Of a stretch of DNA of 64,000 nucleotides, positions 1 to 64,000 are shown piece after piece. How positions within the stretch are numbered: position 1 is the first letter of the stretch; every line of letters starts with the position of its first letter. This stretch comes from a virus (Duplodnaviria > Heunggongvirae > Uroviricota > Caudoviricetes). The notes beneath the pieces were generated by a model. That model had not been told where the DNA came from, made no database searches, and worked only from the letters and a program-made list of their open reading frames with translations. Made by a program: the position numbers and the translations under genes. The stretch lies in the IMG/VR virus record IMGVR_UViG_3300021318_000003, positions 27,496-91,495 of that record. One strand, given 5' to 3'.

Positions 1-17
1 CATAAGAACGCCCCTCT

Positions 18-272
18 TCAATATCCGCCGTTGTGCTCCAACAGCCATTCCTTCACCTGAACCTCGGCTTTGGCAAAGGCAAGCTCCATGTCACAGCTCC
101 GCACGTTGCACAGCACGGCATCGTCGCCACTGGCTTTGGATTTGGGATAATCTTTTGCGCAGCCCTTCTTGTAGATGTAGATGCTCCAATCGCAGGTTTT
201 GTTGTAGCCGATTTCGATATGGAGCGGGAAACTTTCGACCAGCTTGTTGAGAAATTTCAAAAATTCAGACAC
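18..272 (-). CDS. hypothetical protein
   Basis: 84-aa ORF co-oriented with the minus-strand gene block; no motif recognised. Confidence 0.4.
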   Translation of the reverse strand: MSEFLKFLNKLVESFPLHIEIGYNKTCDWSIYIYKKGCAKDYPKSKASGDDAVLCNVRSCDMELAFAKAEVQVKEWLLEHNGGY

Positions 273-284
273 GGTTCGTTCTCC

Positions 285-569
285 TTACATGAACAGATGC
301 GCCAGAGCGCCGATTGCCAAAAGGATCAAATTGCCGAAGACCGCTCCAACCACCGGAATGTACCAATCCTCGTTGTCATCGCGTTTTCTGTATCGGAAGC
401 GATAGATGGTCAGCAGGCTGTCCACACCGATCGCATGAGCGATGCTCAAAGGCATCACGCCGAGCGGAACGATGAACCACGCCCACATGGTCTTCAAGAT
501 CCACCCGCTGAAAAAGCACGAAAGCGCGAGACAAATCAGCAAAATCAAAAGATTCGGTTTCTTCTCCAT
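285..569 (-). CDS. small membrane protein
   Basis: 94 aa with hydrophobic helices (LLILLICLALSCFFSGWIL; VVGAVFGNLILLAIGALAHLF). Confidence 0.5.
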   Translation of the reverse strand: MEKKPNLLILLICLALSCFFSGWILKTMWAWFIVPLGVMPLSIAHAIGVDSLLTIYRFRYRKRDDNEDWYIPVVGAVFGNLILLAIGALAHLFM

Positions 570-582
570 CGTTGTTTTCCTC

Positions 583-1110
583 CTATCCGTACAGCTTCTT
601 GCGAAGCTCCTGCTGCTCCTGCTGGAGCATTTCCATCTGGTAGTACGACTCGTCCTCTGTGATTTCGCCGACGTGGAGCATACTGCGGACGATGCGCATA
701 CGCTCCGTCAGCTCGTAGTAACGGGCTTTGTCGCGCTCGTATTCGTCCATGCGTGTTTTATCGTCGCGCAGCCACTTGTCGAAAATCTTATCGTTCCACT
801 CGTGCCACTCGACCTCCGGCAATGTAACGGTTGGGAAATCCCGCGTCTTGTCATCCACGTTCAGCATCGGCTTGAGCATGAGGATGTAGTAGATCTCGTA
901 GAGGTTCATGTCCGCCTCGGTCTGGAACTCCGCGTACTCGATCTTTGACACGCCGTTGATGTCGATGGTGCGGTGCATGGGTTTCTGGTGAAAGTGACCG
1001 CGCAGGCGATCCTTCAAGTCCATGTTCGTCCGGCCGACATAGACGATGAAATCCTTTCCCTCCGCGTCACGATAGTAGATGCGGTAGAGCGTGTGCTTGC
1101 GTTCTTTCAT
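583..1110 (-). CDS. GIY-YIG nuclease-like protein
   Basis: N-terminus LYRIYY..GK.FIVYVGRT..RLRGH resembles the GIY-YIG signature; coiled-coil C-terminal half. Confidence 0.5.
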   Translation of the reverse strand: MKERKHTLYRIYYRDAEGKDFIVYVGRTNMDLKDRLRGHFHQKPMHRTIDINGVSKIEYAEFQTEADMNLYEIYYILMLKPMLNVDDKTRDFPTVTLPEVEWHEWNDKIFDKWLRDDKTRMDEYERDKARYYELTERMRIVRSMLHVGEITEDESYYQMEMLQQEQQELRKKLYG

Positions 1111-1388
1111 GGCGTTTCTTCTTGGAATTTGAAGCCCGTTCCGTTGCAGACGCGGCAGGTCACATCCTCACACTGACCGGCGGCGTCAGGGACGCGAATG
1201 GAGCCTGTGCCGCCACAATGCGGGCAGATGTACGGCTTGACCGCATCGTTGAGATAGCCGAGCGTGCGGTCGATCTCGTCGATCTGCTTATCCAGACCTG
1301 CAAGGTTTCGCTCGTACTCCTTGCGGTATTCCTCCTTGCGCTCAACAAGGCGGCGGCGCAGTGCGGTAAGGCAGGTGATGTTGTTCAT
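1107..1388 (-). CDS. zinc-ribbon protein
   Basis: start set at internal ATG (MNNITCL) which gives a 4-nt overlap with the upstream gene; CPHCGGTG and CRVCNGTG CxxC pairs. Confidence 0.5.
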   Translation of the reverse strand: MNNITCLTALRRRLVERKEEYRKEYERNLAGLDKQIDEIDRTLGYLNDAVKPYICPHCGGTGSIRVPDAAGQCEDVTCRVCNGTGFKFQEETP

Positions 1389-1936
1389 AGCGCGCCTCCA
1401 ATCATGCGCTTGTTCTTCGCGAACTCTTCGCTGGCAATGCCACACTCGTAGCATTTTTGCGAATAGGCGTCGTTGCAGTATGAACCTCCGTCAAAGGGGC
1501 AGAAAGGCTCCTTGTTTTCGGCGGGTCTATCCAGAAACTTCGCGATCCACTCTCTTTTTGAGTTGTCGTGGATATTTCCGATGATGGTCAGGCCGAAAGA
1601 TGCGTCGATGAGCATAGGCACATATCCTCTGACTGCACTCATCTTTTGCGGGAGAAGATAGAACGCGCCGCAAATACGCTTGACCTCATAAACCGCTTCG
1701 TTGCGGTCACGCACAATGTCGCCGTCATAGATTTCTGTCTTGCAAACGTCGTCGCAGCCGGAATACTCGCCGACCGTTTCAGGATCGACCTGTACCCAGT
1801 CGTTCGCGCGTGGCTGTCCGCCGTCAAGCCAGCACGTTCCGATGTAGTTTATGGACTTTGGGAAATGGATGCCGTTGCCGATAATCCATTCGCCGCTGTC
1901 CAGACGCTTGCCGCGAAATTTGATGTGGTCGAGCAT
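1385..1936 (-). CDS. YopX-like phage protein
   Basis: N-terminus MLDHIKFRGKRLDSGEWIIG fits the YopX-family start (IKFRaw..G.W). Confidence 0.5.
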   Translation of the reverse strand: MLDHIKFRGKRLDSGEWIIGNGIHFPKSINYIGTCWLDGGQPRANDWVQVDPETVGEYSGCDDVCKTEIYDGDIVRDRNEAVYEVKRICGAFYLLPQKMSAVRGYVPMLIDASFGLTIIGNIHDNSKREWIAKFLDRPAENKEPFCPFDGGSYCNDAYSQKCYECGIASEEFAKNKRMIGGAL

Positions 1937-2076
1937 GGTTTTGTCTTCCTTTCAATTTTTTGTAGTGATTTGCTCAAAAATTTCCATTCCATTTCTGCCA
2001 ACGAGAAAGACGGCGAAACAGTTGATGGGTAATTTTTGAATGGGAAATTTGATGCAAACTATTCAGAAATCGTCTG

Positions 2077-2859
2077 CTACTTCCAATAGCAGTACAAACA
2101 GCCGTTGGAACATTGCTTTTTGTGTTTCAGCAGCTCGACCTTGCCGCCATAGCACATACAACCTACTCGCTGGTAGCCTTCTCCGTCGTTCGCGTCGTCC
2201 GGATCGAGGCCGAGGAGCGATAGGTCGTAAGCCGACACGCAGCCGCACGGTATCACGCCGACGTCCTTGTCTGCGTTCAGCATCGGTTCAGCGCAGGCTT
2301 CGATCCTTAGCCCGTCGAACTTCGCGTAGACTCCAAGGTAGAAGAGCTTGCAGGCGCGCACCATGATGTCCACGTTTTTGAAAAGCTCGTCGGGAGCGGT
2401 GAAGCGCCCGTTGTACGGATCGGGAAGTCCGGCGTCTGCAAAACGCTGCCGAACGTGCGGATACATGTCGAGTACGCTGATGCGAAATCGGTCGAATCCG
2501 AGCAGAATCGCCGTTTTGATGATGTTGCACGCGCGGACGACGCCTTTTTCGGTCGGGATGACGGGATCAACGCGGATGACGATTTTCTCTATGGGAAATC
2601 CACAATTCACAAGCGACTTGGTAGCACCAAGCTGATACTCCGCTCGCGGTACGTTCGGCTCTACTACGGTTTTTCCGTAGCCGGTGCAGGTCGCGTGGAC
2701 AATTACCTTATCCTTGTTACGCAGCACGGCGCTTATGAAGTCGCTCGTGACATTCTTCGTAATCAGGATTGCGCCGTCCACCTTTTTGAGCTTCTTTTCC
2801 CAAGAGAGGTCAAGCCCAGCGTCGCCGGCCTCTGTGACGCCAATCTTGTACTTTGCCAT
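2077..2859 (-). CDS. hypothetical protein with C-terminal Cx3Cx2C cysteine cluster
   Basis: 260 aa; C-terminus GCMCYGG...CSNGCLYCYWK (possible Fe-S ligands). Confidence 0.45.
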   Translation of the reverse strand: MAKYKIGVTEAGDAGLDLSWEKKLKKVDGAILITKNVTSDFISAVLRNKDKVIVHATCTGYGKTVVEPNVPRAEYQLGATKSLVNCGFPIEKIVIRVDPVIPTEKGVVRACNIIKTAILLGFDRFRISVLDMYPHVRQRFADAGLPDPYNGRFTAPDELFKNVDIMVRACKLFYLGVYAKFDGLRIEACAEPMLNADKDVGVIPCGCVSAYDLSLLGLDPDDANDGEGYQRVGCMCYGGKVELLKHKKQCSNGCLYCYWK

Positions 2860-2863
2860 GCGA

Positions 2864-3355
2864 TTACTCCTTCGCCGGTTGGTACTGGTCGAACAGCTCC
2901 GCCATCGTCATGTTGTTCATCTTTGCCAAGTCGACAGAGATTGCGCAGATGTTCTTCTCCGTGCTCGCGCCGATGTGCTCGCAGAGATATTCCGTCAAAG
3001 ATTTGTAAACGGTCGGGAAATACCCTTCCTCGTCGCGCTCCCAGTCTTCCGCAGACTTGTCTTCCTGGCGTTCCACGAAGTCAGAGTACCGTCCCTCGTT
3101 GACGAAGCCGATCATAGGCTTCCCGTTGACGGTGAACTCGTGCGTCATGCTGCCGACGAGGTTGCAGCCGGTGCAGTATCGCCACCAGCCCCAGTCGTCC
3201 TTCCATTCGTCATCGGGAATCCCGCACAGCCTGTCGAAGCTGACTTCGCCGACAAGCCACACCTGATACTCCCCGTCATCGTGCTTTTTCTCGGCGTTCA
3301 AGCCAAGCTCTTCAATGGCGTTTACGAAACCACCGCCCGCCAAAATCTCAATCAT
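2864..3355 (-). CDS. hypothetical protein
   Basis: 163-aa acidic ORF abutting upstream gene. Confidence 0.45.
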   Translation of the reverse strand: MIEILAGGGFVNAIEELGLNAEKKHDDGEYQVWLVGEVSFDRLCGIPDDEWKDDWGWWRYCTGCNLVGSMTHEFTVNGKPMIGFVNEGRYSDFVERQEDKSAEDWERDEEGYFPTVYKSLTEYLCEHIGASTEKNICAISVDLAKMNNMTMAELFDQYQPAKE

Positions 3356-3518
3356 TTCTTTTTACTCCTCTCTCTTAAAACATCGCGCAGAAGCAACCGC
3401 GCAAGCTCCATTGTGGTAAGGTCGGGGAAACTGCCATCCTCTTTGATCTCCTCCGCGCAGCGGTAGATGTAACCGCACACGAACATCGCATTGTCATATT
3501 CCATGTCAAATCACCGTT

Positions 3519-3719
3519 TTATCGTCCAACTTCAAAAAAGTCTCTATCTTCAAGAGGGCGTTTCGCATCAAAAATGTTTTGGCAAATGCTGCTATCTGCC
3601 AAAATTCCAGCCACAACTGGGATAGAACAATCTTTTGCAAATTCGCACCACCAAGCGCAAGAGCCTCCCTTGCAATCGTGATTGTATCCACGCCCAAGAA
3701 GAAGCGGACAAATTTTCAT
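3519..3719 (-). CDS. small cysteine-rich peptide (about 66 aa)
   Basis: internal ATG (MKICPLL) preceded by AAGGAGG-N7; CPLLLGRGYNHDCKGGSCAWWCEFAKDC; sits in a locally AT-richer intergenic island 3356-3836. Confidence 0.3.
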   Translation of the reverse strand: MKICPLLLGRGYNHDCKGGSCAWWCEFAKDCSIPVVAGILADSSICQNIFDAKRPLEDRDFFEVGR

Positions 3720-3836
3720 TAAATTTTCCTCCTTATGAAGTCGCTGTCGCATCAAGTGGTGGCTCCGGCATTGGCATCCAAAATGACACATTAGACGGAG
3801 AGATAATTGACACACTGTACTTTTCTACCCATTGTT

Positions 3837-4235
3837 TTACTCCTTTTGCGCGGCTCTGACCTCATCACGAGCAAGAAAGACGGTTTTGCCTATATCCGAC
3901 GCCTTGATTTTTCCGCCGTGAATTGTTTCATAGAACGGATCGACGCAAAGCGTGATGTTGCCCTCGCCATCAATAAGTGCTCCGTCAAAGCTGGACTGAC
4001 AGGGAACATCGTCGCCTTTGCGCTGAATGTAGAACATCGCATCTGGCTTGCAAGGCAGCTGCACCAGCTCACCGCGCTCTTCTGCCTCCAGCAGCTCAAT
4101 CGCGCGCGCATACGCAGCGAGAATGTTGTTTGCATCCATGACCAGATCGCATTTTCCGCAATCCCGGTCACATTGCTGGCGTGATACACATTCCGCTTCG
4201 CGCTGGATGATCTGCCTTGCCGTCAATTTATCCAT
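3837..4235 (-). CDS. hypothetical protein
   Basis: start taken at MDKLTARQ; CxxC-containing; overlaps upstream gene by 8 nt. Confidence 0.45.
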   Translation of the reverse strand: MDKLTARQIIQREAECVSRQQCDRDCGKCDLVMDANNILAAYARAIELLEAEERGELVQLPCKPDAMFYIQRKGDDVPCQSSFDGALIDGEGNITLCVDPFYETIHGGKIKASDIGKTVFLARDEVRAAQKE

Positions 4236-4521
4236 CTTTCGCCTCCACTTTCTGCCGTTCGCGGACGGTGACATAGAGGTCGTAGCTCGGCGGAGAGGTG
4301 TAGAAGAACTCGCTGTGGCTACCGACGTCGAACTTCGTCATCGGGCGACCTTTCCAGTCCTCGTTCCAGATGCGCGTGTAGTAGATCTTAAATTTGCGCT
4401 CATCGCAAAACGCCTTGATTTGGCGGTCGATCTCCGCCGTGATTTTCTCGGCGCTCATTCTTCCGTCGATCTTTCCGATGCGACGGAGCTGACCGTGTCC
4501 GTTTTTGAAGTACAGGATCAA
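4228..4521 (-). CDS. hypothetical protein
   Basis: 97-aa ORF, translationally coupled to neighbours. Confidence 0.45.
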   Translation of the reverse strand: MILYFKNGHGQLRRIGKIDGRMSAEKITAEIDRQIKAFCDERKFKIYYTRIWNEDWKGRPMTKFDVGSHSEFFYTSPPSYDLYVTVRERQKVEAKDG

Positions 4522-4966
4522 GCCGTACCATCTCCTTTCTTGTGAAATACAACCACCATGCTTGGGAACGGGGCGGAATTTTGGCCGTCTCCGAATTTCA
4601 AGCGCCCTCTGACGAAACGCACCTCCACGTTCGGCTTGTTGTAGATGTAGTCGTGAAAATAGCTTGTGTCGGTTCGCGCCGGTATCAGCATGACGACCGT
4701 TGTGTGCGGTTTTGCGGATTCGTCGGAGCTTTTCTTCACCCAGTCCTTAATGGCTCTGCCGTATGGCGGATTGCAGAATACCGTTTGCCCCCCCACGACT
4801 GGTCAAGTCCGTTTTGTTCCGCCGTGAAATAGCGGTCGCACTTGTGATTGGACTTGTCTGCGCAGGGATCGAGGGTGAAGTGAAACTCCGAATCCAGCTC
4901 GTCGAAGAAATCCTGCGGCGTAGCCCACTCATTTGACTTCGACGAGAACATGACGTCCAGATTCAT
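4518..4966 (-). pseudogene. phage Dam-type N6-adenine DNA methyltransferase split into two frames at a G7 tract
   Basis: N-part MFSSKSNEWATPQDFFDELD..FTLDPCA..YFTAEQNGLDQSWGG and C-part VFCNPPYGRAIKDWVKK..MLIPARTDTSYFHDY are in different frames; they overlap at the homopolymer 4788-4794; one extra G would give SWGGQTVFCNPPYG in a single frame. Confidence 0.7.
4788..4794. repeat. homopolymer tract C7 (G7 on the coding strand) inside the Dam-like MTase
   Basis: read directly; frameshift site. Confidence 0.8.
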
Positions 4967-4985
4967 AAGTTCACCTCATATTCAG

Positions 4986-5462
4986 TTAGATTTTCCAGAT
5001 TTCAACCTTTCCGGGATAGCCTGCGAGCGCGGCGGCAATCATCGGAAAGACAATCTTCCAGTCGCCGCCGCCGAGCGCGCAGCCCATAAACCACGGGAAA
5101 CCGAGCGTAAAATTGTTCTCGCGGAGAAATTTGTTGTTTCCGAGACTTGTGAGCGCGCGGTCGAGCGCGGCGTAATCCGTTTGCTGCTTGCCGCGCCCGT
5201 AGTGCTCCTGCCCGAAAAGATTTGCAACGATGCGCTTTTTCGTGTCGTCCGTATAGACGAGCTGACACGAACCGAGCAGCGTATCGCCTTGCGCGCGTCG
5301 CGCGTCGCAGTACGCCTTATACTAATCGAAGACGCGCGGATATTCGCGGTGGATCTGTTTGGCGATGCCGGCTCCCATAACGCCCTGGCAATTCACCTGA
5401 TGGCAAATCACATCGACCTTGGAGTCAAAGAGCAAGTTGCCGTCGTAGACCTTGATCTCCAT
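4986..5462 (-). CDS. macro-domain protein with an in-frame TAG at 5322-5324
   Basis: my own translation (ORF is not in the track): MEIKVYDGNLLFDSKVDVICHQVNCQGVMGAGIAKQIHREYPRVFD-TAG-YKAYCDARRAQGDTLLGSCQLVYTDD...ALGGGDWKIVFPMIAAALAGYPGKVEIWKI; the VNCQGVMGAGIA motif is macro-like; both halves are in one frame. Confidence 0.5.
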
Positions 5463-5468
5463 AGACGC

Positions 5469-5873
5469 TTACTTGAGCATGGCGGCGATGGCGTCAATCT
5501 CCAGCTCCGTGCGCTTATCGTTGGAGAGGAGCTTATCAAGCTGCTTCTCCATGTCGGCGAGCTGGGCGAGATCATTTTTCTGATCAATCGCGGCGATCCG
5601 AGCGCCGATGTCAGCGCACCAGAAATTGAGCTGGAAACCGGATATGATCGGCTGGTCGATGCCGAGACTGTCGGCGGCCATAGCCAACGCCCGCAGCTTG
5701 CAGTAGAGCAGGATCAGCTCGTCGCGCTTGAGCACGTTGATGTTATAGTTCATGCCGTCCAGCTCGATGACGCAGCTCGTTAGCGGAGAGAAATGGATCG
5801 GCTTACCGATTGCCTCGCGGCGTTGCTCGATCTGCTTCTTGAGAGTAATGATCTTATCGTCGTTTTTGCTCAT
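5469..5873 (-). CDS. hypothetical protein
   Basis: 134-aa ORF with coiled-coil segments. Confidence 0.45.
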   Translation of the reverse strand: MSKNDDKIITLKKQIEQRREAIGKPIHFSPLTSCVIELDGMNYNINVLKRDELILLYCKLRALAMAADSLGIDQPIISGFQLNFWCADIGARIAAIDQKNDLAQLADMEKQLDKLLSNDKRTELEIDAIAAMLK

Positions 5874-7093
5874 GGGATATACCTCCTGTAAAATTTTCCG
5901 TTTTTCAGGTATTGCGCAATGTATTGCGGATGGATCTTTTCAAAGATCTCTTTTGCCGTGACGGGAATGATCTTGCCGTATCGGTCGTCAGGATCGAGCG
6001 CGAAAAACTTGCCTATTTTGTCAACGCCGGAGGATTCGAGAGAAACGTAGTATTTCTCTGTCGGATTGTCGCGATCCTCATTCCATATCTGGATTTTCCC
6101 AACGCTCGAAAGAACAACCACCCTGTACGGGTGTTTTTTCAGCTCTTCGGAAAACTCCTCGAAGGTGTAATCCATACGCTTGTCTCTGCTCTCGTCAATC
6201 GGAGAATAGATCTCAAGATGTTCAAGCGTGTCGAACAGCTCCGAGTAGTTTTCTGCGGGCTGGTCAGAGAGTGTATCAATCAGAAGTCCGGAAATTGAAT
6301 GATAGGTGTCAAATTTTGGCTCTACGTTTCCGTAGTAATTCTTTTCATCCGGGAAATAGAAGAAAAAGTGCTTTTCATCTGTTCCGCGTCCCGTTGTATA
6401 TCGGTTGTCGAATTGTCTTGCGCCCCACCTGTCTGTAAAAGGTCTTTCTGATCTAACTGTCAGATTGTTCTTTTCAGCATATTTTGTCATTCTGGTATAG
6501 CTCGAAAAGAATTTGCCGTCGAAGAAGTACCCATAGCTGTAATAATCGAACTTCCCCATGTAGATGCAGCGCTTATTCTGCTTTGTCAGGTAGGTCGCGC
6601 CGATTTTCAAATCCTTCGCTTTTACCGTTTCGTTTTCAAAGCGTTTGATATTGAGCGCGGTCAGAGCGGCATAGTCCGGCGAACACGTCGGCAGCAGTAC
6701 GAGATCCGTACCGTCCCAGCCATAAACGAATTGATCTTCCAGGCCTTTCCCTTTGATGGAGCTTGTGTGCTCCAGAATATAGAGCAGATTCGGAATGGTG
6801 ATCTCGAACTCAAAGCCGCGCGGATCGTAGACGCGAACGTATGCCTGACGAAAATCGCCCCAGTCGCCGGCGTAACCGCCGACCTTTTTGTTTAGAACAA
6901 ATCCCTCTGTAGGCTCGTTGTCGTATTCGACGGGTTTGATTTCCTTGCTGCGCCAGCTTTCCCACGACGCTTCCTTGCGGAGCTTGCCTTTTTCATCGTA
7001 GTAAATGACGTAGGCGAGCTTCTTGGTGTAGGTGTCTTCGCGCTTTTGAAAACCGACGCGGATGCGGCGCGGAAGAAAAATGCTGTTATTCAT
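5870..7093 (-). CDS. hypothetical protein (407 aa)
   Basis: long ORF rich in Y/F/K with no motif recognised; 4-nt overlap with the downstream gene. Confidence 0.5.
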   Translation of the reverse strand: MNNSIFLPRRIRVGFQKREDTYTKKLAYVIYYDEKGKLRKEASWESWRSKEIKPVEYDNEPTEGFVLNKKVGGYAGDWGDFRQAYVRVYDPRGFEFEITIPNLLYILEHTSSIKGKGLEDQFVYGWDGTDLVLLPTCSPDYAALTALNIKRFENETVKAKDLKIGATYLTKQNKRCIYMGKFDYYSYGYFFDGKFFSSYTRMTKYAEKNNLTVRSERPFTDRWGARQFDNRYTTGRGTDEKHFFFYFPDEKNYYGNVEPKFDTYHSISGLLIDTLSDQPAENYSELFDTLEHLEIYSPIDESRDKRMDYTFEEFSEELKKHPYRVVVLSSVGKIQIWNEDRDNPTEKYYVSLESSGVDKIGKFFALDPDDRYGKIIPVTAKEIFEKIHPQYIAQYLKNGKFYRRYIP

Positions 7094-7101
7094 TCAGCGC
7101 G

Positions 7102-7476
7102 CTACTCCTTTCCGTTTTTCTTGTGATACCGCTTGACGCGGACGAGCAGCTTGTATTTTTGAGCAGTTTCGATCATGTTCTTTGTGCCTCGGCTCTCGCC
7201 GTCCCAGAACGCGACGAGCGCGTCCGCATTTTGCGCCATCTCCTCGTTGCGCACGATTCCGGCGCGCCGTCCGAGTCCATCCCAGTCGGCGGGGAAGTAG
7301 AGCACCTTGTAACCGTGTTCCTTTGCGTAACGCTCTCCGAGCGTGTCCGCGCCGCGCGCCTTGCCGCAGACAATGACGATTTCGTCGCTGATGTTGGAAA
7401 GCAGGTAATCCACCGTTTTCTTCAGCGCTTCGTAATTATCGAAATCGCGGCCTCCGGCAATGATCAGTCGAAACAT
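7102..7476 (-). CDS. SLOG/DUF2493-like Rossmann-fold protein
   Basis: IIAGGRDFDNYEAL...VIVCGKARGADTLGERYAKEHGYKV...VAFWDGESRGTKNMIE pattern typical of YspA/DprA-like SLOG proteins. Confidence 0.5.
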   Translation of the reverse strand: MFRLIIAGGRDFDNYEALKKTVDYLLSNISDEIVIVCGKARGADTLGERYAKEHGYKVLYFPADWDGLGRRAGIVRNEEMAQNADALVAFWDGESRGTKNMIETAQKYKLLVRVKRYHKKNGKE

Positions 7477-7487
7477 AATGCCCTCCT

Positions 7488-7832
7488 TTACGGCTGTTCC
7501 GGTTTGTCAACGCGGATCAAATCGCCCTCCCAGAACGACCAGTCGCAGCCCTCCAAATCGACCGTCACGGGATAGCCGCCGTCGCTGCGGCGTCGAATTT
7601 TCGCGATGAACACCGTGTCGGCGTTGCGTTCCACGAAGTCTCGATAGGCAGGCTGAAGGTTCTGCCATTCCGCGCTGGACTTGATCCGCTCGACGTTGAG
7701 CTTTACGGCGTCTCCGTCCGCGAGCGGGTTTTCCGCATGACTTGACGCCTCCGTGAGCATCTTTCTGATGACCTCAGCGCCTTTCGTGGAACGCAGACTG
7801 CGCTCCAGGGCGCGCTTTTGCTTCCTGTTCAT
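7488..7832 (-). CDS. hypothetical protein
   Basis: 114-aa ORF. Confidence 0.45.
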   Translation of the reverse strand: MNRKQKRALERSLRSTKGAEVIRKMLTEASSHAENPLADGDAVKLNVERIKSSAEWQNLQPAYRDFVERNADTVFIAKIRRRSDGGYPVTVDLEGCDWSFWEGDLIRVDKPEQP

Positions 7833-7847
7833 CGGCGATACACCTCC

Positions 7848-8051
7848 TCACATAACAAGTCTTCCGGAAGCCGCCGCTTCTTCCGGCGAGCACAGCGGCG
7901 TCACCTCGATAACGGCGCGCTGGTACTCCACGGAGCCTTCGATGATCTCCTCTTCCTTGCCGAGGCCGAGGAGTTTGCGGCGGATGGTTTTGTTGGTGAT
8001 GACGACGTGAAACGTGCCATCTTCGTTTTGCGTTGCGGTGATAGTCTTCAT
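7848..8051 (-). CDS. hypothetical protein
   Basis: 67-aa ORF between neighbouring genes. Confidence 0.35.
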   Translation of the reverse strand: MKTITATQNEDGTFHVVITNKTIRRKLLGLGKEEEIIEGSVEYQRAVIEVTPLCSPEEAAASGRLVM

Positions 8052-8066
8052 TGATTTGCGTACTCC

Positions 8067-8870
8067 TTACAGATATTGCTCGATGTAGTTCCGATCCTGC
8101 GTAAAAATCGGGATTTCGTGGTCGATCTCCCATACGCGGCGCATGACCGTGATCTGCTCGCACGGATTGCGCGGGTTTTCCATATTCTGCTCGCGCGTGT
8201 GCTTGACGCAGCACGAGCCGCGCTTGCAGTCGACCGGAAAATCATTCCAGTTGATGCCTTTTTCGGTGAAGAGCATATCCTGGATCTGGTTGCAGCTCTT
8301 TCCGTGAAGCTCGCGCTGGCTAAAATTCGCCTGACCGACTGCCTCGATGCTGTTGCGCGTCGCGTCCTGCTGACGCCAGATGAGGCAGTTCGCCACCTCG
8401 TCCTTCGGCACGGAGAAGACGCGGGCGTCAAAAAGCGCCTTATATCCCTTGTCGCAATAGCGATAGTAGTCAGCGCCGCTGAGGAGCATCGGATCACAAA
8501 TTACGTTCATAAACGCATTGTTGAACGCGAGCGTTGCCATCGACGCGGCGATGCTGGCCATCTTCTGAACGCCGTAGCCAAACCACGCATCCGTCGTGAT
8601 GGTCGTGTAGTCCGTGAGGACAAGCGTGATCTCATCGGATTGCGTGTAGCCGAGGATGCAGCCCTGCACATTCTCGCAGAGATACTTCATAGTGCGCTGC
8701 ATGGTCTGCATGAGGACGGGATCGAAGGGCTTTTTCATGCCGCGCGTGAAGGTGTGAAACGCTTTGCCGTCCAACCGGATGATGGCCGGTACGCGGCGCG
8801 TCAGATAGAGCTTCGGAACGGCTTCGTACCGCTTCATGCGGTCGCCGAGGCTGTCAGTTTTCTTTGCCAT
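8067..8870 (-). CDS. Thg1-like protein (tRNA-His guanylyltransferase family, 3'-5' nucleotidyltransferase)
   Basis: start at MAKKTDSLGDRMKRYE (GGAAGGAG upstream); RMKRYE...IIRLDGKAFHTFT matches the Thg1/TLP N-terminal signature. Confidence 0.6.
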   Translation of the reverse strand: MAKKTDSLGDRMKRYEAVPKLYLTRRVPAIIRLDGKAFHTFTRGMKKPFDPVLMQTMQRTMKYLCENVQGCILGYTQSDEITLVLTDYTTITTDAWFGYGVQKMASIAASMATLAFNNAFMNVICDPMLLSGADYYRYCDKGYKALFDARVFSVPKDEVANCLIWRQQDATRNSIEAVGQANFSQRELHGKSCNQIQDMLFTEKGINWNDFPVDCKRGSCCVKHTREQNMENPRNPCEQITVMRRVWEIDHEIPIFTQDRNYIEQYL

Positions 8871-9618
8871 TGTCGTACTCCTTCCACGGAATTTCGATCG
8901 CGTGCTTGTTTGTCTCGCAATAGGACTTGACGCCGTACTTGGCAATCCAGCCGTCAAGATACTGCTGCAGTTCATTGACCGGCGCATCGCCGATGTCGCT
9001 CATGGCATCCTCGTACATGTCCTCCGTGGCGCGTTCCACGATGTCTGCCGCGTCCATCTGCATCTCGGTCTCGTCCGTTCCCCAGACATATTTCGGACGA
9101 TTGGTGATTTCCTCGTTTTCCTCGTTCCACGCGTCGAAAAACTCTTCCCATTCGCTGAAATAGCCGTCGTTGTGCGGGTAGAAGTCGCTCTGCGCCATCA
9201 GAAATGTCGTGCCGAGCGCGGACGACGGATGCTTTTCCGCATCGGCCATAGCGTCGCGCTCCTTCTTGTCGCGCTCCTGCTCGCGTTTATGGACATAGTA
9301 ATCGCAGTCGCAGACCAGACGACCGCGCGGAAGCTGCTTGCCGCAGTATTGGCAGCGGCGAACGACACCGTTGTAGCAGTTCTGGCAAAAAGAGATGGAC
9401 TGGTGCTTATACGGGAAGCGCCCAACCGTCTTGTCGGGATCTTCCGTCATACCATACACGTTGTCCTCGATCCTCATGCCGGTGCCGCCGCAGACAGGAC
9501 AGATTTCTTCATTGTCGTGCAAATCCTTGACGATATTACAGTCCAAAATGGCGCGAAAAGCGTCACGCACAGATACTGTCACTCGTACGGGCTTTACAAA
9601 GTCGCTCAAAACATGCAC
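8854..9618 (-). CDS. zinc-finger protein
   Basis: CPVCGGTG, CQNCYNG, CQYCGK and CDCDYY cysteine pairs plus an acidic C-terminal half; the true start may be the TTG at about 9609. Confidence 0.5.
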   Translation of the reverse strand: MHVLSDFVKPVRVTVSVRDAFRAILDCNIVKDLHDNEEICPVCGGTGMRIEDNVYGMTEDPDKTVGRFPYKHQSISFCQNCYNGVVRRCQYCGKQLPRGRLVCDCDYYVHKREQERDKKERDAMADAEKHPSSALGTTFLMAQSDFYPHNDGYFSEWEEFFDAWNEENEEITNRPKYVWGTDETEMQMDAADIVERATEDMYEDAMSDIGDAPVNELQQYLDGWIAKYGVKSYCETNKHAIEIPWKEYDNGKEN

Positions 9619-9648
9619 CTCCTATAATAAATTCTTGTCGTGCTATGC
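9619..9648 (-). promoter_or_regulatory. motif-A element (CCATAAGCACGACAATAATTTATAGGAGG class)
   Basis: plus strand cctcctataataaattcttgtcgtgctatg immediately 5' of the RBS of 8854..9618. Confidence 0.4.
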
Positions 9649-9716
9649 CTAAAGTATATCACGGATTTCCCCGATGTCAAGAGGAAACCCGTGAATTTTT
9701 GGCTTGCTTTAGAATT

Positions 9717-10307
9717 TTATTCTGCCGGAGGAGCAAGGCGGAGGATGACCGCAAGTGGATTATCCGTATTCCTGAGCGTAGATTTGTAGCGCGCTTTCCA
9801 CCAGGCATACAGCAGTTCGTAATCCTTGATGCCCTCGTAGCCGTTCACAAGAAGCTGTTGGTCGCCGGTGGAGGCGTAGTCAAGGCGCATGGAGCGAATG
9901 TCCTGCTTGCTGAAGCTCTGCAGTGGCTTCTGGACGACGGACTCCACGCGAATGAAGTGACGGATAGCGTACTCAGGCAGCCGCTTGGCTGGCTTGAGGC
10001 GGTCATCGCGGAAGACCAAGACTTTTTCTTCGCCGGGTTCCAGCATCGGCTTTTCGCCATACCATGCTTCGCCGCCGATATTCCAGACCGTTTCGCCGTC
10101 GTAGAGATAGCGAACGCCGTCAATTTCGCGCAGCACGCTCGTCTCTTTCTTGTTACAGGCGGTCGCGTGCATCCGATAGTGCTGTTCCAGAACACCGACC
10201 TCGCCGGAGGAGAGGTCTTTCACCTGCTCGGCCGGAACAGCAAAAACGTCCAGATCGCCGTTTAAGTACAGCGCAAGATCATGCTGATTCAGTACAATGT
10301 TGCTCAT
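9717..10307 (-). CDS. hypothetical protein
   Basis: 196-aa ORF; no motif recognised. Confidence 0.45.
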   Translation of the reverse strand: MSNIVLNQHDLALYLNGDLDVFAVPAEQVKDLSSGEVGVLEQHYRMHATACNKKETSVLREIDGVRYLYDGETVWNIGGEAWYGEKPMLEPGEEKVLVFRDDRLKPAKRLPEYAIRHFIRVESVVQKPLQSFSKQDIRSMRLDYASTGDQQLLVNGYEGIKDYELLYAWWKARYKSTLRNTDNPLAVILRLAPPAE

Positions 10308-11082
10308 TTAGTGCCTCCAATCTGGCCTTTGCGACGTCAGACCACGGCAAACCGTAATACGGGCTGCTTTTCTTGTCGCAAAAGCCGTTGTCGATGCCGA
10401 TGTAGCGGCGGTTTTCGAGTTTCGCGGCGAGAAGCGTCGAGCCGGTTCCGCAGCAGTTGTCGAGAACCACACCGCCCTCGTCGGAAAACGTGCGGATGGC
10501 GTAGCGAAGCAACTCCACCGGTTTCTCCGTCCCGTGCAGCGCGACGGATGGATGCGGTTTCGGAAAGCGCCAGATCGACGATGGGTATTTGAGGCTGCTG
10601 TCAGACGATTCGACCAGCGTGTAGTTCCCGTAGCTGCGGTTGGAGTGAACGTCGTTCGCCTGCTTTCCGACCGCTCTGCCCTTGCTGTGGTTTTTCTCGC
10701 CAAGCTCCATCTGCGGATGATAGACGGGCGGATTCTTGTAGAAAACCATGATATCCTCGTGCTCGCGCAGCGGCATTTTCTTAGCGTTGAGAAATCCGCT
10801 TTTGAGCACTTTATCCCAGATGATGTTGTAGCGGTGGAGTTTTTCGTTGGAGAGCATCATGCGCGCGGTGAATTTATCCTGTCCGAAGAGAAGGATCGCG
10901 CCGTTCGGCTTGATGATGCGCTCGTACTGCTTCCAGAGCAGCACCGGATCAATGACGCTATCCCATTTATTGCGGCTCATGCCGTAGGGGAGGTCGCAGA
11001 GGATCATGTCGACGCTCTCATCGGCGATGTCGCGCATGACCTCCAAGCAGTCGCCAAATACAACGGAGTTTGGCGCGATCAT
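10279..11082 (-). CDS. DNA methyltransferase (N6-adenine/N4-cytosine, beta class)
   Basis: motif IV ILCDLPYG precedes motif I VLDNCCGTGSTLLAA. Confidence 0.8.
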   Translation of the reverse strand: MIAPNSVVFGDCLEVMRDIADESVDMILCDLPYGMSRNKWDSVIDPVLLWKQYERIIKPNGAILLFGQDKFTARMMLSNEKLHRYNIIWDKVLKSGFLNAKKMPLREHEDIMVFYKNPPVYHPQMELGEKNHSKGRAVGKQANDVHSNRSYGNYTLVESSDSSLKYPSSIWRFPKPHPSVALHGTEKPVELLRYAIRTFSDEGGVVLDNCCGTGSTLLAAKLENRRYIGIDNGFCDKKSSPYYGLPWSDVAKARLEALNEQHCTESA

Positions 11083-11414
11083 CCGTCGCTCACCGCCTTT
11101 TTTATGTCCGCGAGGCGCTGGTTGATGCGATCGCAGGTCTCGCAGTAGCCGAGAAGCGCGCGGCGCAGCTCTTCCTTTTCCGCATCATCCATCTTTTTGA
11201 TGGTTTTACCGATCTCGACAAGAATGGCGTCGGCGTCCATTGTGCCGACATCATCGGTGTTCGGGAAATAGTCGGAAGCTGGCTTGTTCATCCAGTCGTG
11301 GAAAGCCTTTTCAGCCGTTTCCTCCATCGGGACGCTCATCAAGCCCATGAGCGTCGCTTCAAAGAGGTCTTGCGGAAGTGTCTGGAGATATTCAAAGACC
11401 GTCATGCCAGTCAC
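11079..11414 (-). CDS. hypothetical protein
   Basis: 111-aa acidic ORF. Confidence 0.45.
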
Positions 11415-11947
11415 CTCGTTCCGGTGGAGCCGAAGCCGCCGCGATCGTCGTTGCCGAGCGTTTTAACCTCCTCAAAGGCGAGCTTCGGCTGGTGCTCCAC
11501 GATGCGGAACTGGCAGATGCGGTCGCCCGTATGGATCTCCGTATCGCGGTCTGCGACGGCGGGGAAGCGCCACTGATCGTTGTCGCCGCAGTATTTCTCG
11601 TCGATAACGCCGATGCTGTTCGCTTGCTTGATACCGAAATGCTTGTAGGTGGAAGAACGCGGCGCAACGATGGCCTCGTATCCTTCGGGAAGCTGCATGG
11701 CAACTCCCAGGGGAATCAGCTTGAACTCGCCGGCCTTCATGGTCACGTCTTCCGCTGCAGCGAGGTCGATCCAGTCGGACTTTCCGCCGACGTAACAGAG
11801 CTTGGGAATTTTATCGGAGAGGTAGCGGATACGGATCGAAACATCCGGCGCGTCGTCGGGAAAGTTTTTGATGCTGTGGCTCTCGTGGTCGACGTCGCCG
11901 GCGTCGTTGTGGTGCTTGATGATCGTCTCAATCGTAGAAAATCCCAT
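11411..11947 (-). CDS. dut: dUTP diphosphatase
   Basis: dUTPase motifs [21 protein letters not shown] and C-terminal RGGFGSTG; start at MGFSTIE behind a GGAAAGGAAA RBS. Confidence 0.75.
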
Positions 11948-12043
11948 TTTCGTTTTTCCTTTCCGTAAACATAAATGGTTTGAAAAATTTTCATCCAAAA
12001 TGCGCCATCGGCGCGGCGGCGGATTTCCGCCGCCGCTTTGCCG

Positions 12044-12520
12044 TTACAGAGCAAGTGCAAACTGGTTGTCGGATATGAGCGTAACGCCGAGAAGGTCGTC
12101 ATACCGCGTGGGACGGTTCGGAATGTAGCGCCCAAACTTCACGATGACGTTCTGACCGCGCAGCGCGACGAGCTTGTCTTCGATCTCTTCGGGATAGTAG
12201 CCCGTATAAATGACGAACGGGCTTTTCGTGTCGCGTGCGCGAAGCGCGGAGAGAAGATGCCGCAGTTCGTCGAATTGAAGCATCGGCTCTAAGCCGCCGA
12301 CGACGATCGCCTTTGTGATCGGATTGGAGAGGTACATCTTCACAAGCGTTTCATCCGAAATGTCGCGGATCGGCGATTGCGCGAGCGGACTGTTCTGGCA
12401 CAGGTCGGCGCTGTGTCCCGCTTCCGTGCAGCACTTCCAGTCGCAAACGGCGCTCGCGATGAACATGGATGGGAGCTTGAAGTTGCAGAAATCCTCTGCG
12501 ACAAGACCGCGCAGCTTCAT
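12044..12520 (-). CDS. nrdG: anaerobic ribonucleotide reductase activating protein-like (radical SAM)
   Basis: start MKLRGLV overlaps the NrdD stop (ATG/TAA); cysteine cluster AVCDWKCC; sits immediately downstream of nrdD; the upstream R-rich part of the track ORF is just overlap with nrdD. Confidence 0.55.
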   Translation of the reverse strand: MKLRGLVAEDFCNFKLPSMFIASAVCDWKCCTEAGHSADLCQNSPLAQSPIRDISDETLVKMYLSNPITKAIVVGGLEPMLQFDELRHLLSALRARDTKSPFVIYTGYYPEEIEDKLVALRGQNVIVKFGRYIPNRPTRYDDLLGVTLISDNQFALAL

Positions 12521-14532
12521 TACATCAGACCGTCCTTCTGGAGCACGTTGAACCAGCGGCGCTTGTCGAACTCGCGCTTGCGGATTTTCTGGTAGCTGCT
12601 GACCGGAACGTAGAAGCCGACGACGCGGGCGTAGGTGTCGGCAACGGGCTTGCCGCAGTGCGGGCAGGTCGCCGTGCCGATAAAGGCGTGCTTGTCCTCG
12701 CAGACGGAGATCTTCGTCGTGAAAGCGAAGTAGATGACGCCCATCGCCGCGACGTAGTTGAGCATATCCCACGCGACGTCCGTGTTGGGGAAGCGGTTCT
12801 CGATGTTGATGTGGGCGATGCAGCCGCCGCCGCACTTGGCGTCGAACAGATTTCCGAGGCGGCACTTCTCCGCAATGGTGCATTTTTCCATGAGCGGTAT
12901 CCACTGGTTTGAGTAGATGAAGTAGCGATCCTGCTCGTACAGCAGGTTATCCGCCTGACAGATGACGCCGGCGCAGTTCTCGGCGGGGATCATCTCGATG
13001 TTGAAGGAGAAGTCGCACTCGAAGCTGTCCTTGACCTTGTTCATCGTGTCGAGGATCTTCGTGGCGAATTTGACCGCCTCGTCGGAATAGCTCTTGTTGC
13101 CGGCTTCGTCCGTGTCGATCAGACCGAACAGATCCATGACCTCGTACATACCGATGCCGCCGATGGTGCAGAACTGCTTGTCAAGTTCGACCGCGCCGTC
13201 CTGATAGTTCGGCAGCAAGCCCTTTTCGATGTTGCGCTTGATGATGTGGCGCATGGAGTAGAGCGCCTTGCAGTCGAGAAGGACGCGCTTTTTGAGGATC
13301 TTGATGTACTCGTCCTGGTCGAAGCTGCTCTCATACGCGATGCGGACGAGGTTGATGGTGCTCACGCGGCAGGAACCGACCGAGAGCGCCGTTCCGCCGA
13401 TGGAGTTGATAAAAGCGTCGAGCTTTTTGGTATCGCTGAGGAGGCGGCAGCAGTTGGAGAGCACGCCTACGTTATCGCTGCAGAAGAAGTTGCTGTCAGA
13501 CCAGTCGATATTATGGTCGGAGCACCAGCGGGCGAAGGTCGCGTCAACGAAAACGTCCCACTCGCGCGTCTGAATCATCTCGCTTACCTTTTCGGGCGTC
13601 AGCGGCTTCTTGAGGAGCGAATACGAAAGCACGGGGTAGGTGAACATGTTGACGGCACGGATCTCGCTGACCACATCCATAAACACCTTCTGGCACTCCA
13701 CCAGATCGTCGATATGGTCGATGGCGAACGTGCCGTCCGGGAACTGGACGCCGCCGAAGAGGGATTCCATGTACGGGTGGTCGAAGATCGAAATGTTGGT
13801 AAAGCTGCTTTGATCCACGCGGAGAAACGGCTGGTTGAGGCGGTAGATGAGCTTCTGGAACTGCTGACGCAGGTAATAGTCGGGATCTTTCATGTAGTAT
13901 CCGTCCTCGACGTCGCGTTTCCAGAAGTACCACGCCCAGATCAGGATGTTCGGCATACCGACCGCGCCGCTCTGCCGGTTGGAAAGGAAGGACACGAACT
14001 CGACCACATCGTCAAAGTAGGTCGTCAGATGCTTCGGCGCTTGGTTGTTGTATCGCTTCTGGACGAAGCGGATATTGCCGTCCGCGTCCTCGAAGTTTCC
14101 GTTGAGAAAGAACAGCCCTTCCGTGGCGAGCCGCGTAAAATCGTTCGCCCAGCAGTAGGGGAAGTAGCTTGCCGTCGCGGAGTCGTTGAGATAGAAACCC
14201 TTGGAAAATTCCTGCTCCAACCACTCTTTCGCCGTACGAAGCCCCCACTTCTTCTTGATCTCGTAGAAAATTTTGTTGAGACCGAAGAGCTTATCTTCGC
14301 TCTTGCCCTTCTCGGTCATAAAGCTGCGGATGTCCTTATGGTTGGCGTTGGCGTTCGGATCAATGCTCGCGTCGGCAAGCGTATCCTTGTCAACAAAGTT
14401 TTCGATAAACTCGGAGAAGTCGAGCTGACTGGGATGGATGCCGTTGATGTACTCGAAGTCTTCTCCGTACTTCTTTTTGAGGTCTTCAAGGCAACGCTCG
14501 AAGTCCTTGGAAAGTTTCAGCTCAATGTTCAT
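12520..14532 (-). CDS. nrdD: anaerobic ribonucleoside-triphosphate reductase (class III)
   Basis: 670 aa; C-terminal Zn ribbon CPHCGKP and glycyl-radical region ARVVGFYVP; overall NrdD-like. Confidence 0.9.
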   Translation of the reverse strand: MNIELKLSKDFERCLEDLKKKYGEDFEYINGIHPSQLDFSEFIENFVDKDTLADASIDPNANANHKDIRSFMTEKGKSEDKLFGLNKIFYEIKKKWGLRTAKEWLEQEFSKGFYLNDSATASYFPYCWANDFTRLATEGLFFLNGNFEDADGNIRFVQKRYNNQAPKHLTTYFDDVVEFVSFLSNRQSGAVGMPNILIWAWYFWKRDVEDGYYMKDPDYYLRQQFQKLIYRLNQPFLRVDQSSFTNISIFDHPYMESLFGGVQFPDGTFAIDHIDDLVECQKVFMDVVSEIRAVNMFTYPVLSYSLLKKPLTPEKVSEMIQTREWDVFVDATFARWCSDHNIDWSDSNFFCSDNVGVLSNCCRLLSDTKKLDAFINSIGGTALSVGSCRVSTINLVRIAYESSFDQDEYIKILKKRVLLDCKALYSMRHIIKRNIEKGLLPNYQDGAVELDKQFCTIGGIGMYEVMDLFGLIDTDEAGNKSYSDEAVKFATKILDTMNKVKDSFECDFSFNIEMIPAENCAGVICQADNLLYEQDRYFIYSNQWIPLMEKCTIAEKCRLGNLFDAKCGGGCIAHINIENRFPNTDVAWDMLNYVAAMGVIYFAFTTKISVCEDKHAFIGTATCPHCGKPVADTYARVVGFYVPVSSYQKIRKREFDKRRWFNVLQKDGLM

Positions 14533-14550
14533 GGATTCCTTGCCCTCCTG

Positions 14551-14799
14551 TCAGATATTGCACGAGTCGCAGCGCGGCGCAGTAGTCGGTTCGGAAGAAG
14601 TTCCGCCGCCATTGATCCAGTCGTTCGCCGCAGAGAAGTTGAGCAGCTCCCCGTCAACCTCAAGCATTGGTGCGGACGTCATGCCGCGCGCGATCATCTC
14701 GTCAACGTTCGTGCAGACCTCATGCTGGATGCCGGCTTCGTTCATCTTCGCTTCGAGCACCTTGCATTTCGGGCAATTCGTCGAATACAGCTTTACCAT
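14551..14799 (-). CDS. NrdH/glutaredoxin-like redoxin
   Basis: 82 aa; MVKLYSTNCPKCKVL gives a CPKC active site. Confidence 0.65.
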   Translation of the reverse strand: MVKLYSTNCPKCKVLEAKMNEAGIQHEVCTNVDEMIARGMTSAPMLEVDGELLNFSAANDWINGGGTSSEPTTAPRCDSCNI

Positions 14800-15087
14800 T
14801 TATCTGTCCTCCTCGTTTTCTGTTCCAGAATCCGGCATGGCGCGGGCGATCACGCAGCCGCCTCTGCCGGTATTCCTCGAATTGTTGACATTCCAAGCAG
14901 CGCCGCTATCTTTGAGAAGCGCTTGCAGCGCCGTTTTGAACGTGTCGGCCGTGTTCGCGTCTGACTGGCTGAGTATCGCATAGATCTCACAGGCTACGGC
15001 GGCAAGCTCCGCCGCGATGTGAAGCGGATCTCCTGCGGCTTCCAACTGCGGGATATAGCCATTGTCGTTGATTGCCACCCGTATCAT
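14800..15087 (-). CDS. hypothetical protein
   Basis: start at MIRVAIND; ATGA overlap with the upstream gene. Confidence 0.35.
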   Translation of the reverse strand: MIRVAINDNGYIPQLEAAGDPLHIAAELAAVACEIYAILSQSDANTADTFKTALQALLKDSGAAWNVNNSRNTGRGGCVIARAMPDSGTENEEDR

Positions 15088-15653
15088 TCGCACGCCTCCG
15101 CAATCTCGGAAATGTTCCGATACAGCTCCGACCACGTTTTGACGCGCTTCATACCGTGCGCTTTGGCATCGTAAAACTGGTTGTGCGGCCGATGAAAGAG
15201 GAACAGATGCTTGACGCTGTTGGCTGCGGCTTCAAGGTTGTGCGTCCCGTCGTCGATCATCACATCGCCGCGCACGATGCTTTTGTCGCTCGCGATGATG
15301 ATGTCCTCCCATCTGAACACCGGAAACAGCTCCAAAAACCGTTTGATTTTCGCCGGAACCGTCGTCGGATGCGTCGCCGTAACGACACGGACTTTATGAC
15401 CGTCCAGCATGAGACGCTGAATGTACGTTGCCGAGTTTGCAATCGGAAGAATCCGCTGCCAGATACCATCGTCGTGCAGAGGAGCAAAGAGCTGATCGGA
15501 CGTAAGATCGGGGAAGAATCTGGCAATTTCCCAATCGGTGACGTCATGCGGCATGACGTTTGTTCCATAGCGACGGTTCAGCTCCGCGATCCACAGGCCG
15601 CAAAAGTCCCACAGAACATCATCGAGGTCGGTCAAGATCGTGAGCTTTTTCAT
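15084..15653 (-). CDS. 5'(3')-deoxyribonucleotidase (HAD superfamily, NT5C-like)
   Basis: N-terminal DLDDVL HAD motif I; common phage NT5C architecture. Confidence 0.6.
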   Translation of the reverse strand: MKKLTILTDLDDVLWDFCGLWIAELNRRYGTNVMPHDVTDWEIARFFPDLTSDQLFAPLHDDGIWQRILPIANSATYIQRLMLDGHKVRVVTATHPTTVPAKIKRFLELFPVFRWEDIIIASDKSIVRGDVMIDDGTHNLEAAANSVKHLFLFHRPHNQFYDAKAHGMKRVKTWSELYRNISEIAEACE

Positions 15654-16183
15654 ACGATGCCCTCCGCGTAAACCGCGTACTCGATGGCGTGCTTGAGCTG
15701 TTCGAGCGTGCCGCCGTTCGTGATGACCGCATCGTACGGGTAGCCATCGAGCGCCGTCTCGGACGGATGCGCTTTCTGAGCTTCCGTCAAGCCGTTATCA
15801 AAGCCGGGACGCTCCACGCGAATGAGCGTGGCATCGAAGCCGCAGTGCAGGAAAATTTCGTACTCGTTCGGAAAACGGCAGTCGGGGATCAGAACGTAGT
15901 CCCACTCGCCGTTGAAGAACGTGAGCATGGAGACGACGAAATCCACCCAGTAGTCCGGCGACTGCGCGCGCACCTTGTCCGTCCCGACATACTGAAGGAG
16001 CGTTCTGCCGCGCTCATCCTTTTTGCCATCCCAGCCGAAATACTTCTCGGCGACGAACTTCACCGCGTCGCCAAAGTGCGCGATGAGCACGCGCTTGCCC
16101 TGCGCTTCCAGGATCTCCTTCAGAAAGCCCGCCGTCGTGTCCTTGCCGTGCTGCGCCTTGGCGGAAATGCAAACGATTTTCAT
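15650..16183 (-). CDS. P-loop deoxynucleoside monophosphate kinase-like protein
   Basis: Walker A CISAKAQHGKDTTA near the N-terminus, about 177 aa. Confidence 0.55.
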   Translation of the reverse strand: MKIVCISAKAQHGKDTTAGFLKEILEAQGKRVLIAHFGDAVKFVAEKYFGWDGKKDERGRTLLQYVGTDKVRAQSPDYWVDFVVSMLTFFNGEWDYVLIPDCRFPNEYEIFLHCGFDATLIRVERPGFDNGLTEAQKAHPSETALDGYPYDAVITNGGTLEQLKHAIEYAVYAEGIV

Positions 16184-16830
16184 ACCTTGTCCTCCCCCGT
16201 GATGAGATAGGTCGCCATCGGCAGCGTTTCAATCCACGGACAAACGCCCTCGCGCCAGTCGGGAAGCCGATGATCCTTGCGCTGCGCGTACATATTCTTG
16301 CAGCAGCGATAGTTTGTCGTCATGCCGGCCGTCAGCTCGAAGCCGGACGGGATGTTGTAGAGCAGGTCGAGATACGCCTGTCGCTTCTGTTCGGGATACT
16401 TCTCTCCGTCGATCGCGTTGTAGGCAGTCTGCAAATCCTCAACGAGGTCGGAGATCGCGGGAAGAACGTGCGCGTTACACTGATCCTTGATGGGGAGCAC
16501 GGACGCGCGGTGCATCGTGCTCATGGACGAGATGAAGTTGAGGAACTTGTAGCGCTCCGCCTCCACCCACGCCTTGTTGGTAAGCGTGAGGTCGAAGTTG
16601 ACGACGATGCCGGTGAGGAACTGGTCGTGACCGCCACCTTTCGCCTGCGCGAGCTTGACGGCACGCTTGATGTGCGGATTGTTGAAATCGCCGGTCATGA
16701 TCGCGGTCTCGATCTCTTCGACCGCCGCCTTGAACTCATCGCGCGTCGGCGCGTGATCCATCATCGGGTATCCGCTGCGGAAGATACTGCTTGCGAGACC
16801 GAAAACCTCAACATTGTCAATTCTTGCCAT
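16180..16830 (-). CDS. hypothetical protein (possibly a divergent ThyX-like enzyme)
   Basis: sits inside the nucleotide-metabolism block; GGHDQF...ERYKFLNFISSMSTMHR is only loosely ThyX-like. Confidence 0.4.
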   Translation of the reverse strand: MARIDNVEVFGLASSIFRSGYPMMDHAPTRDEFKAAVEEIETAIMTGDFNNPHIKRAVKLAQAKGGGHDQFLTGIVVNFDLTLTNKAWVEAERYKFLNFISSMSTMHRASVLPIKDQCNAHVLPAISDLVEDLQTAYNAIDGEKYPEQKRQAYLDLLYNIPSGFELTAGMTTNYRCCKNMYAQRKDHRLPDWREGVCPWIETLPMATYLITGEDKV

Positions 16831-16837
16831 ATAGAAA

Positions 16838-16865
16838 CCTCCTACAAATTATTGTCGTACTAATG
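16838..16865 (-). promoter_or_regulatory. motif-A element
   Basis: cctcctacaaattattgtcgtactaatg upstream of 16180..16830. Confidence 0.4.
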
Positions 16866-17516
16866 AGAAGAATAAAAATTATGACCGCCGATGGTACAGA
16901 CATAGCGCAGACTGTTGTGGAACGCAGAATTAGTATATGTCGAACAGAAAAACTCGATCGTGTCGTCCACCACGTTTTGCCCTTGTCCGAAAACGAGCAG
17001 GCACGCTTCGTTGACGGTCTCCATATTGTCCGTGCAGCTCTTGGATACGGGCGAAGCGTATTGTCCAGGAACCTTGACGACCTGCTCCGGCGTCTGACCG
17101 GTGCGTTCCGCCGTTGTTCGGATGCACTGCGCAACCGCCATAATGCCCTCGAACGGCTCGCCGCGCGCCTCCGCGCCGACGACGCGGACAACGTAATCGA
17201 AATCGTAGCCCCACTCGTCGATAGCGGGATAGACCTCTTCGGCGAACGCTTCCTCCGCGACGGTTTCGATGTCGGCCTCGGATTGCAGCTCGTAGAGCTG
17301 GAGCGTAAGGTCGGCGTTGAGCGCGTGCAGCTCGTCACACGTTTTTTTCATCTCTTCGGCGTTGGCGTTGAGCTGCTGCATCGCCTCTTCCAGCTCATCC
17401 ACCTCGCGGCGCAGGCGAGAATTGACGCCGGCGAAAACGATGGCGAATACGAGCGACACGATGATGATGAACCAAAGTAAGCAGTCGGTTATGTTTGTGA
17501 TGTGCTTGGTTTTCAT
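16860..17516 (-). CDS. membrane-anchored SleB/CwlJ-type cell-wall hydrolase
   Basis: N-terminal TM helix then coiled coil; C-terminal VVGAEARGEPFEGIMAVAQCIRTTAERTGQTPEQVV..PGQYASPV resembles Hydrolase_2. Confidence 0.6.
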   Translation of the reverse strand: MKTKHITNITDCLLWFIIIVSLVFAIVFAGVNSRLRREVDELEEAMQQLNANAEEMKKTCDELHALNADLTLQLYELQSEADIETVAEEAFAEEVYPAIDEWGYDFDYVVRVVGAEARGEPFEGIMAVAQCIRTTAERTGQTPEQVVKVPGQYASPVSKSCTDNMETVNEACLLVFGQGQNVVDDTIEFFCSTYTNSAFHNSLRYVCTIGGHNFYSSH

Positions 17517-17525
17517 AGTTCCTCC

Positions 17526-20500
17526 TTAAATGACGACGTTGTAGCCGTTGAGATACCAGAAGCCGGCCTGGTTCTTTGAAATGGACTTTGCAAAAATAAC
17601 GTCGAATTTCCGAATCGGCTGTTTTTTGTAGTTGGACGCACGCAGCGTCAGGCGCGCGGTCTTACCGCTGCCAATGGAGCGCGTTTGAAGCGCATAGCCC
17701 CAGACAGCTCCGTCCTTCTTGCTCTTGAGCGGGTAGACGTCCATGATGATGAGCTTGCGGCGGTCTTTTTCGTCGCCGCTGGTCAAGTCAACGTATCCGA
17801 GGTTTTCCAACTGATCTTGCATTTTGCTTTTGAAGTCAAAATCCTCCAGATGGAAGCCGCGCACGGTTTCTTCCAGCTCGACAAGCAAGCCATCCATGTC
17901 CGTAATAGTGTAGCTTTTCGCGACCGTTCCGTTTTTTGCGGCGTCGGTTGCGTGCCGAGATACGATCTCCTCAAGCTCTTCGTTGAGCTTTTCCTTTGCG
18001 ATTTTCTTTGCCGTTCCGTTTTTGAAGTAGGCAAACAGTTCGACCATGCGAAGAAGCTCACGGGCGTTGCCGTACTCAGAGAAGTAGTCCAGACGGATGA
18101 GAATGTCGCGCTGGCGCGTATCCAACCGCGTTTCCGTGTCGAGAACGCGCAGCAGCTCCATAAACGAGTCAGGCTTCTTGACGTGTGACAACTCATAGAG
18201 CTGATTCGCGACCTCGGCGTTGAGGTATTTGACCGACGCGATGCCTTTTGAGATGAATTGCTCATCCTTATCGAACAGGTAGCGGTCTTTCGACCTGCCG
18301 AAGCGCGGCGGGACGATTTTGATGCCGTACGCGACTGCAAGCTCGTTGCCGCTTTTGACGTCCTCTTCGCCGTTGGCGTTATTGAGGTACGCCGTGATGA
18401 ACTCGTAAGGGTGGTAGTAGCGGAGATAAGCACAGAGATAACCGATCATGCAGTAGCCGATCGAATGATTGTAGCCGAACATGTAGCTCGACGCATCGGA
18501 GATGATCTGCACAAACTCCTTGGCCTCCTGTTCCGCGACCTCGCGCGGCTGCGGCGACATTTTACAGTAACCGTCTAAAATATCAGGAAGCGCCTTTGCC
18601 AACTCCTCCGGTTTCTTCCTCGCTATCATGCGCCGCGTATTGTCCGCCGCGCTGCCGGAATAACCACAGATTTGCTGTAGGAATTTGATGACGTCCTCCT
18701 GATAGACAAGATAGCCATAGTTGTCGGCAAGTAGCTCGTCGATGATCGCTGACGGATTCTTGTGCGGCTTGTGCTTCATCAGGTCGTCGCGGTACGACGC
18801 GCCGGACGGACGCAGCGCCGCCGTGATGAGGCTCATATCGAAGATCGAGTGCGGCTCGTACTGCTTGAGCATGGAGAACGCGAAGTCTCCCTCAAACTGG
18901 AAGATCCCAACGGGGGAGCGGAGCATATCCTTCCAGACAGCCTCATCGTTCCAGTTGATTTCATGCGATTTCGGGTACGGCGTCCCGATGAGCTTGTAGG
19001 CGTCCTTGATAATCTCGACGTTTTTGAGTCCGAGGATGTCGTATTTGACAAGCCCCGCGTCGTGGACGCAATCCATGTCGATTTGCAGGATCTCCTTGCC
19101 GTCCGAGAGGAACGTACCGTAGTTGTCTCGCAGCGTGATTGGGCTTGCGACGATGCCGGCTGGGTGCATAGATTGTGAGATCGCGACGTCCAACAGCCCG
19201 TCGTAGTAGTAGAAGACTTCAGGATACTTTTCGCGCGTTTTCTCTTCGCTGACCTCGAACTCATCCTTGATCTGCGTGGAGATCTTACCGATCCACGGGT
19301 TTTTCGCGTAGATTGCATCATTCTCTTTTTTGAGGTGTTCGTATTCCTTTTGCAGCGACTTGGCTTCATCGCTGTTTGCAGTTTTCAAATCTGCAATTTG
19401 CTGCTTTAGCTTACGAAGATCATGCAGGTGCTCCTTATCCCACCGAACGCCGAGGCCGCGACAAATCTCGTCGATCGCGCCCTTGGACTTGATCGTGCCG
19501 ATGGCGAGGATGTACGCCGTCTTCTCCTGACCGAAGCGGTTGATGATGTACTCATACACCTTGTCGCGGTCGGACGGAGAGACGTCGATGTCGATGTCGC
19601 CGATCTCCTTGCGGTCTTCGTTCGCGAAGCGGCTAAAGACCGTTTTCCACGTTTCGGGATTAAGGTCGGTCGTATCGGTCAGGAACGCCACGCGGGAACC
19701 GCCGCACGAACCACGATTGAAGCCGAGCGGAATGTCGTGCGTCTTGCACCACGTCGCAAGCTCGCTCATAAAGAGCATGAAACCGGACATCTCGATCTTG
19801 TCGAAGACGTGCATTTCGTCCTGAATCGCCGCGCAGAAAGGCGCTTCCTGCTCATGCGTTACAGCGCCGGAGGCGAGCTTCGCCTGCAAGCCTTGCTCGA
19901 TGCGCTCCATCAAGACGCCGCGATCGCGTTCGCCGTACAAAATCGGGTACTTGAAGCTCTTGTCGAGGTCGAACGCATCCACGGAGTCCGCGATGACGTT
20001 TGTGTTCTCAATCGCATCAGCCCAGAGCTTTTCCGGTATGGCATCCTGCGCGCGGAACATCTCGCACAGCTCGTCGTAGCTCTTGTAGGTAAGGTCAAAC
20101 GTGTCCTCATCCGCAAACTCGATGTGCTTGGCGAGCTGCATCATCGTGCGGCACTCCGCCTTGTACTTGTCAAGGCTGTGTGTATCGGTGGTTGCCACCA
20201 GCGGGATGCCGTATTTCTGCGACATCTCCGCAAGGTGGCGGTTGAACGCGATTTGGTCGGGATGGTTGTGCGGTTGGATTTCGAGATAGTCGTAGTGTTT
20301 TACCAACCGCTCATAAAGCGGGTGCGTGATGGGAAGCCTGTTGAGAGGCGAAGCAAGGCACGCGCTCATTTTGATTACGTTGTTGGATATACCGAGAAAT
20401 TCGTCAAACGTGATGCGCGGCTTGTAGTAGAAGTGATCTTCCGTGCTCGACCGACTGACAAGCTCGTTGATCTCACGCAGACCGTCCATGTTCTTCGCAA

Positions 20501-28857: not shown

Positions 28858-29799
28858 TCAGTGCGCGTGACGGTCGCAGTTGTTCAGCACCATGATCTGC
28901 TGCCAGACTTCCTCGCCGAGCAAGCCCTTGAACTTTGCCTCCGTCTTCGGCGGATGGTCGGACTTCGTGACGACGAACGGAGCCATGTGCCAGCGGATCA
29001 ATAGCGCCACCATCAGCGCGTCCTCCGGCGAAAGATCGCCGGTGTAGCAGAAGCTCTCGTATGCGCCGATTCGCTCGTGATTGTAGTAGTGCGCTGTTTC
29101 GCACGGCGCGCCGTGGCTGTCGATGAACGCCTTGGTGCGTTCCTTGCCGATGTCGTGCAGCAGCGCCGCGCGGAGAAGAACGACGTCCGCTTTCGGATAC
29201 TGTTCGACCATATAACCCCACGCCGCCAAGCAGTGCTGCCCGATGGTCAGCGTGTGGTGCGGATTGTCGTGCGCAATGTTGGAGAGTGCGCATAGTTTTT
29301 CGTCGATGCAACCATCGACGTAACCGGGAACACCGTAGACCTCGATCTCGTCCCATCCCTCCGCCATCATCGGGACGTCAAATCTGCGGTACATATCGGC
29401 GATCACGCTCTCCGGCACGACGCGCTCGCGGCTCCGATTGTATGCGAGACACGTTTCATATGGCGTTGCCATGAAAACACAGACCGTTCGCAAATCCGCG
29501 ATATGCAGACCGCGCAGGCGGTGGAGAAAAGAGCGGCGATGCTTGTAGCTGATGTTCGTCGCGTCGTAAACGACATCGTTACCGGCGCGGAGGTCTTCAA
29601 AAACGCGCTTGTGAAGCGTATCGAAAACAAGCTCCTGCTGCGTCTGGTCGTTCTCGTCTCCCAAAACCTCCAGACGGATCGCGTCGCTCGAATGGATACA
29701 GAGTTTCGGCGCAAACGGGAGAGAGTCGTCGATTGAGCGCGCCATCGTCGTCTTGCCGCTTCCAGGCAAACCGACCATCATGTAAAATACCTGCGCCAT
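28858..29799 (-). CDS. polynucleotide-kinase-like P-loop kinase fused to an HD phosphohydrolase domain
   Basis: N-terminal MVGLPGSGKTT (Pnk-type Walker A); C-terminal HD-domain residues (LLHDIGK, H..H). Confidence 0.65.
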   Translation of the reverse strand: MAQVFYMMVGLPGSGKTTMARSIDDSLPFAPKLCIHSSDAIRLEVLGDENDQTQQELVFDTLHKRVFEDLRAGNDVVYDATNISYKHRRSFLHRLRGLHIADLRTVCVFMATPYETCLAYNRSRERVVPESVIADMYRRFDVPMMAEGWDEIEVYGVPGYVDGCIDEKLCALSNIAHDNPHHTLTIGQHCLAAWGYMVEQYPKADVVLLRAALLHDIGKERTKAFIDSHGAPCETAHYYNHERIGAYESFCYTGDLSPEDALMVALLIRWHMAPFVVTKSDHPPKTEAKFKGLLGEEVWQQIMVLNNCDRHAH

Positions 29800-30287
29800 C
29801 AGCTCTTGCTCCCCTCATCATCGCCGCCGTTGTCGAAGTAGTAGCGCGTGTAGACGGGGATATACTTTAGACCGAGCATCCTGGCGACGAGGTAAGCGGA
29901 GTAGCCGTCGACCAACTCGCCGGCGCTGTTGAGCGCGACGCCCGTATGGAAAGCATGATCCTTTTTGTACTCTTCGATGCGCTGTGTGATCTTCTCGGTC
30001 GCGGGAATGGTGTCCTGCATCCGAGCGGGGATCTTGATTCCGTCCATCGGGATGCTGGCATACGCAGCGTCGATCTCGGCGAGCGGGAAATGCGCTCCGT
30101 GGAGCTTGGCGATGTCCGCCGCGCCGTCGCCGGTGATCACGCCGGTCTTGACGATGCCGATTTCCTCGCCGCGCGCGGTCTTGCACATCACGCGCATCCC
30201 GCGCTTGACAACGCCGGTCAGGTGATCGGGGACGGAAAAGCAGTATTCCTTCGGGCTTCCGAAATGCTGGACAAATACGATGTTCAT
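29799..30287 (-). CDS. hypothetical protein
   Basis: start at MNIVFVQ behind an AAGGAG RBS; no motif recognised. Confidence 0.45.
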   Translation of the reverse strand: MNIVFVQHFGSPKEYCFSVPDHLTGVVKRGMRVMCKTARGEEIGIVKTGVITGDGAADIAKLHGAHFPLAEIDAAYASIPMDGIKIPARMQDTIPATEKITQRIEEYKKDHAFHTGVALNSAGELVDGYSAYLVARMLGLKYIPVYTRYYFDNGGDDEGSKS

Positions 30288-30291
30288 GGCG

Positions 30292-31110
30292 TTACTCCTT
30301 TTCGTTTTGAATTTCACTGAGAAAGTTCTTTTTGAACAGGTCGACAAGAGTTGCGTTGAGGATTTCATCAACGCCACGGTCGATTTTCGGCGTGTGGAAA
30401 TCCATATACGAGTCCTTAACGAGCGTCATCCTGCCGACCGCATCATTGGCAAGCACAACGGCCGTGCTCTCGTCCTTCGCTCCGTTCACCTTGACGTCGA
30501 GCAGCCAGTCGGCACGTTTGGAGATCAGGCAGTCCTCGTATGGAACGCCGTCCATCCAGCGATCCATAAATTCCTCCAGACGGAGGATATGATGGAGCTG
30601 CTTGGGATCGTAGCCGAATTTCTTGATCTTATCCATCGTCGCCGGATACGGATGACAGAGAGCTTTCTGCTTTTCGAGCGCCATGCCGACCATGCAGTTG
30701 AGCGCGGCGAAGTCGTTGTAATGGCCGATGCGCTCGCGCGCATCCAGAACCGGCTTGAAAAGCGCCTCGTACTTCGGATTTAGGATGCGGTACTTCGTGA
30801 ACAGGATCTCGACGAAGTTGATATTCTGCTTGCGGAAGCAGTCATACATAAGGCGAATGTCCTTGACGTCAACGTGCTCGTCGTTCTCCATGATGTGCGT
30901 ATAGCTGTGCGGCTTGCGGTTGAGAACGAAGTCCTCGAATGTCGGAAGGACGATGAGTTTGGAGTCGACATCGCTTCCCTCATAGTCCAGCTTGTAATTC
31001 TGCGAGCCTTGCAGGAAAATGCCGACGTATTCGGGATGCTTGTCTTTTACGGCATCGAGGTGTTCGCGCAGCCGCGCCATGATTACGGCATCATGCTCAA
31101 GCTCCGTCAC
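30292..31110 (-). CDS. Pol-beta superfamily nucleotidyltransferase
   Basis: GSQNYKLDYEGSDVDS fits the GS-x10-DxD NTase signature. Confidence 0.55.
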   Translation of the reverse strand: MTELEHDAVIMARLREHLDAVKDKHPEYVGIFLQGSQNYKLDYEGSDVDSKLIVLPTFEDFVLNRKPHSYTHIMENDEHVDVKDIRLMYDCFRKQNINFVEILFTKYRILNPKYEALFKPVLDARERIGHYNDFAALNCMVGMALEKQKALCHPYPATMDKIKKFGYDPKQLHHILRLEEFMDRWMDGVPYEDCLISKRADWLLDVKVNGAKDESTAVVLANDAVGRMTLVKDSYMDFHTPKIDRGVDEILNATLVDLFKKNFLSEIQNEKE

Positions 31111-32546
31111 GATTCCTCACCGCTTTCCGTGACAAGCTCCTGCGCCTCCTCCATGTCCGGCGCGGCGGCGACGTCCTTCGCCAACCCCTCCAGAACCTTA
31201 AAGGAGAAATTCTTGATTTTGTACGCCGCGAACTTCGGGCGATCCACGATGCGGACGACAACGCCCTCGCGAACGTGTGTCTTGCCGACCGGATCAGCGC
31301 CGTCGTAGAATCGCTCTGCAATCTCTTTGATGTATTCACCGGCGCTGCACTCTTCTTCGCGGAAGGTAAGACCATCTTCGTTGGACGAATAACGCTTCGG
31401 CGTTTCCGGAATATATCCCTTCCAAAGAACCGGTACGCACTTGACGCCCATCTGCTTGCAGCGGTAGCGGACGAAATCGGGCGGATACTCCACCACGTCG
31501 CCGTCCTCGTTGGTCATGGTCATGCGGTAGACGTAGAGGTCAGACTGCGGAACGTGGCGCGTCATCACGCCGCCGCCCTCGGCGGGAACCAGCTCGTCGC
31601 GCCCCTTAACGTCGCAGCCGTAAGAGAAGGTCGTCGTTTTTCCGTACTGTCTGGAAAACTCCTTGTCGCCGTTGGCCTGATCGACTTTCTTGTTGTCAAC
31701 GCTCGCCATGATGGGCTTGCCGTCCGTCGTGAAGCCGACGACCTCATAGTAGACCGTCTCGCCCTTGTGCAGCTTGCCCTCGAAAGCCTTGCTGTGCTCC
31801 TCGCGGAAGGTGTTGTTGCCGTACCAGCCGCCCTCGTAGTTTTCCAGAACCGTGCGGCGCGTGCCGGAGACGTAACCCCAGTCGTAGACGGGCGTTCCGT
31901 CGCGGCGCAGGAGCTTGTCGAGAAGCGTGCGCCTGTAGCCTTTGAACGTCGGAAGGTAGCCGGTGCGCTGAGACGTACCGTGCATCTTGAGCGTGATCTC
32001 CACCAGATCGCCCGGATAGAACGCGGAGAGGTTGTAGGCAAGCTGCTCCGTATCGGCGTGCTCGGCGAAGAGCGGCGCGATCGGCGCGCGCTTCTTTCTG
32101 GTGCGGTTGCCTCCGCCGCCAGCGCTTCCGCCGCGACGGTTGACGGCTGGGATGTACTTCTCGCAGATGGTGACGCCGCCGAGCATTGTGATCTGGTCGC
32201 CCTCCTTGAGCTTGGATACGTCCGTGAACTTCGCGAGACTCCGCAGCGGCATGAACAGCCCATCGCTCTTCTCGCCACGCAGCTTGAGCGCCTTGATGTT
32301 GCGCCTGTCGGGATCGAGATAGCCGCCGGCGGGCTTTCCGTTCTCGTCCTTGCGGCGCAGCAGGTCGTTTTCGGTCGCGTATTCCAGGCCGAGCTTTCCG
32401 TCAACGGGGAAGTACACGCCCAGCTCATCCGGCTGCGTCTTCAGATCGACGATGACGGTGTTGCCGAAGCACTCACCACACTGGAGCCGATCCGCGTTGC
32501 TGTGCTTGCGCAGGTTTTCGATTCTCGTGATGTAACCGCAGTACAT
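31107..32546 (-). CDS. ATP-dependent RNA ligase, Rnl2-like
   Basis: ITLKMHGTS resembles the Rnl2 motif I KxHGxN (lysine nucleophile); 479 aa with extra N- and C-terminal domains. Confidence 0.5.
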   Translation of the reverse strand: MYCGYITRIENLRKHSNADRLQCGECFGNTVIVDLKTQPDELGVYFPVDGKLGLEYATENDLLRRKDENGKPAGGYLDPDRRNIKALKLRGEKSDGLFMPLRSLAKFTDVSKLKEGDQITMLGGVTICEKYIPAVNRRGGSAGGGGNRTRKKRAPIAPLFAEHADTEQLAYNLSAFYPGDLVEITLKMHGTSQRTGYLPTFKGYRRTLLDKLLRRDGTPVYDWGYVSGTRRTVLENYEGGWYGNNTFREEHSKAFEGKLHKGETVYYEVVGFTTDGKPIMASVDNKKVDQANGDKEFSRQYGKTTTFSYGCDVKGRDELVPAEGGGVMTRHVPQSDLYVYRMTMTNEDGDVVEYPPDFVRYRCKQMGVKCVPVLWKGYIPETPKRYSSNEDGLTFREEECSAGEYIKEIAERFYDGADPVGKTHVREGVVVRIVDRPKFAAYKIKNFSFKVLEGLAKDVAAAPDMEEAQELVTESGEES

Positions 32547-32554
32547 GATTCCAC

Positions 32555-32584
32555 TCCTTTATAAATTATTGTCTTGCTTATCGA
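32555..32584 (-). promoter_or_regulatory. motif-A element (copy 1 of a tandem pair)
   Basis: ctcctttataaattattgtcttgcttatcg upstream of the Rnl2-like gene. Confidence 0.4.
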
Positions 32585-32586
32585 AA

Positions 32587-32618
32587 AGGCAGAAAGCGCC
32601 GAGAAACACTTTCTGCCT
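32587..32618 (-). other. perfect 10-bp-stem hairpin between tandem motif-A copies
   Basis: aggcagaaag-N12-ctttctgcct. Confidence 0.5.
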
Positions 32619-32623
32619 ACGAT

Positions 32624-32646
32624 TATAAATTATTGTCTTGCTTTTG
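32624..32646 (-). promoter_or_regulatory. motif-A element (copy 2 of the tandem pair)
   Basis: tataaattattgtcttgcttttg immediately downstream of the cysteine desulfurase stop. Confidence 0.4.
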
Positions 32647-33795
32647 TCAAGACATTTTCAGAATTTTTTGCGAAATCTCCGCGATTTTTTCCGCAGCGAC
32701 CACCATGTCCGCCGCGTTTGTGGTAGCGCCGAGGGAAATGCGTACCGTACAGGCCGCTTCTTCCTCCGGCATCCCGATCGCCTTGAGCACATGGGAGATA
32801 CCGGAGCCGGATGAGCACGCCGAGCCTGCGGAAACGCAGACGCCCTCCATATCCAGCCGCAGCAGAAGCGCCTCGCTGTGAACGCCGAAGAGTGTGAGAC
32901 TGATGATGTTGTCGATGTGCGGCGCATCATCGCAGTTGACGCGAAACAGAGCAGAGCCGCGAAGCTGATTGGCAAGGCGGCGCAGGAAGATGTCGCGCAG
33001 CGCTGCGTACTTTTCCATCTGTACGGACAGACTTTTCGTGACGATTTCCGCAGCTATTCCAAGCCCGACGATTGCGGGTACATTCGGTGTTCCGCCGCGC
33101 ATCCCGCGCTCCTGTCCGCCGCCGAAAATCAGAGGATTCTTGTGAATTTTGCTGTCGATATAGAGGAAGCCTGAGCCGAGCGGTGCGCCGAACTTGTGAC
33201 CTGACGCCGAAAGCATATCCACATGGCACTTTTTGACGTCGATCGGCGTATGACCGGCAGCCGCCACCGCATCCGAGTGGAGCGGGATACCATGCGTTTT
33301 GCAAACCGCTCCGATTTTCTCCATCGGATTGATGGTTCCCAGCTCGTTGTTCACCCACATGACGGACGCCGCGCCGATACGATGCGGCATATCGTTGCGA
33401 AGTATCTCAAAATCCAGCCATTTCGGATCAACGCAGCCGTTTTGCGCGATGTCCAGAGCGATGTATGGCACGCCGAACGCGCCGCGTCCATAATGCTCCA
33501 GCGGCTCCGTTACAGAGTGGTGCTCCGCCTTGGTTGTGACGACCGTGCCACATACGTTGGCGAGCCAAGCGTTGTTGGACTCCGTGCCGCCGGAGGTGAA
33601 GAAGATTTCCGAGGCGTCCGCATTTATCATCGCCGCCACCTGCTCACGGGCGCGCTCGATCGCTTTGCTCGCCGCGACGCCCTGCGAATGGATGCTGGAC
33701 GGATTGCCGATGTTTTCCGCGCAGTACCACGGCAGCATCGCCTCCAAAACGCGCGGATCGACCGGCGTGGTCGCCGCGTGGTCAAGATAGATCAT
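32647..33795 (-). CDS. cysteine desulfurase (NifS/IscS-like, class V aminotransferase)
   Basis: PLP-lysine SASGHKFGAPLGSGF and catalytic-Cys loop SAGSACSSGS. Confidence 0.85.
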   Translation of the reverse strand: MIYLDHAATTPVDPRVLEAMLPWYCAENIGNPSSIHSQGVAASKAIERAREQVAAMINADASEIFFTSGGTESNNAWLANVCGTVVTTKAEHHSVTEPLEHYGRGAFGVPYIALDIAQNGCVDPKWLDFEILRNDMPHRIGAASVMWVNNELGTINPMEKIGAVCKTHGIPLHSDAVAAAGHTPIDVKKCHVDMLSASGHKFGAPLGSGFLYIDSKIHKNPLIFGGGQERGMRGGTPNVPAIVGLGIAAEIVTKSLSVQMEKYAALRDIFLRRLANQLRGSALFRVNCDDAPHIDNIISLTLFGVHSEALLLRLDMEGVCVSAGSACSSGSGISHVLKAIGMPEEEAACTVRISLGATTNAADMVVAAEKIAEISQKILKMS

Positions 33796-33797
33796 CG

Positions 33798-34148
33798 TTA
33801 TGCCCTCCTGTTCCAGGCGTCTGCGGCCTGCTTGAAAAGCTGCGCGTCATTTTCAATGTTGTTTCGCGACTCGTTCTCGTTCACATGGCGCAAGACGCGC
33901 GATCCGTAGCAGTGGCAGCTATTGCAGTACAACGATGCGTGATAGATCCGCTCAAAATTGGATTGAGCGGTCTTGACCGAAAACTTAATATTTTTGCTAC
34001 CACAGAACGGGCAAGGATTTAAGCCGTTGCTCGCTCCGCCGATAGTGGACATGAGATCACACTGACCGTTAGAGTCAATGCTGACATACGAATCCGATAC
34101 GCAGTATCCATTTTCATAGTTACTGCAATTTGCGACTTCACATCTCAT
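33798..34148 (-). CDS. Lar-like zinc-ribbon protein (possible restriction alleviation)
   Basis: NPCPFCGSKNIKF...YCNSCHCYG resembles the Lar family. Confidence 0.45.
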   Translation of the reverse strand: MRCEVANCSNYENGYCVSDSYVSIDSNGQCDLMSTIGGASNGLNPCPFCGSKNIKFSVKTAQSNFERIYHASLYCNSCHCYGSRVLRHVNENESRNNIENDAQLFKQAADAWNRRA

Positions 34149-34290
34149 GGATAACTACTCCTTGTTTTGTTTTGCGGACTCACCGGAATTGCACCGGAGC
34201 ACCTGCGTTCTGCACCCACAGGCGTGACGCTTATCCGCGATGTCGTCATATATACCTTAGAAAGGGAGGAACCGCACTATGTCGGCTCGT

Positions 34291-34360
34291 GCTGAGAAGC
34301 GGGACTCGAACCCGCAGACCGCGAATATGGCTCGCTGCCCGTCCTTCGGGCTGTTCCCAG
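34291..34360 (-). tRNA. possible degenerate tRNA-like element (candidate anticodon CAU)
   Basis: clear T-arm GCGGG-TTCGAGT-CCCGC; acceptor CTGGGAA/TTCTCAG with one G-U; D-arm GCCC/GGGC; anticodon stem has an A-G mismatch and C33; no encoded CCA. Confidence 0.3.
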
Positions 34361-34439
34361 CATACTGCCGCACTTACGCGGCTGTAGCGGTCTTTCCCGC
34401 CGTCAAAAGGAGAACCAGTTGCCGTCCACCACAAACGGC

Positions 34440-34528
34440 TGGCGGAAGGGGAGGGGATCGAACCCTCGCGCCGCTTTCGCGACCTAATGACGTAGCAGGT
34501 CATCCTCTTACCACTTGAGTACCCTTCC
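34440..34528 (-). tRNA. tRNA-Ser (anticodon GCU)
   Basis: acceptor GGAAGGG/CCCTTCC plus encoded GCCA; anticodon stem-loop ATGAC-CTGCTAC-GTCAT; long variable arm (type II); T-arm GAGGG-TTCGATC-CCCTC. Confidence 0.75.
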
Positions 34529-34529
34529 A

Positions 34530-34929
34530 TTATAACTGGACGATGTATTTTGAATAATCCGGCACGTTTTTTCCGGCAAATTTGCTCTTGCGCTTCCCAA
34601 GATCCAGAACTGATTTATTCTTGATCTCATCAGTTGGAATCAGATACATTGTTCCATCTCCGCACAAGCAGAAAAGCAGATCGACATTTGTATCTTTAAC
34701 CGTTCTCATCGCTTTTCTTGTTGTGCCGCTGATTGTTCGTAACGAAAGAGCATATACGTCGTTGTAAATAACATTGTTTGTTGCTTTTACTTGGACTCGT
34801 GATAAAACATCATCTTTATCAACAATTAAATCGTACGGTTGTGTATCGTTTAACGGGACAGATACCGTATAGCCATTCGATCCAAAATATGCTATTGCAA
34901 CCGACAAACCAGCATTTCCAATATCGCGT
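34530..34929 (-). CDS. PD-(D/E)XK-type nuclease-like protein
   Basis: PYDLIVDKDDVLSRVQVK fits D-x(n)-D/E-x-K; probable TTG start behind AAGGAG; lies between the RT and tRNA-Ser. Confidence 0.45.
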
Positions 34930-34957
34930 TTTGTATCAAGTTTCAAAAAAACACTCC

Positions 34958-35650
34958 TTAAAACAATGACTCTACATACCGATCCATGTCCGTCACGAGC
35001 TTGTGGCAGTTGCCGTGCAATGCGTGGTTTTTCCACGAGGCGTACTTCTCGTCGAATTTCTCGCGCGTCATTCGACCGTCGCGCACGAGCTTCGCATATT
35101 TGCGAAGACGCCGCTTGATCTGGCGCTTGTTGTCGCCGGTGAGCTTGCGGATGACCTTGCCGTCCTCCGTGAGATAGCTGTGAAAGCCGAGAAAGCGGAC
35201 GCCCTGCCGTATTGGTACGATCTCTGTCTTGCCGTTGAGCGTCAGGCGAAGCTCGGCAAGATACGCCCTAATCTCAGCGAGACATTTTTCCAGGTATTCC
35301 TTGTCTTCCGCGATCAAATAGAAATCGTCCATATATCTCCCGTAATATCGGCAGCCAAGCTCCTCCGTGATGAAATAGAAGCTCAGCAGGCTTTCCGAAA
35401 GACGATCCAATCCGAACAAGGTTCCCTTGCCTGTTTGACCGGCGTAGTTGTCGAGGAGAAAACACTCACGCAGCTTCGGCAGCAACACGCAGTCGCACAG
35501 GCAATGCTGGAGAACCTTGTCGCGGAACGTACCTGACCGGACGATCCTTCGTTTCGGCTCGGAGACGATAAACTCGGTGTACGCGCCAACGCGGTAGGTG
35601 CGCTCCTCCAACTGGCGCTTCATAACGCACAGATTTTCGAGAGCCAGCAC
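34958..35650 (-). CDS. DGR-type reverse transcriptase with internal deletion of motifs 3-4
   Basis: EPKRRIVRSGTFRDKVLQHCL (motifs 1-2), NYAGQTGKGT, RYMDDFY (motif 5), GVRFLGF (motif 7); only about 20 aa between motif 2 and YMDD, where canonical DGR RTs have about 90. Confidence 0.75.
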   Translation of the reverse strand: MLALENLCVMKRQLEERTYRVGAYTEFIVSEPKRRIVRSGTFRDKVLQHCLCDCVLLPKLRECFLLDNYAGQTGKGTLFGLDRLSESLLSFYFITEELGCRYYGRYMDDFYLIAEDKEYLEKCLAEIRAYLAELRLTLNGKTEIVPIRQGVRFLGFHSYLTEDGKVIRKLTGDNKRQIKRRLRKYAKLVRDGRMTREKFDEKYASWKNHALHGNCHKLVTDMDRYVESLF

Positions 35651-35862
35651 ATTGAACCGCTGCGCGCTGCGTTTCTTCCCCTTGCCTTTGCAAGCGACCT
35701 GATACGACCGGAACAGATTTCCAAAATCGACCAGCCTTTCAAAATCGCTTGCGTCATTTGTGTTTGTCCCGCCAGAGGCGAGAGAGGTCGTATGCTCTTT
35801 TGACAGTATGGCGCACTCCTTTTAGCCGCTGAAGCAGCTTATAGACCTCGCTGATCCACCAG

Positions 35863-35942
35863 AACGGGCGAACGTCGTTGCTGTAGTCACAGTCGTTCCA
35901 GTTCAGGATACCATTGGAGTTGACGTAGCAGACGTTGCGAGC
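35863..35942 (-). repeat. DGR template repeat (TR)
   Basis: about 80 nt; matches VR1 and VR2 except at TR adenines on the coding strand; the 3' boundary sequence differs from the VRs (no IMH). Confidence 0.8.
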
Positions 35943-35972
35943 ATCAGCATACAGCCTAAAGGATTCGTCCGG

Positions 35973-36338
35973 TCAGGTCTTCCGCCAAGCGAGCGTCATG
36001 TATTTGACGTCGTGGGCTAAGGAAGTCCACGTTTCGCCCGTCGCAGCGCTGATGAGATGAGCGTGGAGGCTGTATTTCACAAGGCTTAGAAATTTATTGC
36101 AATGGGTGATCGCGCTCGTTTGGTAGTCGAAGCGCTTTTGCCGCTGAGACGGCGAATCGTTGCGGAAGGAATTTGCATCCATCACATCGCTGTGAATGTT
36201 CAGCGCGTACTTCTGGAGCGTATCGGCCAGACGACGAAACTTGACAGGATAGTGTTGCCGGCTCGTCGTCAGGTCGAAGACGCTGAAATACAGAGCTTCC
36301 GCTTTGTCGCCGATGTCAAATTTGACCTCTTCGCTCAT
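35973..36338 (-). CDS. Avd-like accessory variability determinant candidate
   Basis: 121-aa basic ORF sitting exactly between VR1 and TR, as in canonical DGR cassettes; no motif support. Confidence 0.4.
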   Translation of the reverse strand: MSEEVKFDIGDKAEALYFSVFDLTTSRQHYPVKFRRLADTLQKYALNIHSDVMDANSFRNDSPSQRQKRFDYQTSAITHCNKFLSLVKYSLHAHLISAATGETWTSLAHDVKYMTLAWRKT

Positions 36339-36347
36339 CGCCGAGTA

Positions 36348-36959
36348 TCAAGATACGAAGATCGAAGAGTCCAAAACGCAAAACGGGCGAACGCCGTAGC
36401 TGTAGCCACAGCCGTTCCAGCCCAGGATACCACCGGAGTTGACGCAGCAGACGCCGCGAGCGTATCCGGTGCTCTCATCGTGCGTCACTCTGGTAGCCGT
36501 CCACCAGGGCGAACCCATCGCCGGAAGATACTCGCGATAGCGGCGGTAGAGATCGGTCGTGAGAAGGGAAACATGGTCGCGGACGGAGAGCTTTTTGCCC
36601 GTTCCGTCGTCGGCGACGAGCTTGACGGTGTGCTCCACGATGTTGCTTGCGCCGACTGCCTTGGAAAGCTCCTTATAGAAGGTATCGTTGAGATAGCGGC
36701 GCACGTCGCTCTTTGCGTAGTCGCCGCCGCCGGCGTAGTCCATCGTTTTGATGGAATCCTTGGCGAGTACGGCCGTCGTGGTCGCGCTGTGCTCCAGGAC
36801 ATAGAACTCGCGGTCGCCGAGCTTCACGATCTCACCGCACTTGACCTCGCCGAGCGTGCGGCGCGGCTGCTCGGACAGGGTAACGGTGATGTCGCCGTTG
36901 TCGTGCTCCTTGACGTCGACCTTGACGTTGGGAAACTCATTTTTGATCTTGATCTGCAT
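36348..36959 (-). CDS. DGR target protein 1 (C-type-lectin-like variable C-terminus)
   Basis: C-terminus WWTATRVTHDESTGYARGVCCVNSGGILGWNGCGYSYGVRPFCVLDSS; VR1 covers the last about 27 codons. Confidence 0.8.
   Translation of the reverse strand: MQIKIKNEFPNVKVDVKEHDNGDITVTLSEQPRRTLGEVKCGEIVKLGDREFYVLEHSATTTAVLAKDSIKTMDYAGGGDYAKSDVRRYLNDTFYKELSKAVGASNIVEHTVKLVADDGTGKKLSVRDHVSLLTTDLYRRYREYLPAMGSPWWTATRVTHDESTGYARGVCCVNSGGILGWNGCGYSYGVRPFCVLDSSIFVS
36383..36461 (-). repeat. DGR variable repeat VR1
   Basis: TR AAC, AAT, GAC and TAC codons become GGC, GGT, GGC, TGC and TAC here; 11 of 19 TR adenines substituted and no other changes. Confidence 0.8.
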
Positions 36960-37270
36960 TATGCGTTCTCCTTTTCCGGCGCTTCGTCCGCGTCATCCAC
37001 GGACAGGAGCTTGGTGAAGTTGGCGATGATCGCCGCGTTGTGCTTCTGGTTGCGGGCGAGCTTGTCGCGTGTCTCCAAAAGCTGCGCGGTGTAGGTCTCA
37101 ATCTCCGTCACGGTGTCGTCGATCTCCTGGTTGATGAGTTCCAGACTGGAAATGGTGCGGGAGACCATCTCGACCGCGCGGTCGGCCTGCGCCGTAAGCT
37201 CGCCGAGGCGATTCTGCTTGGCGCGCAGAATGTCGGACTGCTGATTGGACATAGCGTGCGTTTTCTTCAT
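36959..37270 (-). CDS. hypothetical coiled-coil protein
   Basis: 103-aa ORF. Confidence 0.45.
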   Translation of the reverse strand: MKKTHAMSNQQSDILRAKQNRLGELTAQADRAVEMVSRTISSLELINQEIDDTVTEIETYTAQLLETRDKLARNQKHNAAIIANFTKLLSVDDADEAPEKENA

Positions 37271-37283
37271 GCCGTTTTCCTCC

Positions 37284-38183
37284 TTATTCCAGACCGCCGA
37301 TGCTGACGATCGCTCCGCTGCCGGATACGGTCGGCAGCTCGCCGTCCCACTGCTCGTACTTGATCTTTTCGATCAGCTCCGACGTCAGCGACGCCGCGAT
37401 CTTACGGTTGGCGTCCGCCTCCGCCTCCGCCGCGATGCGAAGGACTTCCGCCTCGGCGTTTGCCTGAATGACTGCGGTTTCCGCCGCGACCTGCGCGACC
37501 TCCTTGTCCTTGTTCGCCTGCACCTTGGCGGTCTGCGCCTCGATGTTGGCAAGCTCAAGCTCCTGCTGCGCGTTGACCTTCTTCTGGATCGCCGCAGCGG
37601 TCTCCGGATCGACGTCGATGTTGGTGAAGTTCACGGTGTCGATCAGAATACCGTACTGGTCGAATTTCTTGCGCAGGTACTCGTCCAGATGCGCGTTGAT
37701 GTCCGTGCGCTTGTCACCGAAGATGTCGGTGACGGGATAGAGCGCCGTGATCTCCTGCGTCCACGCGGAGACCTTGGGCTTGATGAACGTATCCTTGATC
37801 GTCTCGCCGTTCTTGCCCTTGAAGGTGATGAACGTCTGCGCGACGCGCGGCTCGTCGAACCGATAGGAAAATTCCAGCTCGACCGTGACGCTCTTGCCGT
37901 CCGACGTGGGGCATTTGAAGCTCTCGTCCTTCTTGGAGTCGCCCTTTTCGCCGGAGACGAGGTAGGACTGCTCCAGTCCGATCGAGTAGGTCGTGACCTT
38001 CTTGGTCGGCGCGACCATGTGCCAGCCCTGCGACAGGATCTCGCCGTCCACGCCGCCATCCATGTTGTAGACCACGCCGACGTAGCCGGCGGGGATCTTC
38101 TTGACGCACATCAAGCACAGGATCAGCGCGACGACCATGCAGACGCCCAGCAGGATGCCTCCGATGTAACCGTTTTTCTTCAT
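37284..38183 (-). CDS. SPFH/band-7 (prohibitin-like) membrane protein
   Basis: N-terminal TM helix then an SPFH core, with an A/E-rich coiled-coil C-terminus. Confidence 0.8.
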   Translation of the reverse strand: MKKNGYIGGILLGVCMVVALILCLMCVKKIPAGYVGVVYNMDGGVDGEILSQGWHMVAPTKKVTTYSIGLEQSYLVSGEKGDSKKDESFKCPTSDGKSVTVELEFSYRFDEPRVAQTFITFKGKNGETIKDTFIKPKVSAWTQEITALYPVTDIFGDKRTDINAHLDEYLRKKFDQYGILIDTVNFTNIDVDPETAAAIQKKVNAQQELELANIEAQTAKVQANKDKEVAQVAAETAVIQANAEAEVLRIAAEAEADANRKIAASLTSELIEKIKYEQWDGELPTVSGSGAIVSIGGLE

Positions 38184-38374
38184 GTTTCTTCGTTCCTCTT
38201 TTCATCATTATTTTTTGCGCCCTCGCAGGACGCGGGATTCTCTTCTTCGGTCATGGCGCGCTTGGCGTCGCCGTAGAGCTTGTTTGCGAACTTGCCGAAC
38301 GGCTTGAAGCAGAACGAAAGGATGAACCAGAGCAGCACCAGACCAAGGATCAGCAGAATGTAGAATACCGGCAT
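38180..38374 (-). CDS. small membrane protein
   Basis: MPVFYILLILGLVLLWFILSFCF TM segment; 4-nt overlap with the SPFH gene. Confidence 0.4.
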   Translation of the reverse strand: MPVFYILLILGLVLLWFILSFCFKPFGKFANKLYGDAKRAMTEEENPASCEGAKNNDEKRNEET

Positions 38375-38386
38375 CCGATCGCCTCC

Positions 38387-38593
38387 TTACGTTTCATCCG
38401 GCGGCGGAGCTTTCTTCGTCCACTCGCGCCCGTCCGTCCACTTGAGCGTTCCATCCTTGTAGCGGACGAGATAGCGCATGTAGACGCTCGACGGATCGAC
38501 CTTGCGGATGACGCCGCGCCGCTTCATCTTGAAGTCATACACCTCATCGCCAACGGCGTGCGTCACGGGGATTTCCTTCTTCTTGCGTTCCAT
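38387..38593 (-). CDS. hypothetical protein
   Basis: 68-aa basic ORF preceded by a motif-A element. Confidence 0.4.
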   Translation of the reverse strand: MERKKKEIPVTHAVGDEVYDFKMKRRGVIRKVDPSSVYMRYLVRYKDGTLKWTDGREWTKKAPPPDET

Positions 38594-38619
38594 AAAAACC
38601 TCCTATATAAATTATTGTC
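38589..38619 (-). promoter_or_regulatory. motif-A element
   Basis: cctcctatataaattattgtcgcgcttatgg upstream of 38387..38593. Confidence 0.4.
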
Positions 38620-38666
38620 GCGCTTATGGAAGATTTGAAAGGCCGCAGCCTTCCAAATGTGCTGTT

Positions 38667-39593
38667 TCACTGAAACAGCTTCTTGTAATGCGTATAATCC
38701 GAAATCATGTTGCGGTACGCCTCGTCGTTTTTGAAAGCCGTTTCAAAGACGCGCTCCGCAAACGCTTTATCGCCGATGTCAAATTTGATGCTCTCGACCT
38801 CTTCCGCATACGCGCGGTTAAATACGCCGGACATGTGGATCACATCGTAGGTGAGGGAATACTGCCGATCCATCACCGCGTTGAAACGCTTGAAAAGCTG
38901 GTACATTTGCGAGACAGTAATTTGACTGCTCCGCTCCGTGCGGAAGAGATATTCAGACGCCTGGTAAGTGTGAAAGATGACGCCGCGCGCCTGCTGGGAG
39001 AATCCACGAGACTCCTTGTAGTCCAAGAGCTGATCCATAACAAAAATCGGCATCTTAACGAGCTTCCCATCCACCATAACGCCGTCTTCCAGAACATCCG
39101 CTTTCTTTACGGTGCAGATTTGCTCGATCGTCAGGCCAAACCACGCAAGATACGAAGCGCAGACATGAAGCTCGAACTTTGCGTCGTCGATCGGCTCATC
39201 CGTCCTGACCGTTTCCTCCATGCAGGAACGCAGATGCGCCAGATTGCGGAAATATACGACCTTCTCTATGGTGCTGCCGGCGATGTTCATATCGCCCATG
39301 CCGACCGACATCAGGATTCTTTCCTGCCCGTCAGAAAAGTTACCGCAAGCGATCTGATAGCGGACGTAACGTGCCAGCGCCATTCTGTACTGTGTAAAGC
39401 TGGACTTTTTGCGGATTTCCAATGCGCTGAGCAGGGAAACATAGTCCTCGCGCGTCATGTCTGCATCCAGTTTTCCGCCGTTTGCCTTGTCCCAAGCGCG
39501 AATGGCCTTTTCCTTTTGCAAAAAGGCGCTTTTTACCGAAGCAGCGCACGCGCTCAGCCCGTTTTCTTCATCCGTGAAAAACCGGTCGTTCAT
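38667..39593 (-). CDS. hypothetical protein (308 aa)
   Basis: no motif recognised; its C-terminal KFDIGDKA shares a short string with the Avd-like ORF. Confidence 0.5.
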   Translation of the reverse strand: MNDRFFTDEENGLSACAASVKSAFLQKEKAIRAWDKANGGKLDADMTREDYVSLLSALEIRKKSSFTQYRMALARYVRYQIACGNFSDGQERILMSVGMGDMNIAGSTIEKVVYFRNLAHLRSCMEETVRTDEPIDDAKFELHVCASYLAWFGLTIEQICTVKKADVLEDGVMVDGKLVKMPIFVMDQLLDYKESRGFSQQARGVIFHTYQASEYLFRTERSSQITVSQMYQLFKRFNAVMDRQYSLTYDVIHMSGVFNRAYAEEVESIKFDIGDKAFAERVFETAFKNDEAYRNMISDYTHYKKLFQ

Positions 39594-39695
39594 CTCGCAC
39601 CCTCCGATTCGCTCCTATTTCATCTGGTGAAGGAATGGTATCACAATCGTGCCGGAAAGTCAATAGCAAAACAGAAATTTATTTGGATTTTTCCG

Positions 39696-40157
39696 CTACC
39701 ACCGATTGACAACTGACTTGAGAACATCGCGACGCGCCTGCGTCATTTCCTCGATGTTATGGCGCAGGCGTCTCGGTTCCTCTGTGAGCTTCCTCCAAGC
39801 GTCATAACGCCCCTGCCAATAGCCGGCATAGTAATCCGTGAGCGCGCCGTGATCGAATGAGCTGCATCCGACTTTATAAAAGAGCTGATCTAACAGGGAA
39901 ACGATCTCGTCACTGTGCGCAATCAGGCTGAAATGCTCCACCTTTTCGCCGTAATCCAGCACGAGCATAACGTAGGATTCCATGCCGACGCCGACGTTTA
40001 TGTAGAGGTATTTCGCGTCCGGTTCCATAAACTGCGGAGGCAGCGCGCCGCAGTAAGGCAAATACAGCGCGTCGTTCCGCTCGCTTCTGAGCTTTACGCT
40101 GGACAGATCCAGCTCGAAGTCACCTAATCCCGTTGCGGGATCGCCGGGGAGTATCAA
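39696..40157 (-). CDS. hypothetical protein
   Basis: 153-aa ORF diverging from the repressor gene. Confidence 0.45.
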   Translation of the reverse strand: MILPGDPATGLGDFELDLSSVKLRSERNDALYLPYCGALPPQFMEPDAKYLYINVGVGMESYVMLVLDYGEKVEHFSLIAHSDEIVSLLDQLFYKVGCSSFDHGALTDYYAGYWQGRYDAWRKLTEEPRRLRHNIEEMTQARRDVLKSVVNRW

Positions 40158-40194
40158 TACGACCGCCTCCTATTATTATTTATGGGAAATGCCT

Positions 40195-40223
40195 TGACAG
40201 TAACGAATCCAAGTGGTATGATT
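40195..40223 (+). promoter_or_regulatory. sigma-A-type promoter for the XRE repressor gene
   Basis: TTGACA-N17-TATGAT, consensus spacing, about 105 nt upstream of the ATG. Confidence 0.6.
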
Positions 40224-40233
40224 GCGGTACACC

Positions 40234-40249
40234 ACGAAAGAAATCGTAC
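40234..40249. promoter_or_regulatory. operator-like dyad O1
   Basis: CACGAAAGAAATCGTA is an imperfect inverted repeat just after the -10. Confidence 0.45.
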
Positions 40250-40298
40250 CATCCGAGGCATAATATACCAGACTAATTTCGTTATGTCAATACCATTT

Positions 40299-40314
40299 CA
40301 CGAAAAAAATCGTG
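40299..40314. promoter_or_regulatory. operator-like dyad O2
   Basis: CACGAAAAAAATCGTG is a perfect 5-bp-arm inverted repeat about 17 nt before the ATG. Confidence 0.45.
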
Positions 40315-40330
40315 GAACGGAGGATTTTTT

Positions 40331-40906
40331 ATGGACTCCATCATCTACACCCGCACAAAAGAGCTGTGCGACGAGCGCGGCATTTCCATCACGAAGCTGG
40401 AATCCGAGCTTGGTTTGGGACAGTATTCCATCGGGAACCTCAAAAACTCTTCCAATCCAACTATCAAGACCGCCGTGCGCATCGCGGCGCACTTCGGTGT
40501 TTCCGTCGACTACCTAATCGGCGCTTCCGACATCCGCACCAAAGCAGACGACCTTGTGCAGGACAGCGATTTCGTCTCCATCCAGCGCGCCCGCGAGCGC
40601 ATGACGGACATTGACCGCGACCGCATGATGGCGATGCTGCAGGTCGCTTTTGACAAAGCGTTTGAAGATAAGACCACAAGCATAGAGCGGTTTATCCACA
40701 GCAGAAACGCAGACATCCTCGCAACCGGTTTGGCAGCCGTAGCAACCGGAGTGGCAGCAGGCGGCGCTATGGTCGCCGCGACGAATCCTGTGACGGCTCC
40801 GCTTACCGTTCCGCTTGCTGGAGTCGCCGCCGCAAGCGCCGGCGTGATGATGTCGAAGGACGAAAAGGACAAGAAACGCAAGACACCAAGATCGAAAAAG
40901 GAGTAA
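40331..40906 (+). CDS. XRE-family HTH repressor with hydrophobic C-terminal region
   Basis: TKELCDERGISITKLESELGLGQYSIGNLKN..TIKTAVRIAAHFGVSVDYLIG is a Cro/CI-type HTH; A/G/V-rich C-terminus. Confidence 0.75.
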   Translation: MDSIIYTRTKELCDERGISITKLESELGLGQYSIGNLKNSSNPTIKTAVRIAAHFGVSVDYLIGASDIRTKADDLVQDSDFVSIQRARERMTDIDRDRMMAMLQVAFDKAFEDKTTSIERFIHSRNADILATGLAAVATGVAAGGAMVAATNPVTAPLTVPLAGVAAASAGVMMSKDEKDKKRKTPRSKKE

Positions 40907-40907
40907 C

Positions 40908-41618
40908 ATGATCCGCTACGCGAGAATCCACAACGAGGTTTTGAAAATTTATCGCGACATGGCTCAACTGACGTTTCCAATCGAACCGGAAGCGGCGCTT
41001 GTGCGGCATCCGAACTGCAAGATGATGACATACCGCGAGTTTTCCATACTCAACGACTGCTCCGTTAAGGAGACCATGCGGCTGTGCGGCAGCAAGGATG
41101 GCAGCACGCACTTCGACGTTCTGCGCGGGCGATACCTTATCCTCTGGAACGACGATCCGTCCGATAATAATGTACCAGGCCGGCAGCGATGGACGAAAGC
41201 GCATGAGCTTGGTCATGTTCTACTCGGACATCTGAGCGATGAGGCCAAGGAACGAGGGAATAGCGATGGATTTTTCCACCGGTTCCACCGCGAAGCAGAG
41301 GATGAAGCGGATCTGTTTGCCTCATTGCTGCTCTGCCCGTGGGCGCTGTTCCGTCAGCTCTGCATCCATTCTCCGGCGGACATTATGAACGTGTTTGGGC
41401 TTTCCGTCGAGGCTTCCAACATCCGCTGGGAAGATTACAAGCGATGGGAGTTTTCCAAACGGCACGAAAAAGAATTACAATGGGAAAGCAATATGCAGGG
41501 CTTGTACGCACTGCGCAAGCGTTCCGGAAGGTTGCGGCACCCGCCGTTCCGGTACAACGGAAAAATCTACTCAGGAATTTTGATATGGCCGGACAAGGTT
41601 TCAGGCGACTCCACATAG
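40908..41618 (+). CDS. ImmA/IrrE-family metallopeptidase (anti-repressor protease)
   Basis: HELGHVLLGH is an HEXXH motif; immediately downstream of the XRE gene, the classical ImmR/ImmA pairing. Confidence 0.8.
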   Translation: MIRYARIHNEVLKIYRDMAQLTFPIEPEAALVRHPNCKMMTYREFSILNDCSVKETMRLCGSKDGSTHFDVLRGRYLILWNDDPSDNNVPGRQRWTKAHELGHVLLGHLSDEAKERGNSDGFFHRFHREAEDEADLFASLLLCPWALFRQLCIHSPADIMNVFGLSVEASNIRWEDYKRWEFSKRHEKELQWESNMQGLYALRKRSGRLRHPPFRYNGKIYSGILIWPDKVSGDST

Positions 41619-41632
41619 GAGCCGCCTATTTT

Positions 41633-42094
41633 TTACGGCTTCTTTCTGTCTCCGTCCATCAGTGCCTCCAAAACGCGGCGATAGCACCACATGTTCGGAC
41701 AGTAGCGTCCGCTTTTGAAAATCTGCTCGTCCGTTCCGTTGAAGAACTTGAGGATCGCGGCCGCTACGCCGGACGAACGGGAAATACCAGCGTCGCAGTG
41801 AACGATAACGTCCACATCAGTATTTGCCTTGAGGAAATCGCGGATCGAAGCGGCGTCCTCTTGCGTCATCAGATCTGATTCGTCCACTCTCCGACCGTAA
41901 ACGTCCAGTCCCGGACGATCCGCGTCGTGGAAGCTGAGGCGTAGGATGCTCCGCACGCGATTATGCGGTGAGGCAAACGGAGCAGTCTCGTAATCCATGC
42001 ACGGATCTGAAATGGAAATCATCACTGCGTTCCGATCATGCGGCTGATAGCAATATCGTACGGCGTCGCGCCTCGACATGACGGTTACATTCAT
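41633..42094 (-). CDS. protein tyrosine/dual-specificity phosphatase
   Basis: VHCDAGISRSSGV is the CX5R(S) P-loop. Confidence 0.7.
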   Translation of the reverse strand: MNVTVMSRRDAVRYCYQPHDRNAVMISISDPCMDYETAPFASPHNRVRSILRLSFHDADRPGLDVYGRRVDESDLMTQEDAASIRDFLKANTDVDVIVHCDAGISRSSGVAAAILKFFNGTDEQIFKSGRYCPNMWCYRRVLEALMDGDRKKP

Positions 42095-42107
42095 TTCGCT
42101 CCGCCTC

Positions 42108-42455
42108 CTAATAAACGCGATAGTCGATGTTGACGTTCTTGGGATTGATTTGTTCCACTATGCTGCGATACTTCTCCATGATCGCCTCGTTGATCTGTTC
42201 CTGCGTGCAGTATTCCACAAATTTAGACTGAACGTACTTCGGACGATCGGGATACGGCGTGCTCCGATAGGAATATGAATCCCTAATCTCGCTTGCAAGA
42301 CTGCGAGCCTTGCGTTTACCGCGCGGCGTGATGAGAACATCGCGGACATTGTACCACGTCCTGTTCCCATATTCGTCGTAGTGGAACTCCACGACGATTG
42401 TTACGCGGTCGCCATTTTCTGTGACATATTTCATGCGATACCTCCTTATTACCAC
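42108..42455 (-). CDS. hypothetical protein
   Basis: 115-aa ORF. Confidence 0.45.
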   Translation of the reverse strand: MVIRRYRMKYVTENGDRVTIVVEFHYDEYGNRTWYNVRDVLITPRGKRKARSLASEIRDSYSYRSTPYPDRPKYVQSKFVEYCTQEQINEAIMEKYRSIVEQINPKNVNIDYRVY

Positions 42456-42955
42456 CGGCAGGGAAGAAGCAACGCGACGACGGACGGATCAATGCAGCCC
42501 GTCTTCGGATAGACCAGAAGAGATGCGAACTGTTCCGAAAACGGCTTGGCATATCCGAGGTAGGCAAGACACCCCGTTCCGCAGGCTTCCAGCACGTTGA
42601 CCAAAAGGCGGACGTCAAAGACGCTGGAAACTGCTCCGCTTCCGTCACTCTTCTTCGCCGTCAGCTTGATCCGTCCCGGCATTTTCCGCAGCTCGGACAC
42701 GTTTGGCATGTTTTCCACGAGGTAGAATTTTCCATCGTCTTCTGACTTGCGCAGAAGCTCGTCGAAGGTGTCTTCGCGCGGCGCTTCCGACAATCCATCC
42801 GGCTTGCTCCGCAGGGCGATGAGCGAGTAGCCGTCCGTGATGATGTAACGCTCGCCGGACGGATGCGCGCCGACGATTGCGTGCGGGCGCTGCTTCGTTT
42901 CGCCCTCCATGATGCGTTCCATCGCGGCAAGCTGTTTCTTCGTGAGCTTTTCCAT
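42449..42955 (-). CDS. hypothetical protein
   Basis: start at MEKLTKKQ; the upstream part of the track ORF starts at TTG and overlaps its neighbour. Confidence 0.4.
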   Translation of the reverse strand: MEKLTKKQLAAMERIMEGETKQRPHAIVGAHPSGERYIITDGYSLIALRSKPDGLSEAPREDTFDELLRKSEDDGKFYLVENMPNVSELRKMPGRIKLTAKKSDGSGAVSSVFDVRLLVNVLEACGTGCLAYLGYAKPFSEQFASLLVYPKTGCIDPSVVALLLPCRW

Positions 42956-43085
42956 GATGGCCTCCTTATCTGCGGACGACGCGGCGCGCGTATTCATCCG
43001 CAGCTCTCCGCTGGCAGTTTTCGATGCAAAGTTGAATGATGAGGTACAAACATCCAGCCAAAACAAGCATTTCCAAAATCCTCCT

Positions 43086-43403
43086 TCAGCACATAAACTC
43101 TGCCATGAAGTTTTCAAAGTCGGACGCGAAGCAGATTCCGCTTCCGTCCTCCGGCGCGATGCCGGTGTTCTTGACGCGAGTGAGAAGGTTGTCGTAGATC
43201 ATGGTGTCGACCTCCACGCCGAAGTGCAGGCACAGCGCCGTCCAGAGTGCGCGAAGCTGCTGCTTGAAGTCCTCATCGTTCCATTCGTCGCGGTGCGAGA
43301 GGGCGAAGAAGAGGAGAAATTCCATCTCCGCGTCCTGGCTCAGCTCCTCCGCGCGGCGTTCCAGCTCCTCGCGAAGCTGCTCGCTGTCCATGTTGAAATC
43401 CAT
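43086..43403 (-). CDS. hypothetical acidic protein
   Basis: start at MDFNMDSEQL; the R-rich N-terminal extension in the track is overlap with the upstream gene. Confidence 0.4.
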   Translation of the reverse strand: MDFNMDSEQLREELERRAEELSQDAEMEFLLFFALSHRDEWNDEDFKQQLRALWTALCLHFGVEVDTMIYDNLLTRVKNTGIAPEDGSGICFASDFENFMAEFMC

Positions 43404-43416
43404 ATCGTTACTCCTT

Positions 43417-44361
43417 TCAGTTCTCGTAAATCGTTTTCTTGCCGTAGGTGATCTTCGTGATCTCCGCCGTAGACAGGCGGGAGAAGCAGTTGAAGTCCGC
43501 GCCGAAAAGCTCCTTGAAGAGGCGGTCGCCGGCGACGCCCGTGACGAAATCCGATGCGTGTACCCTGTCGCTTTCCACGATGATGCGGATGAGGTGCGCG
43601 CGTTCCATCTTCTCCGCCGCGCGCTTGCCGTCGTGGGCGAACTCGACGAGAAGGTTGACCGCATCCGTTGTGATCAGCGCGGTGCTCAATGCGCGCTCGT
43701 AATCCTCCACCAACGTCGGCTTGTCGATCAGAGCCTCCGTCGCAAGGCGCTGGCGCTTGAGGTAGGCAAAGTATTTCTCGGTATCTTCCTTGTGCAGGTA
43801 GGCATCCACCACGTCCTCCGCCGTCGTGAAGCCGCAGAGCACGGTAACGAAATCATCCATCGTCAGGACGACCTCGGCGATCTCCGGCTCCTCATACGGC
43901 GTTCCGAACAACACGAAGCTGCGGGCGGCGCGGTGGCAGCGGATCTCGTCCGTTTCCTTGACGTCCGCCGGCGCGAGAGTTTCCAGCCAAGCGGGAAAGA
44001 GCTTGTCGATCGCGGACTGCTCCATCTCGGCACGAGCATCATCCGCAAAGACCAGATGGTCGGGAATGTCGTGGTCTCCGCCGAGGTAGGGGACGTTGAA
44101 GAGATACTTGTCGAAAAGGTAGACCGTTCCGTCCGCGACGACAGCCTTGAGGCGCAGACCGTCGTAGAAGTGCGGCACCTCGCCCTCCGCGCAGAGAGCG
44201 TAGTCGCCATAGATGAGGCGCGCCGCGCCAAGCGTAAGCTGCGTAAAGAACCAGCGACGACCCTCTCCGATGGGGCTGTTGTCGATGATGAACGAGCCGG
44301 TCGTGTCGTTCGCGAGCGCCTGCGTGACGAAATTTTCCATGATGCTGTTCATAGCTTCCAT
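43417..44361 (-). CDS. hypothetical protein (314 aa)
   Basis: long ORF; no motif recognised. Confidence 0.5.
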   Translation of the reverse strand: MEAMNSIMENFVTQALANDTTGSFIIDNSPIGEGRRWFFTQLTLGAARLIYGDYALCAEGEVPHFYDGLRLKAVVADGTVYLFDKYLFNVPYLGGDHDIPDHLVFADDARAEMEQSAIDKLFPAWLETLAPADVKETDEIRCHRAARSFVLFGTPYEEPEIAEVVLTMDDFVTVLCGFTTAEDVVDAYLHKEDTEKYFAYLKRQRLATEALIDKPTLVEDYERALSTALITTDAVNLLVEFAHDGKRAAEKMERAHLIRIIVESDRVHASDFVTGVAGDRLFKELFGADFNCFSRLSTAEITKITYGKKTIYEN

Positions 44362-44370
44362 TCTCCTTTC

Positions 44371-45213
44371 TTAATTGAAGCGGTCGGTGTGTTCCGTCAG
44401 GTACATGGCAAAATCGTACTCGGTTTTGCTAACCTTGTAAGACTCACTATTTTTGTTCATGCGGTATTCCGTGCGCGGTTTGCTCTCCTTGATGTCCCAG
44501 CGGCTTCCGTAAAAAGTCGTCACGTTGTCCTTCTTCGTCGGCACATAACCGGACTTGACGAGCGAGATAATGAAGTCGCGCGTGGTCTGGATTCCAAACT
44601 CACCGGTGCGGACGAGCTTTTCCATCGTCTTGCTGAGCCTGCCAAACTGCATCGGCGTCATATCGTCCGCAAAGCCAAGGTACTTCGCGCGCTCGCGAGC
44701 GTCCTCCTCCGCAGCCTGACGCTCGCGTTCCGCCTCCTCCGCGCGGCGCTGTTCCTCGCGGGCGCGGCGCTCTTCTTCTTTGCGCTCGTACCAGTCGGCG
44801 CGGTACTTTTCGTAGACGGCGGCGCGCTCGGCGTTCCACTGGCGAACGAACTCGATGATGGCGTTGCCGATGAACTGCTTGCGTTCCATCGCCTGATCCG
44901 AAGAGGCGACAAACGCCTCGCGGGACTGCAAGCCGACGTTCACGACCGCTTTCGCGTAATACTCATCGGTCATGTGGTCGCGGAAAATCGTGTGATTTTC
45001 CACCTTCATGCCGTCCGGCACGCCGTCGAAGAAGACGAAAAGATCAAACTCACGCTCGCCGTAGCCATTGGTTCCGCAATCCGAAGCAAAAAGCGTTTCC
45101 GTGATGGGGAATACGTCGTGGTAGTGGCGGACGATATTGTTTCCGCTCGTGCCGTACTCGATCGCGCGGCGCTTGACGGTCTGCTGCCGGGATAATTCCA
45201 GAAGTGTTTTCAT
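44371..45213 (-). CDS. hypothetical protein with R/E-rich coiled coil
   Basis: 280 aa; central EERRAREEQRRAEEAERERQAAEE. Confidence 0.5.
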   Translation of the reverse strand: MKTLLELSRQQTVKRRAIEYGTSGNNIVRHYHDVFPITETLFASDCGTNGYGEREFDLFVFFDGVPDGMKVENHTIFRDHMTDEYYAKAVVNVGLQSREAFVASSDQAMERKQFIGNAIIEFVRQWNAERAAVYEKYRADWYERKEEERRAREEQRRAEEAERERQAAEEDARERAKYLGFADDMTPMQFGRLSKTMEKLVRTGEFGIQTTRDFIISLVKSGYVPTKKDNVTTFYGSRWDIKESKPRTEYRMNKNSESYKVSKTEYDFAMYLTEHTDRFN

Positions 45214-45614
45214 TTTGTTTCTCCTTCCTTGTTGTACGGATAGACCAGACGCCAGAGATTTTCCACCTCATCGCGCGTCAGACGGTAGCGTTCGCCCTTC
45301 GGCGCGCGGTCGGTTGTGCCGTCCGATTCGAGGCTCAGCCACGCCTCCACGAAGTTTCCGTTTCCGTCGAACCGTTCACAGTAACGGAGCGAACGGATGC
45401 ACGGGTGCAGGTTTTCCAGTGTCGGATAGCCGAGTGCGAGATAACCGAAAATCTTGGAGTACACCTCGCGCAGGTACTCATCCGTCAGCGCGTGACCGGA
45501 AAGCATCATGGCGGTCATCTGGCGGAGTGTGAAGGCGTTCGGGTGGTTGCTCGCTTCCATCATGTGCGAGAGCACGCGGCGGTCGGTCGCTCGTTTCTTC
45601 TCCAGCTTTGTCAT
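45210..45614 (-). CDS. hypothetical protein
   Basis: 134 aa; first gene behind motif-B promoter 1. Confidence 0.45.
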   Translation of the reverse strand: MTKLEKKRATDRRVLSHMMEASNHPNAFTLRQMTAMMLSGHALTDEYLREVYSKIFGYLALGYPTLENLHPCIRSLRYCERFDGNGNFVEAWLSLESDGTTDRAPKGERYRLTRDEVENLWRLVYPYNKEGETK

Positions 45615-45625
45615 GGCTTTCGCCT

Positions 45626-45659
45626 CCTTCCTCTCTTATTACAGAAAAAATCCACCTGC
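45626..45659 (-). promoter_or_regulatory. motif-B promoter 1 (GGTTAGCA-N17-TGTAAT)
   Basis: plus strand reads attaca-N17-gctaacc; upstream of 45210..45614. Confidence 0.5.
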
Positions 45660-45671
45660 TGCTAACCGCGA

Positions 45672-45989
45672 TCAAAAATTTTCCTCTTTGATCTCCAAAA
45701 CGCCGGTCGGCTTCCGGTCTCGCAGCTCGCCCTCGAAGTATCTCATGCACTCGCCGAGAATGACGCCGCGCTGAAAAGCGTTGAGGGAGTCGAGGTCGAT
45801 TTTCTCTCCGGTTCCATCCGTCAGCTCGCAGCGGTCTGGGATGGTATCGCCCTCCGCGCGAGAGAAGATCGCGTAGGTCGCGCGGAAGCCCCGCGTGCCG
45901 GAAAACATCGCCTTCGCCTGCTCCGGCGGCAATTTGTAAAGCCTTTGGAAATAGGCATGGTCGTCGATGATAAAGGTGACTTTTCTCAT
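45672..45989 (-). CDS. hypothetical protein
   Basis: start at MRKVTFII; last gene of a four-gene unit. Confidence 0.4.
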   Translation of the reverse strand: MRKVTFIIDDHAYFQRLYKLPPEQAKAMFSGTRGFRATYAIFSRAEGDTIPDRCELTDGTGEKIDLDSLNAFQRGVILGECMRYFEGELRDRKPTGVLEIKEENF

Positions 45990-46519
45990 TCCACGCCCAT
46001 CTCCTTCGCGAAGTTCTCGATCTGTTCCGCCGTCAACCATTCCGGTTTCTCCGGCAAAAGCGCGTAGACGGCGCGCATCAGCTCGATCTGCTCACGCTCA
46101 TCATGCGTCCACAGGTGCGGCGCGTAACGGCCTCCGTTGCCGAGGTAGTAGAGGCAATCCGACTTGAGGCGGTCGAGGAACATATAGTAGAAGCGATCGT
46201 CGTGGCCGCATAGATTGTATTTTCTCAGCGCGGCAAGCGTTTTCTGACAGGGGATGACCAGCTCCTCGTAGTGGCGGCGCGCGATCTCGACCTTATCCTC
46301 GCCGAATCCGTCGTAATTGACCAGGCACTCGTTTTTCAGCACGCGCGTCCAGTCGGCGCGACCACCGAAGCCCATTGCCTCCGCAACAACGGCAGTTGCA
46401 AAGCGAAGAACGAGGTCGGCGCTCTCCTTGCCGTTCTCGTGCATCAACCGCAGGTTTTCCAGCGCGGCGAGCACCTCCAAATCCTTCATCAGTCTCATGG
46501 CGTCACTCCTTTCCTTCAT
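45986..46519 (-). CDS. hypothetical protein
   Basis: 177-aa ORF. Confidence 0.45.
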   Translation of the reverse strand: MKERSDAMRLMKDLEVLAALENLRLMHENGKESADLVLRFATAVVAEAMGFGGRADWTRVLKNECLVNYDGFGEDKVEIARRHYEELVIPCQKTLAALRKYNLCGHDDRFYYMFLDRLKSDCLYYLGNGGRYAPHLWTHDEREQIELMRAVYALLPEKPEWLTAEQIENFAKEMGVE

Positions 46520-46793
46520 AACGAAACGCGAACGGCACGCCGACGCGATACGGATAAAGACAAAACCAGTCGTCGCCGGAAATGTTCAGCGCGTGCTTGC
46601 TACCATCCTTGCGGATGACGACTCGTGGGGATTTCTGAAAGAGACCGTCAAGCTGCGGTGCGTTGAATTTGCAGGCGTTTTCCACCAGCGTAATGATGAA
46701 CGACGCGCTCGTCTCCTTCATTCTGACGCGGACGTAGCCACCGAAGATGCCGCCCTCGTCGCTCTCCCATTTGTAGGTTCCAGATTTCAACAT
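46503..46793 (-). CDS. hypothetical protein
   Basis: 96-aa ORF. Confidence 0.4.
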   Translation of the reverse strand: MLKSGTYKWESDEGGIFGGYVRVRMKETSASFIITLVENACKFNAPQLDGLFQKSPRVVIRKDGSKHALNISGDDWFCLYPYRVGVPFAFRYEGKE

Positions 46794-47026
46794 GGTGCGT
46801 CCTCCTTTATCTCTTTGAAATAAAACCCCTGAACCTTCAGCGAGTAATTCTTATCGTTGGCTACGGCAAAACGCTTTTCCACACCTCGCTTCGTCCGATA
46901 GCTAAAAACGTCGCCGTCTCTTTTGATCGTTTCCGGGTTTTGCTTTTTCCAGTCCCGCACATAACAGGTGAAAGCGTACAACCTGTTCTTCTCGGTCAAT
47001 GACTCATAATTCACAAGCATAGGCAA
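46787..47026 (-). CDS. hypothetical protein
   Basis: 79-aa ORF directly behind promoter 2. Confidence 0.4.
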   Translation of the reverse strand: MPMLVNYESLTEKNRLYAFTCYVRDWKKQNPETIKRDGDVFSYRTKRGVEKRFAVANDKNYSLKVQGFYFKEIKEDAPC

Positions 47027-47041
47027 GCCCTCCTTCTGCTC

Positions 47042-47075
47042 TTATTACAGAAAAAAGAGCGCCGGTGCTAACCGA
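47042..47075 (-). promoter_or_regulatory. motif-B promoter 2
   Basis: attaca-N17-gctaacc; the -35 region is locally palindromic (cggtgctaaccg). Confidence 0.5.
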
Positions 47076-47091
47076 CGCTCAAAATTTTCCA

Positions 47092-49044
47092 TTATGCGGT
47101 GAGAAGAGGCATGGACGACGCGGGGGATATGATGTAGTTCTGCGGCGCGCGCATGACCTCCTCATACGCTTCGCGACCCTGGAACTCATCAATGACGGCG
47201 CGGGATTCCGCGTCCATGTCGTCATAGCCCTTCTTTCCATAGTCGGGCGGGAGCCACTGGCGGCCGCGCGCGGCGAAGATGTTGAGACGGTCGATCAGGC
47301 GCTTGGCGGACGGATCGAACTTGATGTGACACGTCCCTTTCTTGTAGAACGTCGCGGAGAAATACTTGAAATCCATCGACGTCCGGCAACAATCCTCCGC
47401 CGCCTGCGCGACGCGGTACGGATCGACCGACGAAGAGGTCTCGCCACGGTCAAGGTAGTTGAGAGAACGCTCGATGTCGGCAATCGTCTGCGCGAACTCA
47501 CGCGCCTCCAGCTTCTTCTTACCGTCGTACTTCGTGTAGAAAGCGTTGATCGGGAGAATGACCTTCATGCCAACCTTGTGCGCCTTGTTCGTCGCCCAGC
47601 CGTTATAGTAGTGGACGTTGTTCACGCACTCCGGATACCATGCGTGCTCAGCGGAAAGCTCGTCGAAGAGCTTGTAGATCGAATCCTCCACGCCGCGCGA
47701 GAGCTGCGCGGAAATCTCCATGATGACTCTCTTGATGTTGTAGCAACTGAAATCGTAATCCTGCATCTCGCGAATTTTGTCGTGATACTCGCTCTGGAGC
47801 TGCGACGTCATCTTTTCCGTAAGCTCCCTGCGAGAAAGCAGCGTCTCCCAGTATTTGTAACGGAGCTTGCGGAGATAGGCATTGATCGTGTCGCTCGTTG
47901 CGTGGTCACAGTCGCGGTCGTTCACGGAAATCTTGATAAGCGGCTTGTCGTATTCGCCCGTTCCGCTCATAATGTACGGCGCGAGCGCGTTGTATTCGCG
48001 CATGAGCGCGACGCCCAGCTTGGCCTCTATCTCGTAACCTGAAACCATCTGGTCGATCCAGTCGCCGGCAACCAGGTCTTCGACCTCGTTGTTGTGCTCC
48101 CCATCCTCCGCGCGTTCCGCTTTCTTGAGTTGTTCCAGAATGTGAGACTCGTGCCTCGGCTCCGGGATGTTCAGATAGACGATCGCAACCTCGACGTCAC
48201 TGCGGCGTTCCGCGCGGGAGAACGCGCCGGAAACAAACTCGATCTTTGCGTCGTATTTCTGGAGCTGCTGCTGCAACACCTTGCGGCGGTCGGTGTACGG
48301 ATTGCGGATGGTCTCGGCATTGAGCAGACACACGATCTGTCCACCGCTGTCACGCTGCATGGAAATCGCTTTGAGCAAGTGCTCATCGCCATTGGAAAAC
48401 GGCGGGTTCATAATAATCGCGTCGTAGTGCTTCATCGTGAAGTAGGTGAGAAAGTCATCGGATACCACGCGGTAGCCCTTGCCTTTGAGGATGAGCTGCA
48501 AATTCGCGTCGCGCTCAATGCAGTCAAATCGCTCCGTAAACCAATCGTCGCGGTAGTGGTATCCGCCTTTCTTGTAGAAGCACTTGACTGCGCACTCAAT
48601 GAGGTCGCCTTTACCTGCGGACGGCTCCAAAAACGTCTCGACCTTGCGCCAGTCAATCATGTTCGCCATCTTACCGGCGAGCTGCGTCGGCGTCGGAAAG
48701 AACTCGGCGTCCGGCGAAGCGGGCAGCGCGCGTACATCCGAATGAAGTGCCTCGCCGCTATGCTCCTTGTACCAATCCGCAAATATTTTCTTGCCCTCCG
48801 CAATGTTGCGGGCATATCCGATATTGTTAGACCTGCGATAGCGTCCGTCGACCTCCGTATAATAGGCCACCTCAATCGGCGTATCTTTGTGCCAGTGGTC
48901 GACGGCAAAGCGACCGTCCTCGTCGTAGGTCATGCAGGTGAGACATCCAATCGGCTGATCGCCTTTTGAGATAACGACCGTCTTTTCAGTAACGGGCTTT
49001 TCCCATCTGCGCCCACTGGTTATCTCCTCTTTATATAGGAACAT
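47092..49044 (-). CDS. N6-adenine DNA methyltransferase (gamma-class-like) with large extra domains
   Basis: FPTPTQLAGKMANMIDW..LEPSAGKGDL (motif I) and IIMNPPFSNG (motif IV); 650 aa. Confidence 0.75.
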   Translation of the reverse strand: MFLYKEEITSGRRWEKPVTEKTVVISKGDQPIGCLTCMTYDEDGRFAVDHWHKDTPIEVAYYTEVDGRYRRSNNIGYARNIAEGKKIFADWYKEHSGEALHSDVRALPASPDAEFFPTPTQLAGKMANMIDWRKVETFLEPSAGKGDLIECAVKCFYKKGGYHYRDDWFTERFDCIERDANLQLILKGKGYRVVSDDFLTYFTMKHYDAIIMNPPFSNGDEHLLKAISMQRDSGGQIVCLLNAETIRNPYTDRRKVLQQQLQKYDAKIEFVSGAFSRAERRSDVEVAIVYLNIPEPRHESHILEQLKKAERAEDGEHNNEVEDLVAGDWIDQMVSGYEIEAKLGVALMREYNALAPYIMSGTGEYDKPLIKISVNDRDCDHATSDTINAYLRKLRYKYWETLLSRRELTEKMTSQLQSEYHDKIREMQDYDFSCYNIKRVIMEISAQLSRGVEDSIYKLFDELSAEHAWYPECVNNVHYYNGWATNKAHKVGMKVILPINAFYTKYDGKKKLEAREFAQTIADIERSLNYLDRGETSSSVDPYRVAQAAEDCCRTSMDFKYFSATFYKKGTCHIKFDPSAKRLIDRLNIFAARGRQWLPPDYGKKGYDDMDAESRAVIDEFQGREAYEEVMRAPQNYIISPASSMPLLTA

Positions 49045-49086
49045 TGAAAAATCCTCCTCGGTACAAAATTTTGTCAGCTCGCACTT

Positions 49087-49120
49087 CTATTACCGAATGA
49101 TTCGGAAATCTGCTAACCAA
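49087..49120 (-). promoter_or_regulatory. motif-B promoter 3
   Basis: attacc-N17-gctaacc upstream of the 650-aa MTase. Confidence 0.5.
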
Positions 49121-49123
49121 AGC

Positions 49124-49157
49124 ATAAAAAAAAGACGCCGGAGCAATCCGGCGTCTT
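49124..49157 (-). terminator. rho-independent terminator
   Basis: GACGCCGGA-GCAA-TCCGGCGTC stem-loop followed by a T-run on the minus strand; downstream of 49170..49352. Confidence 0.6.
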
Positions 49158-49169
49158 GCGCGTATTCCG

Positions 49170-49352
49170 TTACAGCAGCTCCCAGCACGCCCAGTAATCG
49201 TACTCGGTCTCGTTGACGTAGATGGTGTTGCCATCATCAAAGTAGCTTCGCAGCCACTCATCGTATGCTTCGGGGCTTCCGGCCTCCCATCTGCGCTCCT
49301 CAAGCCAGTCGCGCAGATCGTTCACGCTGGTAAACTGGTGCTCAACCGCCAT
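49170..49352 (-). CDS. hypothetical protein (60 aa)
   Basis: small acidic ORF right after DGR target 2. Confidence 0.35.
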   Translation of the reverse strand: MAVEHQFTSVNDLRDWLEERRWEAGSPEAYDEWLRSYFDDGNTIYVNETEYDYWACWELL

Positions 49353-49370
49353 GTCACGCCTCCTTTCCGG

Positions 49371-50003
49371 TTACTCCGCGAGAACCAAGATCGAAGAGTC
49401 AAGAGTCAAAAACGGGCGAACGCCGTAGCCGCAGCCACAGTCGTACCAGCGCAGGACACCACTGGAGCCGACGCAGCAGACGAGGCGAGAATAACCGTTG
49501 CTCGGCGTGGAAGCTGGCGTGATCGTCCACCACCAGTTTTCGTACTCGGGCTGCAAGCCGAGAATTTTGTGGTACTTCGCGTACTCGGCGGCGGTCAGCA
49601 GGCTGATGTAATCCTTGCACTCGCCGTAATCATCGAGGCCATCGAGCGAGGTCAGGTCGCGCTCCATCGCAAGGATGTGCTCGCCGCCGATGATCGCCGC
49701 GATTTTTTTGAGGTATTCGCCGTGCAGCTTCTCGCGGATGGGCGATTCCATCCAATGCGAGCTGTCGCCGAACTCCTCGTCGTTGTAGGCGAAGCCCTCG
49801 GAGATGACGCGCGTGCCGTCGCTCGTGTGCTCCAGAACGATGAACGTCTCATCGCCGATTGGGAAGGTATCGCCAGGAGAGAGGGAAGAGAGCAGAACCT
49901 TGCCAGCATTGCGCAGCGGCTCCAGTGCGGCGGCGTCCGGAACCTCGATGATGACCTTGTTGCCGTCGACGGTGATCTTGCTCTTGTCAAATTCCAACTT
50001 CAT
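49371..50003 (-). CDS. DGR target protein 2 (paralogue of target 1)
   Basis: C-terminus WWWTITPASTPSNGYSRLVCCVGSSGVLRWYDCGCGYGVRPFLTLDSS; shares the F.VLEH(S/T) core with target 1; VR2 at its 3' end. Confidence 0.8.
   Translation of the reverse strand: MKLEFDKSKITVDGNKVIIEVPDAAALEPLRNAGKVLLSSLSPGDTFPIGDETFIVLEHTSDGTRVISEGFAYNDEEFGDSSHWMESPIREKLHGEYLKKIAAIIGGEHILAMERDLTSLDGLDDYGECKDYISLLTAAEYAKYHKILGLQPEYENWWWTITPASTPSNGYSRLVCCVGSSGVLRWYDCGCGYGVRPFLTLDSSILVLAE
49409..49487 (-). repeat. DGR variable repeat VR2 (remote, about 13 kb from TR)
   Basis: differs from TR only at TR-adenine positions (AAC to CTC, GGC, CGC or TAC; GAC to GGC; and so on); IMH-like GATCGAAGAGTC..AAAACGGGCG shared with VR1. 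Confidence 0.8.
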
Positions 50004-50040
50004 GTAGTTGTTCCTCCTTTTTTTGTGTTGTTGGACAGCT

Positions 50041-50074
50041 ATACTACGGAAAGAACGGGCGGCTTGCTAACCGC
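50041..50074 (-). promoter_or_regulatory. motif-B promoter 4 (drives DGR target 2)
   Basis: actacg-N17-gctaacc; the -35 lies inside hairpin AACGGGCGG..CCGCCCGTT, which also ends the upstream gene. Confidence 0.5.
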
Positions 50075-50089
50075 CCGTTCAAATTTCCC

Positions 50090-51019
50090 TTACACCTTGG
50101 CCGCGACCATCGCGGTGAGCTTGTCCATGAGGACGTGGCCGTCCATGATGCGTCCCCAGTTGTTCTCGCGGTAGTTCTGCGTTTGGCGGCGCGGCGCGTT
50201 GTGGGAGATCATGTCGCTCATGGCGTTGATCGCGCCCCAGCCGGTGTTACGGAACTTCAAGAGGTCGGGCGCAAACCAACAGACCATATACTCATCCTTG
50301 ATCGTCTTGATGTTGTTCTTCTCGCGGTCGCTCGCGTCTTCCTTGAGCGGGAACAGCTCGTTGAGAAACTTCTGGATTTCGGCATCCGTGACGGTCGTGT
50401 TGGCGAGCTGGTCGGCATAGACGCCGAGCTGTTCCATATACTTGCCGGCCATATCAAGGCAGCGATGCGCCTCCGCGAGCTTCATCTGAAGATCGCCGGT
50501 GTGACGAGCCGCCCAGGTGCGCTTCGCGCTGGAAAGCGCGAGGTTGAGCGTGTTGTTGCAGACCACACGAATCGGCGTCATGCAGACGCGAATCGCACCG
50601 CTCCCGTCGTGGGAGTTGGTGAAGCACAGGTACGGCTCCGTCTTGTCTCCGACGATCTCCGTGTCGGGCAGCTTCGCCAGCAGCCAGATCTTTTTGCCTC
50701 CGCTCAGGCTTCCCGCCGTCTCGTAGTGGACGTCGCCGCCGATGAGGTTGTCCGTAAACGCGAACGCATCCGTATTCTGGCAGACAGCATATCGGTTGGA
50801 GACAACGCCGAGCACAGCGCCGTCCGAGGAGCGGACGTTGGCCTTGTAGTTTTCGATTTTCCTGCCGCCGCAGACCTGCATGGTCTTCTGATCGACGCGC
50901 CAGTCCAGACCGGCAAGGCGCAGCGCATCCGCGCTCGTGGGAGCCTCCGCGACCATCGTGCCGAGACCGTGCCACGGCTTCTCGCGGACGTACATCATGG
51001 TTTCAACATTTGCGGGCAT
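50090..51019 (-). CDS. DUF932-like phage/plasmid protein
   Basis: N-terminal MMYVREKPWHGLG and overall pattern of the TIGR03299/DUF932 family. Confidence 0.5.
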   Translation of the reverse strand: MPANVETMMYVREKPWHGLGTMVAEAPTSADALRLAGLDWRVDQKTMQVCGGRKIENYKANVRSSDGAVLGVVSNRYAVCQNTDAFAFTDNLIGGDVHYETAGSLSGGKKIWLLAKLPDTEIVGDKTEPYLCFTNSHDGSGAIRVCMTPIRVVCNNTLNLALSSAKRTWAARHTGDLQMKLAEAHRCLDMAGKYMEQLGVYADQLANTTVTDAEIQKFLNELFPLKEDASDREKNNIKTIKDEYMVCWFAPDLLKFRNTGWGAINAMSDMISHNAPRRQTQNYRENNWGRIMDGHVLMDKLTAMVAAKV

Positions 51020-51070
51020 TTTTCAAATCCTCCTTATAGTTTTGATTTGTCGTTTGTGGTGCTTACGGTA

Positions 51071-51104
51071 CTATTACGGAAAGAAAACGGCGTTTGCTAA
51101 CCAC
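51071..51104 (-). promoter_or_regulatory. motif-B promoter 5
   Basis: attacg-N17-gctaacc. Confidence 0.5.
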
Positions 51105-51109
51105 ATCGT

Positions 51110-51547
51110 TCAGTCATCTTTACACAACTCCTCGACCTCTGCACGCGTCCAGCCGTTTTCTTTGCAAACGCGCCAGTCGGCGGCCGTGAAGTCTTCCGTG
51201 CTGCCAATGCTGCTGTGGTAGTCCAGAATAGCGTTCGGAAGTCCCTCGTTGTACCAGTGCCAATTCAGCTCGCCGTACTTCTTCAGGTGCCACTCTTTCC
51301 CATCCGCGATTTTGCTGCGGAGATTGAAACCGGTATCCATGAACAGATTGCGCACCGTCCAGTCTGAGCCGAGATTGACCACGCAGCGTCGACCGGTATC
51401 TTTTTCGTAGGCTACCTCCGAGAAGATCGGATTGCCGCCTCCGTCCGTCGTGTTGCGGTTCATGTCCGCGACGTTGAAATAATAGGCCTTCCCGTCAAGC
51501 TCAAAGGACACGTTCAAATCGGTGATACATTTCACGTTATTTGCCAT
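51110..51547 (-). CDS. hypothetical protein
   Basis: 145-aa ORF. Confidence 0.45.
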   Translation of the reverse strand: MANNVKCITDLNVSFELDGKAYYFNVADMNRNTTDGGGNPIFSEVAYEKDTGRRCVVNLGSDWTVRNLFMDTGFNLRSKIADGKEWHLKKYGELNWHWYNEGLPNAILDYHSSIGSTEDFTAADWRVCKENGWTRAEVEELCKDD

Positions 51548-51566
51548 TCGGCGTCACCTCCTACCT

Positions 51567-51600
51567 TATTTACAGACGTTTTCTGTGATTTGCTAACCGC
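51567..51600 (-). promoter_or_regulatory. motif-B promoter 6
   Basis: tttaca-N17-gctaacc. Confidence 0.45.
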
Positions 51601-51796
51601 GATTTCTGCGTCTGCTCGCCTTTTTCATCTTCGTCCGCTTGCGGGCTTTCTTCACTCTGTCCTTCGGCGGTCTCTCACGATTGGAAGAGCGCGCGTGTCC
51701 GTGTCCCTCGCCGGTGGCAAGGTTTGCCTTGCGCAGCGGAAGACACATCCTCAGAAATTTCCGCCAGTCGGTAAAATCGTAGCACCAACCGAACAT

Positions 51797-52252
51797 TTAC
51801 ATCGCCCCTTTCGTATGAGATTTCCAGATGTTTTCCACGGAGAAAGAATAGCGGATGTAGTCATCGACCAGGCTGACGACGACGAAATCAGCCGCGCGCA
51901 GCGCGTCCGCCAGAAGCGCGGACTCCTCCTTGCTCATTGTTGTGATGGCCTTGACGTCCATGCGGATGACGGCGTTGCGCTCCTCCTGCGTTGGCTCGTG
52001 CTCCGTGAGTTGGTGCGCCTCAGCGCAATCCGAAACGAAACGGACGACCGCATCCTTGAGCATTGCGTACTGCCGCAGCTTTTCCACATCGGCATCCTCG
52101 CCGCAGAAGCTCTCATTGAGATCGTAGAGGATTCCGATTTCCTGTGGCGTCAGCGAGGAGATCGGCTTTTGCCGAAGCTCCTCCTCGAAGGCAAGCTCCG
52201 CCGCAGTCTGCTCCGCCGCCAGATCACGCTTATAGTCCTCGAATTGAATCAT
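51797..52252 (-). CDS. hypothetical acidic protein
   Basis: 151-aa ORF. Confidence 0.45.
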   Translation of the reverse strand: MIQFEDYKRDLAAEQTAAELAFEEELRQKPISSLTPQEIGILYDLNESFCGEDADVEKLRQYAMLKDAVVRFVSDCAEAHQLTEHEPTQEERNAVIRMDVKAITTMSKEESALLADALRAADFVVVSLVDDYIRYSFSVENIWKSHTKGAM

Positions 52253-52264
52253 TCGCGTCCTCCT

Positions 52265-52495
52265 TTATTCCACTTCCCACGCGCCGCAGACGTACTCGAC
52301 CGGATAGACGTCGTACAGCTTGGTGTTCGCATCATTCTGCGCCTGCAGCTCGGCGCACATCTTCTTCGCTTTGGCCTCCGTCTTGCAGACGGCGACGACC
52401 TCGCTGACATCGACGTTTGCAATGTCCAGGTCGTCGTTGACGGCATCCAGCGTAGTGTAATTTTTGAAAACCAGCCAAACCTTCATGTAAAGCAC
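52265..52495 (-). CDS. hypothetical protein
   Basis: 76-aa ORF behind promoter 7. Confidence 0.35.
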   Translation of the reverse strand: MLYMKVWLVFKNYTTLDAVNDDLDIANVDVSEVVAVCKTEAKAKKMCAELQAQNDANTKLYDVYPVEYVCGAWEVE

Positions 52496-52504
52496 CTCCT
52501 GTTT

Positions 52505-52538
52505 CTACTACTGAAAAAATCTGAAATATGCTAACCGG
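52505..52538 (-). promoter_or_regulatory. motif-B promoter 7
   Basis: actact-N17-gctaacc. Confidence 0.45.
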
Positions 52539-52543
52539 TTGAT

Positions 52544-52568
52544 AAAAAATCCCGCCAAACGGCGGGAT
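52544..52568 (-). terminator. rho-independent terminator
   Basis: ATCCCGCC-GTTT-GGCGGGAT hairpin then TTTTTT on the minus strand, downstream of 52589..53206. Confidence 0.6.
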
Positions 52569-52588
52569 TTGTCAAAATGCTGTCATTT

Positions 52589-53206
52589 TCACTTGTTGAA
52601 ATTCTCGTTGAACGTGCCGGAGTAGGCCATAACGTCGTTCCAGTCGTCGTATGTGACCTTCTCGCGCTGCCCGTCGCACTCGAAGATGATGTTGGGGCGC
52701 GGGAGATTTCCGTCGCCGGCGTTCGCATTTCCGCCGTAGCAAAACCACTTCGCGCAGCTCTCGCGCGGGAAGTAGACCTCGCGGGCGTAGTAGCGGTCGT
52801 TTTCCAATCCTCTGTAAATCTCACGGCCTGTTCCGTTCTCCGTCTTGACGAAGCGGACGGGAATGACGCGCTCCGGATTGCGGCTCAGATCGTTGAAATA
52901 GTCGTTTTGCGAAATGACGACCATGAAACCAAGGTATCTGGAGTTATCCAGCTTCGCGTGCGCGGCGATGTAGTCAACGCCAAGACGCTCAAAGGTCTCG
53001 CGTTCCATAAAGGTCTTTGCGCAGCCGCTTTTGTAGCGGTCGTTGTTCTGGACGTAAATACGAACGCGGTCGGACAGGTCGATGTGGAAGCCCAGCGCGT
53101 TAAATTCCTCCTGGTCGCGCTGCGTCGGATCGCTGATCTGAACGGACACCTCGTATTTACGACCATGCCCGTCGTCATCGTATCGCACTTTGTTGATCTG
53201 TTCCAT
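52589..53206 (-). CDS. hypothetical protein
   Basis: 205-aa ORF. Confidence 0.45.
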   Translation of the reverse strand: MEQINKVRYDDDGHGRKYEVSVQISDPTQRDQEEFNALGFHIDLSDRVRIYVQNNDRYKSGCAKTFMERETFERLGVDYIAAHAKLDNSRYLGFMVVISQNDYFNDLSRNPERVIPVRFVKTENGTGREIYRGLENDRYYAREVYFPRESCAKWFCYGGNANAGDGNLPRPNIIFECDGQREKVTYDDWNDVMAYSGTFNENFNK

Positions 53207-53218
53207 ATTCTATCCTCC

Positions 53219-53419
53219 TCATTGTTTCATAAGTTCAAACGCCTGCCAGCTTGCAAAATGCAGCGTGACTTTGCCCTTGTTCCGCTTGCACCACGCCTTC
53301 AGCTCATCCAAAGTGCGGAAGTAACGGAACTTCTTGCTGCGCTGCTTCGGCGTGGTATACCAAACCTCGTATGGATACTCTTCCGGTTTCGACCAACATT
53401 CAAAAGCGTGCTGCTTCAT
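53219..53419 (-). CDS. hypothetical protein
   Basis: 66-aa ORF. Confidence 0.35.
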   Translation of the reverse strand: MKQHAFECWSKPEEYPYEVWYTTPKQRSKKFRYFRTLDELKAWCKRNKGKVTLHFASWQAFELMKQ

Positions 53420-53814
53420 CTCTTCGCCTCCGTTCCTGCTCCACGATACGCCACATATTTCACAACGCCGTCGTATTTGATACAGGAATGAATCAGCGCA
53501 AGAATTGTTGTATATTTCTTGTGATACTTCGCGTTTTTCTCACTCCTGCCGTTGTACGTCGACTTGATGACCGTGATCGTGTCGCCATCCACCGTGAACC
53601 AGACCGCCCACCTGGTTCCGCGCTCGTCGCACATAAGGAAGTAGTCCTTTTCGTTGTTCGCGGAGAGGAAGTAGCGAAAACCGTTGGCGTTGACGTATTT
53701 GCAGCAGCTCTCATATCCCTGTGCGGTATTCGGCACGTCCTCAAAAGAAACGTAGTTGCTCCGCTTTCCAAGCTGGTATTGATAGGCTGTTGTGACGTTC
53801 TCAAAAGAATACAT
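53416..53814 (-). CDS. hypothetical protein
   Basis: 132-aa ORF. Confidence 0.45.
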   Translation of the reverse strand: MYSFENVTTAYQYQLGKRSNYVSFEDVPNTAQGYESCCKYVNANGFRYFLSANNEKDYFLMCDERGTRWAVWFTVDGDTITVIKSTYNGRSEKNAKYHKKYTTILALIHSCIKYDGVVKYVAYRGAGTEAKR

Positions 53815-53834
53815 GACAGCGCCTCCTTTCTGCT

Positions 53835-53869
53835 GATATTACAGAAAAAGAGGACGGTTTTGCTAACCG
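53835..53869 (-). promoter_or_regulatory. motif-B promoter 8
   Basis: ttacag-N17-gctaacc; the -35 sits in hairpin GAGGACGGTT..AACCGTCCTC. Confidence 0.45.
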
Positions 53870-53879
53870 TCCTCAAAAA

Positions 53880-54461
53880 TTATTTTCTCTCGTCCAGACA
53901 AATCTCCTCCGGATAGGCGCTCTTTTCCAGACCGTCCGCAAATCTGATCTTCCACATCGGCAGACATTCCAGATCGGCCTCGCCCTCCGACACCCTGCCG
54001 ATGACCTCGAACTGCTTGCCGTTCAGATGCACTTCGGATTTGTACGGAGAGCGGAACACCGTATCAAATCCGCCATTTTCATAGGCATCGAAGCAGTCAG
54101 CGACAAACTGGCGCTCCTGCTCCGTCGTCAGCGTGGAGCGTGTTTCGATGCTGCCCTCCGCGTACAGCGCGGGATACTTCTTTTTGACGTCATCCCATGT
54201 GAGCTTGACTTGCGGCGGGACAGAGAAAACCAGCTCGTTCTGCGTGGCGGAGATCGTTACGGTAGACGTCGCAGCGACGTGCCTGATTTTCTCCTTGATC
54301 TCCTCCGGCAGATCGTCCTTGTAGAAATCCACCGTTCTGTCATGCGCGATGTGCGCGACCGTTTCGTAGTCGCCGCCCTCCATCTTGCGGCGGTTCCAGA
54401 CCGTCAGACCGTTGCCCTTGAATCCGTATCCAAGGCTGAAGTCGCTTGCTTTGCGTGCCAT
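53880..54461 (-). CDS. hypothetical protein
   Basis: 193-aa ORF. Confidence 0.45.
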   Translation of the reverse strand: MARKASDFSLGYGFKGNGLTVWNRRKMEGGDYETVAHIAHDRTVDFYKDDLPEEIKEKIRHVAATSTVTISATQNELVFSVPPQVKLTWDDVKKKYPALYAEGSIETRSTLTTEQERQFVADCFDAYENGGFDTVFRSPYKSEVHLNGKQFEVIGRVSEGEADLECLPMWKIRFADGLEKSAYPEEICLDERK

Positions 54462-54485
54462 GTTGTCCTCCTTTCTATTCTGTCT

Positions 54486-54519
54486 ATATAACAGAAGAAA
54501 AGGCCGGTTTGCTAACCGG
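54486..54519 (-). promoter_or_regulatory. motif-B promoter 9
   Basis: ataaca-N17-gctaacc; the -35 sits in hairpin AGGCCGGTT-TGCT-AACCGGCCT; the TAG inside GGTTAGCA is the stop codon of the upstream gene. Confidence 0.5.
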
Positions 54520-54754
54520 CCTCGGAAAATTCTTCGTTCGTGACCTCGCGGCAGACCTCGCCGACTTCGTAGGCAGCGCGCTCATAGCGGTCGATCGTGT
54601 TTGTCGCATACGGCTCCGCCGCCTTGATCGCGTCCGCCTCCGCCTCCAGCACGTCGCGGACGAAATCGAAAGCCGCTTCGACGTCATCCTCCAGCACCAG
54701 GAGCGTACTGTATTTCTTGACGATATTTTTGAACTGTTCCTTTGTGATGTTCAT
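54512..54754 (-). CDS. hypothetical protein
   Basis: 80-aa ORF. Confidence 0.4.
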   Translation of the reverse strand: MNITKEQFKNIVKKYSTLLVLEDDVEAAFDFVRDVLEAEADAIKAAEPYATNTIDRYERAAYEVGEVCREVTNEEFSEAG

Positions 54755-54772
54755 GCTGTTCCTCCTTTTCGT

Positions 54773-55396
54773 TCAAAACAGGGCGGGGAAGACGCCTTCC
54801 GTGCAGCCGTCCTCTTCCGTGATCTTCGGCGCGCGGTCGAAAACCGCCTTGAAACGACACTCGCCGCCGTTGTTGTAGACGCAGCCGATCGTTCCGCACT
54901 CCAGCGGCTCGTCATCCTCTCCGCTTGCCTTGATCTCGTCCTTGCCCCACAGGATTTGCGAACAGGCGATAGACCGGATGCCTCCGGCGTTGCTCCGCTT
55001 GACGTGACAGTCGACGATACGGCTGTACGCTTCCGCCAGACTGTTTGCCTCCACGGTCATCCCGCGCGCCTCGCCGTTGACGTAGTTGACGATCGCGACG
55101 AATTTGTCGGGCGCGTATTCCTCCTTGAACTTCTCGCGGCTGAGGCCGTCCACCACATCGCGGCCGCAGTGCGGGCAGGCCGTGAAGCTCTGACCGTAGA
55201 TTTTTTCGTCGTGCAGGGAAGAAGCAAGAAACATCTCGCCGCAGGCTTCGCAGCGAATGAGCTTGCCGTTGTCCTCCATCTCTCCGGCGCAGGTATCACA
55301 GACCAGACGCGCCGTAGGAAGTCCGGTGTCGATCTCGCGCAGCTCATCCACATTGACGTTCCAGCCGCACTCGGTACAGATTTTCTTTTTGCACAT
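54773..55396 (-). CDS. zinc-finger-rich protein
   Basis: CTECG, CDTCAG, CEACGE, CPHCGR and further Cys/His pairs. Confidence 0.45.
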   Translation of the reverse strand: MCKKKICTECGWNVNVDELREIDTGLPTARLVCDTCAGEMEDNGKLIRCEACGEMFLASSLHDEKIYGQSFTACPHCGRDVVDGLSREKFKEEYAPDKFVAIVNYVNGEARGMTVEANSLAEAYSRIVDCHVKRSNAGGIRSIACSQILWGKDEIKASGEDDEPLECGTIGCVYNNGGECRFKAVFDRAPKITEEDGCTEGVFPALF

Positions 55397-55432
55397 GATG
55401 AAATCCTCCTTGTAATTCTGATGTTTCCACCT

Positions 55433-55466
55433 TTATTACAGATTGTTCTTTAAATTTGCTAACCAT
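55433..55466 (-). promoter_or_regulatory. motif-B promoter 10
   Basis: attaca-N17-gctaacc. Confidence 0.5.
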
Positions 55467-55467
55467 T

Positions 55468-55511
55468 CCAAAAAAATAAAAATGGGAGACCGACCACCAC
55501 GACGGCCTCCC
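55468..55511 (-). terminator. rho-independent terminator
   Basis: GGGAGGCCG..CGGTCTCCC hairpin followed by ATTTTTATTTTTTT on the minus strand. Confidence 0.55.
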
Positions 55512-55521
55512 AGAAAGGAGA

Positions 55522-55740
55522 TTACTGTTTTGATAATAGCCTGACAAGCTCGCTGCTTGCCGCGCGGAAGTGGTCAATGAGATAGCTTCCGCTGAGATAG
55601 TGTTCTTTGTTCTCGTCATCCGCCGTCAAAATGCCGTCCTCGATGAAATCCAGAACGGGATAGAGCTTTCCGGCGGTGAAGTATTGACCGGTCGCGGTCG
55701 CCTGGTAGTATTGCATGGCTCCTCCTACTCCGCGCTGCAC
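55522..55740 (-). CDS. hypothetical protein
   Basis: 72-aa ORF. Confidence 0.35.
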   Translation of the reverse strand: MQRGVGGAMQYYQATATGQYFTAGKLYPVLDFIEDGILTADDENKEHYLSGSYLIDHFRAASSELVRLLSKQ

Positions 55741-56042
55741 TTTCCGTCGCAGTAGAGACCGCCGCTGCGCTTTGCGTTTTCCATACGGCGGAGAAAACAG
55801 GCCATTAGTTCCGCAAAGTGCTCGTCGCTGATGTAGTAATCAAGAGTATCTTCGTCGTCCTCCTTGACCGAAAGATCACCTGGTTCGACGTCTCCGTCCG
55901 CGACGCCATTCATCAGCCAGCCCTCAAAAATATACTCGTTGTTGATCTGTCGCGCGATGAACTCCATCGCTTTGACCATCTTGATACGTTTCACCTTGTT
56001 CATTGTGAAAACCTCCGTTTCTTGAATTGGGTTCCCATCCAT
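55725..56042 (-). CDS. hypothetical protein
   Basis: 105-aa acidic ORF. Confidence 0.4.
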   Translation of the reverse strand: MDGNPIQETEVFTMNKVKRIKMVKAMEFIARQINNEYIFEGWLMNGVADGDVEPGDLSVKEDDEDTLDYYISDEHFAELMACFLRRMENAKRSGGLYCDGKCSAE

Positions 56043-56074
56043 ATAACAGAAAGCCGGCGCGATCTGCTAACCGC
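56041..56074 (-). promoter_or_regulatory. motif-B promoter 11
   Basis: ataaca-N17-gctaacc; the -35 lies in hairpin CCGGCGCG..CGCGCCGG, which doubles as terminator for the upstream gene. Confidence 0.5.
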
Positions 56075-56087
56075 GCCGGTCGATTTT

Positions 56088-56387
56088 TTACACCTCCATT
56101 CCGTGCGACCACTTGATGTTGTCGATGACGCAGGTGATCGCGCTCATCGCGTCGCGGAGCATATCGAAACGCTCCATGTTGCCTCCTTCGCGCGCCGTGT
56201 CGCCCCAGTCGCCATAGAGCATGACCACCATGTCGCGAATGTTGCAAAGCTCGATCGGCGTGCGGCTTTCCAGCTCCAAAATCCGCCTGATCGTCTTTGC
56301 TTCCTCCGCGTTGACGATGCCGCGCTGCGCGGGCGTATATTTGTCGTAAAGCTCCCTGATCTCCTGAAAATCCGGTTTCGTTGTCAT
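56088..56387 (-). CDS. hypothetical protein
   Basis: 99-aa ORF. Confidence 0.4.
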   Translation of the reverse strand: MTTKPDFQEIRELYDKYTPAQRGIVNAEEAKTIRRILELESRTPIELCNIRDMVVMLYGDWGDTAREGGNMERFDMLRDAMSAITCVIDNIKWSHGMEV

Positions 56388-56399
56388 TTGACATACCTC

Positions 56400-56606
56400 C
56401 TATATGGCAAGCTCGTATTCTCCGCTGTCCTTGAGCACGACGTACACATCCTGCTCAACGTGCTTTTCCCAACAGTTGAGCTTCCAGTCGTAGGAGACGC
56501 GCGCAATCGTTAGGCGCTCCGTCTCCGGCCGAATCTCGATGATGTTGATGTTGTAGTCCCCTCGCGCCTCTAACAGCTCGATGATGATTTCTTTGATAGT
56601 CTTCAT
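56400..56606 (-). CDS. hypothetical protein
   Basis: 68-aa ORF. Confidence 0.4.
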   Translation of the reverse strand: MKTIKEIIIELLEARGDYNINIIEIRPETERLTIARVSYDWKLNCWEKHVEQDVYVVLKDSGEYELAI

Positions 56607-56624
56607 TCAAACCACCTCCCAGTG

Positions 56625-56658
56625 TTATTACGGAAAGAAAACCGGTTTTGCTAACCGT
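56625..56658 (-). promoter_or_regulatory. motif-B promoter 12
   Basis: attacg-N17-gctaacc. Confidence 0.5.
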
Positions 56659-56993
56659 TCCGAAAAATCTTCCTCATATCCTTCCTCACCCGGCCAGATC
56701 TCCGTGATACCGGGATGCCAGCGGTAAAGACCGATCGCCTCGCATTGCGCGTTGACGTCGTTCGGGAAGTTGACCGCGCTCGGAATGATCTCCGTTCCAT
56801 CCGGCAGCACAACCGGCTTGCTGTAGCCTCCAAAGTCGCGGATGCACTCGTCCAGCGTGTCGAAAAGCTCGCTCACCAGGACGGAGCTGTGATAGATTGC
56901 TACGGTCGTTCGGTTCAACTGTCTGACGCCGTTTGCCTCATCGTATTCCTTGATGTGAGATTTTCCGTTTTCAAAGCTCGCGTAGTATTTCAT
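56628..56993 (-). CDS. hypothetical protein
   Basis: start at MKYYASF behind GGAGG-N8. Confidence 0.45.
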   Translation of the reverse strand: MKYYASFENGKSHIKEYDEANGVRQLNRTTVAIYHSSVLVSELFDTLDECIRDFGGYSKPVVLPDGTEIIPSAVNFPNDVNAQCEAIGLYRWHPGITEIWPGEEGYEEDFSERLAKPVFFP

Positions 56994-57010
56994 GCTCATC
57001 GCCTCCACCC

Positions 57011-57044
57011 ATATAAGAGAGCGGCTCCATAATTTGCTAACCAC
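57011..57044 (-). promoter_or_regulatory. motif-B promoter 13
   Basis: ataaga-N17-gctaacc. Confidence 0.45.
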
Positions 57045-57048
57045 TGAG

Positions 57049-57078
57049 AAAAAGAAAAAAGGCGGGCTTTCGCCCGCC
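57049..57078 (-). terminator. rho-independent terminator
   Basis: GGCGGGC-GAAA-GCCCGCC hairpin then a T-run on the minus strand. Confidence 0.65.
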
Positions 57079-57086
57079 TCGTTCCG

Positions 57087-57482
57087 TCACAGATGTTTGA
57101 TGTCCTCCATCAGCGTCTTCGGCGTCAGGTAGAGATCAAAATACTCCTTCGTGTACTGCGTATCAGGGCAAAAATGCACGCCCTCCTCGTCCTGCTCCTC
57201 GCCGCACGCCGTCCAGCGGTCATAGCTGCGCTGAACAAGCGGAGCGTCCTCGCTGTGTCCCCATCCGGTGTAAGTGGAGCGAACAAGCTCGAAAATGTAG
57301 GTATTGCCGCTCTTGCGAACGCGCACGGCCTCTGCGACCGCTTTCTTGAGCGCGTCCAGCCACTCCGCAACGTCGCCGAATGTGGTGTCGCGGTCGATTT
57401 GGATCTCCTTCCCCGTCGTGATCTCGCGCTTGCCGGTCTTCGTGTATTTGCTGTATGCCAACTTGAAGCTCAGATTCTTCAT
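57087..57482 (-). CDS. hypothetical protein
   Basis: 131-aa ORF. Confidence 0.45.
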   Translation of the reverse strand: MKNLSFKLAYSKYTKTGKREITTGKEIQIDRDTTFGDVAEWLDALKKAVAEAVRVRKSGNTYIFELVRSTYTGWGHSEDAPLVQRSYDRWTACGEEQDEEGVHFCPDTQYTKEYFDLYLTPKTLMEDIKHL

Positions 57483-57520
57483 GCTCGTGTCCTCCGTTTC
57501 TGATTTTGGGATTTCTACCT

Positions 57521-57554
57521 ATATTTCAGAAGTTTTTCACTTGTTGCTAACCAT
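57521..57554 (-). promoter_or_regulatory. motif-B promoter 14
   Basis: atttca-N17-gctaacc; the TAG stop of the upstream gene again lies inside GGTTAGCA. Confidence 0.45.
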
Positions 57555-58353
57555 CCAGCTCCGCGAAATACTGCCTGTACGCTTCCAGATACGCGCGGCG
57601 CTGGACGTCGTTGAAACACGCATCATCGAAATACTTGTTGACGTCCGCGTCGTCGCCGCGCCAGGGAATTGCGGCAAAAGCTCCGATCGTGTCAAAATCC
57701 GCCTGCCAGTTGATATGATACTCGTGATTGGCCATCTCGTATTTGAACGCATCCACCCAGTAGTCGAAATTTTCCAGCGTTCCATCTTTCGCCGCTTCCA
57801 GCGCCGCATAGAGCTGATCTTGACGGTCACGAAAATCCTTGTCGGCGTAGTAGCAGAAGGAAATGTCGCTGTAATAGGGATAATTCCCCTTCAGCCGGTC
57901 AAAGACGCTCTGCTCCTTGATGTGCGTGACCGTCGCTCCGCTGTAGTCGATTCCAAAAATGGACAGATGATCGACGCGCAGCGGGTAGAGGTCGCGCAGA
58001 AAACGCTCGCGGCGCTGAAATTCGTCGTACTCCGCCAGCGGCGCGGTCAGCTCATCATCCGTGAAAAGCGTCCGGCGCAGCTTTTCCTCGTACAGCGCGC
58101 GCAGCTCCTCGTGCGTTTTCTTGTGCTGATCCTCGTCCCACTGCGTCGGACGGTGGTGCAGCTCGTAGTCGTTGGCATACTTGATGTGATGACCGTTGCA
58201 GAAAACCAGCGCGCTGAATCCAAAATAGCCGCCGAAATCCACAAAGCAGACGTCGTGGTCTTTGATGACCGTCGTGTCCTCCGCCAACTCAAACGCGGCG
58301 TCCTCGTCCAGCGCCTCAATGTCAGCGATTGTCCAGGTCTTTGTGTTCTCCAT
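57547..58353 (-). CDS. hypothetical protein
   Basis: start at MENTKTWTI; the R-rich upstream extension in the track is not coding. Confidence 0.45.
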   Translation of the reverse strand: MENTKTWTIADIEALDEDAAFELAEDTTVIKDHDVCFVDFGGYFGFSALVFCNGHHIKYANDYELHHRPTQWDEDQHKKTHEELRALYEEKLRRTLFTDDELTAPLAEYDEFQRRERFLRDLYPLRVDHLSIFGIDYSGATVTHIKEQSVFDRLKGNYPYYSDISFCYYADKDFRDRQDQLYAALEAAKDGTLENFDYWVDAFKYEMANHEYHINWQADFDTIGAFAAIPWRGDDADVNKYFDDACFNDVQRRAYLEAYRQYFAELDG

Positions 58354-58391
58354 GTCGTGCTCCTCTCCGGCCTTGCGGCCTTGTTCTGTAT

Positions 58392-58425
58392 ATACTTGAG
58401 AATGGATTTTTGTCCTGCTAACCAA
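58392..58425 (-). promoter_or_regulatory. motif-B promoter 15
   Basis: acttga-N17-gctaacc. Confidence 0.4.
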
Positions 58426-58442
58426 ACGAATGAAATTTTCCA

Positions 58443-58475
58443 AAAAAAAGAGGCGGGCATCTTTGCCCGCCTCCG
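58443..58475 (-). terminator. rho-independent terminator
   Basis: GAGGCGGGC..GCCCGCCTC hairpin then TTTTTTTT. Confidence 0.65.
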
Positions 58476-58484
58476 TGCGTTCCG

Positions 58485-58988
58485 TCACGCGCCGATCTTG
58501 ACCCTGCCATCCGTGTCGACGACCTCGCTGCCGTAATAGCCGCGAATGTCGTCCATCGAAAGACTGCGGCTGGAGCACTTGCGGTAGCCGTCGCGGTGGA
58601 AATACCACGCGCTTTTGTTACTGCTCCACCGGAAGGACAGCGCCTTCAGCTCCTCCTTGTGCGGCTTCGTGTCGCCCGTCACCCACAGCCAGGAGCCGCA
58701 GACCTCGATCTGTACGCCCTCCATGTGGATAAGGCGCTCGATCACGTCCATGAACTCTTCCGCAGTTTCCGTCGTCGCCGTGCGGCTGGTGTAAAATTCT
58801 CCGTCTTTGTTCTGGTGGACGTCCTTGAGGCGCGCAAAGAGCTTTTCATACTCCGCGTTGATCTGCTGCATATCCACGGTGCTGCCGCCCATGTCCGGGT
58901 GATGCTTCATTGCAAGGCGCTTGTACTGTTTCTTCAGCTCTTCCAGCGTTTTCGGATTATCAAACCACTTCATTTTTGTGTCCTCCAA
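58485..58988 (-). CDS. J-domain (DnaJ-like) protein
   Basis: LEELKKQYKRLAMKHHPDMGG is a J-domain with the HPD motif. Confidence 0.7.
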   Translation of the reverse strand: MEDTKMKWFDNPKTLEELKKQYKRLAMKHHPDMGGSTVDMQQINAEYEKLFARLKDVHQNKDGEFYTSRTATTETAEEFMDVIERLIHMEGVQIEVCGSWLWVTGDTKPHKEELKALSFRWSSNKSAWYFHRDGYRKCSSRSLSMDDIRGYYGSEVVDTDGRVKIGA

Positions 58989-59014
58989 AAATCTTGATTT
59001 GGGATTCTCTGATG

Positions 59015-59048
59015 ATATAACAGAACGATTTCATGCCTTGCTAACCGG
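59015..59048 (-). promoter_or_regulatory. motif-B promoter 16
   Basis: ataaca-N17-gctaacc. Confidence 0.5.
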
Positions 59049-59071
59049 CAAAATGATATTTTTTTTGACGC

Positions 59072-59100
59072 AAAACAGAAAAGGCGGGCTTGCGCCCGCC
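59072..59100 (-). terminator. rho-independent terminator
   Basis: GGCGGGC..GCCCGCC hairpin plus T-rich tail; preceded by GGAACGGAACAACGGAATAGAATGGAACGG in the 3' UTR. Confidence 0.6.
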
Positions 59101-59129
59101 GTTCCATTCTATTCCGTTGTTCCGTTCCA

Positions 59130-59384
59130 TCAGGCCGCGAGCGCGTCCAGCGCGAACATGAACGCCGCCGCCTCACGATCGGAGCTGATGAAATCCAGCC
59201 GGAACTTTGCAAACTCGCCGACGAATTTCTGAAAGCTCGCGTTTTCGCGCAGGAGCCTGTCAAACTCCGCGACCGCTTCCCGCGCGCCGGCGATCTCCGC
59301 GTTGCGTCCCGCCGCGTCGTACAGTGCGGCATATTCCTTTTTGAACTGCTCCGCAAAGCGATTGATGTTGACGTTGATCTCCAT
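59130..59384 (-). CDS. hypothetical protein
   Basis: 84-aa ORF. Confidence 0.4.
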   Translation of the reverse strand: MEINVNINRFAEQFKKEYAALYDAAGRNAEIAGAREAVAEFDRLLRENASFQKFVGEFAKFRLDFISSDREAAAFMFALDALAA

Positions 59385-59426
59385 GATTTTGTCCTCAGTG
59401 TTGTCCGGCTTTCGCCTGTTCTATCC

Positions 59427-59460
59427 ATATATCAGAAGAAAATCCGCGCTTGCTAACCAG
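59427..59460 (-). promoter_or_regulatory. motif-B promoter 17
   Basis: atatca-N17-gctaacc. Confidence 0.5.
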
Positions 59461-59491
59461 GCGTTGCAAAAAGTTTTCGGGATTTACAACG

Positions 59492-59521
59492 AAAAAAGGC
59501 GGCGGAAATCCATCCGCCGCC
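59492..59521 (-). terminator. rho-independent terminator
   Basis: GGCGGCGGA..TCCGCCGCC hairpin then TTTTTT; 3' UTR carries ACGGAACGGAACGACGGAACGG. Confidence 0.6.
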
Positions 59522-59541
59522 CGTTCCGTCGTTCCGTTCCG

Positions 59542-59952
59542 TTATGCGATCTCCGCCTTTTTCAGCGCCGCGATATGCTCCGCCGCGAGCGCCATGATCT
59601 TGTCGTCGTCAAAATCCGCCGACAGCTTGCACAGCTCGCTCCAGCTCCGCTTGTTCTGTTTCGTTCCGATCTCCACGCTCGCGCCCATGCCGGTCGACAC
59701 CATCATGCCCTCCGTGTGTCCGGGGTTCCAGATCTGCAGGTGAATGTGCGGCTGCTGCTCGCCCGTCAGCCGGTAGCCGTCGCGGACGTCGTGATATTCC
59801 AGCGTCGCCTGCAGGATTCTTCCGCCGTCCAGTTCGATGTTGCGGCGCGCGATCTTCTCGCCCCACATCACAAAGTGCCGCGCGTCAAATCTGAATCCGC
59901 CGTGAAGCTGCGCGTTCCATTTCTGCGCCTGTTCCCTTGTGAGCCTTGCCAT
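59542..59952 (-). CDS. HIT-like protein (HxHxQ variant)
   Basis: PHIHLQIWNPGHTEG resembles the histidine-triad loop of HINT-type hydrolases, with Gln in place of the third His. Confidence 0.4.
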   Translation of the reverse strand: MARLTREQAQKWNAQLHGGFRFDARHFVMWGEKIARRNIELDGGRILQATLEYHDVRDGYRLTGEQQPHIHLQIWNPGHTEGMMVSTGMGASVEIGTKQNKRSWSELCKLSADFDDDKIMALAAEHIAALKKAEIA

Positions 59953-59995
59953 CGTTCTATCCTCCGTGTTCTGTAAATTTTTGGGATTTCCACTT

Positions 59996-60029
59996 ATATA
60001 ACAGACGGATTCCGCCGTTTGCTAACCGT
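59996..60029 (-). promoter_or_regulatory. motif-B promoter 18
   Basis: ataaca-N17-gctaacc. Confidence 0.5.
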
Positions 60030-60053
60030 TCCGAAAAAAATATTTTTGCCCTT

Positions 60054-60090
60054 CCGAAAAAAAAGAAAAGGCGGAGCCGTAAAGCTCCGC
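60054..60090 (-). terminator. rho-independent terminator
   Basis: GGCGGAGC..GCTCCGCC hairpin then a T-run. Confidence 0.6.
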
Positions 60091-60100
60091 CCGTGTTCCG

Positions 60101-60280
60101 TTACGGCTCCAGCTTGACCTCCAGAACGGCGTCATACATCGGGTATTTTGTCGCGTAGACGTCCGTGATGATCCGCCCGCCCGTCGCCCTGGTTCCGTCG
60201 TATCGTTCCACCGTTCCGTCGTTCTTGCGGATGAAGATATGACAGCGCGGCGCGATGTTCCACAGCTCCAACAGTGTCAT
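60101..60280 (-). CDS. hypothetical protein (about 59 aa)
   Basis: start at MTLLELW behind GGAGGG-N8. Confidence 0.35.
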   Translation of the reverse strand: MTLLELWNIAPRCHIFIRKNDGTVERYDGTRATGGRIITDVYATKYPMYDAVLEVKLEP

Positions 60281-60401
60281 TCTCTCAGCCCTCCGTTCCA
60301 AGCTCCGCCGTCGCGATCTCCATCGCGGCGGTTTCCGTCAGGCCATCCTCCAGTAGCATGTTCACAAGCTCCGCATAACTCATTTTTTCCGTCCTCCTTA
60401 A

Positions 60402-60575
60402 ATTTCAATGTCGGTCAGCTCGTAGTATTCCAGCAGCTCCAGCGCGTTCGTCCAGTCGCCAAGGTCGTACCGTTCCGCCGCCTGTTCCACCATCTCGCGA
60501 TAGGTCAGAAGCTCACCCGTTTCGATGTTCTGATAGTAGCGCGTGCGTGGGAAAGTATCGCGTGCCGTTTTCATG
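60402..60575 (-). CDS. hypothetical protein (about 57 aa)
   Basis: my own translation MKTARDTFPRTRYYQNIETGELLTYREMVEQAAERYDLGDWTNALELLEYYELTDIEI; RBS GGAGGAACGGAAC. Confidence 0.35.
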
Positions 60576-60658
60576 TGTTCCGTTCCTCCGTTCGTCTAAC
60601 TCGCGTCGTCCGGTGTTCTCCGCAGCTCTTGCCGCAGTCCGTCGCGCGGTTCCCATCC

Positions 60659-60692
60659 ATATAACAGAAACTTTCCCGCGTTTGCTAACCGG
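60659..60692 (-). promoter_or_regulatory. motif-B promoter 19
   Basis: ataaca-N17-gctaacc; about 70-nt leader to the 60402..60575 ORF. Confidence 0.5.
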
Positions 60693-60921
60693 CGGAAAAA
60701 TAAATTTTGTCGCTCCAAAATCCGCCGCCGTTCCGGAAACGAAAAGCGGCGAGCTTATCCAGCCCGCCGCGCTTGTTCCGTTTTCCGTTTCGGTTCCGTC
60801 CGCCGTTCCGCCTTGTGCGCCGTCCGCCGTGCTCCAGCCATTCCACCAGGCGCATAAACCAGCTTGCGAGCGTCAGCGCGCCAGCGACGACCACGACGTA
60901 ATATAAAGCCGTGTATTCCAT
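60685..60921 (-). CDS. possible small single-pass membrane protein with basic tail
   Basis: MEYTALYYVVVVAGALTLASWFMRLVEW then R/G/N-rich tail that is simply translated GTTCCG repeats; may be shorter or spurious. Confidence 0.3.
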   Translation of the reverse strand: MEYTALYYVVVVAGALTLASWFMRLVEWLEHGGRRTRRNGGRNRNGKRNKRGGLDKLAAFRFRNGGGFWSDKIYFSAG

Positions 60922-61002
60922 CCGTTCCGCTCCTTCCGTTCCGTTTGTGTCGTTCCATTGGCGACGGCGAGCCGTTCCAGCAGCCCGCCGCGCCGCATCC
61001 CG

Positions 61003-61362
61003 TCAGATAAAATACATTTCGCCGTTCAGCTCCAAGGCTACGGCCTCTTGCCCCATTTCCGCCTTGAGCTTTTCGCAGTGCTCCACGACCTCGCCGATAT
61101 GCTCCTGCAGGTCAGCGTCGGCGGCGTAGGCAAAAACAACGGTGGTGTTCTCCGCAACCAGACCGGCCGCAGGGCTGAGCCAATAGCCAAGCGCAGGCGT
61201 CGACGTCGCCCCGCCGAAAAGCTGAGAGAGCAGCGCCGCCGTCGCCTTGACCTGTTCCGTATTGTCGGCGGCCTTGTCTACGTCCGCAGTCGCGGGAACG
61301 TAAACGGTAATCTTGCTGGACAGCTTGAAGCAGTGCTGCAGCTTTGCATTGTTGATCGTCAT
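61003..61362 (-). CDS. hypothetical protein
   Basis: 119-aa ORF; first gene behind promoter 20; the 5' UTR holds the stem GCGCGCCG..CGGCGCGC. Confidence 0.45.
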   Translation of the reverse strand: MTINNAKLQHCFKLSSKITVYVPATADVDKAADNTEQVKATAALLSQLFGGATSTPALGYWLSPAAGLVAENTTVVFAYAADADLQEHIGEVVEHCEKLKAEMGQEAVALELNGEMYFI

Positions 61363-61421
61363 GGTGGTGTTCTCCTTTTCGTTTTGAAGTAGCGCGCCGC
61401 AGCCGTAACCACGGCGCGCCT

Positions 61422-61455
61422 ATACATGAGATTAGATTTTTGGCTTGCTAACCGT
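61422..61455 (-). promoter_or_regulatory. motif-B promoter 20
   Basis: acatga-N17-gctaacc directly downstream of the sigma-like gene. Confidence 0.45.
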
Positions 61456-61475
61456 TCCGGAAAATTTTCTTACAT

Positions 61476-62276
61476 GTGCAGCGCGGTCAACTGCTCGCGC
61501 ATCTTGACAATACGCTTATGCACTGCAACATTGGAGATCGTGCCGATGTCGGCGGCAATCTCGCGCTCCGTATAACCGCGCCCGACCAGCTCCAGAATGC
61601 GGTCGTTGATTTCGTCGCAGCCGTTCCGGAAGCTCGCAACATCCGCCTTCAGAATCGCGGCGCGTTCCGTGTCGTCAGCAGCCGCACAGATCGACTCGAC
61701 CGCGCTCACCGTCTCGCCGTCTTCCGTTTCAAGCTCGCGCACGCTCGCGGCGCTGTGCTTCGTGTCCTGGTAGAAGATCGCTGCAATGCTCGCGTCGGCA
61801 GCTTCGTATACCAGCTTGACCAGCGTCAGCGGGCGCTTGCCCTGTGCCGCGCGGCGCTCGTTGCGCTTCGTCAGCTTGTCAGCGTCGGCGAGCTTGACCG
61901 ACAGGCGCAGCCACGTTTCAGAAACGAACTCGTCAAGATCGTGCAGGCCGTACAGACCGAAGGCGGGAACCTCAGAAAACTGCAGGTAGTGGTCTTCGGT
62001 GCTGTACTTGATGCGGTCTTTCGCGGCTTTGTGGATGCACTTCTTCATAAAAGCGATCTGCTCGCCCTCAGACAGGGCAGCCCAAGCGGAAACGACGCGC
62101 GCCGCGTTGCGCTCAGCGTTCGCGCCTTCAGCCTCAGCCCACGCCATACGCAGGCAGGCGCTCCAGAGGACTTCGGAAACCTTGCAGCCGATTTCAGAGG
62201 CAGCAGCGCGGCGGATGTCCCACGCGCGGAGCATAACGGAAGCGTTGCGGGTGGTGGTGTTGGTGGTGGTTTTCAT
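61476..62276 (-). CDS. sigma-70-family-like transcription factor (region-4 HTH)
   Basis: C-terminal NDRILELVGRGYTEREIAADIGTISNVAVHKRIVKMREQL resembles sigma region 4.2; 268 aa; sits at the upstream end of the motif-B array. Confidence 0.55.
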
Positions 62277-62285
62277 GGTGGTGAT

Positions 62286-62317
62286 CTCCTTTTCGATAAA
62301 TATTTGTCGTGCTACGG
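62286..62317 (-). promoter_or_regulatory. motif-A element upstream of the sigma-like gene
   Basis: ctccttttcgataaatatttgtcgtgctacgg. Confidence 0.4.
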
Positions 62318-62520
62318 GAAGAGGAGAAGCGGAGCTGGAGCAGAAGCACCGGAGCGCCGCGCGCCCTTTCCCTTGACACTTATAATTATAGCACCTTGCC
62401 CCATAAAAGGCAAGAAATTATTGGCGTGCTAACCACAAAATAGTGTAGATTTTTGGCGTGCTATTTTGTGCAAAATGACGAAGCCGAAAAGATGCGCTGG
62501 AGCCGATCGAATTGGCGAAG

Positions 62521-62820
62521 CAAGGCGAAGGAAGCGCAGCGACCGCAGCCAATGCGGAGCACCTACGAGCGACAGCGAGCGCGAGCAACGCGAGCAAAGC
62601 CCAGGAGCAGCACAAGACCACGGAAGCAGCAGCGACGAAGAGCGAGCGAAAAGCGGGAAGGAAAGGAAGGGAGAGAGGAACGGAGACGGAGCACGCGCGG
62701 CGGCAATATGGCGAAGAGATCGAACGCGCGGCACGCTCGCGGCGGAGCCGCAACCCAGGAGTGGAAGAGCAGCGCCGGCGGAGCAGATCGACCAGGGAAG
62801 CGGAGCACCGCAGGCCGGAG
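62521..62820. other. T-depleted polypurine-rich tract on the plus strand (A-depleted on the minus strand)
   Basis: about 8 T in 300 nt by direct count; at least 18 GGA motifs; repeated CAGATCGAC and ATCGACCAGG words with several GATC sites; long ORFs in all frames here only reflect the absence of stop codons. Confidence 0.6.
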
Positions 62821-63446
62821 CCGTTCAAATCGACCAGGCGCAGCCCATCCGCAGCCGCTCCGCAATTCTGCTTTTTGCGAGTATGCAGAACCGCCAGCGA
62901 AAAAGCCCAGAATCAAGCGGTTTTTCGGCGCGGAGCAGATCGACGGCGAGCAGCACCAGCCCAGGCGCGGCACTTGTCTGGAGTAGGGGGAGCCTTGACA
63001 TTTTCGGCGACTCGGCAGGTGTTCCGGAGGCACACAGTACCTCACACCACGCACCATTTTCAAATATTTCAAATCCTCTATTCCGCCACTTCTCCCAGAC
63101 CGTGCCATACACGAAAACCGGTAACGACACACATTTATTATTGCGACTTTTCCAAAATTGCACCAACTTCGGATTTTCTTTCCAACTGCCGCCGACTGTT
63201 ATTGCCGCTTTCCGTAGACAAGCAGATCAAATGACGCTTCTCGCCACAGGAGCTTCGCAAACAGACATTTCACTACCTCCGCCATATAACCGCAAAGCAT
63301 TGTTTCAGGCAGTCTCAACTCTTCTTGACCTGATGGCATCCGCAGTCGCAACGCTATCGCAAGAGATGGAACCGGCATCTACAGGAAACCTCCAAAGGGA
63401 GTTTGAAATTTCTTCCGAAAAGTGCGATAAAAATTTATAAAACGTA

Positions 63447-63475
63447 TTGACATGGAGGATGCAATATTGTATAAT
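63447..63475 (+). promoter_or_regulatory. near-consensus sigma-A promoter for the integrase gene
   Basis: TTGACA-N17-TATAAT about 120 nt upstream of the ATG. Confidence 0.6.
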
Positions 63476-63597
63476 ATAGCCAATGAAACAAGCGAGTTTT
63501 TGCTTTTGCATAAGCACGCCAAAAAATTACAACTGTAAGACGACAACAAGATACTACTGCCGCAGGTTGTACCGGACATTCCGTAAAGGAGAAGTCA

Positions 63598-64000
63598 GCA
63601 TGGATAACCAGATGGATCTCTTTGCTTCGTATGTAAACAGCTCTTCCGTAAGGGAGGATGGCTCTGCTCTGCGATACGAAGTACCGATGCGCTATGATGC
63701 CGATGAACAGAAAACCACCACGGCAAACATGAGCGCCGAGCTTCCCCGCAACGTGGTGCTCTTCCCCGGCGTCGATACGGCGGATGCGTTGGATGCTCTG
63801 CGGAAGATGAAGAGCAACGGGTATCATGCCAACTACCGTAAGGGTGGTACGCAGACGGTGTATCCCATCAAAAAGATGGAGGAGCTGGAGCGCGTGGCCT
63901 TATGGCTATATGAGAACAAAGACCACAAATATCTCCTCGGTTTCATCCTTGGGATCAACCTCGGACTTCGTGCAAACGAGCTTTTGAAGCTCAGGATGCT
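63598..64000 (+). CDS. tyrosine recombinase/integrase (5' part only; continues past the window)
   Basis: RBS AAAGGAGA; ...KDHKYLLGFILGINLGLRANELLKL resembles the start of an integrase catalytic domain (TGLRxSE-type box). Confidence 0.5.

Follow-up and report, generated by a model that had tools for sequence, protein, structure and literature searches.

What role would a large gut phage have for an operon that combines an RNA ligase with enzymes that repair RNA ends? The window analyzed here is a 64,000-nt stretch of phage DNA containing a four-gene operon for a predicted RNA ligase, an end-extending nucleotidyltransferase (NTase), a kinase and phosphatase-domain fusion (Pnk-HD), and a 163-aa ORF of no assigned function. 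An initial annotation had described a co-oriented healing-and-sealing toolkit. Our analysis supports this description, as the ligase, NTase, and Pnk-HD genes all lie on the minus strand and encode conserved domains and active sites. An ORF check of the window recovered every ORF named in that annotation, on the minus strand at the positions in Table 1, with conserved catalytic motifs. The cassette proteins have hundreds to thousands of homologs, with E-values and conservation far above chance.

Table 1. Features of the repair cassette and its surroundings in the window
Feature	Position	Strand	Evidence
Thg1-like protein, bacterial TLP type, predicted 3′-5′ nucleotidyltransferase	8067..8870	minus	Pfam Thg1 1.1e-28
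Pnk-HD, predicted bifunctional end-healing enzyme, 313 aa	28858..29799	minus	AAA_33 and HD domains
163-aa ORF, no assigned function	29799..30290	minus	phrog_26377 ParB-like 6e-4 only
Pol-beta-fold NTase, divergent RlaP-like, 272 aa	30292..31110	minus	motifs, homologs' PF10127 matches, fold
Predicted ATP-dependent RNA ligase, Rnl5-like, 479 aa	31107..32546	minus	phrog_968 'RNA ligase' 3.4e-63
Hairpin GGCAGAAAG...CTTTCTGCC then TTTT	32588..32617	minus	read directly from sequence
Perfect sigma-70-type promoter, TTGACA-17-TATAAT	32622..32650	minus	12/12 consensus match
Cysteine desulfurase, type I (NifS/IscS-like)	32647..33795	minus	Aminotran_5 3.7e-66
Atypical tRNA-like element	34289..34361	minus	ARAGORN tRNA-Met(CAT); below Rfam tRNA threshold
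tRNA-Ser(GCU)	34440..34528	minus	ARAGORN; Rfam tRNA 55.8 bits

Organization of the operon

Stop and start codons overlap across the ligase, NTase, 163-aa, and Pnk-HD ORFs. The promoter, which is the sole 12/12 sigma-70 match between positions 28500 and 35000, overlaps the NifS stop codon and precedes the ligase ATG by ~75 nt; relative L103 keeps it as TTGACT-17-TATAAT. With its own consensus promoter, the operon could therefore be expressed by the host RNA polymerase. Flanked by two copies of AAGCAAGACAATAATTTATAA, the hairpin separates the promoter from the ligase ribosome-binding site. L103 retains it, with C:G replaced by T:A in a compensatory change, whereas relatives at a greater distance lack it and have just a ~45-nt spacer there. 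Possible roles for it are those of a leader, an attenuator, or a terminator for the upstream unit. The cassette is embedded in a DNA replication, recombination, and methylation module, with DNA methyltransferases on one side and ERF, SSB, primase-helicase, and Pol III alpha on the other.

Two ORFs were absent from the initial annotation: the 163-aa ORF (29799-30290) between the NTase and kinase genes, and, upstream of NifS, a Lar-like ORF (33798-34148). The former overlaps neighboring genes at both ends, has weak ParB-like similarity in its C-terminal half, and gave no Pfam, NCBIfam, or PDB match. It occupies this cassette position only in the closest relatives, L103 and L104 (61% identity), and L007 and L111 carry a 39% homolog ~0.75 kb upstream of their Thg1-like gene. 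Within the cassette, the ORF represents a lineage-specific insertion.

An Rnl5-like ligase

The ligase consists of an N-terminal OB domain (approximately residues 1–130), a Gly/Arg-rich linker (135–171, low model confidence), and a nucleotidyltransferase domain, ending in an acidic tail of ~35 aa without the Rnl2 C-domain. The residues of motifs I (K187-MHGTS), III (E268), IIIa (Y338-VYRM), IV (E427-GVVVR), and V (K443-I-K445) are invariant across 26 homologs. Matches to Pfam PHA02142 OB (9e-4) and to NCBIfam TIGR02306, of the DRB0094 type (4.7e-9), fall below the gathering score and the cutoff, respectively. The profile searches that the initial annotation suggested recovered Thg1 (1.1e-28), HD (6.8e-6), and RNA_ligase (2.7e-5), the last again below its gathering score.

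A Foldseek search with the ligase model, whose pLDDT is only 64, gave a full-length match to NgrRnl of Naegleria as the best hit (E 4e-12), followed by T4 Rnl2 (3e-4), which matched in the NTase domain only. The OB domain of the model also matches the tRNA-binding Trbp111/EMAPII/PheRS-B2 folds (ranks 25–44). The ligase had been annotated as Rnl2-type; given the N-terminal OB domain, the missing C-terminal appendage, and the ranking of these matches, we rejected that identity. As modeled, the protein has the Rnl5 architecture of DraRnl and NgrRnl, and it shares a PHROG with a canonical Rnl5 encoded at the equivalent place in the cassette of a related phage. It differs from these enzymes in its length of 479 aa, ~140 more than NgrRnl (339–340), in its disordered Gly/Arg linker and NTase-domain insertions, in its scores below curated thresholds, and in its identity to canonical phage Rnl5, which is only 25% and limited to the OB domain. 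Its motif I (KMHG) resembles the KIHG of T4 Rnl2, whereas DraRnl and NgrRnl have KxDG.

Pnk-HD and known end-healing systems

Pnk-HD contains AAA_33 (1.3e-19, residues 7–143) and HD (residues 188–278) domains, the latter also scoring 28.0 bits with NCBIfam HDIG TIGR00277 (cutoff 27.6). The predicted residues of the N-terminal 5′-OH kinase (G10-x4-G15-K16-T17, D39, R42, D79, R124, and R126) and of the C-terminal HD phosphohydrolase (H189, H215-D216, H241, H271, and D309) are invariant in 25 homologs with 44–75% identity, in agreement with the kinase and HD phosphohydrolase fusion proposed earlier. Among solved structures, the closest homolog to the kinase half is the kinase domain of C. thermocellum Pnkp (CthPnkp, 4e-10), and the protein matches phrog_505 polynucleotide kinase (2e-16). 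Both halves match the phage HD-Pnk family phrog_6931 in swapped order. The joining of a kinase to an HD domain had been considered unusual, but it is already characterized in HD-Pnk of Runella slithyformis and Deinococcus radiodurans, a bifunctional HD 2′,3′-phosphoesterase and P-loop 5′-OH polynucleotide kinase. Only the order, kinase N-terminal and HD C-terminal, differs here.

Like characterized HD-Pnk, whose gene directly follows that of an ATP-dependent ligase in an operon, Pnk-HD is encoded downstream of a ligase gene. The Runella ligase, which did not seal the substrates tested, is encoded by an ORF directly overlapping that of HD-Pnk, whereas two ORFs separate the ligase from Pnk-HD in the window, including the RlaP-like NTase gene between the ligase and healing genes. 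The window cassette is also located on a phage rather than a bacterial chromosome, and Tpt1 and MTase-HIT genes, a further difference from the Runella and Deinococcus systems, were not detected in the scanned ORFs.

Phage T4 likewise encodes a 5′-kinase/3′-phosphatase (Pnkp) and an ATP-dependent RNA ligase (Rnl1) that heal and seal tRNA cut by the ribotoxin PrrC, as well as an RlaP-family NTase (NrdC.11). The T4 Pnkp phosphatase is of the HAD type, whereas the window enzyme has an HD domain; the window ligase has a nick-sealing Rnl5-like rather than an Rnl1 architecture, and the window genes form one operon.

An RlaP-like nucleotidyltransferase

The NTase comprises an N-terminal NTase domain and a C-terminal helical domain, and its catalytic residues (G35-S36...D47-x-D49...D84) are invariant in 29 homologs. 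Other gene callers use an ATG 10 codons downstream, giving 262 aa. The GS-x10-DxD motif and nucleotidyltransferase class of the initial annotation stand, and can be refined to RlaP-like: Pfam PF10127 (RlaP) is matched by 10 of the 29 close homologs (best 4.3e-7), although the window NTase itself, unlike RlaP, gave no PF10127 score in the Pfam search. It also matches phrog_388 nucleotidyltransferase (2.1e-9). Among viral folds, its AF2 model (pLDDT 94.9) best matches NTases of phages, including one from Bacillus phage BCD7 (TM 0.78, E 1.8e-15); an NTase of a T4-like phage and baculovirus HE65 rank lower. The top match in the PDB is kanamycin NTase (TM 0.43).

The Pseudomonas enzymes PfRlaP and PaRlaP, encoded in RtcB operons, share the Pol-beta NTase domain, the C-terminal helical domain, and a neighboring RNA ligase gene. 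RlaP adds one or two NMPs to RNA 3′-OH ends, does not use DNA, and restores aminoacylation of tRNA missing one anticodon-loop nucleotide. The RlaP-like character of the window NTase therefore suggests a defined role, nucleotide addition to RNA 3′-OH ends. Unlike RlaP, it is partnered with a 5′-phosphate (ATP-dependent) ligase and not RtcB, a pairing that would remove the end-chemistry problem of RtcB operons.

Genes and tRNAs that accompany the cassette

We collected 80 related viral loci through Pnk-HD (40–75% identity). The ligase, of either the window type or canonical Rnl5, and the NTase accompany Pnk-HD in ~60 of them. Genes for the Thg1-like protein and a DUF2828/phrog_850 'RNA-binding protein' (weak Ro60-vWA similarity) join the cassette in variable order and combination. 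The same set has been described in comparative surveys of jumbo phages: ligase, Pnk, phosphoesterase (rarely HD), RlaP, and Thg1.

The Thg1-like protein aligns over its full length with the B. thuringiensis Thg1-like protein (BtTLP, PDB 4kgk, 2.4e-67), including the catalytic carboxylate motifs RLDGKAFH and QSDEI, and matches phrog_4717 (4e-95). It differs from BtTLP in being phage-encoded and in an insertion of ~25 residues. In this genome, its gene lies ~20 kb away from the operon and not beside it. In 12 of the 80 loci the gene is found no more than 10 kb from Pnk-HD, which supports the earlier view that it belongs to the same functional theme.

Upstream of the cassette, the tRNA-Ser(GCU) and degenerate tRNA-like sequence of the initial annotation were both recovered, the former also in 14 of 16 relatives scanned with ARAGORN. 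The best Rfam match of the tRNA-like element is tRNA-Sec (23.4 bits vs. a gathering score of 47), and since it fails the Rfam tRNA model, 'degenerate' is a fair label. Its minimum free energy structure is a cloverleaf (z = -2.1) with a canonical T-arm, and it has an A at position 8 and a C at position 33. The L103 homolog is called as tRNA-Thr(AGT) and differs in the anticodon loop, the sequence of which is not conserved. The spacer between the two elements, both ~2 kb upstream of the operon, is conserved.

NifS retains the active-site residues K201 and C327 and matches PDB 9wep (3e-72) and TIGR03402 (1.4e-105, below the curated cutoff). Its position as upstream neighbor of the ligase was correctly noted, and recurs in ~33 of the 80 Pnk-HD loci; in a divergent sub-lineage (L177/179/181), a 38%-identical NifS precedes canonical Rnl5, and in many relatives the Ro60-like gene and the ligase flank NifS, the spacer being only ~45 nt. 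NifS could be a fifth component, supplying sulfur via host MnmA or ThiI to re-thiolate tRNA after excision and replacement of the wobble nucleotide, but we consider this quite unlikely. Most viral NifS loci are without the cassette: in ~45 of 80, no gene of the cassette lies within 8 kb, and 5 of 80 lack the cassette but retain NifS ahead of ERF-SSB-primase. In several phages NifS and the cassette are both present at separate sites (~45 kb apart in the measured example, contig 3300029305_011225, L137 vs. L224), and NifS loci apart from the cassette are neighbored by NAD-salvage genes, UvrD, and FolD. In the window, the promoter and the terminator-like hairpin separate NifS from the ligase, and no thiouridylase, TusA, or IscU partner was found among the ORFs scanned. 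Fe-S supply for the phage NrdD/NrdG-like pair would be an adequate alternative role. NifS is probably an adjacent gene and not part of the repair system.

Proposed function of the operon

We consider it probable that the operon functions in phage RNA break repair ('heal, extend, seal'), most likely mending tRNAs, of the host or the phage, that host ribotoxins have cleaved in the course of infection. The domain identities with their conserved active sites, the operon structure, the recurrence of the cassette across viral loci, the tRNA genes directly upstream in the window and its relatives, and the HD-Pnk, RlaP, and jumbo-phage precedents argue for this reading, while the surrounding replication, recombination, and methylation module, the scores of the window NTase and ligase below curated Pfam/NCBIfam thresholds, and the only moderate confidence of the ligase model argue against it. 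Characterized Rnl5 enzymes, moreover, seal duplex nicks and not breaks in single-stranded loops, and the anticodon loop is therefore not an obvious substrate.

Rnl5 requires a duplex nick with an RNA 3′-OH strand and accepts DNA on the 5′-PO4 side, and a DNA-repair role with ribo-patches has already been proposed for it. The cassette could thus act on nicks in replication or DNA repair instead of tRNA, with Pnk-HD healing 3′-phosphate/5′-OH DNA or RNA-DNA breaks from host nucleases or damage, and the ligase sealing nicks with ribonucleotides at the end of the 3′-OH strand, after a polymerase or the NTase lays down a ribo-patch. In keeping with this, Runella HD-Pnk is, by the title of its report, a 'DNA/RNA end-healing enzyme', Deinococcus HD-Pnk is reported to abet resistance to ionizing radiation and mitomycin C, and DNA methyltransferase and replication genes flank the cassette. 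We nevertheless regard this as unlikely, as DNA 3′ ends are not substrates of characterized RlaP, Thg1-like (tRNA 5′-repair), Ro60-like RNA-binding protein, and tRNA genes accompany the cassette, and the modeled OB domain resembles tRNA-binding folds. Very unlikely, in our judgment, is a role in maturing or remodeling phage RNAs, such as processing or joining the adjacent tRNA-Ser and tRNA-like transcripts. The conserved non-canonical element with its conserved spacer and the tRNA genes upstream of the cassette in many relatives would fit such a role, but no intron or split tRNA was detected and the tRNA-Ser is intact (ARAGORN, Rfam). The cassette also occurs without a tRNA gene in L001 and L022, where the fetched locus reaches only 5–8 kb upstream of Pnk-HD, and we know of no precedent for such a role in bacteria or phages.

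For repair of cut tRNA, cleavage by a metal-independent host RNase would leave 2′,3′-cyclic-phosphate (or 3′-phosphate) and 5′-OH ends. The HD domain of Pnk-HD would strip off the cyclic or 3′ phosphate, leaving a 3′-OH, and its P-loop kinase would phosphorylate the 5′-OH. Where nucleotides had also been excised, the RlaP-like NTase would add one or two NMPs to the 3′-OH, and the Rnl5-like ligase, adenylylated at Lys187, would join the 3′-OH to the 5′-PO4. The separately encoded Thg1-like protein may restore 5′-truncated tRNA acceptor stems by templated 3′-5′ addition. Through these steps the operon would serve the phage as a counter to host defense, and the host enzymes it opposes may be anticodon nucleases of the PrrC/RloC type.

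Organization and conservation of the proposed RNA repair cassette

The best-supported reading of the cassette is a heal-extend-seal RNA repair operon aimed at ribotoxin-cut tRNAs. All ORFs named in the initial annotation were found at their assigned positions on the minus strand, as were NifS and tRNA-Ser(GCU); two further ORFs had been missed, a 163-aa ORF filling the gap between the nucleotidyltransferase (NTase) and kinase genes, and a Lar-like ORF (see table). The ligase, NTase, 163-aa and kinase-HD (Pnk-HD) ORFs overlap one another by 1-4 nt, the NTase gene running over the ligase stop codon. The 163-aa ORF is weakly ParB-like, gave no informative match in Pfam, NCBIfam or PDB, and occupies this position in only the two closest relatives of the 80 loci surveyed.

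The NifS stop codon falls within a perfect TTGACA-17-TATAAT promoter, and no other 12/12 match occurs in 6.5 kb. Downstream of this promoter come a hairpin and a 21-nt repeat, then the ligase ribosome-binding site. The terminator-like hairpin that separates NifS from the ligase has a AAGCAAGACAATAATTTATAA copy on either side: the first supplies the perfect promoter with its spacer and -10 element, and the second carries a weaker TTTCGA-17-TATAAA promoter-like site directly ahead of the ribosome-binding site. The closest relative (L103) keeps the promoter and, with a compensatory change, the hairpin, its repeat arrangement being partly conserved; farther relatives have merely a ~45-nt spacer between NifS and ligase. 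The operon would be expressed from a host-type promoter.

For comparison, 80 IMG/VR loci were retrieved with a Pnk-HD profile (40-75% identity). Ligase, NTase and Pnk-HD occur jointly in about 60 of them, the ligase being either of the window type or a canonical Rnl5. About 68/80 loci have the NTase gene no farther than 10 kb from Pnk-HD, and 12/80 have a Thg1-like gene in that range. A DUF2828/DUF7788 protein (phrog_850 'RNA-binding protein', with a weak Ro60-vWA match, E 0.009) is encoded in about 41/80, for example at L019:5184-6743, L023:2590-4146 and L024:3884-5362, often just upstream of NifS or else downstream of Pnk-HD near the Thg1-like gene; none is encoded in the window. This variable but recurrent association of RNA-directed genes agrees with the published RNA-repair repertoire of jumbo phages, which comprises ligase, Pnk, phosphoesterase (occasionally HD), RlaP, Thg1 and a ROT/TROVE protein. 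In database searches, cluster representatives numbered at least 1,400 for Pnk-HD, 4,500 for the NTase and 8,000 for the ligase.

Features of the cassette and its surroundings (window positions)
Feature	Position	Strand	Remark
DUF1848 protein	2077-2859	-	farther downstream of Thg1-like gene
YAcAr/SLOG-family protein	7102-7476	-	~0.6 kb downstream of Thg1-like gene
Thg1-like gene	8067-8870	-	~20 kb from cassette
dNMP kinase	15650-16183
C5-cytosine DNA methyltransferase ORFs	26244-26885, 27423-28004, 27904-28248	-	apparently one gene split across at least three ORFs
Pnk-HD	28858-29799	-	313 aa
163-aa ORF	29799-30290	-	ParB-like
NTase	30292-31110	-	272 aa
Ligase	31107-32546	-	479 aa
AAGCAAGACAATAATTTATAA copies with hairpin	32560-32650	-
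NifS	32647-33795	-
Lar-like ORF	33798-34148
tRNA-like element	34289-34361		conserved region 34262-34442 (-)
tRNA-Ser(GCU)	34440-34528
DGR RT ORF	34958-35650	-	phrog_1423, 2e-61
DGR template repeat (TR)	about 35850-35950	-	differs from target 3' end almost only at template adenines
DGR accessory ORF	35973-36338	-
DGR target gene, DUF6273-type	36348-36959	-	VR about 36381-36461
Paralogous DGR target-like gene	49371-50003

Pnk-HD is a permuted form of a probable end-healing enzyme

Kinase and HD domains reside on a single protein, as first proposed (Pfam AAA_33 1.3e-19; HD 6.8e-6, 26.8 bits vs a threshold of 22; HDIG 28.0 bits vs 27.6). The kinase half aligns to the kinase domain of Clostridium thermocellum Pnkp (CthPnkp, 4e-10), and in its homologs the P-loop (G10...G15-K16), D39 (the general-base Asp), R42, D79 and two lid arginines (R124, R126) vary little or not at all. 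The initial annotation would have yielded to a dNMP kinase assignment or to loss of the HD catalytic residues. Neither was found: the best kinase matches are CthPnkp, phrog_505 polynucleotide kinase and PSTK-type RNA kinases, a distinct dNMP kinase is encoded elsewhere in the window, and H189, H215-D216, H241, H271 and D309, which include the H...HD...D metal ligands, are present in 25/25 aligned homologs (44-75% identity).

The fusion had been noted as an unusual pairing, but it is not new: Runella HD-Pnk is a characterized bifunctional 2',3'-phosphoesterase/5'-kinase whose gene lies just downstream of, and overlaps, an ATP-dependent ligase gene, and a Deinococcus homolog has been characterized as well. 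The window protein shares the combination of kinase and HD phosphoesterase with these enzymes and reverses its order. In HD-Pnk the HD domain is N-terminal and Pnk C-terminal; here the kinase comes first, with residues 1-159 matching positions 185-339 of phrog_6931, a phage HD-Pnk family, and residues 160-313 matching positions 49-123, so that the two halves are swapped. By these alignments Pnk-HD is a permuted variant, predicted to work like HD-Pnk. It belongs to a large and uniform family of about 300-aa proteins (1,402 cluster representatives at E<=1e-5), and the swapped order may already have been catalogued in earlier literature.

The ligase is a diverged, enlarged Rnl5-like enzyme

Assignment of the ligase as an RNA ligase is borne out (phrog_968, 3.4e-63), but the Rnl2 label is not; its sole support is the KxHG form of motif I. 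The C-terminal helical domain of Rnl2 is absent, motif V being followed by a ~35-residue disordered acidic tail (pLDDT <50) with one short helix and no C-terminal appendage. All 26 homologs keep motifs I (K187-MHGTS), III (E268), IIIa, IV (E427-GVVVR) and V (K443-x-K445) unchanged, and an OB-type domain precedes the NTase domain (PHA02142 OB, residues 6-101, 9e-4, below the gathering score). An N-terminal domain with no C-terminal appendage is the published definition of Rnl5, and the N-terminal OB domain and bare C-terminus are common to the window ligase, DraRnl and NgrRnl.

A PDB sequence search with the ligase, as single sequence or profile, returned no significant match; within the profile search residues 12-126 align to NgrRnl 16-121, and T4 Rnl2 was reached at E 0.09-0.17, the motif IIIa region aligning to its residues 106-164. 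A Foldseek search with the AF2 model, which is of moderate confidence (pLDDT 64), gave NgrRnl as the best full-length match (E 4e-12), the best PDB matches covering both domains being 13 NgrRnl entries (E about 1e-11). T4 Rnl2 (E 3e-4) and trypanosome REL1 (8e-4) match only the NTase core. Based on the OB domain, the motifs, the tail-only C-terminus and the NgrRnl fold match, we call the window ligase Rnl5-like, strongly diverged and enlarged. We do not call it a canonical member because its clade is divergent and its scores fall below the curated thresholds: RNA_ligase 24.8 bits vs 27, PHA02142 20.1 vs 27, and the DRB0094-type TIGR02306 35.6 vs 151 (residues 8-197, 4.7e-9). A canonical 386-aa Rnl5, scoring above the Pfam threshold, takes the ligase's place in the cassette of a 325-kb relative; both ligases belong to phrog_968 and share ~25% identity, over the OB domain only.

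The NTase is probably RlaP-like

The GS...DxD signature reported for the NTase stands, G-S...DxD...D, with its three catalytic carboxylates D47, D49 and D84, being invariant across 29 homologs. The window protein has no Pfam match, and none to PF10127 (RlaP) at E<=1; among its 29 homologs, 10 that are 55-76% identical to it do match PF10127, the best at 4.3e-7. No significant match was obtained in a PDB sequence search with a single sequence or profile. In the AF2 model (pLDDT 94.9) a helix at the N-terminus leads into the NTase sheet, which is followed by a helical domain ending in a long helix. This predicted arrangement is consistent with the published description of RlaP, a Pol-beta NTase fold with a C-terminal helical domain whose last helix packs against the N-terminal helices. 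Among viral folds the model comes closest to phage NTases (TM up to 0.78), with a T4-like phage NTase and baculovirus HE65 lower. An antibiotic nucleotidyltransferase was rejected, as ANT(4'), the best PDB fold, reached a TM of only 0.43, far below the phage NTases, and the relatives match RlaP. Taken from its homologs, the window NTase is probably an RlaP-like enzyme lying below the family threshold.

According to a December 2025 preprint, RlaP, which includes T4 NrdC.11, adds one or two NMPs to 3'-OH ends of RNA and not DNA, prefers Mn2+, and enables a tRNA with one anticodon-loop nucleotide missing to be aminoacylated again; it was proposed as an antidote to nucleotide-excising ribotoxins such as RloC. 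The same authors noted an end-chemistry conflict for RlaP in RtcB operons. The partner of the window enzyme is instead a 5'-phosphate ligase, which avoids that conflict; the 3'-OH end produced by RlaP is directly ligatable by such an enzyme.

Thg1-like protein, tRNA-like element and NifS

Recognition of a Thg1-like enzyme outside the cassette proved correct (Pfam Thg1 100.2 bits vs 29.2), and the full-length match to 4kgk, a characterized bacterial Thg1-like protein (TLP), at E 2.4e-67 spans residues 6-266 with the catalytic-carboxylate motifs RLDG and QSDE kept. By sequence it is a bacterial-type TLP. Enzymes of this type repair 5'-truncated tRNAs by templated 3'-5' addition. The TLP would deal with 5'-end damage and the operon with ribotoxin-cut tRNAs.

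The 'tRNA-like element' is aptly described as such: ARAGORN calls tRNA-Met(CAT), yet the element does not pass the Rfam tRNA model. Position 33 is C where U is usual, and the anticodon loop varies among relatives (CAU vs AGU). A ~80-nt spacer between the element and tRNA-Ser is conserved in relatives (regions L103:3182-3350 and L017:1415-1560), L017 keeping the spacer without the tRNA-like part. The spacer contains the hairpin GCCGC-GUAAGU-GCGGC, and for the window sequence pairing of the flanks around the cloverleaf is predicted. The element may serve as a decoy or as a Y-RNA-like RNA; identity with YrlA (Y-RNA) was rejected at 12.7 bits vs a gathering score of 69.

NifS is an intact type I cysteine desulfurase, its motifs for the PLP-binding lysine (S198-G-H-K201) and the catalytic cysteine loop (G324-S-A-C327) being conserved across seven phage homologs. 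It scores 224 bits with Aminotran_5, and its matches to the NifS, IscS and DndA equivalog models stay under their cutoffs. In about 33/80 Pnk-HD loci, among them a divergent sub-lineage with canonical Rnl5, NifS immediately precedes the ligase. A reciprocal, NifS-centred survey ruled out obligate membership of the cassette, as about 45/80 viral NifS loci have no cassette gene within 8 kb. Five of the NifS loci retain NifS ahead of ERF-SSB-primase but lack the cassette, a pattern resembling insertion of the cassette next to a backbone gene. In several phages the two are far apart (about 45 kb in contig 3300029305_011225, comparing L137 with L224), and NifS there neighbours NAD-salvage enzymes, UvrD and FolD. 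At L224:4389-6637, NAPRTase/NAMPT and NAD synthase genes adjoin NifS, and L224:10203-12866 encodes an 887-aa protein with a Pfam match to eukaryotic-type RdRP (1.2e-13).

A role in DNA phosphorothioation (DndA/SspA) was rejected, the DndA match of 2e-87 being under cutoff and no Dnd/Ssp partners occurring in the scanned ORFs. The scan of window ORFs gave no ThiI, MnmA, TusA, IscU or Dnd partner, and an Fe-S-dependent NrdG-like protein is encoded beside NrdD. Together with the reciprocal survey, these observations make NifS most likely a neighbour and an auxiliary sulfur/Fe-S gene; a role in re-thiolating repaired tRNA is quite unlikely.

Phage, hosts and genomic setting

The window is clearly phage DNA, coding almost wholly on the minus strand. 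Among its products are a Pol III-alpha-type DNA polymerase (phrog_405, 4e-228), a primase-helicase, an NrdD-type reductase, ERF, SSB, a PD-(D/E)XK nuclease, dUTPase, dNMP kinase, 5'-nucleotidase and several DNA methyltransferases. Fragmentation of the C5-cytosine methyltransferase gene differs on other contigs of the same phage, one of which has a 310-aa form, suggesting frameshift variation, assembly differences or an intervening element. In a Bacteroidales-binned relative (L024:11941-15534) the primase-helicase gene was matched as three separated pieces, which suggests inteins or introns, and the Pol III alpha gene of L019 contains an intein (Hint_2/Intein_splicing).

A diversity-generating retroelement (DGR, 34958-36959), its reverse transcriptase (RT) ORF followed by the template repeat, sits directly upstream of the tRNAs. 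TR and target differ by AA->GG, A->G and A->T substitutions. The RT may be truncated or frameshifted, being just 230 aa and overlapping the next ORF (34530-35036).

At least 18 metagenomic contigs, reaching 130 kb in length, carry this same Pnk-HD protein. The INPHARED phage collection contains no genome or DNA near-identical to the window, tRNA-Ser being the sole exception. Full-length Pnk-HD is rare in cellular assemblies (n=7); the best is from an Oscillospiraceae genome (60% identity), others coming from MAGs of Clostridia, Bacillota and Bacteroidales, and these copies indicate Clostridia-type gut hosts.

Discussion

Phages are believed to use RNA-repair operons against tRNA-cleaving host defences, and to our knowledge few have been characterized other than that of T4. 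The chief caveat to the tRNA reading concerns the substrate. Nick repair at RNA-DNA junctions, instead of tRNA repair, is unlikely here, and owes the probability it keeps to what is known of the characterized relatives and to the location of the cassette within the replication module. Rnl5 enzymes seal duplex nicks (3'-OH/5'-PO4) that have an RNA 3'-OH strand; the Runella ligase left the substrates tested unsealed; and Deinococcus HD-Pnk is reported to be linked with DNA-damage resistance.

A bolder version of the tRNA repair reading is that cassette and neighbours together make up a full pathway for countering 'smart' anticodon nucleases that excise a nucleotide, such as RloC. Once Pnk-HD had healed the ends, the missing wobble nucleotide would be put back by the RlaP-like enzyme and the break closed by the Rnl5-like ligase; sulfur from phage NifS would pass to host thiouridylases for restoration of the 2-thio modification, and the atypical tRNA-like RNA (C33, variable anticodon loop) would act as a decoy or Y-RNA-like cofactor. 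That all of these steps hold jointly is very unlikely; if true, this would be the first repair system restoring both RNA sequence and modification.

The heal-extend-seal operon reveals no new principle: T4 Pnkp/Rnl1, HD-Pnk and ligase operons, RlaP-linked ligases and phage Thg1 are already known. It differs from these systems in its permuted Pnk-HD, its diverged and enlarged Rnl5-like ligase and its below-threshold RlaP-like enzyme, all members of very abundant, uncharacterized gut-phage families. The cassette is a property of very abundant, uncultured large gut phages with Clostridia-like hosts, and is suited to testing the model that RlaP repairs excised nucleotides, to finding the natural substrate of Rnl5-type ligases, and to asking whether the swap in HD/kinase order matters.

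Follow-up and report, generated by a model that had tools for sequence, protein, structure and literature searches.

We conclude with high confidence that the 64,000-nucleotide stretch of viral DNA analysed here (hereafter, the window) carries a canonical phage diversity-generating retroelement (DGR) that has recently acquired a 225-nt in-frame deletion in its reverse transcriptase (RT) gene, and that this copy of the element would be unable to diversify itself. The anatomy of the DGR, the adenine-specific pattern of variation, the deletion together with its distribution in the population, and the recent diversification of the lineage were all confirmed. An initial annotation of the same sequence had called a DGR with a single TR, one adjacent and one remote variable repeat (VR), adenine specificity, an Avd-sized gene and lectin-like target ends, and this call is upheld. 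The phage to which the window belongs is large, with related contigs of up to 126-130 kb, and it has genes for its own DNA polymerase, primase-helicase, NrdD, DNA methyltransferase and RNA ligase. By megablast, the window had no match in the INPHARED phage collection, an exact 21-mer scan of IMG/VR also gave none, and a scan of metagenomes returned one true locus and two chance matches.

Reading of both strands placed the element on the minus strand in the order target gene 1 with VR1, Avd-fold gene, TR, spacer and RT. Target gene 1 (36348..36959, minus strand) encodes a 203-aa protein with a C-terminal DUF6273/C-type-lectin-fold domain, and VR1 (36382..36461, minus strand) lies at its 3' end. 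The Avd-like accessory gene (35973..36338, minus strand) encodes 121 aa and is followed by the 80-nt TR core (35863..35942, minus strand), which contains 19 adenines and has the in-frame translation ARNVCYVNSNGILNWNDCDYSNDVRPF, by the TR-RT spacer of ~110 nt (35750..35862, minus strand) and by the deletion allele of the DGR RT (34958..35749, minus strand). The conserved frame of this RT runs from SDFERL (35749), and the first canonical start is a GTG at 35650, giving a canonical-start ORF at 34958-35650 (minus strand); where the canonical start codon would stand, this lineage has GCA. Target gene 2 (49371..50003, minus strand) encodes a 210-aa paralogue of target 1 (32% identity) and holds the remote VR2 (49411..49490, minus strand), 13.5 kb from the TR. 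The gene coordinates of the initial annotation, for both targets, the 121-aa ORF (35973-36338) and the RT ORF, required no change, and its TR and VR positions and codon changes were correct to within 2-3 nt, VR2 being the repeat that was displaced by 2-3 nt.

TR, VR1 and VR2 were placed by ungapped comparison anchored on their common 3' GTTCGCCCGTT, and the mismatches were evaluated with a hypergeometric test. All of the mismatches between VR1 and the TR (11/11) fall on TR adenines (p=7e-9), as do 15 of the 16 mismatches between VR2 and the TR (p=9e-12). The sole non-adenine mismatch is the first base of VR2, at the 5' border. The likeness between the TR and the VRs could in principle reflect ordinary paralogy or gene conversion without any retroelement mechanism, given that both targets are paralogues, but this is extremely improbable, since the TR is non-coding, the mismatches are restricted to TR adenines across seven independent VR alleles, VR2 alone separates genomes that are identical over 20 kb, and the TR lies between cognate avd and RT genes. 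The TR has the same sequence in all related loci that cover it.

At their 3' ends, the TR and the VRs have the GC-rich GCGTTCGCCCG in common, after which the sequence is confined to the VRs. An IMH-like stretch had been described as absent from the TR, which holds only for its downstream part, TT..GACTCTTCGATC; the preceding CGCCCGTT is common to the TR and the VRs. An imperfect inverted repeat (36321..36375, minus strand), a candidate hairpin or cruciform target-recognition element, begins 7 nt 3' of VR1 and overlaps the start of avd. Its 20-nt arms are 80% complementary and separated by a 15-nt loop, and its DNA fold has an energy of -17.9 kcal/mol (z=-2.3). An inverted-repeat and DNA-fold check after VR2 found no equivalent inverted repeat or hairpin.

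The 121-aa ORF had no sequence match in Pfam, NCBIfam or PDB. Its AF2 model, built from a 32-sequence alignment, is a four-helix bundle with a pLDDT of 92, and the best Foldseek matches of this model (TM 0.73-0.85) are 2rld and 2gsc, of the 23S-rRNA-IVP/Avd-like family, and 4dwl, the DGR Avd from Bordetella phage BPP-1. The ORF that had been singled out for its size therefore appears to encode an Avd-like protein by the criterion of predicted fold. The lectin-like character that had been proposed for the ends of the two targets is likewise borne out, each target ORF having its VR at the 3' end and encoding a variable domain with the C-type-lectin fold (DUF6273). The TR-RT spacer, which probably forms the 3' portion of the DGR RNA, is strongly conserved in nucleotide sequence between relatives with RT identities of only 70-82%, and two small hairpins with some compensatory changes point weakly in the same direction. 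A search of Rfam across the region found nothing but a tRNA. Target 2 had also been suggested to have its own promoter, a suggestion that we do not retain, as a scan for promoters upstream of both targets found nothing and no sigma-70-like match precedes target 2.

The RT of the window keeps motifs 1, 2, 5 (YMDD) and 7 and the thumb but is devoid of motifs 3 and 4, an absence that had been noticed by eye and is now confirmed by alignment to near-identical homologues. Pfam RVT_1 matches this RT only at profile positions 147-204 of 205, corresponding to the C-terminal quarter. A homologue search with the window RT recovered 1780 relatives, the closest of which are 98-100% identical, and in BLAST alignments to the closest homologues one piece spans just 52% of the query. 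Compared with its near-identical homologues (99-100%), the window RT is missing exactly 75 residues between ...LLSFY and FITEELG..., and these residues carry motif 3 (ILKCDVTKFFYSIDH) and motif 4 (GLPLGNQCSQVF). Across the aligned RT homologues, motif 3 reads ILKCD(V/I)TKFFYSIDH, including the catalytic Asp, and motif 4 reads GLPLGNQCSQVFALMF, including the DGR signature LGxxxSQ; KCD.TKFFYSIDH and LPLGNQCSQ are nearly invariant. The intact allele of the lineage (P0003/L001) has KCDVTKFFYSIDH with the catalytic Asp, LPLGNQCSQ and YMDD. Its best PDB match is the Bordetella bRT (8ub7), to which it aligns end to end over bRT residues 11-321 (E=3e-40), and the block absent from the window RT corresponds to bRT 'KSDFSKFFPSID ... 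GIPIGSLTSQLFAN'. When motifs 3 and 5 and [LIV]GxxxSQ are taken as the marks of a DGR-clade RT, the lineage, through its intact allele, has all of them and the window copy does not. The aspartate of motif 3 (A) is one of the three metal ligands of RTs. Since both this aspartate and motif 4 have been removed, the window RT should be catalytically dead, a loss predicted from its motif content. A tblastn search with DGR-RT queries found no second RT in the 64-kb window of this ~130-kb genome.

Comparison with a closely related genome placed the origin of the short RT at the level of the strain. A 66-kb contig from another sample (ERZ27247006 k141_27748; loci L001, L098 and L103) encodes an intact RT and matches the window at 100% identity across 17,623 + 2,701 aligned bases (20.3 kb), including VR1 and VR2; the sole difference detected by BLAST is the presence of 225 extra bases at window position 35374/35375. 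The corresponding junction in the window (35374..35375, a point without strand), at which GAGCTTCTAT is joined directly to TTCATCACGG, has neither microhomology nor a flanking repeat. Deletion by slippage between repeats was considered and rejected, because there is no microhomology and just a poor 9/14 similarity nearby. This same junction recurs in no fewer than six further assemblies (ENA, JGI and Logan), some of which (ENA and JGI) may derive from the same data: JGI 3300023710 (L002/L104), ERZ27247004 (L003/L100), ERZ27247020 (L004), JGI 3300036438 (L101), JGI 3300036554 (L102) and a 130-kb scaffold of JGI 3300023707 (L099), where it lies behind a 100-N gap. In several samples the assembled consensus carries the deletion, and intact and deleted RT alleles co-occur within one sample series. 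Relatives of the window RT are encoded by 543 viral stretches in IMG/VR, and the best 80 of these 543 are all full length. The missing residues are present in a 100%-identical genome and in every RT homologue examined; we therefore interpret the short form as an in-frame deletion allele that arose recently at strain level, and reject a minimal RT lineage.

It is very unlikely that the deleted RT works as a minimal DGR enzyme that dispenses with motifs 3 and 4. Such an enzyme would fit with a deletion that is in frame, that spares YMDD, motifs 1-2 and the thumb, and that is assembled as the consensus in several samples. However, one third of chance deletions are expected to be in frame, the 75 residues are held by near-identical genomes and by all listed homologues, the aspartate of motif 3 is a metal ligand by established RT enzymology, and a single VR1 allele is common to all contigs with the deletion. 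The oddity of this RT belongs to a loss-of-function allele, not to a new kind of RT or a new type of element. Thus, of the two readings of the short RT first put forward, the data support a degenerate enzyme that might be unable to drive homing and lead us to reject a minimal variant.

The probability that the deletion is an artefact of assembly is also very small. Repeats can be collapsed in metagenome assemblies, and the N-gap of scaffold L099 is situated at the deletion point. Nevertheless, an artefact is difficult to reconcile with an identical junction in MEGAHIT-style ENA, JGI and JGI+Logan contigs from at least six samples and with the lack of a flanking repeat or microhomology, and the gap itself, with an overlap at the branch point, is what a genuine two-allele bubble produces. 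An apparent second RT lesion on the same scaffold, in which the gene is split into 91-aa and 124-aa genes, was traced to the 100-N scaffold gap and a 77-nt overlap, the junction being the same as elsewhere.

Counted within clusters of each target at 90% identity, the distinct VR protein alleles number 10 for VR1 and 3 for VR2, and the proteins that carry them are otherwise nearly invariant. All of the variable VR positions fall in the 13 TR codons that contain adenine, and the changes between alleles can, save for three, be reached by adenine-only substitution. Three loci have a TR identical to that of the window and different VR1s, with mismatches at adenines in 9/10 (L085), 13/13 (L086) and 15/15 (L088) cases. 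For VR2, alleles a, b and c occur in genomes that share 99.9-100% identity over 12-20 kb once VR2 itself is set aside. For example, 11 positions in 20.6 kb separate L092 (ERZ27247007) from the window and 13 positions in 12 kb separate L107 (ERZ27247004) from it, every one of them within VR2; these changes record fresh homing into the remote target. Since near-identical genomes with the same TR differ almost only at adenine-containing VR codons, the DGR has been recently active in this lineage.

Taken as single assembled contigs, which are a small sample, the genomes with known combinations of alleles comprise the window (deleted RT, VR1-a, VR2-a), L103 (intact RT, VR1-a, VR2-a) and L104 (deleted RT, VR1-a, VR2-b, with four additional SNPs). 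VR1-a is present on every contig with the deleted RT, and two VR2 alleles, a and b, are found among the deleted-RT genomes. Assembly ERZ27247004 contains a deleted-RT contig and, in addition, a VR2-b contig whose sequence outside VR2 matches the window at 100% identity. The combination of an intact RT with VR2-b was not seen on single contigs, two further large VR2-b contigs falling outside this count. The presence of two VR2 alleles on deleted genomes implies, at face value, at least one homing or recombination event after or around the deletion, and without recombination the simplest order of events is intact (a,a) to deleted (a,a) to deleted (a,b). Homing from a to b on the deleted background would need an RT supplied in trans.

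These haplotypes raise the question of whether phages with the deleted RT still diversify by means of the intact RT (and Avd) of co-infecting siblings, the deletion allele being a free-rider; we regard this as unlikely. In its favour, all the cis elements (TR, spacer, avd, both VRs and the candidate VR1 hairpin) have been preserved intact and do not differ from their counterparts in the RT+ genomes, the combination of RT+ and VR2-b was not observed, and the simplest recombination-free tree puts the a-to-b homing on the deleted background. The extra SNP of L104 at 36948 is derived (K4N, found only in P0128), both RT alleles occur in the same sample series, and the N-gap of L099 is located exactly at the junction. 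In addition, a plasmid-borne avd-TR-brt has been shown to retarget BPP-1 deleted for avd, TR and brt (PMC3240598). However, the same haplotypes would be produced by homologous recombination between co-infecting near-identical phages, or by separate majority calls at two assembly bubbles that lie 14 kb from each other. Moreover, the two further large VR2-b contigs lack an RT assignment, the sample is small, and some of the ENA and JGI assemblies possibly represent the same data. We propose only tentatively, and doubt on balance, that a natural RT-null allele has risen to become the assembled majority in several samples alongside persisting intact siblings, and that its VR2 changed from a to b on the deleted background, diversified in trans by the RT of co-infecting intact phages. 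If true, diversification in trans would represent a free-rider or public-good dynamic for a hypermutation machine.

Our preferred reading remains a canonical DGR with a presumably dead RT in this copy. In the intact siblings, the RT and the Avd-like protein would copy the TR RNA with errors at adenines, and the resulting cDNA would then replace VR1 or VR2, thereby altering 13 codons, presumably on the face with which two small DUF6273 proteins of the C-type-lectin fold bind their ligands. The window copy has lost the catalytic aspartate of motif 3 along with motif 4 (LGNQCSQ) to the deletion, and its VRs would be frozen unless a co-infecting sibling phage supplied an intact RT. Two points weigh against this reading, namely that the loss of activity is deduced from sequence and that genomes with the deleted allele hold two VR2 alleles. 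The significance of the locus is that of a natural experiment, in which genomes identical over 20 kb within one sample series differ just by an RT-killing deletion and by their VR alleles. With reads, such a system could be used to test, in the wild, whether a phage can do without DGR activity or pays a cost for it over short time scales, whether VRs freeze after loss of the RT, and whether the RT acts in trans between co-infecting genomes.

The architecture of the element, its DUF6273/lectin targets and its paired targets have all been described already, and in these respects the element adds nothing new to DGR biology. In mechanism it is a DGR of the BPP-1 type, and what this copy lacks is a complete RT, lost through the recent deletion. 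Like the BPP-1 DGR (mtd-avd-TR-brt), it has the order target/VR, avd, TR and RT, adenine-specific mutagenesis, a C-type-lectin-fold target that carries its VR at the 3' end and an inverted repeat after VR1; its intact-allele RT aligns with bRT (8ub7) and its accessory protein matches the Avd fold of 4dwl. Unlike BPP-1, it has two targets, one of them 13.5 kb away and without a detectable hairpin, and these are small DUF6273 proteins encoded among replication and small early-type genes, neither being an evident tail fibre. TR/VR homology stops right after GTTCGCCCGTT, without a BPP-1-type (GC)14 + 21-bp IMH, and the window RT differs further from that of BPP-1 in having no motifs 3-4.

Targets with a DUF6273 or C-type-lectin domain whose C-terminal end contains the VR are also known from gut-phage DGRs, namely those of the Faecalibacterium prophages Lelie, CP11, Roos and Pioen and of the nd4/nd12 'tentaclin' phages. 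Gut-phage DGRs with two targets per DGR have been described (PMC11792537, PMC10743442), and two target genes are reportedly present in ~13% of prokaryotic DGR cassettes (PMC10743442). In contrast to those phages, the one studied here has another and far larger genome (~130 kb) that encodes a DNA polymerase, a primase-helicase and NrdD of its own, and both of its targets are of a small single-domain type. Finally, the window copy resembles the engineered RT-null DGRs (the BPP-1 brt SMAA mutant and BPP-1 delta-ATR) in having intact VR targets and presumably no functional RT in cis, and for RT-null BPP-1 the supply of avd-TR-brt in trans restores homing in the laboratory (PMC3240598). Whereas the engineered nulls are a point mutation or a full deletion, the null allele described here is natural, consists of an internal in-frame deletion and co-circulates with an intact allele.

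The conserved N-terminus of the RT (SDFERLVDF...) is homologous to residues 11-50 of bRT, the DGR RT of Bordetella phage BPP-1, and no in-frame ATG, GTG or TTG (35747-35821, minus strand) is present from which it could start. The start position is occupied by ATG or GTG in two relatives (L005 and L007), by GCA in the window and by GCG in L085 and L086, two relatives with the same TR and a different VR1. An ATG at 35757 is out of the RT frame, and the only in-frame start candidates are ATA and CTG, 6-9 nt past an AAGGAG (about 35812-35797). Because genomes with the same start arrangement still differ in VR1, some route to RT synthesis apparently exists even where the conserved N-terminus lacks a canonical start. 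Changes at non-adenine positions within the VRs are rare; they include GGT to GTT in VR1 of L085, and TAC to GGC, which requires a T to G change, in both the second VR2 allele (VR2-b; L090 and L104) and a related target protein (P0127).

A related contig (L099; JGI 3300023707, Ga0257072_1000292) contains a 100-N scaffold gap (5586-5685) together with a 77-nt duplicated overlap, and the position of the gap is exactly the breakpoint of the RT deletion. This arrangement therefore suggests that both RT alleles are present together in that sample.

Directly 3' of the RT stop codon lies a low-GC insert (34533-34946, minus strand; ~420 nt, 38-40% GC) containing a PD-(D/E)XK endonuclease gene (Pfam PDDEXK_5, E=1e-17), of which automatic gene prediction had marked no more than a 39-aa remnant. 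Its start codon is TTG; the AAGGAG in front of it and the stop codon of the RT overlap. L085 and L086 lack the insert, and their RT ends in SLFSGAA, versus SLF in the window. The insert looks like a free-standing insertion of the homing-endonuclease type. Adjoining the RT and endonuclease genes on the downstream side, also on the minus strand, are genes for tRNA-Met (CAT; 34289-34361) and tRNA-Ser (GCT; 34440-34528), the latter with an anticodon-stem region unlike that of the L085 and L086 copies.

The initial annotation assigned target 2 its own promoter; a promoter scan found no promoter-like site upstream of this gene. Downstream of target 2, a 60-aa ORF is followed by a strong terminator-like hairpin (49132-49157, minus strand; 11 pairs, then a T-run). 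The genes surrounding the DGR in this large phage (5870-23216, 31107-32546 and 47092-49044) function in replication and nucleotide metabolism and encode a 1087-aa DNA polymerase, a primase-helicase, NrdD, an RNA ligase, a DNA methyltransferase and a KTI12/AAA_33-HD protein; the DGR does not adjoin any evident tail module.

Two further length differences were observed. A poly-G run (28543-28550, minus strand), located 24 nt inside a 145-aa gene, is G8 in the window, which frameshifts the gene, versus G9 in L001 (intact RT) and in L002 and L003 (deleted RT); this difference is due either to a sequencing error in the homopolymer or to phase variation. Finally, ~360 nt (about 51183-51542) are missing from another related locus (L105; JGI 3300023705), where the two BLAST pieces overlap by 11 nt. 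This gap, which removes a 145-aa gene upstream of a DUF932 gene, is another indel polymorphism within the phage population to which the window belongs.

Follow-up and report, generated by a model that had tools for sequence, protein, structure and literature searches.

In the hyperplastic regions of T4-type phages, small PeSL elements recur between accessory genes that are mostly orphans, each combining an AT-rich stretch with a promoter and a terminator stem-loop. The stem-loop at times overlaps the promoter boxes, and indel or replacement breakpoints between related phages fall at the elements. The promoters of these elements conform to the host's sigma70 consensus and are transcribed by the unmodified host holoenzyme immediately after infection (PMC2839356, PMC4122927). 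In Bacillus phage SPO1, a sigma cascade operates in which gp28 serves the middle genes and gp33/gp34 the late genes, with the late promoter CGTTAGA-N17-19-GATATT (PMC3601020). The group-5 sigma factors (TcdR, BotR, TetR and UviA) read promoters with a -35 box TTTACA and a -10 box GTTATA, GTTAAT or GTATAT (PMC4031146). ECF sigma factors (group 4, among them SigW, sigmaE, CnrH and AlgU) combine sigma2 and sigma4 in a core of ~190 aa.

The window analysed here, a 64-kb stretch of phage DNA, holds an array of bipartite elements beside a gene for a 268-aa protein, and the best reading of the sequence is that this protein is a previously unrecognised phage sigma factor and that the array is akin to the PeSLs of T4. 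Like these, the array is built of repeated promoter and terminator units between ORFans, with stem-loops that at times overlap promoter boxes and with breakpoints at the elements. It differs in that its promoter is non-canonical, departing from the host sigma70 consensus, and appears dependent on a phage-encoded sigma, and in that it belongs to a temperate phage with Gram-positive Clostridia as hosts. With SPO1 the locus would share a phage sigma replacing the host sigma and a dedicated bipartite promoter class, as proposed here; GTTAG is common to the -35 boxes, and a small conserved partner-like gene follows the sigma gene (119 aa here, gp33 in SPO1). The resemblance to the SPO1 late promoter in the original prediction holds for this -35 core, but the -10 box differs. 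There is also no detectable sequence relationship to gp34, because PHROG matches are confined to function-unknown families, and the regulon is a variable accessory region rather than the late structural genes of SPO1.

Group-5 factors, too, are small divergent sigma70-family proteins on mobile elements of Clostridia with a dedicated gene set, and their promoters are close to the array element (-10 the same or nearly, GTTATA or GTAATA; -35 similar, TTAGCA vs TTTACA). In contrast, the recognition helix of the 268-aa protein (...ISNVAVHKRIVKMR...) has SNVAVHKR where region 4.2 of group-5 factors has its diagnostic SRQ, the -35 box reads GGTTAGCA, the protein has an extra N-terminal module and a region 2 insertion, and the regulon comprises ~20 promoters in a phage, compared with a few promoters of toxin or bacteriocin genes. 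In sequence-profile and structural comparisons the protein matches ECF factors best, and it resembles them in sigma2-sigma4 architecture; rigid spacing and a -35 box of high specificity are typical of their promoters. However, the protein falls below every Pfam threshold and bears an N-terminal Gp111-like extension, no anti-sigma factor was identified for it, and the promoter has neither the (G)AAC at -35 nor, CCGTAAT variants apart, the CGT at -10 that mark ECF promoters.

The repeated element

By exact-string count, GGTTAGC occurs 22 times in the window, on the minus strand only and between 44428 and 62434, against an expectation of 3.8 +/- 1.9 and at most 10 copies in 100 shuffles. When the copies are aligned on this first box, a second box stands at a fixed distance in 20 of the 22. 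A position matrix (PWM) whose training sites came solely from the distant relatives L004, L005 and L007 finds exactly 20 bipartite sites in the window, GGTTAGCA-N15-CTGTWATA, all on the minus strand, in agreement with the original prediction of 20 minus-strand elements with a 17-nt spacer. Their scores run from 12 to 53 against a best of 7.1 in shuffled sequence, and no site is found on the plus strand or within 1-45 kb. The array had been placed at 45626-62440; its 20 sites stand, but the outer GGTTAGCA copies at 62434 and 44434 lack a second box and lie outside the class. Among box-carrying sites of the window and its relatives (81 unique sites), the spacing is identical in 78 of 84, and the consensus reads tTTTtt-N5-c-GGTTAGCAAA-N12-TCTGTaATA-nnAnT-A/G-G, with a conserved Y-R-G predicted start site 6-8 nt downstream of the second box. 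The geometry, GTTAGC-N17-TGTAAT with rigid spacing, is of the sigma70-family type. The -10 box TGTAAT has G at -11 and so is not the host sigma70 consensus; a sigma70 consensus scan detects the sigma gene's own promoter and 0 of the 20 array sites; the original prediction had noted that the -10-like hexamer lacks the position-2 A of sigma-A.

All 20 sites lie between genes or at the very 3' end of the ORF before them. At four sites the upstream stop codon is the TAG within GGTTAGCA, and site 56656 is placed 28 nt before the end of an ORF. The predicted start is 13-80 nt from the next ATG, so that the elements do lie shortly before start codons, and at least 11 terminator-like hairpins with T-runs on the gene strand precede most units, again as anticipated. 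In four units by scan and one by folding, ~5-6 overall, the -35 box sits inside the terminator hairpin. Strong folding is confined to 5-6 of the 20 sites, the others giving dG of about -2 to -9 without a common structure; where present, the hairpins run into T-runs like terminators. On this ground, the idea of a conserved hairpin (RNA or ssDNA) presenting GGTTAGCA in its loop was rejected, and the element lacks the obligatory hairpin of the N4 virion RNAP and plasmid Frpo promoter class. No Rfam family was matched, and no tRNA was found within the array.

Units of the array

The putative promoters, all on the minus strand, are numbered from the sigma-like gene onwards, and the upper coordinate of each is the first G of its first box. 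Promoter 1 (61417..61453; PWM 15.3), with the irregular -10 box CTCATGTA, precedes the conserved 119-aa gene (61003-61362) and a 78-aa gene (60685-60921). At promoter 2 (60654..60690; PWM 34.8) the box TAG is the stop of the upstream ORF, as it is at promoters 7, 12 and 15, and genes of 58 aa (60398-60574) and 59 aa (60101-60280) follow. Promoters 3 to 6 each have a terminator upstream and one gene downstream: promoter 3 (59991..60027; PWM 53.2; terminator 60069-60092) a 136-aa gene (59542-59952), promoter 4 (59422..59458; PWM 32.5; terminator 59497-59522) an 84-aa gene (59130-59384), promoter 5 (59010..59046; PWM 36.2; terminator 59083-59100) a 162-aa J-domain gene (58485-58973; DnaJ, 28 bits), and promoter 6 (58387..58423; PWM 20.2; terminator 58449-58474), whose -10 box CTCAAGTA is also irregular, an orphan of 268 aa (57547-58353). 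Promoter 7 (57516..57552; PWM 23.7) serves a 131-aa gene (57087-57482), and promoter 8 (57006..57042; PWM 26.4; terminator upstream at 57059-57080) a 121-aa gene (56628-56993). Promoter 9 (56620..56656; CCGTAATA; PWM 48.3) overlaps the final codons of the preceding ORF and is followed by genes of 68 aa (56400-56606) and 99 aa (56088-56387). The -35 box of promoter 10 (56036..56072; PWM 16.8) lies within a terminator hairpin (56054-56079, dG -20.8), ahead of genes of 92 aa (55725-56003) and 64 aa (55522-55716).

Promoter 11 (55428..55464; PWM 49.4) is followed by a 207-aa zinc-ribbon-like gene (54773-55396) and an 80-aa gene (54512-54754). Promoter 12 (54481..54517; PWM 44.1), its -35 box within a terminator hairpin (54500-54523, dG -17.2), serves a 193-aa gene (53880-54461). 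In promoter 13 (53831..53868) the spacer is longer by 1 nt, so that the score of 19.6 is for a register shifted by 1; its -35 box lies within the terminator hairpin 53850-53874, and genes of 132 aa (53416-53814), 66 aa (53219-53419) and 205 aa (52589-53206) follow. Promoter 14 (52500..52536; CAGTAGTA; PWM 40.2) heads genes of 73 aa (52265-52486), 151 aa (51797-52252) and 67 aa (51593-51796), promoter 15 (51562..51598; PWM 28.0) a 145-aa gene (51110-51547), and promoter 16 (51066..51102; CCGTAATA; PWM 28.4) a 309-aa DUF932 gene (50090-51019; E 1.3e-58). Promoter 17 (50036..50072; CCGTAGTA; PWM 12.1), with its -35 box within a hairpin at ~50053-50080 (dG -27.1), precedes a 210-aa DUF6273 gene (49371-50003), a remote DGR target with the DGR repeat at 49384-49503, and a 60-aa gene (49170-49352). 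Promoter 18 (49082..49118; CGGTAATA; PWM 32.9; terminator upstream at 49132-49157) precedes a 650-aa gene (47092-49044) for a Dam-type methyltransferase with DUF4942. Promoter 19 (47037..47073; PWM 33.8), with the -35 box in a terminator hairpin (47057-47080, dG -20.3), heads genes of 77 aa (46787-47020), 96 aa (46503-46793), 170 aa (45986-46498, LPD11) and 105 aa (45672-45989). Promoter 20 (45631..45667; PWM 41.7), the last of the array, is followed by genes of 134 aa (45210-45614), 280 aa (44371-45213) and probably 314 aa (43417-44361); the orphan GGTTAGCA before the latter (44427..44434, minus strand) has no second box, scores below the PWM threshold and is not a promoter.

The cargo comprises ~37 genes, mostly orphans, at 1-4 per promoter, and most of the cargo proteins searched have no Pfam or PHROG match. 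The predicted DGR target, 650-aa methyltransferase, J-domain protein, DUF932 protein and orphans are all present; a HIT-like protein, also predicted, was not found among the searched array proteins, the smallest ORFs excluded (Pfam E<=0.01, PHROGs E<=0.001).

The sigma-like protein

The sigma-like gene predicted to head the array does so and encodes 268 aa with a sigma4 HTH, but it occupies 61470..62276 on the minus strand including the stop codon, not a stretch from 61476. The protein consists of an N-terminal module of ~60-90 aa (Phage_Gp111-like), sigma2-like helices at 113-176 and a sigma4 HTH at 202-266. This HTH has the regions 4.1-4.2 expected of a -35-binding domain, and its recognition helix ...SNVAVHKRI... 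is nearly invariant. In the HMM search proposed as a check, the protein passes no curated-threshold Pfam sigma model, Sigma70_r2 included, and the narrow family profile A1 retrieves a generic HTH only. The broadened profile A3, the only one to reach sigma factors, aligns with the full length of SigW (profile 21-193, SigW 25-183; E 1.2e-5). Profile A3 also matches AlgU and sigmaE less significantly, and region 2.1 of Mtb SigE aligns to it as a separate stretch. An AF2 model places three helices at 113-176 with pLDDT ~80-90 (a single-sequence model, pLDDT 44, was unusable); the case for region 2 consists of the one SigW alignment (E ~1e-5) and these predicted helices. A single-sequence PDB search returned noise, with kinase matches at E ~0.7. 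The PHROG search matched none of the annotated sigma families, its two hits being weak and to families without assigned function. The protein belongs to a family of at least 528 clusters at 50% identity, labelled hypothetical or Phage_Gp111 in databases. Together, profile and structure prediction support its assignment as a very divergent ECF-like sigma factor with sigma2, sigma4 and an added N-terminal module.

The sigma gene has a housekeeping-type promoter of its own, TTGCCT-N17-TATAAT with a TG extension (62385..62413, minus strand), ~108 nt before the ATG and with 10/12 consensus matches in the sigma70 scan. In L001 and L004-L007, too, a promoter of the sigmaA type precedes the sigma gene by 90-108 nt, and one can be recognised by eye in L009-L011. 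An orphan GGTTAGCA (62427..62434, minus strand), without a TGTWAT partner, stands 13 nt upstream of the sigmaA -35; the arrangement recurs in L001, L005 and L006, and the orphan may be an autoregulatory sigma4 site.

Related phages

The sigma gene, the 119-aa gene and the motif array occur together in every relative examined, a co-occurrence that is partly circular since the relatives' loci were retrieved via the sigma protein, and the cargo genes turn over. Relatives with all three include Dysosmobacter and Hominicoprocola prophages. The 119-aa protein (phrog_3543, unknown function) is 71-100% identical across all relatives. The promoter elements are enriched for homology breakpoints (P=3e-4), although breakpoints would be drawn to intergenic DNA in any case. 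Megablast against GenBank phages gave no close relative, and a related-locus search with P0153 found none. A neighbouring integrase-family protein was considered as an MrpR-like dead recombinase acting as repressor; this is unsupported because HxxR, H and Y are retained in its alignment to XerA.

Which factor reads the array

The sequence evidence makes the 268-aa factor the most likely reader of the array promoters, which supports the dedicated sigma of the original prediction; the whole set would therefore switch on only when the phage makes the factor. An unlikely alternative is that the host housekeeping holoenzyme initiates with an activator bound at GGTTAGCA (class II or sigma appropriation, MotA-like as in T4), the 268-aa protein being that activator and not a sigma. 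Region 2 sequence support is weak in this protein, GGTTAGCA also sits upstream of the sigma gene's sigmaA promoter, and a 3-nt register shift yields TGn-(T/A)ATA(T/A)N, a nearly consensus extended -10 (TGTAATAAT) in relatives such as L007. Slightly less probable again is that the promoters are real but read by a second sigma-type protein of 200 aa, with the 268-aa protein as, for example, a regulator or anti-sigma. The gene for this protein shares the array's genome neighbourhood (~5 kb past the window end, L001:4118-4720), and it is the only phage protein to pass a curated Pfam sigma model (Sigma70_r2, 27.5 vs cutoff 24). However, by tblastn it occurs in L001, L003 and L006 alone; L004, L005 and L007, which have the identical motif, lack it in their 10-kb flanks. 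Its gene is neither adjacent to the array nor co-oriented, and the 268-aa protein itself bears sigma2-like and sigma4 features. The group-5 likeness of both boxes (PMC4031146) would also suit a host alternative sigma of Oscillospiraceae whose regulon signal the phage borrows, but we think this quite improbable, as the motif accompanies the phage sigma gene through hosts and metagenomes and its multi-copy clusters turned up in phage contigs, always on the array strand.

Two further readings were weighed. SPbeta-like phages have dispersed intergenic repressor-binding repeats (PMC10516654), and the clustering of homology breakpoints at the element would also suit an operator or recombination site that does not initiate, like the SPBRE repeats, to which the SPbeta repressor MrpR binds. 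This is very improbable: element orientation strictly follows the genes, the bipartite spacing is rigid, a purine start site is conserved, the distance from the element to the RBS is short and fixed, and the elements come directly after terminators, so that downstream genes would otherwise have no promoter; a 21-mer that is also repeated in this genome makes a better operator candidate. We give least credence to a YonO-like single-subunit RNA polymerase as reader. A 940-aa candidate, encoded outside the window, and a YonV_C protein adjoin the region in all relatives, but the identity of the 940-aa protein comes from an ADFDSD motif recognised by eye, and a bipartite -35/-10 arrangement spaced by 17 nt is characteristic of a sigma-dependent multisubunit polymerase. 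Such a reader is unlikely because YonO uses one promoter in SPbeta and a PDB sequence search with the 940-aa protein gave no match.

Proposed mechanism and significance

We consider it probable that the locus is a sigma-gated accessory-gene array in a ~130-kb temperate SPbeta-like phage of gut Oscillospiraceae. As read from the sequence, host RNA polymerase with the housekeeping sigma would fire TTGCCT-N17-(TG)TATAAT upon infection or induction, and the 268-aa protein would be made. By homology and structure prediction, it would then displace the host sigma on core polymerase. Geometry, conservation and co-occurrence suggest that its sigma4 recognition helix would bind the invariant -35 box GGTTAGCA, that sigma2 would read TGTAAT or TGTTAT, with G where the host sigma needs A-11, and that transcription would begin at Y-R-G, often right at the Shine-Dalgarno. 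The 20 promoters would each drive 1-4 genes, with an intrinsic terminator predicted to close each unit. In evolutionary terms, the conserved ~50-bp terminator-promoter composite would mark the boundaries of cassettes that related phages gain, lose and exchange, with all cargo presumably under one phage-made switch and silent in lysogens. A more tentative and rather doubtful extension is an integron-like platform, in which one orthogonal sigma would act as master switch and the terminator-promoter joint would double as a homologous-recombination site for cassette exchange among a large family of gut phages, making captured genes early-lytic and lysogen-silent. Genes for anti-defence and host takeover would probably be among the cassettes, as would a DGR-diversified protein, and the Gp111-like module or the 119-aa partner might supply one more control input.

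This reading proposes a function for a large protein family labelled hypothetical or Phage_Gp111, together with its likely DNA target at single-base resolution, and would explain the arrangement of the most variable genes in widespread phages of this kind. If confirmed, it would provide a compact pair of orthogonal sigma and promoter for the poorly tractable Clostridia, a search rule (GGTTAGCA-N15-CTGTAATA) for early accessory and candidate anti-defence genes in metagenomes, and a Gram-positive, sigma-dependent counterpart of T4 PeSL cassette shuffling. Prophages of this kind are present in the cultured strains Dysosmobacter segnis BX15 and Hominicoprocola fusiformis CLA-AA-H269, and the system is therefore directly testable.

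A bipartite element confined to one strand

The window has 22 copies of the box GGTTAGC, all of them on the minus strand and confined to 44,428–62,434; chance would predict 3.8 +/- 1.9 copies, and the maximum across 100 shuffles was 10. When all copies were aligned on this box, 20 carried a second conserved box at a fixed distance, and the outermost GGTTAGCA copies, at 62434 and 44434, were without it. To avoid circularity, a position matrix was trained solely on the sites of three distant relatives (L004, L005 and L007) and used to scan both strands of the whole window. The scan recovered exactly 20 sites, which lie on the minus strand from 45,667 to 61,453 and score 12–53, against a best score of 7.1 in shuffled sequence; the plus strand and the remaining 45 kb yielded none. 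The array reported in the original prediction is thus real. Each of its 20 sites either is intergenic or falls at the extreme end of the ORF before it.

Among 81 unique sites from the window and its relatives, the consensus is tTTTtt-N5-c-GGTTAGCAAA-N12-TCTGTaATA-nnAnT-R-G, with identical spacing in 78 of 84 box-bearing sites. Expressed as GTTAGC-N17-TGTAAT, the element is spaced precisely as sigma70-family promoters are, and the positions 6–8 nt past the hexamer are a pyrimidine (89%), a purine (96%) and G (89%), the signature that would be expected of a start site. The second box must be the -10 element, because the ribosome-binding site (RBS) in relatives can come just 6 nt past TGTAAT-AAT, leaving no room for another. 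We assign these elements as promoters with high confidence.

Organization, cargo and turnover of the array

Coding in the window is almost wholly on the minus strand, where real genes have a GC3 of ~0.75, and plus-strand ORFs are shadows. Each predicted promoter is followed, after a predicted 5′UTR of 13–80 nt, by an AGGAGG-type RBS and one to four genes, making ~37 genes in total. In four units (60685–60690, 57547–57552, 54512–54517 and 51593–51598), the TAG in GGTTAGCA is the stop codon of the upstream gene, so that coding sequence, terminator and next promoter are packed without spare bases. At least 11 terminator-like hairpins with T-runs lie between units on the gene strand. The -35 box falls inside the stem-loop in four hairpins (56079, 54523, 53874 and 47080), as well as in a strong hairpin at 50072, but the remaining copies do not fold, which rules out the hairpin as a structural requirement of the element and makes it a terminator that sometimes overlaps a promoter. 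No Rfam family and no tRNA was found in the array.

Family matches confirm the J-domain protein, the DUF932 protein and the 650-aa methyltransferase (Dam+DUF4942) originally predicted as cargo, and a DGR repeat confirms the DGR target, while the predicted HIT-like protein was not found among the array proteins searched. LPD11, zinc-ribbon and DUF6273 proteins are also encoded, and most other array proteins are without a family. The DGR is complete, with an RT gene (34958–35821, minus strand), a template repeat (35836–35955) and two variable repeats in DUF6273 proteins (36355–36474 and 49384–49503). In the first variable repeat, 11/11 core differences from the template fall at template adenines, and in the second 15/16 do (80-nt core). 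This second repeat, the third DGR repeat copy, is carried by the DUF6273 gene at 49371–50003, a target 13 kb away and inside the array. Genes for tRNA-Met (CAT) and tRNA-Ser (GCT) adjoin the DGR region at 34289–34361 and 34440–34528 (minus strand).

Relatives carry other cargo, including a PemK toxin and SprT-like, DarA_C and DUF6927 proteins. In L001, a relative whose 268-aa protein (described below) is 100% identical, the array nevertheless diverges directly after the 119-aa gene. Homology-block boundaries between arrays cluster near the element: 11 of 38 unique boundaries fall in the interval from -45 to +32 around the box, where 8.8% would be expected (P = 3e-4). For L001 and L006, both close relatives, the boundaries are offset by -1, -1, -3, -4, -17, -19 and -20 nt. 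Part of this enrichment is expected anyway, because genes are the natural units of gain and loss. The pattern matches the description of PeSL cassettes in T4-type phages (PMC2839356, PMC4122927), although PeSLs have host-type promoters and the array does not.

A divergent predicted sigma factor at the head of the array

The 268-aa protein encoded at 61470–62276 (minus strand) was not recognised as a sigma factor by direct search. Pfam gave solely a borderline match to Phage_Gp111 (residues 14–90) and no sigma model, PHROGs gave only two weak families of unknown function, a PDB search with the single sequence returned noise, and a profile of close homologues reached only generic HTH proteins (E ~0.02). 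The family comprises 257 close matches and 528 clusters in a 50%-identity library, and many distant members are only 170–200 aa long and match positions ~62/114–268; the N-terminal ~60 residues are therefore an add-on to a core of ECF-sigma size. These short relatives repeatedly give sub-threshold matches to Sigma70_r4_2 and Sigma70_ECF. A broadened profile that includes them (A3) reaches the solved sigma factors sigmaF (3.9e-6), CnrH, an ECF sigma (4e-6), and SigW (1.2e-5), with A3 positions 21–193 aligning to SigW residues 25–183 and spanning regions 2 and 4. Weaker matches were obtained to Mtb SigE (two stretches, regions 2.1 and 4), SigB, sigmaH, FliA, AlgU and sigmaE. The sigma character first proposed for this ORF is thereby supported on profile search. 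We take the 268-aa protein to be a highly divergent predicted sigma factor of ECF-like type, with firm support for sigma4 and less secure support for sigma2.

Linkage of the putative sigma gene to the promoter array

Eleven loci were fetched via the 268-aa protein, one of them the much more distant L008 and the others at 51–100% identity. In every one, a conserved 119-aa gene and 9–17 motif copies come after the sigma gene on its strand, although L003, which is truncated, has only 2 copies. The opposite strand of these loci has essentially no motif, and the sole copy upstream of the sigma gene is an orphan box by its own promoter. Searching from the motif alone recovered more than 114 stretches in viral contigs. 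Of 33 motif loci with three or more same-strand copies, 18 have the sigma gene, the 119-aa gene or both in the fetched stretch, always on the motif strand, and the sigma gene stands at the upstream end wherever both were fetched. At least 4 of the other 15 are fragments of contigs with either gene in another stretch.

The promoter of the sigma gene itself, the TG-extended TTGCCT-N17-TATAAT, is of canonical host type, and an equivalent lies 90–108 nt upstream of the sigma gene in every relative. With canonical promoters at this gene and at other phage control points, the array motif is evidently not preferred by the host housekeeping sigma. The sigma4 recognition helix, SNVAVHKRI, is nearly invariant, and so is the -35 box. 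In L008 (918–10403 of a 101-kb IMG/VR contig), AVHKRI is retained as the core of the helix and RGTTAGCA as the -35 box, at the same spacing, and the -10 box is altered to GGGTAGTTAAT, running into the RBS as GGGTAGTTAAT(A)TAGGAGG; in register, only G-T-A-n-T is kept. L008 is a natural specificity variant, useful to map the sigma residues that read the -10 element. Taken together, this linkage is the pattern that would be expected of a dedicated sigma and its regulon.

The 119-aa gene (61003–61362, minus strand) is the first gene of the array and encodes a phrog_3543 protein of unknown function. It shares 71–100% identity in every relative and is conserved unlike all other array cargo. By analogy with SPO1, where gp33 partners gp34, it may encode a partner or modulator of the sigma.

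Which factor reads the array

The co-occurrence of sigma gene, 119-aa gene and motif, together with the A3 matches, supports the original prediction of a dedicated sigma-like reader, with small corrections, and the 268-aa protein is probably the reader of the array promoters. There is only a slight chance that this role belongs to a second phage sigma of 200 aa, which does pass the Pfam Sigma70_r2 model (27.5 bits against a cutoff of 24) but turned up solely in L001, L003 and L006; the 10-kb flanks of L004, L005 and L007, which bear the motif, did not contain it. Reading by a YonO-like protein is unlikely. It is possible that the host sigma reads the array with the help of an activator, since a TGn extended -10 arises when the register is moved by 3 nt; however, the shifted register shows no conservation of T-7, L008 is without the TG, and the 268-aa protein looks like a whole sigma. 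That the element serves as an operator only is very improbable: such a role leaves its orientation, rigid spacing and start-site signature unexplained, and a different repeated 21-mer is a better operator candidate.

Comparison with known systems

Read by the 268-aa protein, the array would unite two known principles, the sigma cascade of phages such as SPO1 (gp28, gp33/34) and the cassette array of PeSL type. For SPO1 late promoters the original prediction gave the right consensus, CGTTAGA-N17-19-GATATT (PMC3601020); it has GTTAG in common with the array -35 box but differs in the -10 box, and no homology between gp34 and the 268-aa protein was detected. The closest promoter likeness is to those of clostridial group-5 sigma factors (-35 TTTACA; -10 GTTATA/GTTAAT/GTATAT), whose diagnostic SRQ motif is absent from the 268-aa protein (PMC4031146). 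The sigma clade is missed by current domain models and the promoter consensus is new, and no paper describing this sigma/promoter array was found in open-access literature text. The predicted regulon is unusual: late genes would be expected, but it covers the accessory region, the hypervariable part of this temperate phage. The finding, which is coherent, widespread and experimentally tractable, would give a large family of uncharacterised proteins a function and broadens established principles.

The phage and its host

The window encodes a DNA polymerase (17526–20810), a primase-helicase, NrdD and an RNA ligase, and contigs with an identical 268-aa protein are 126–130 kb long. Relatives are prophages in the cultured strains Dysosmobacter segnis BX15 (within a 388-kb contig) and Hominicoprocola fusiformis CLA-AA-H269, which makes this a temperate phage of Oscillospiraceae. 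Among the few plus-strand genes of the window, a Cro/CI-type HTH protein (40331–40906) is followed by a Peptidase_M78 (ImmA/IrrE) protein (40908–41618), an ImmR/ImmA-type module at 40.3–41.6 kb that is probably the lysogeny switch. TTGACA-type promoters lie in the divergent region 40158–40330.

A perfect TTGACA-N17-TATAAT promoter at 63447–63475 (plus strand), followed by a 21-mer-like element copy, precedes a tyrosine-recombinase-family gene (63480 to the window end; L001:7769–8677). In contrast to SPbeta MrpR, its product looks catalytically intact, with HxxR, H and Y retained when aligned to XerA. Outside the window, a conserved 940-aa protein (L007:296–3118, minus strand; equivalents in L001 and L003–L005) has no Pfam match and no PDB sequence match. 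It carries SGADFDSDTMM (ADFDSD motif), resembling the DFDGD metal-binding motif of two-barrel RNA polymerases such as SPbeta YonO, and its position beside a YonV_C-domain protein suggests an SPbeta-like phage lineage in Oscillospiraceae.

A second repeated element

The element (A)TAAGCAC-GACAATAATTTAT is repeated on the minus strand at 9627–9639, 16844–16856, 24851–24863, 28821–28833, 32561–32573, 32625–32637, 38607–38619 and 62296–62308, with related copies at ~62440–62470 (minus) and 63520–63545 (plus); at two mismatches or fewer there are 11 matches against 0.6 expected. At least seven genes of the replication/metabolism half have it 0–6 nt ahead of their AGGAGG RBS; it also occurs in the 5′UTR of the sigma gene and, like the array -35 box, contains TAGCA. 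Its possible roles are those of an operator, another class of promoter or a 5′UTR element. In relatives, lineage-specific versions flank the promoter and RBS of the sigma gene, and an exact GACAATAATTTAT copy (L001:4102–4114) lies just downstream of the stop of the 200-aa sigma gene (L001:4118–4720, minus strand), ~5 kb past the high end of the window.
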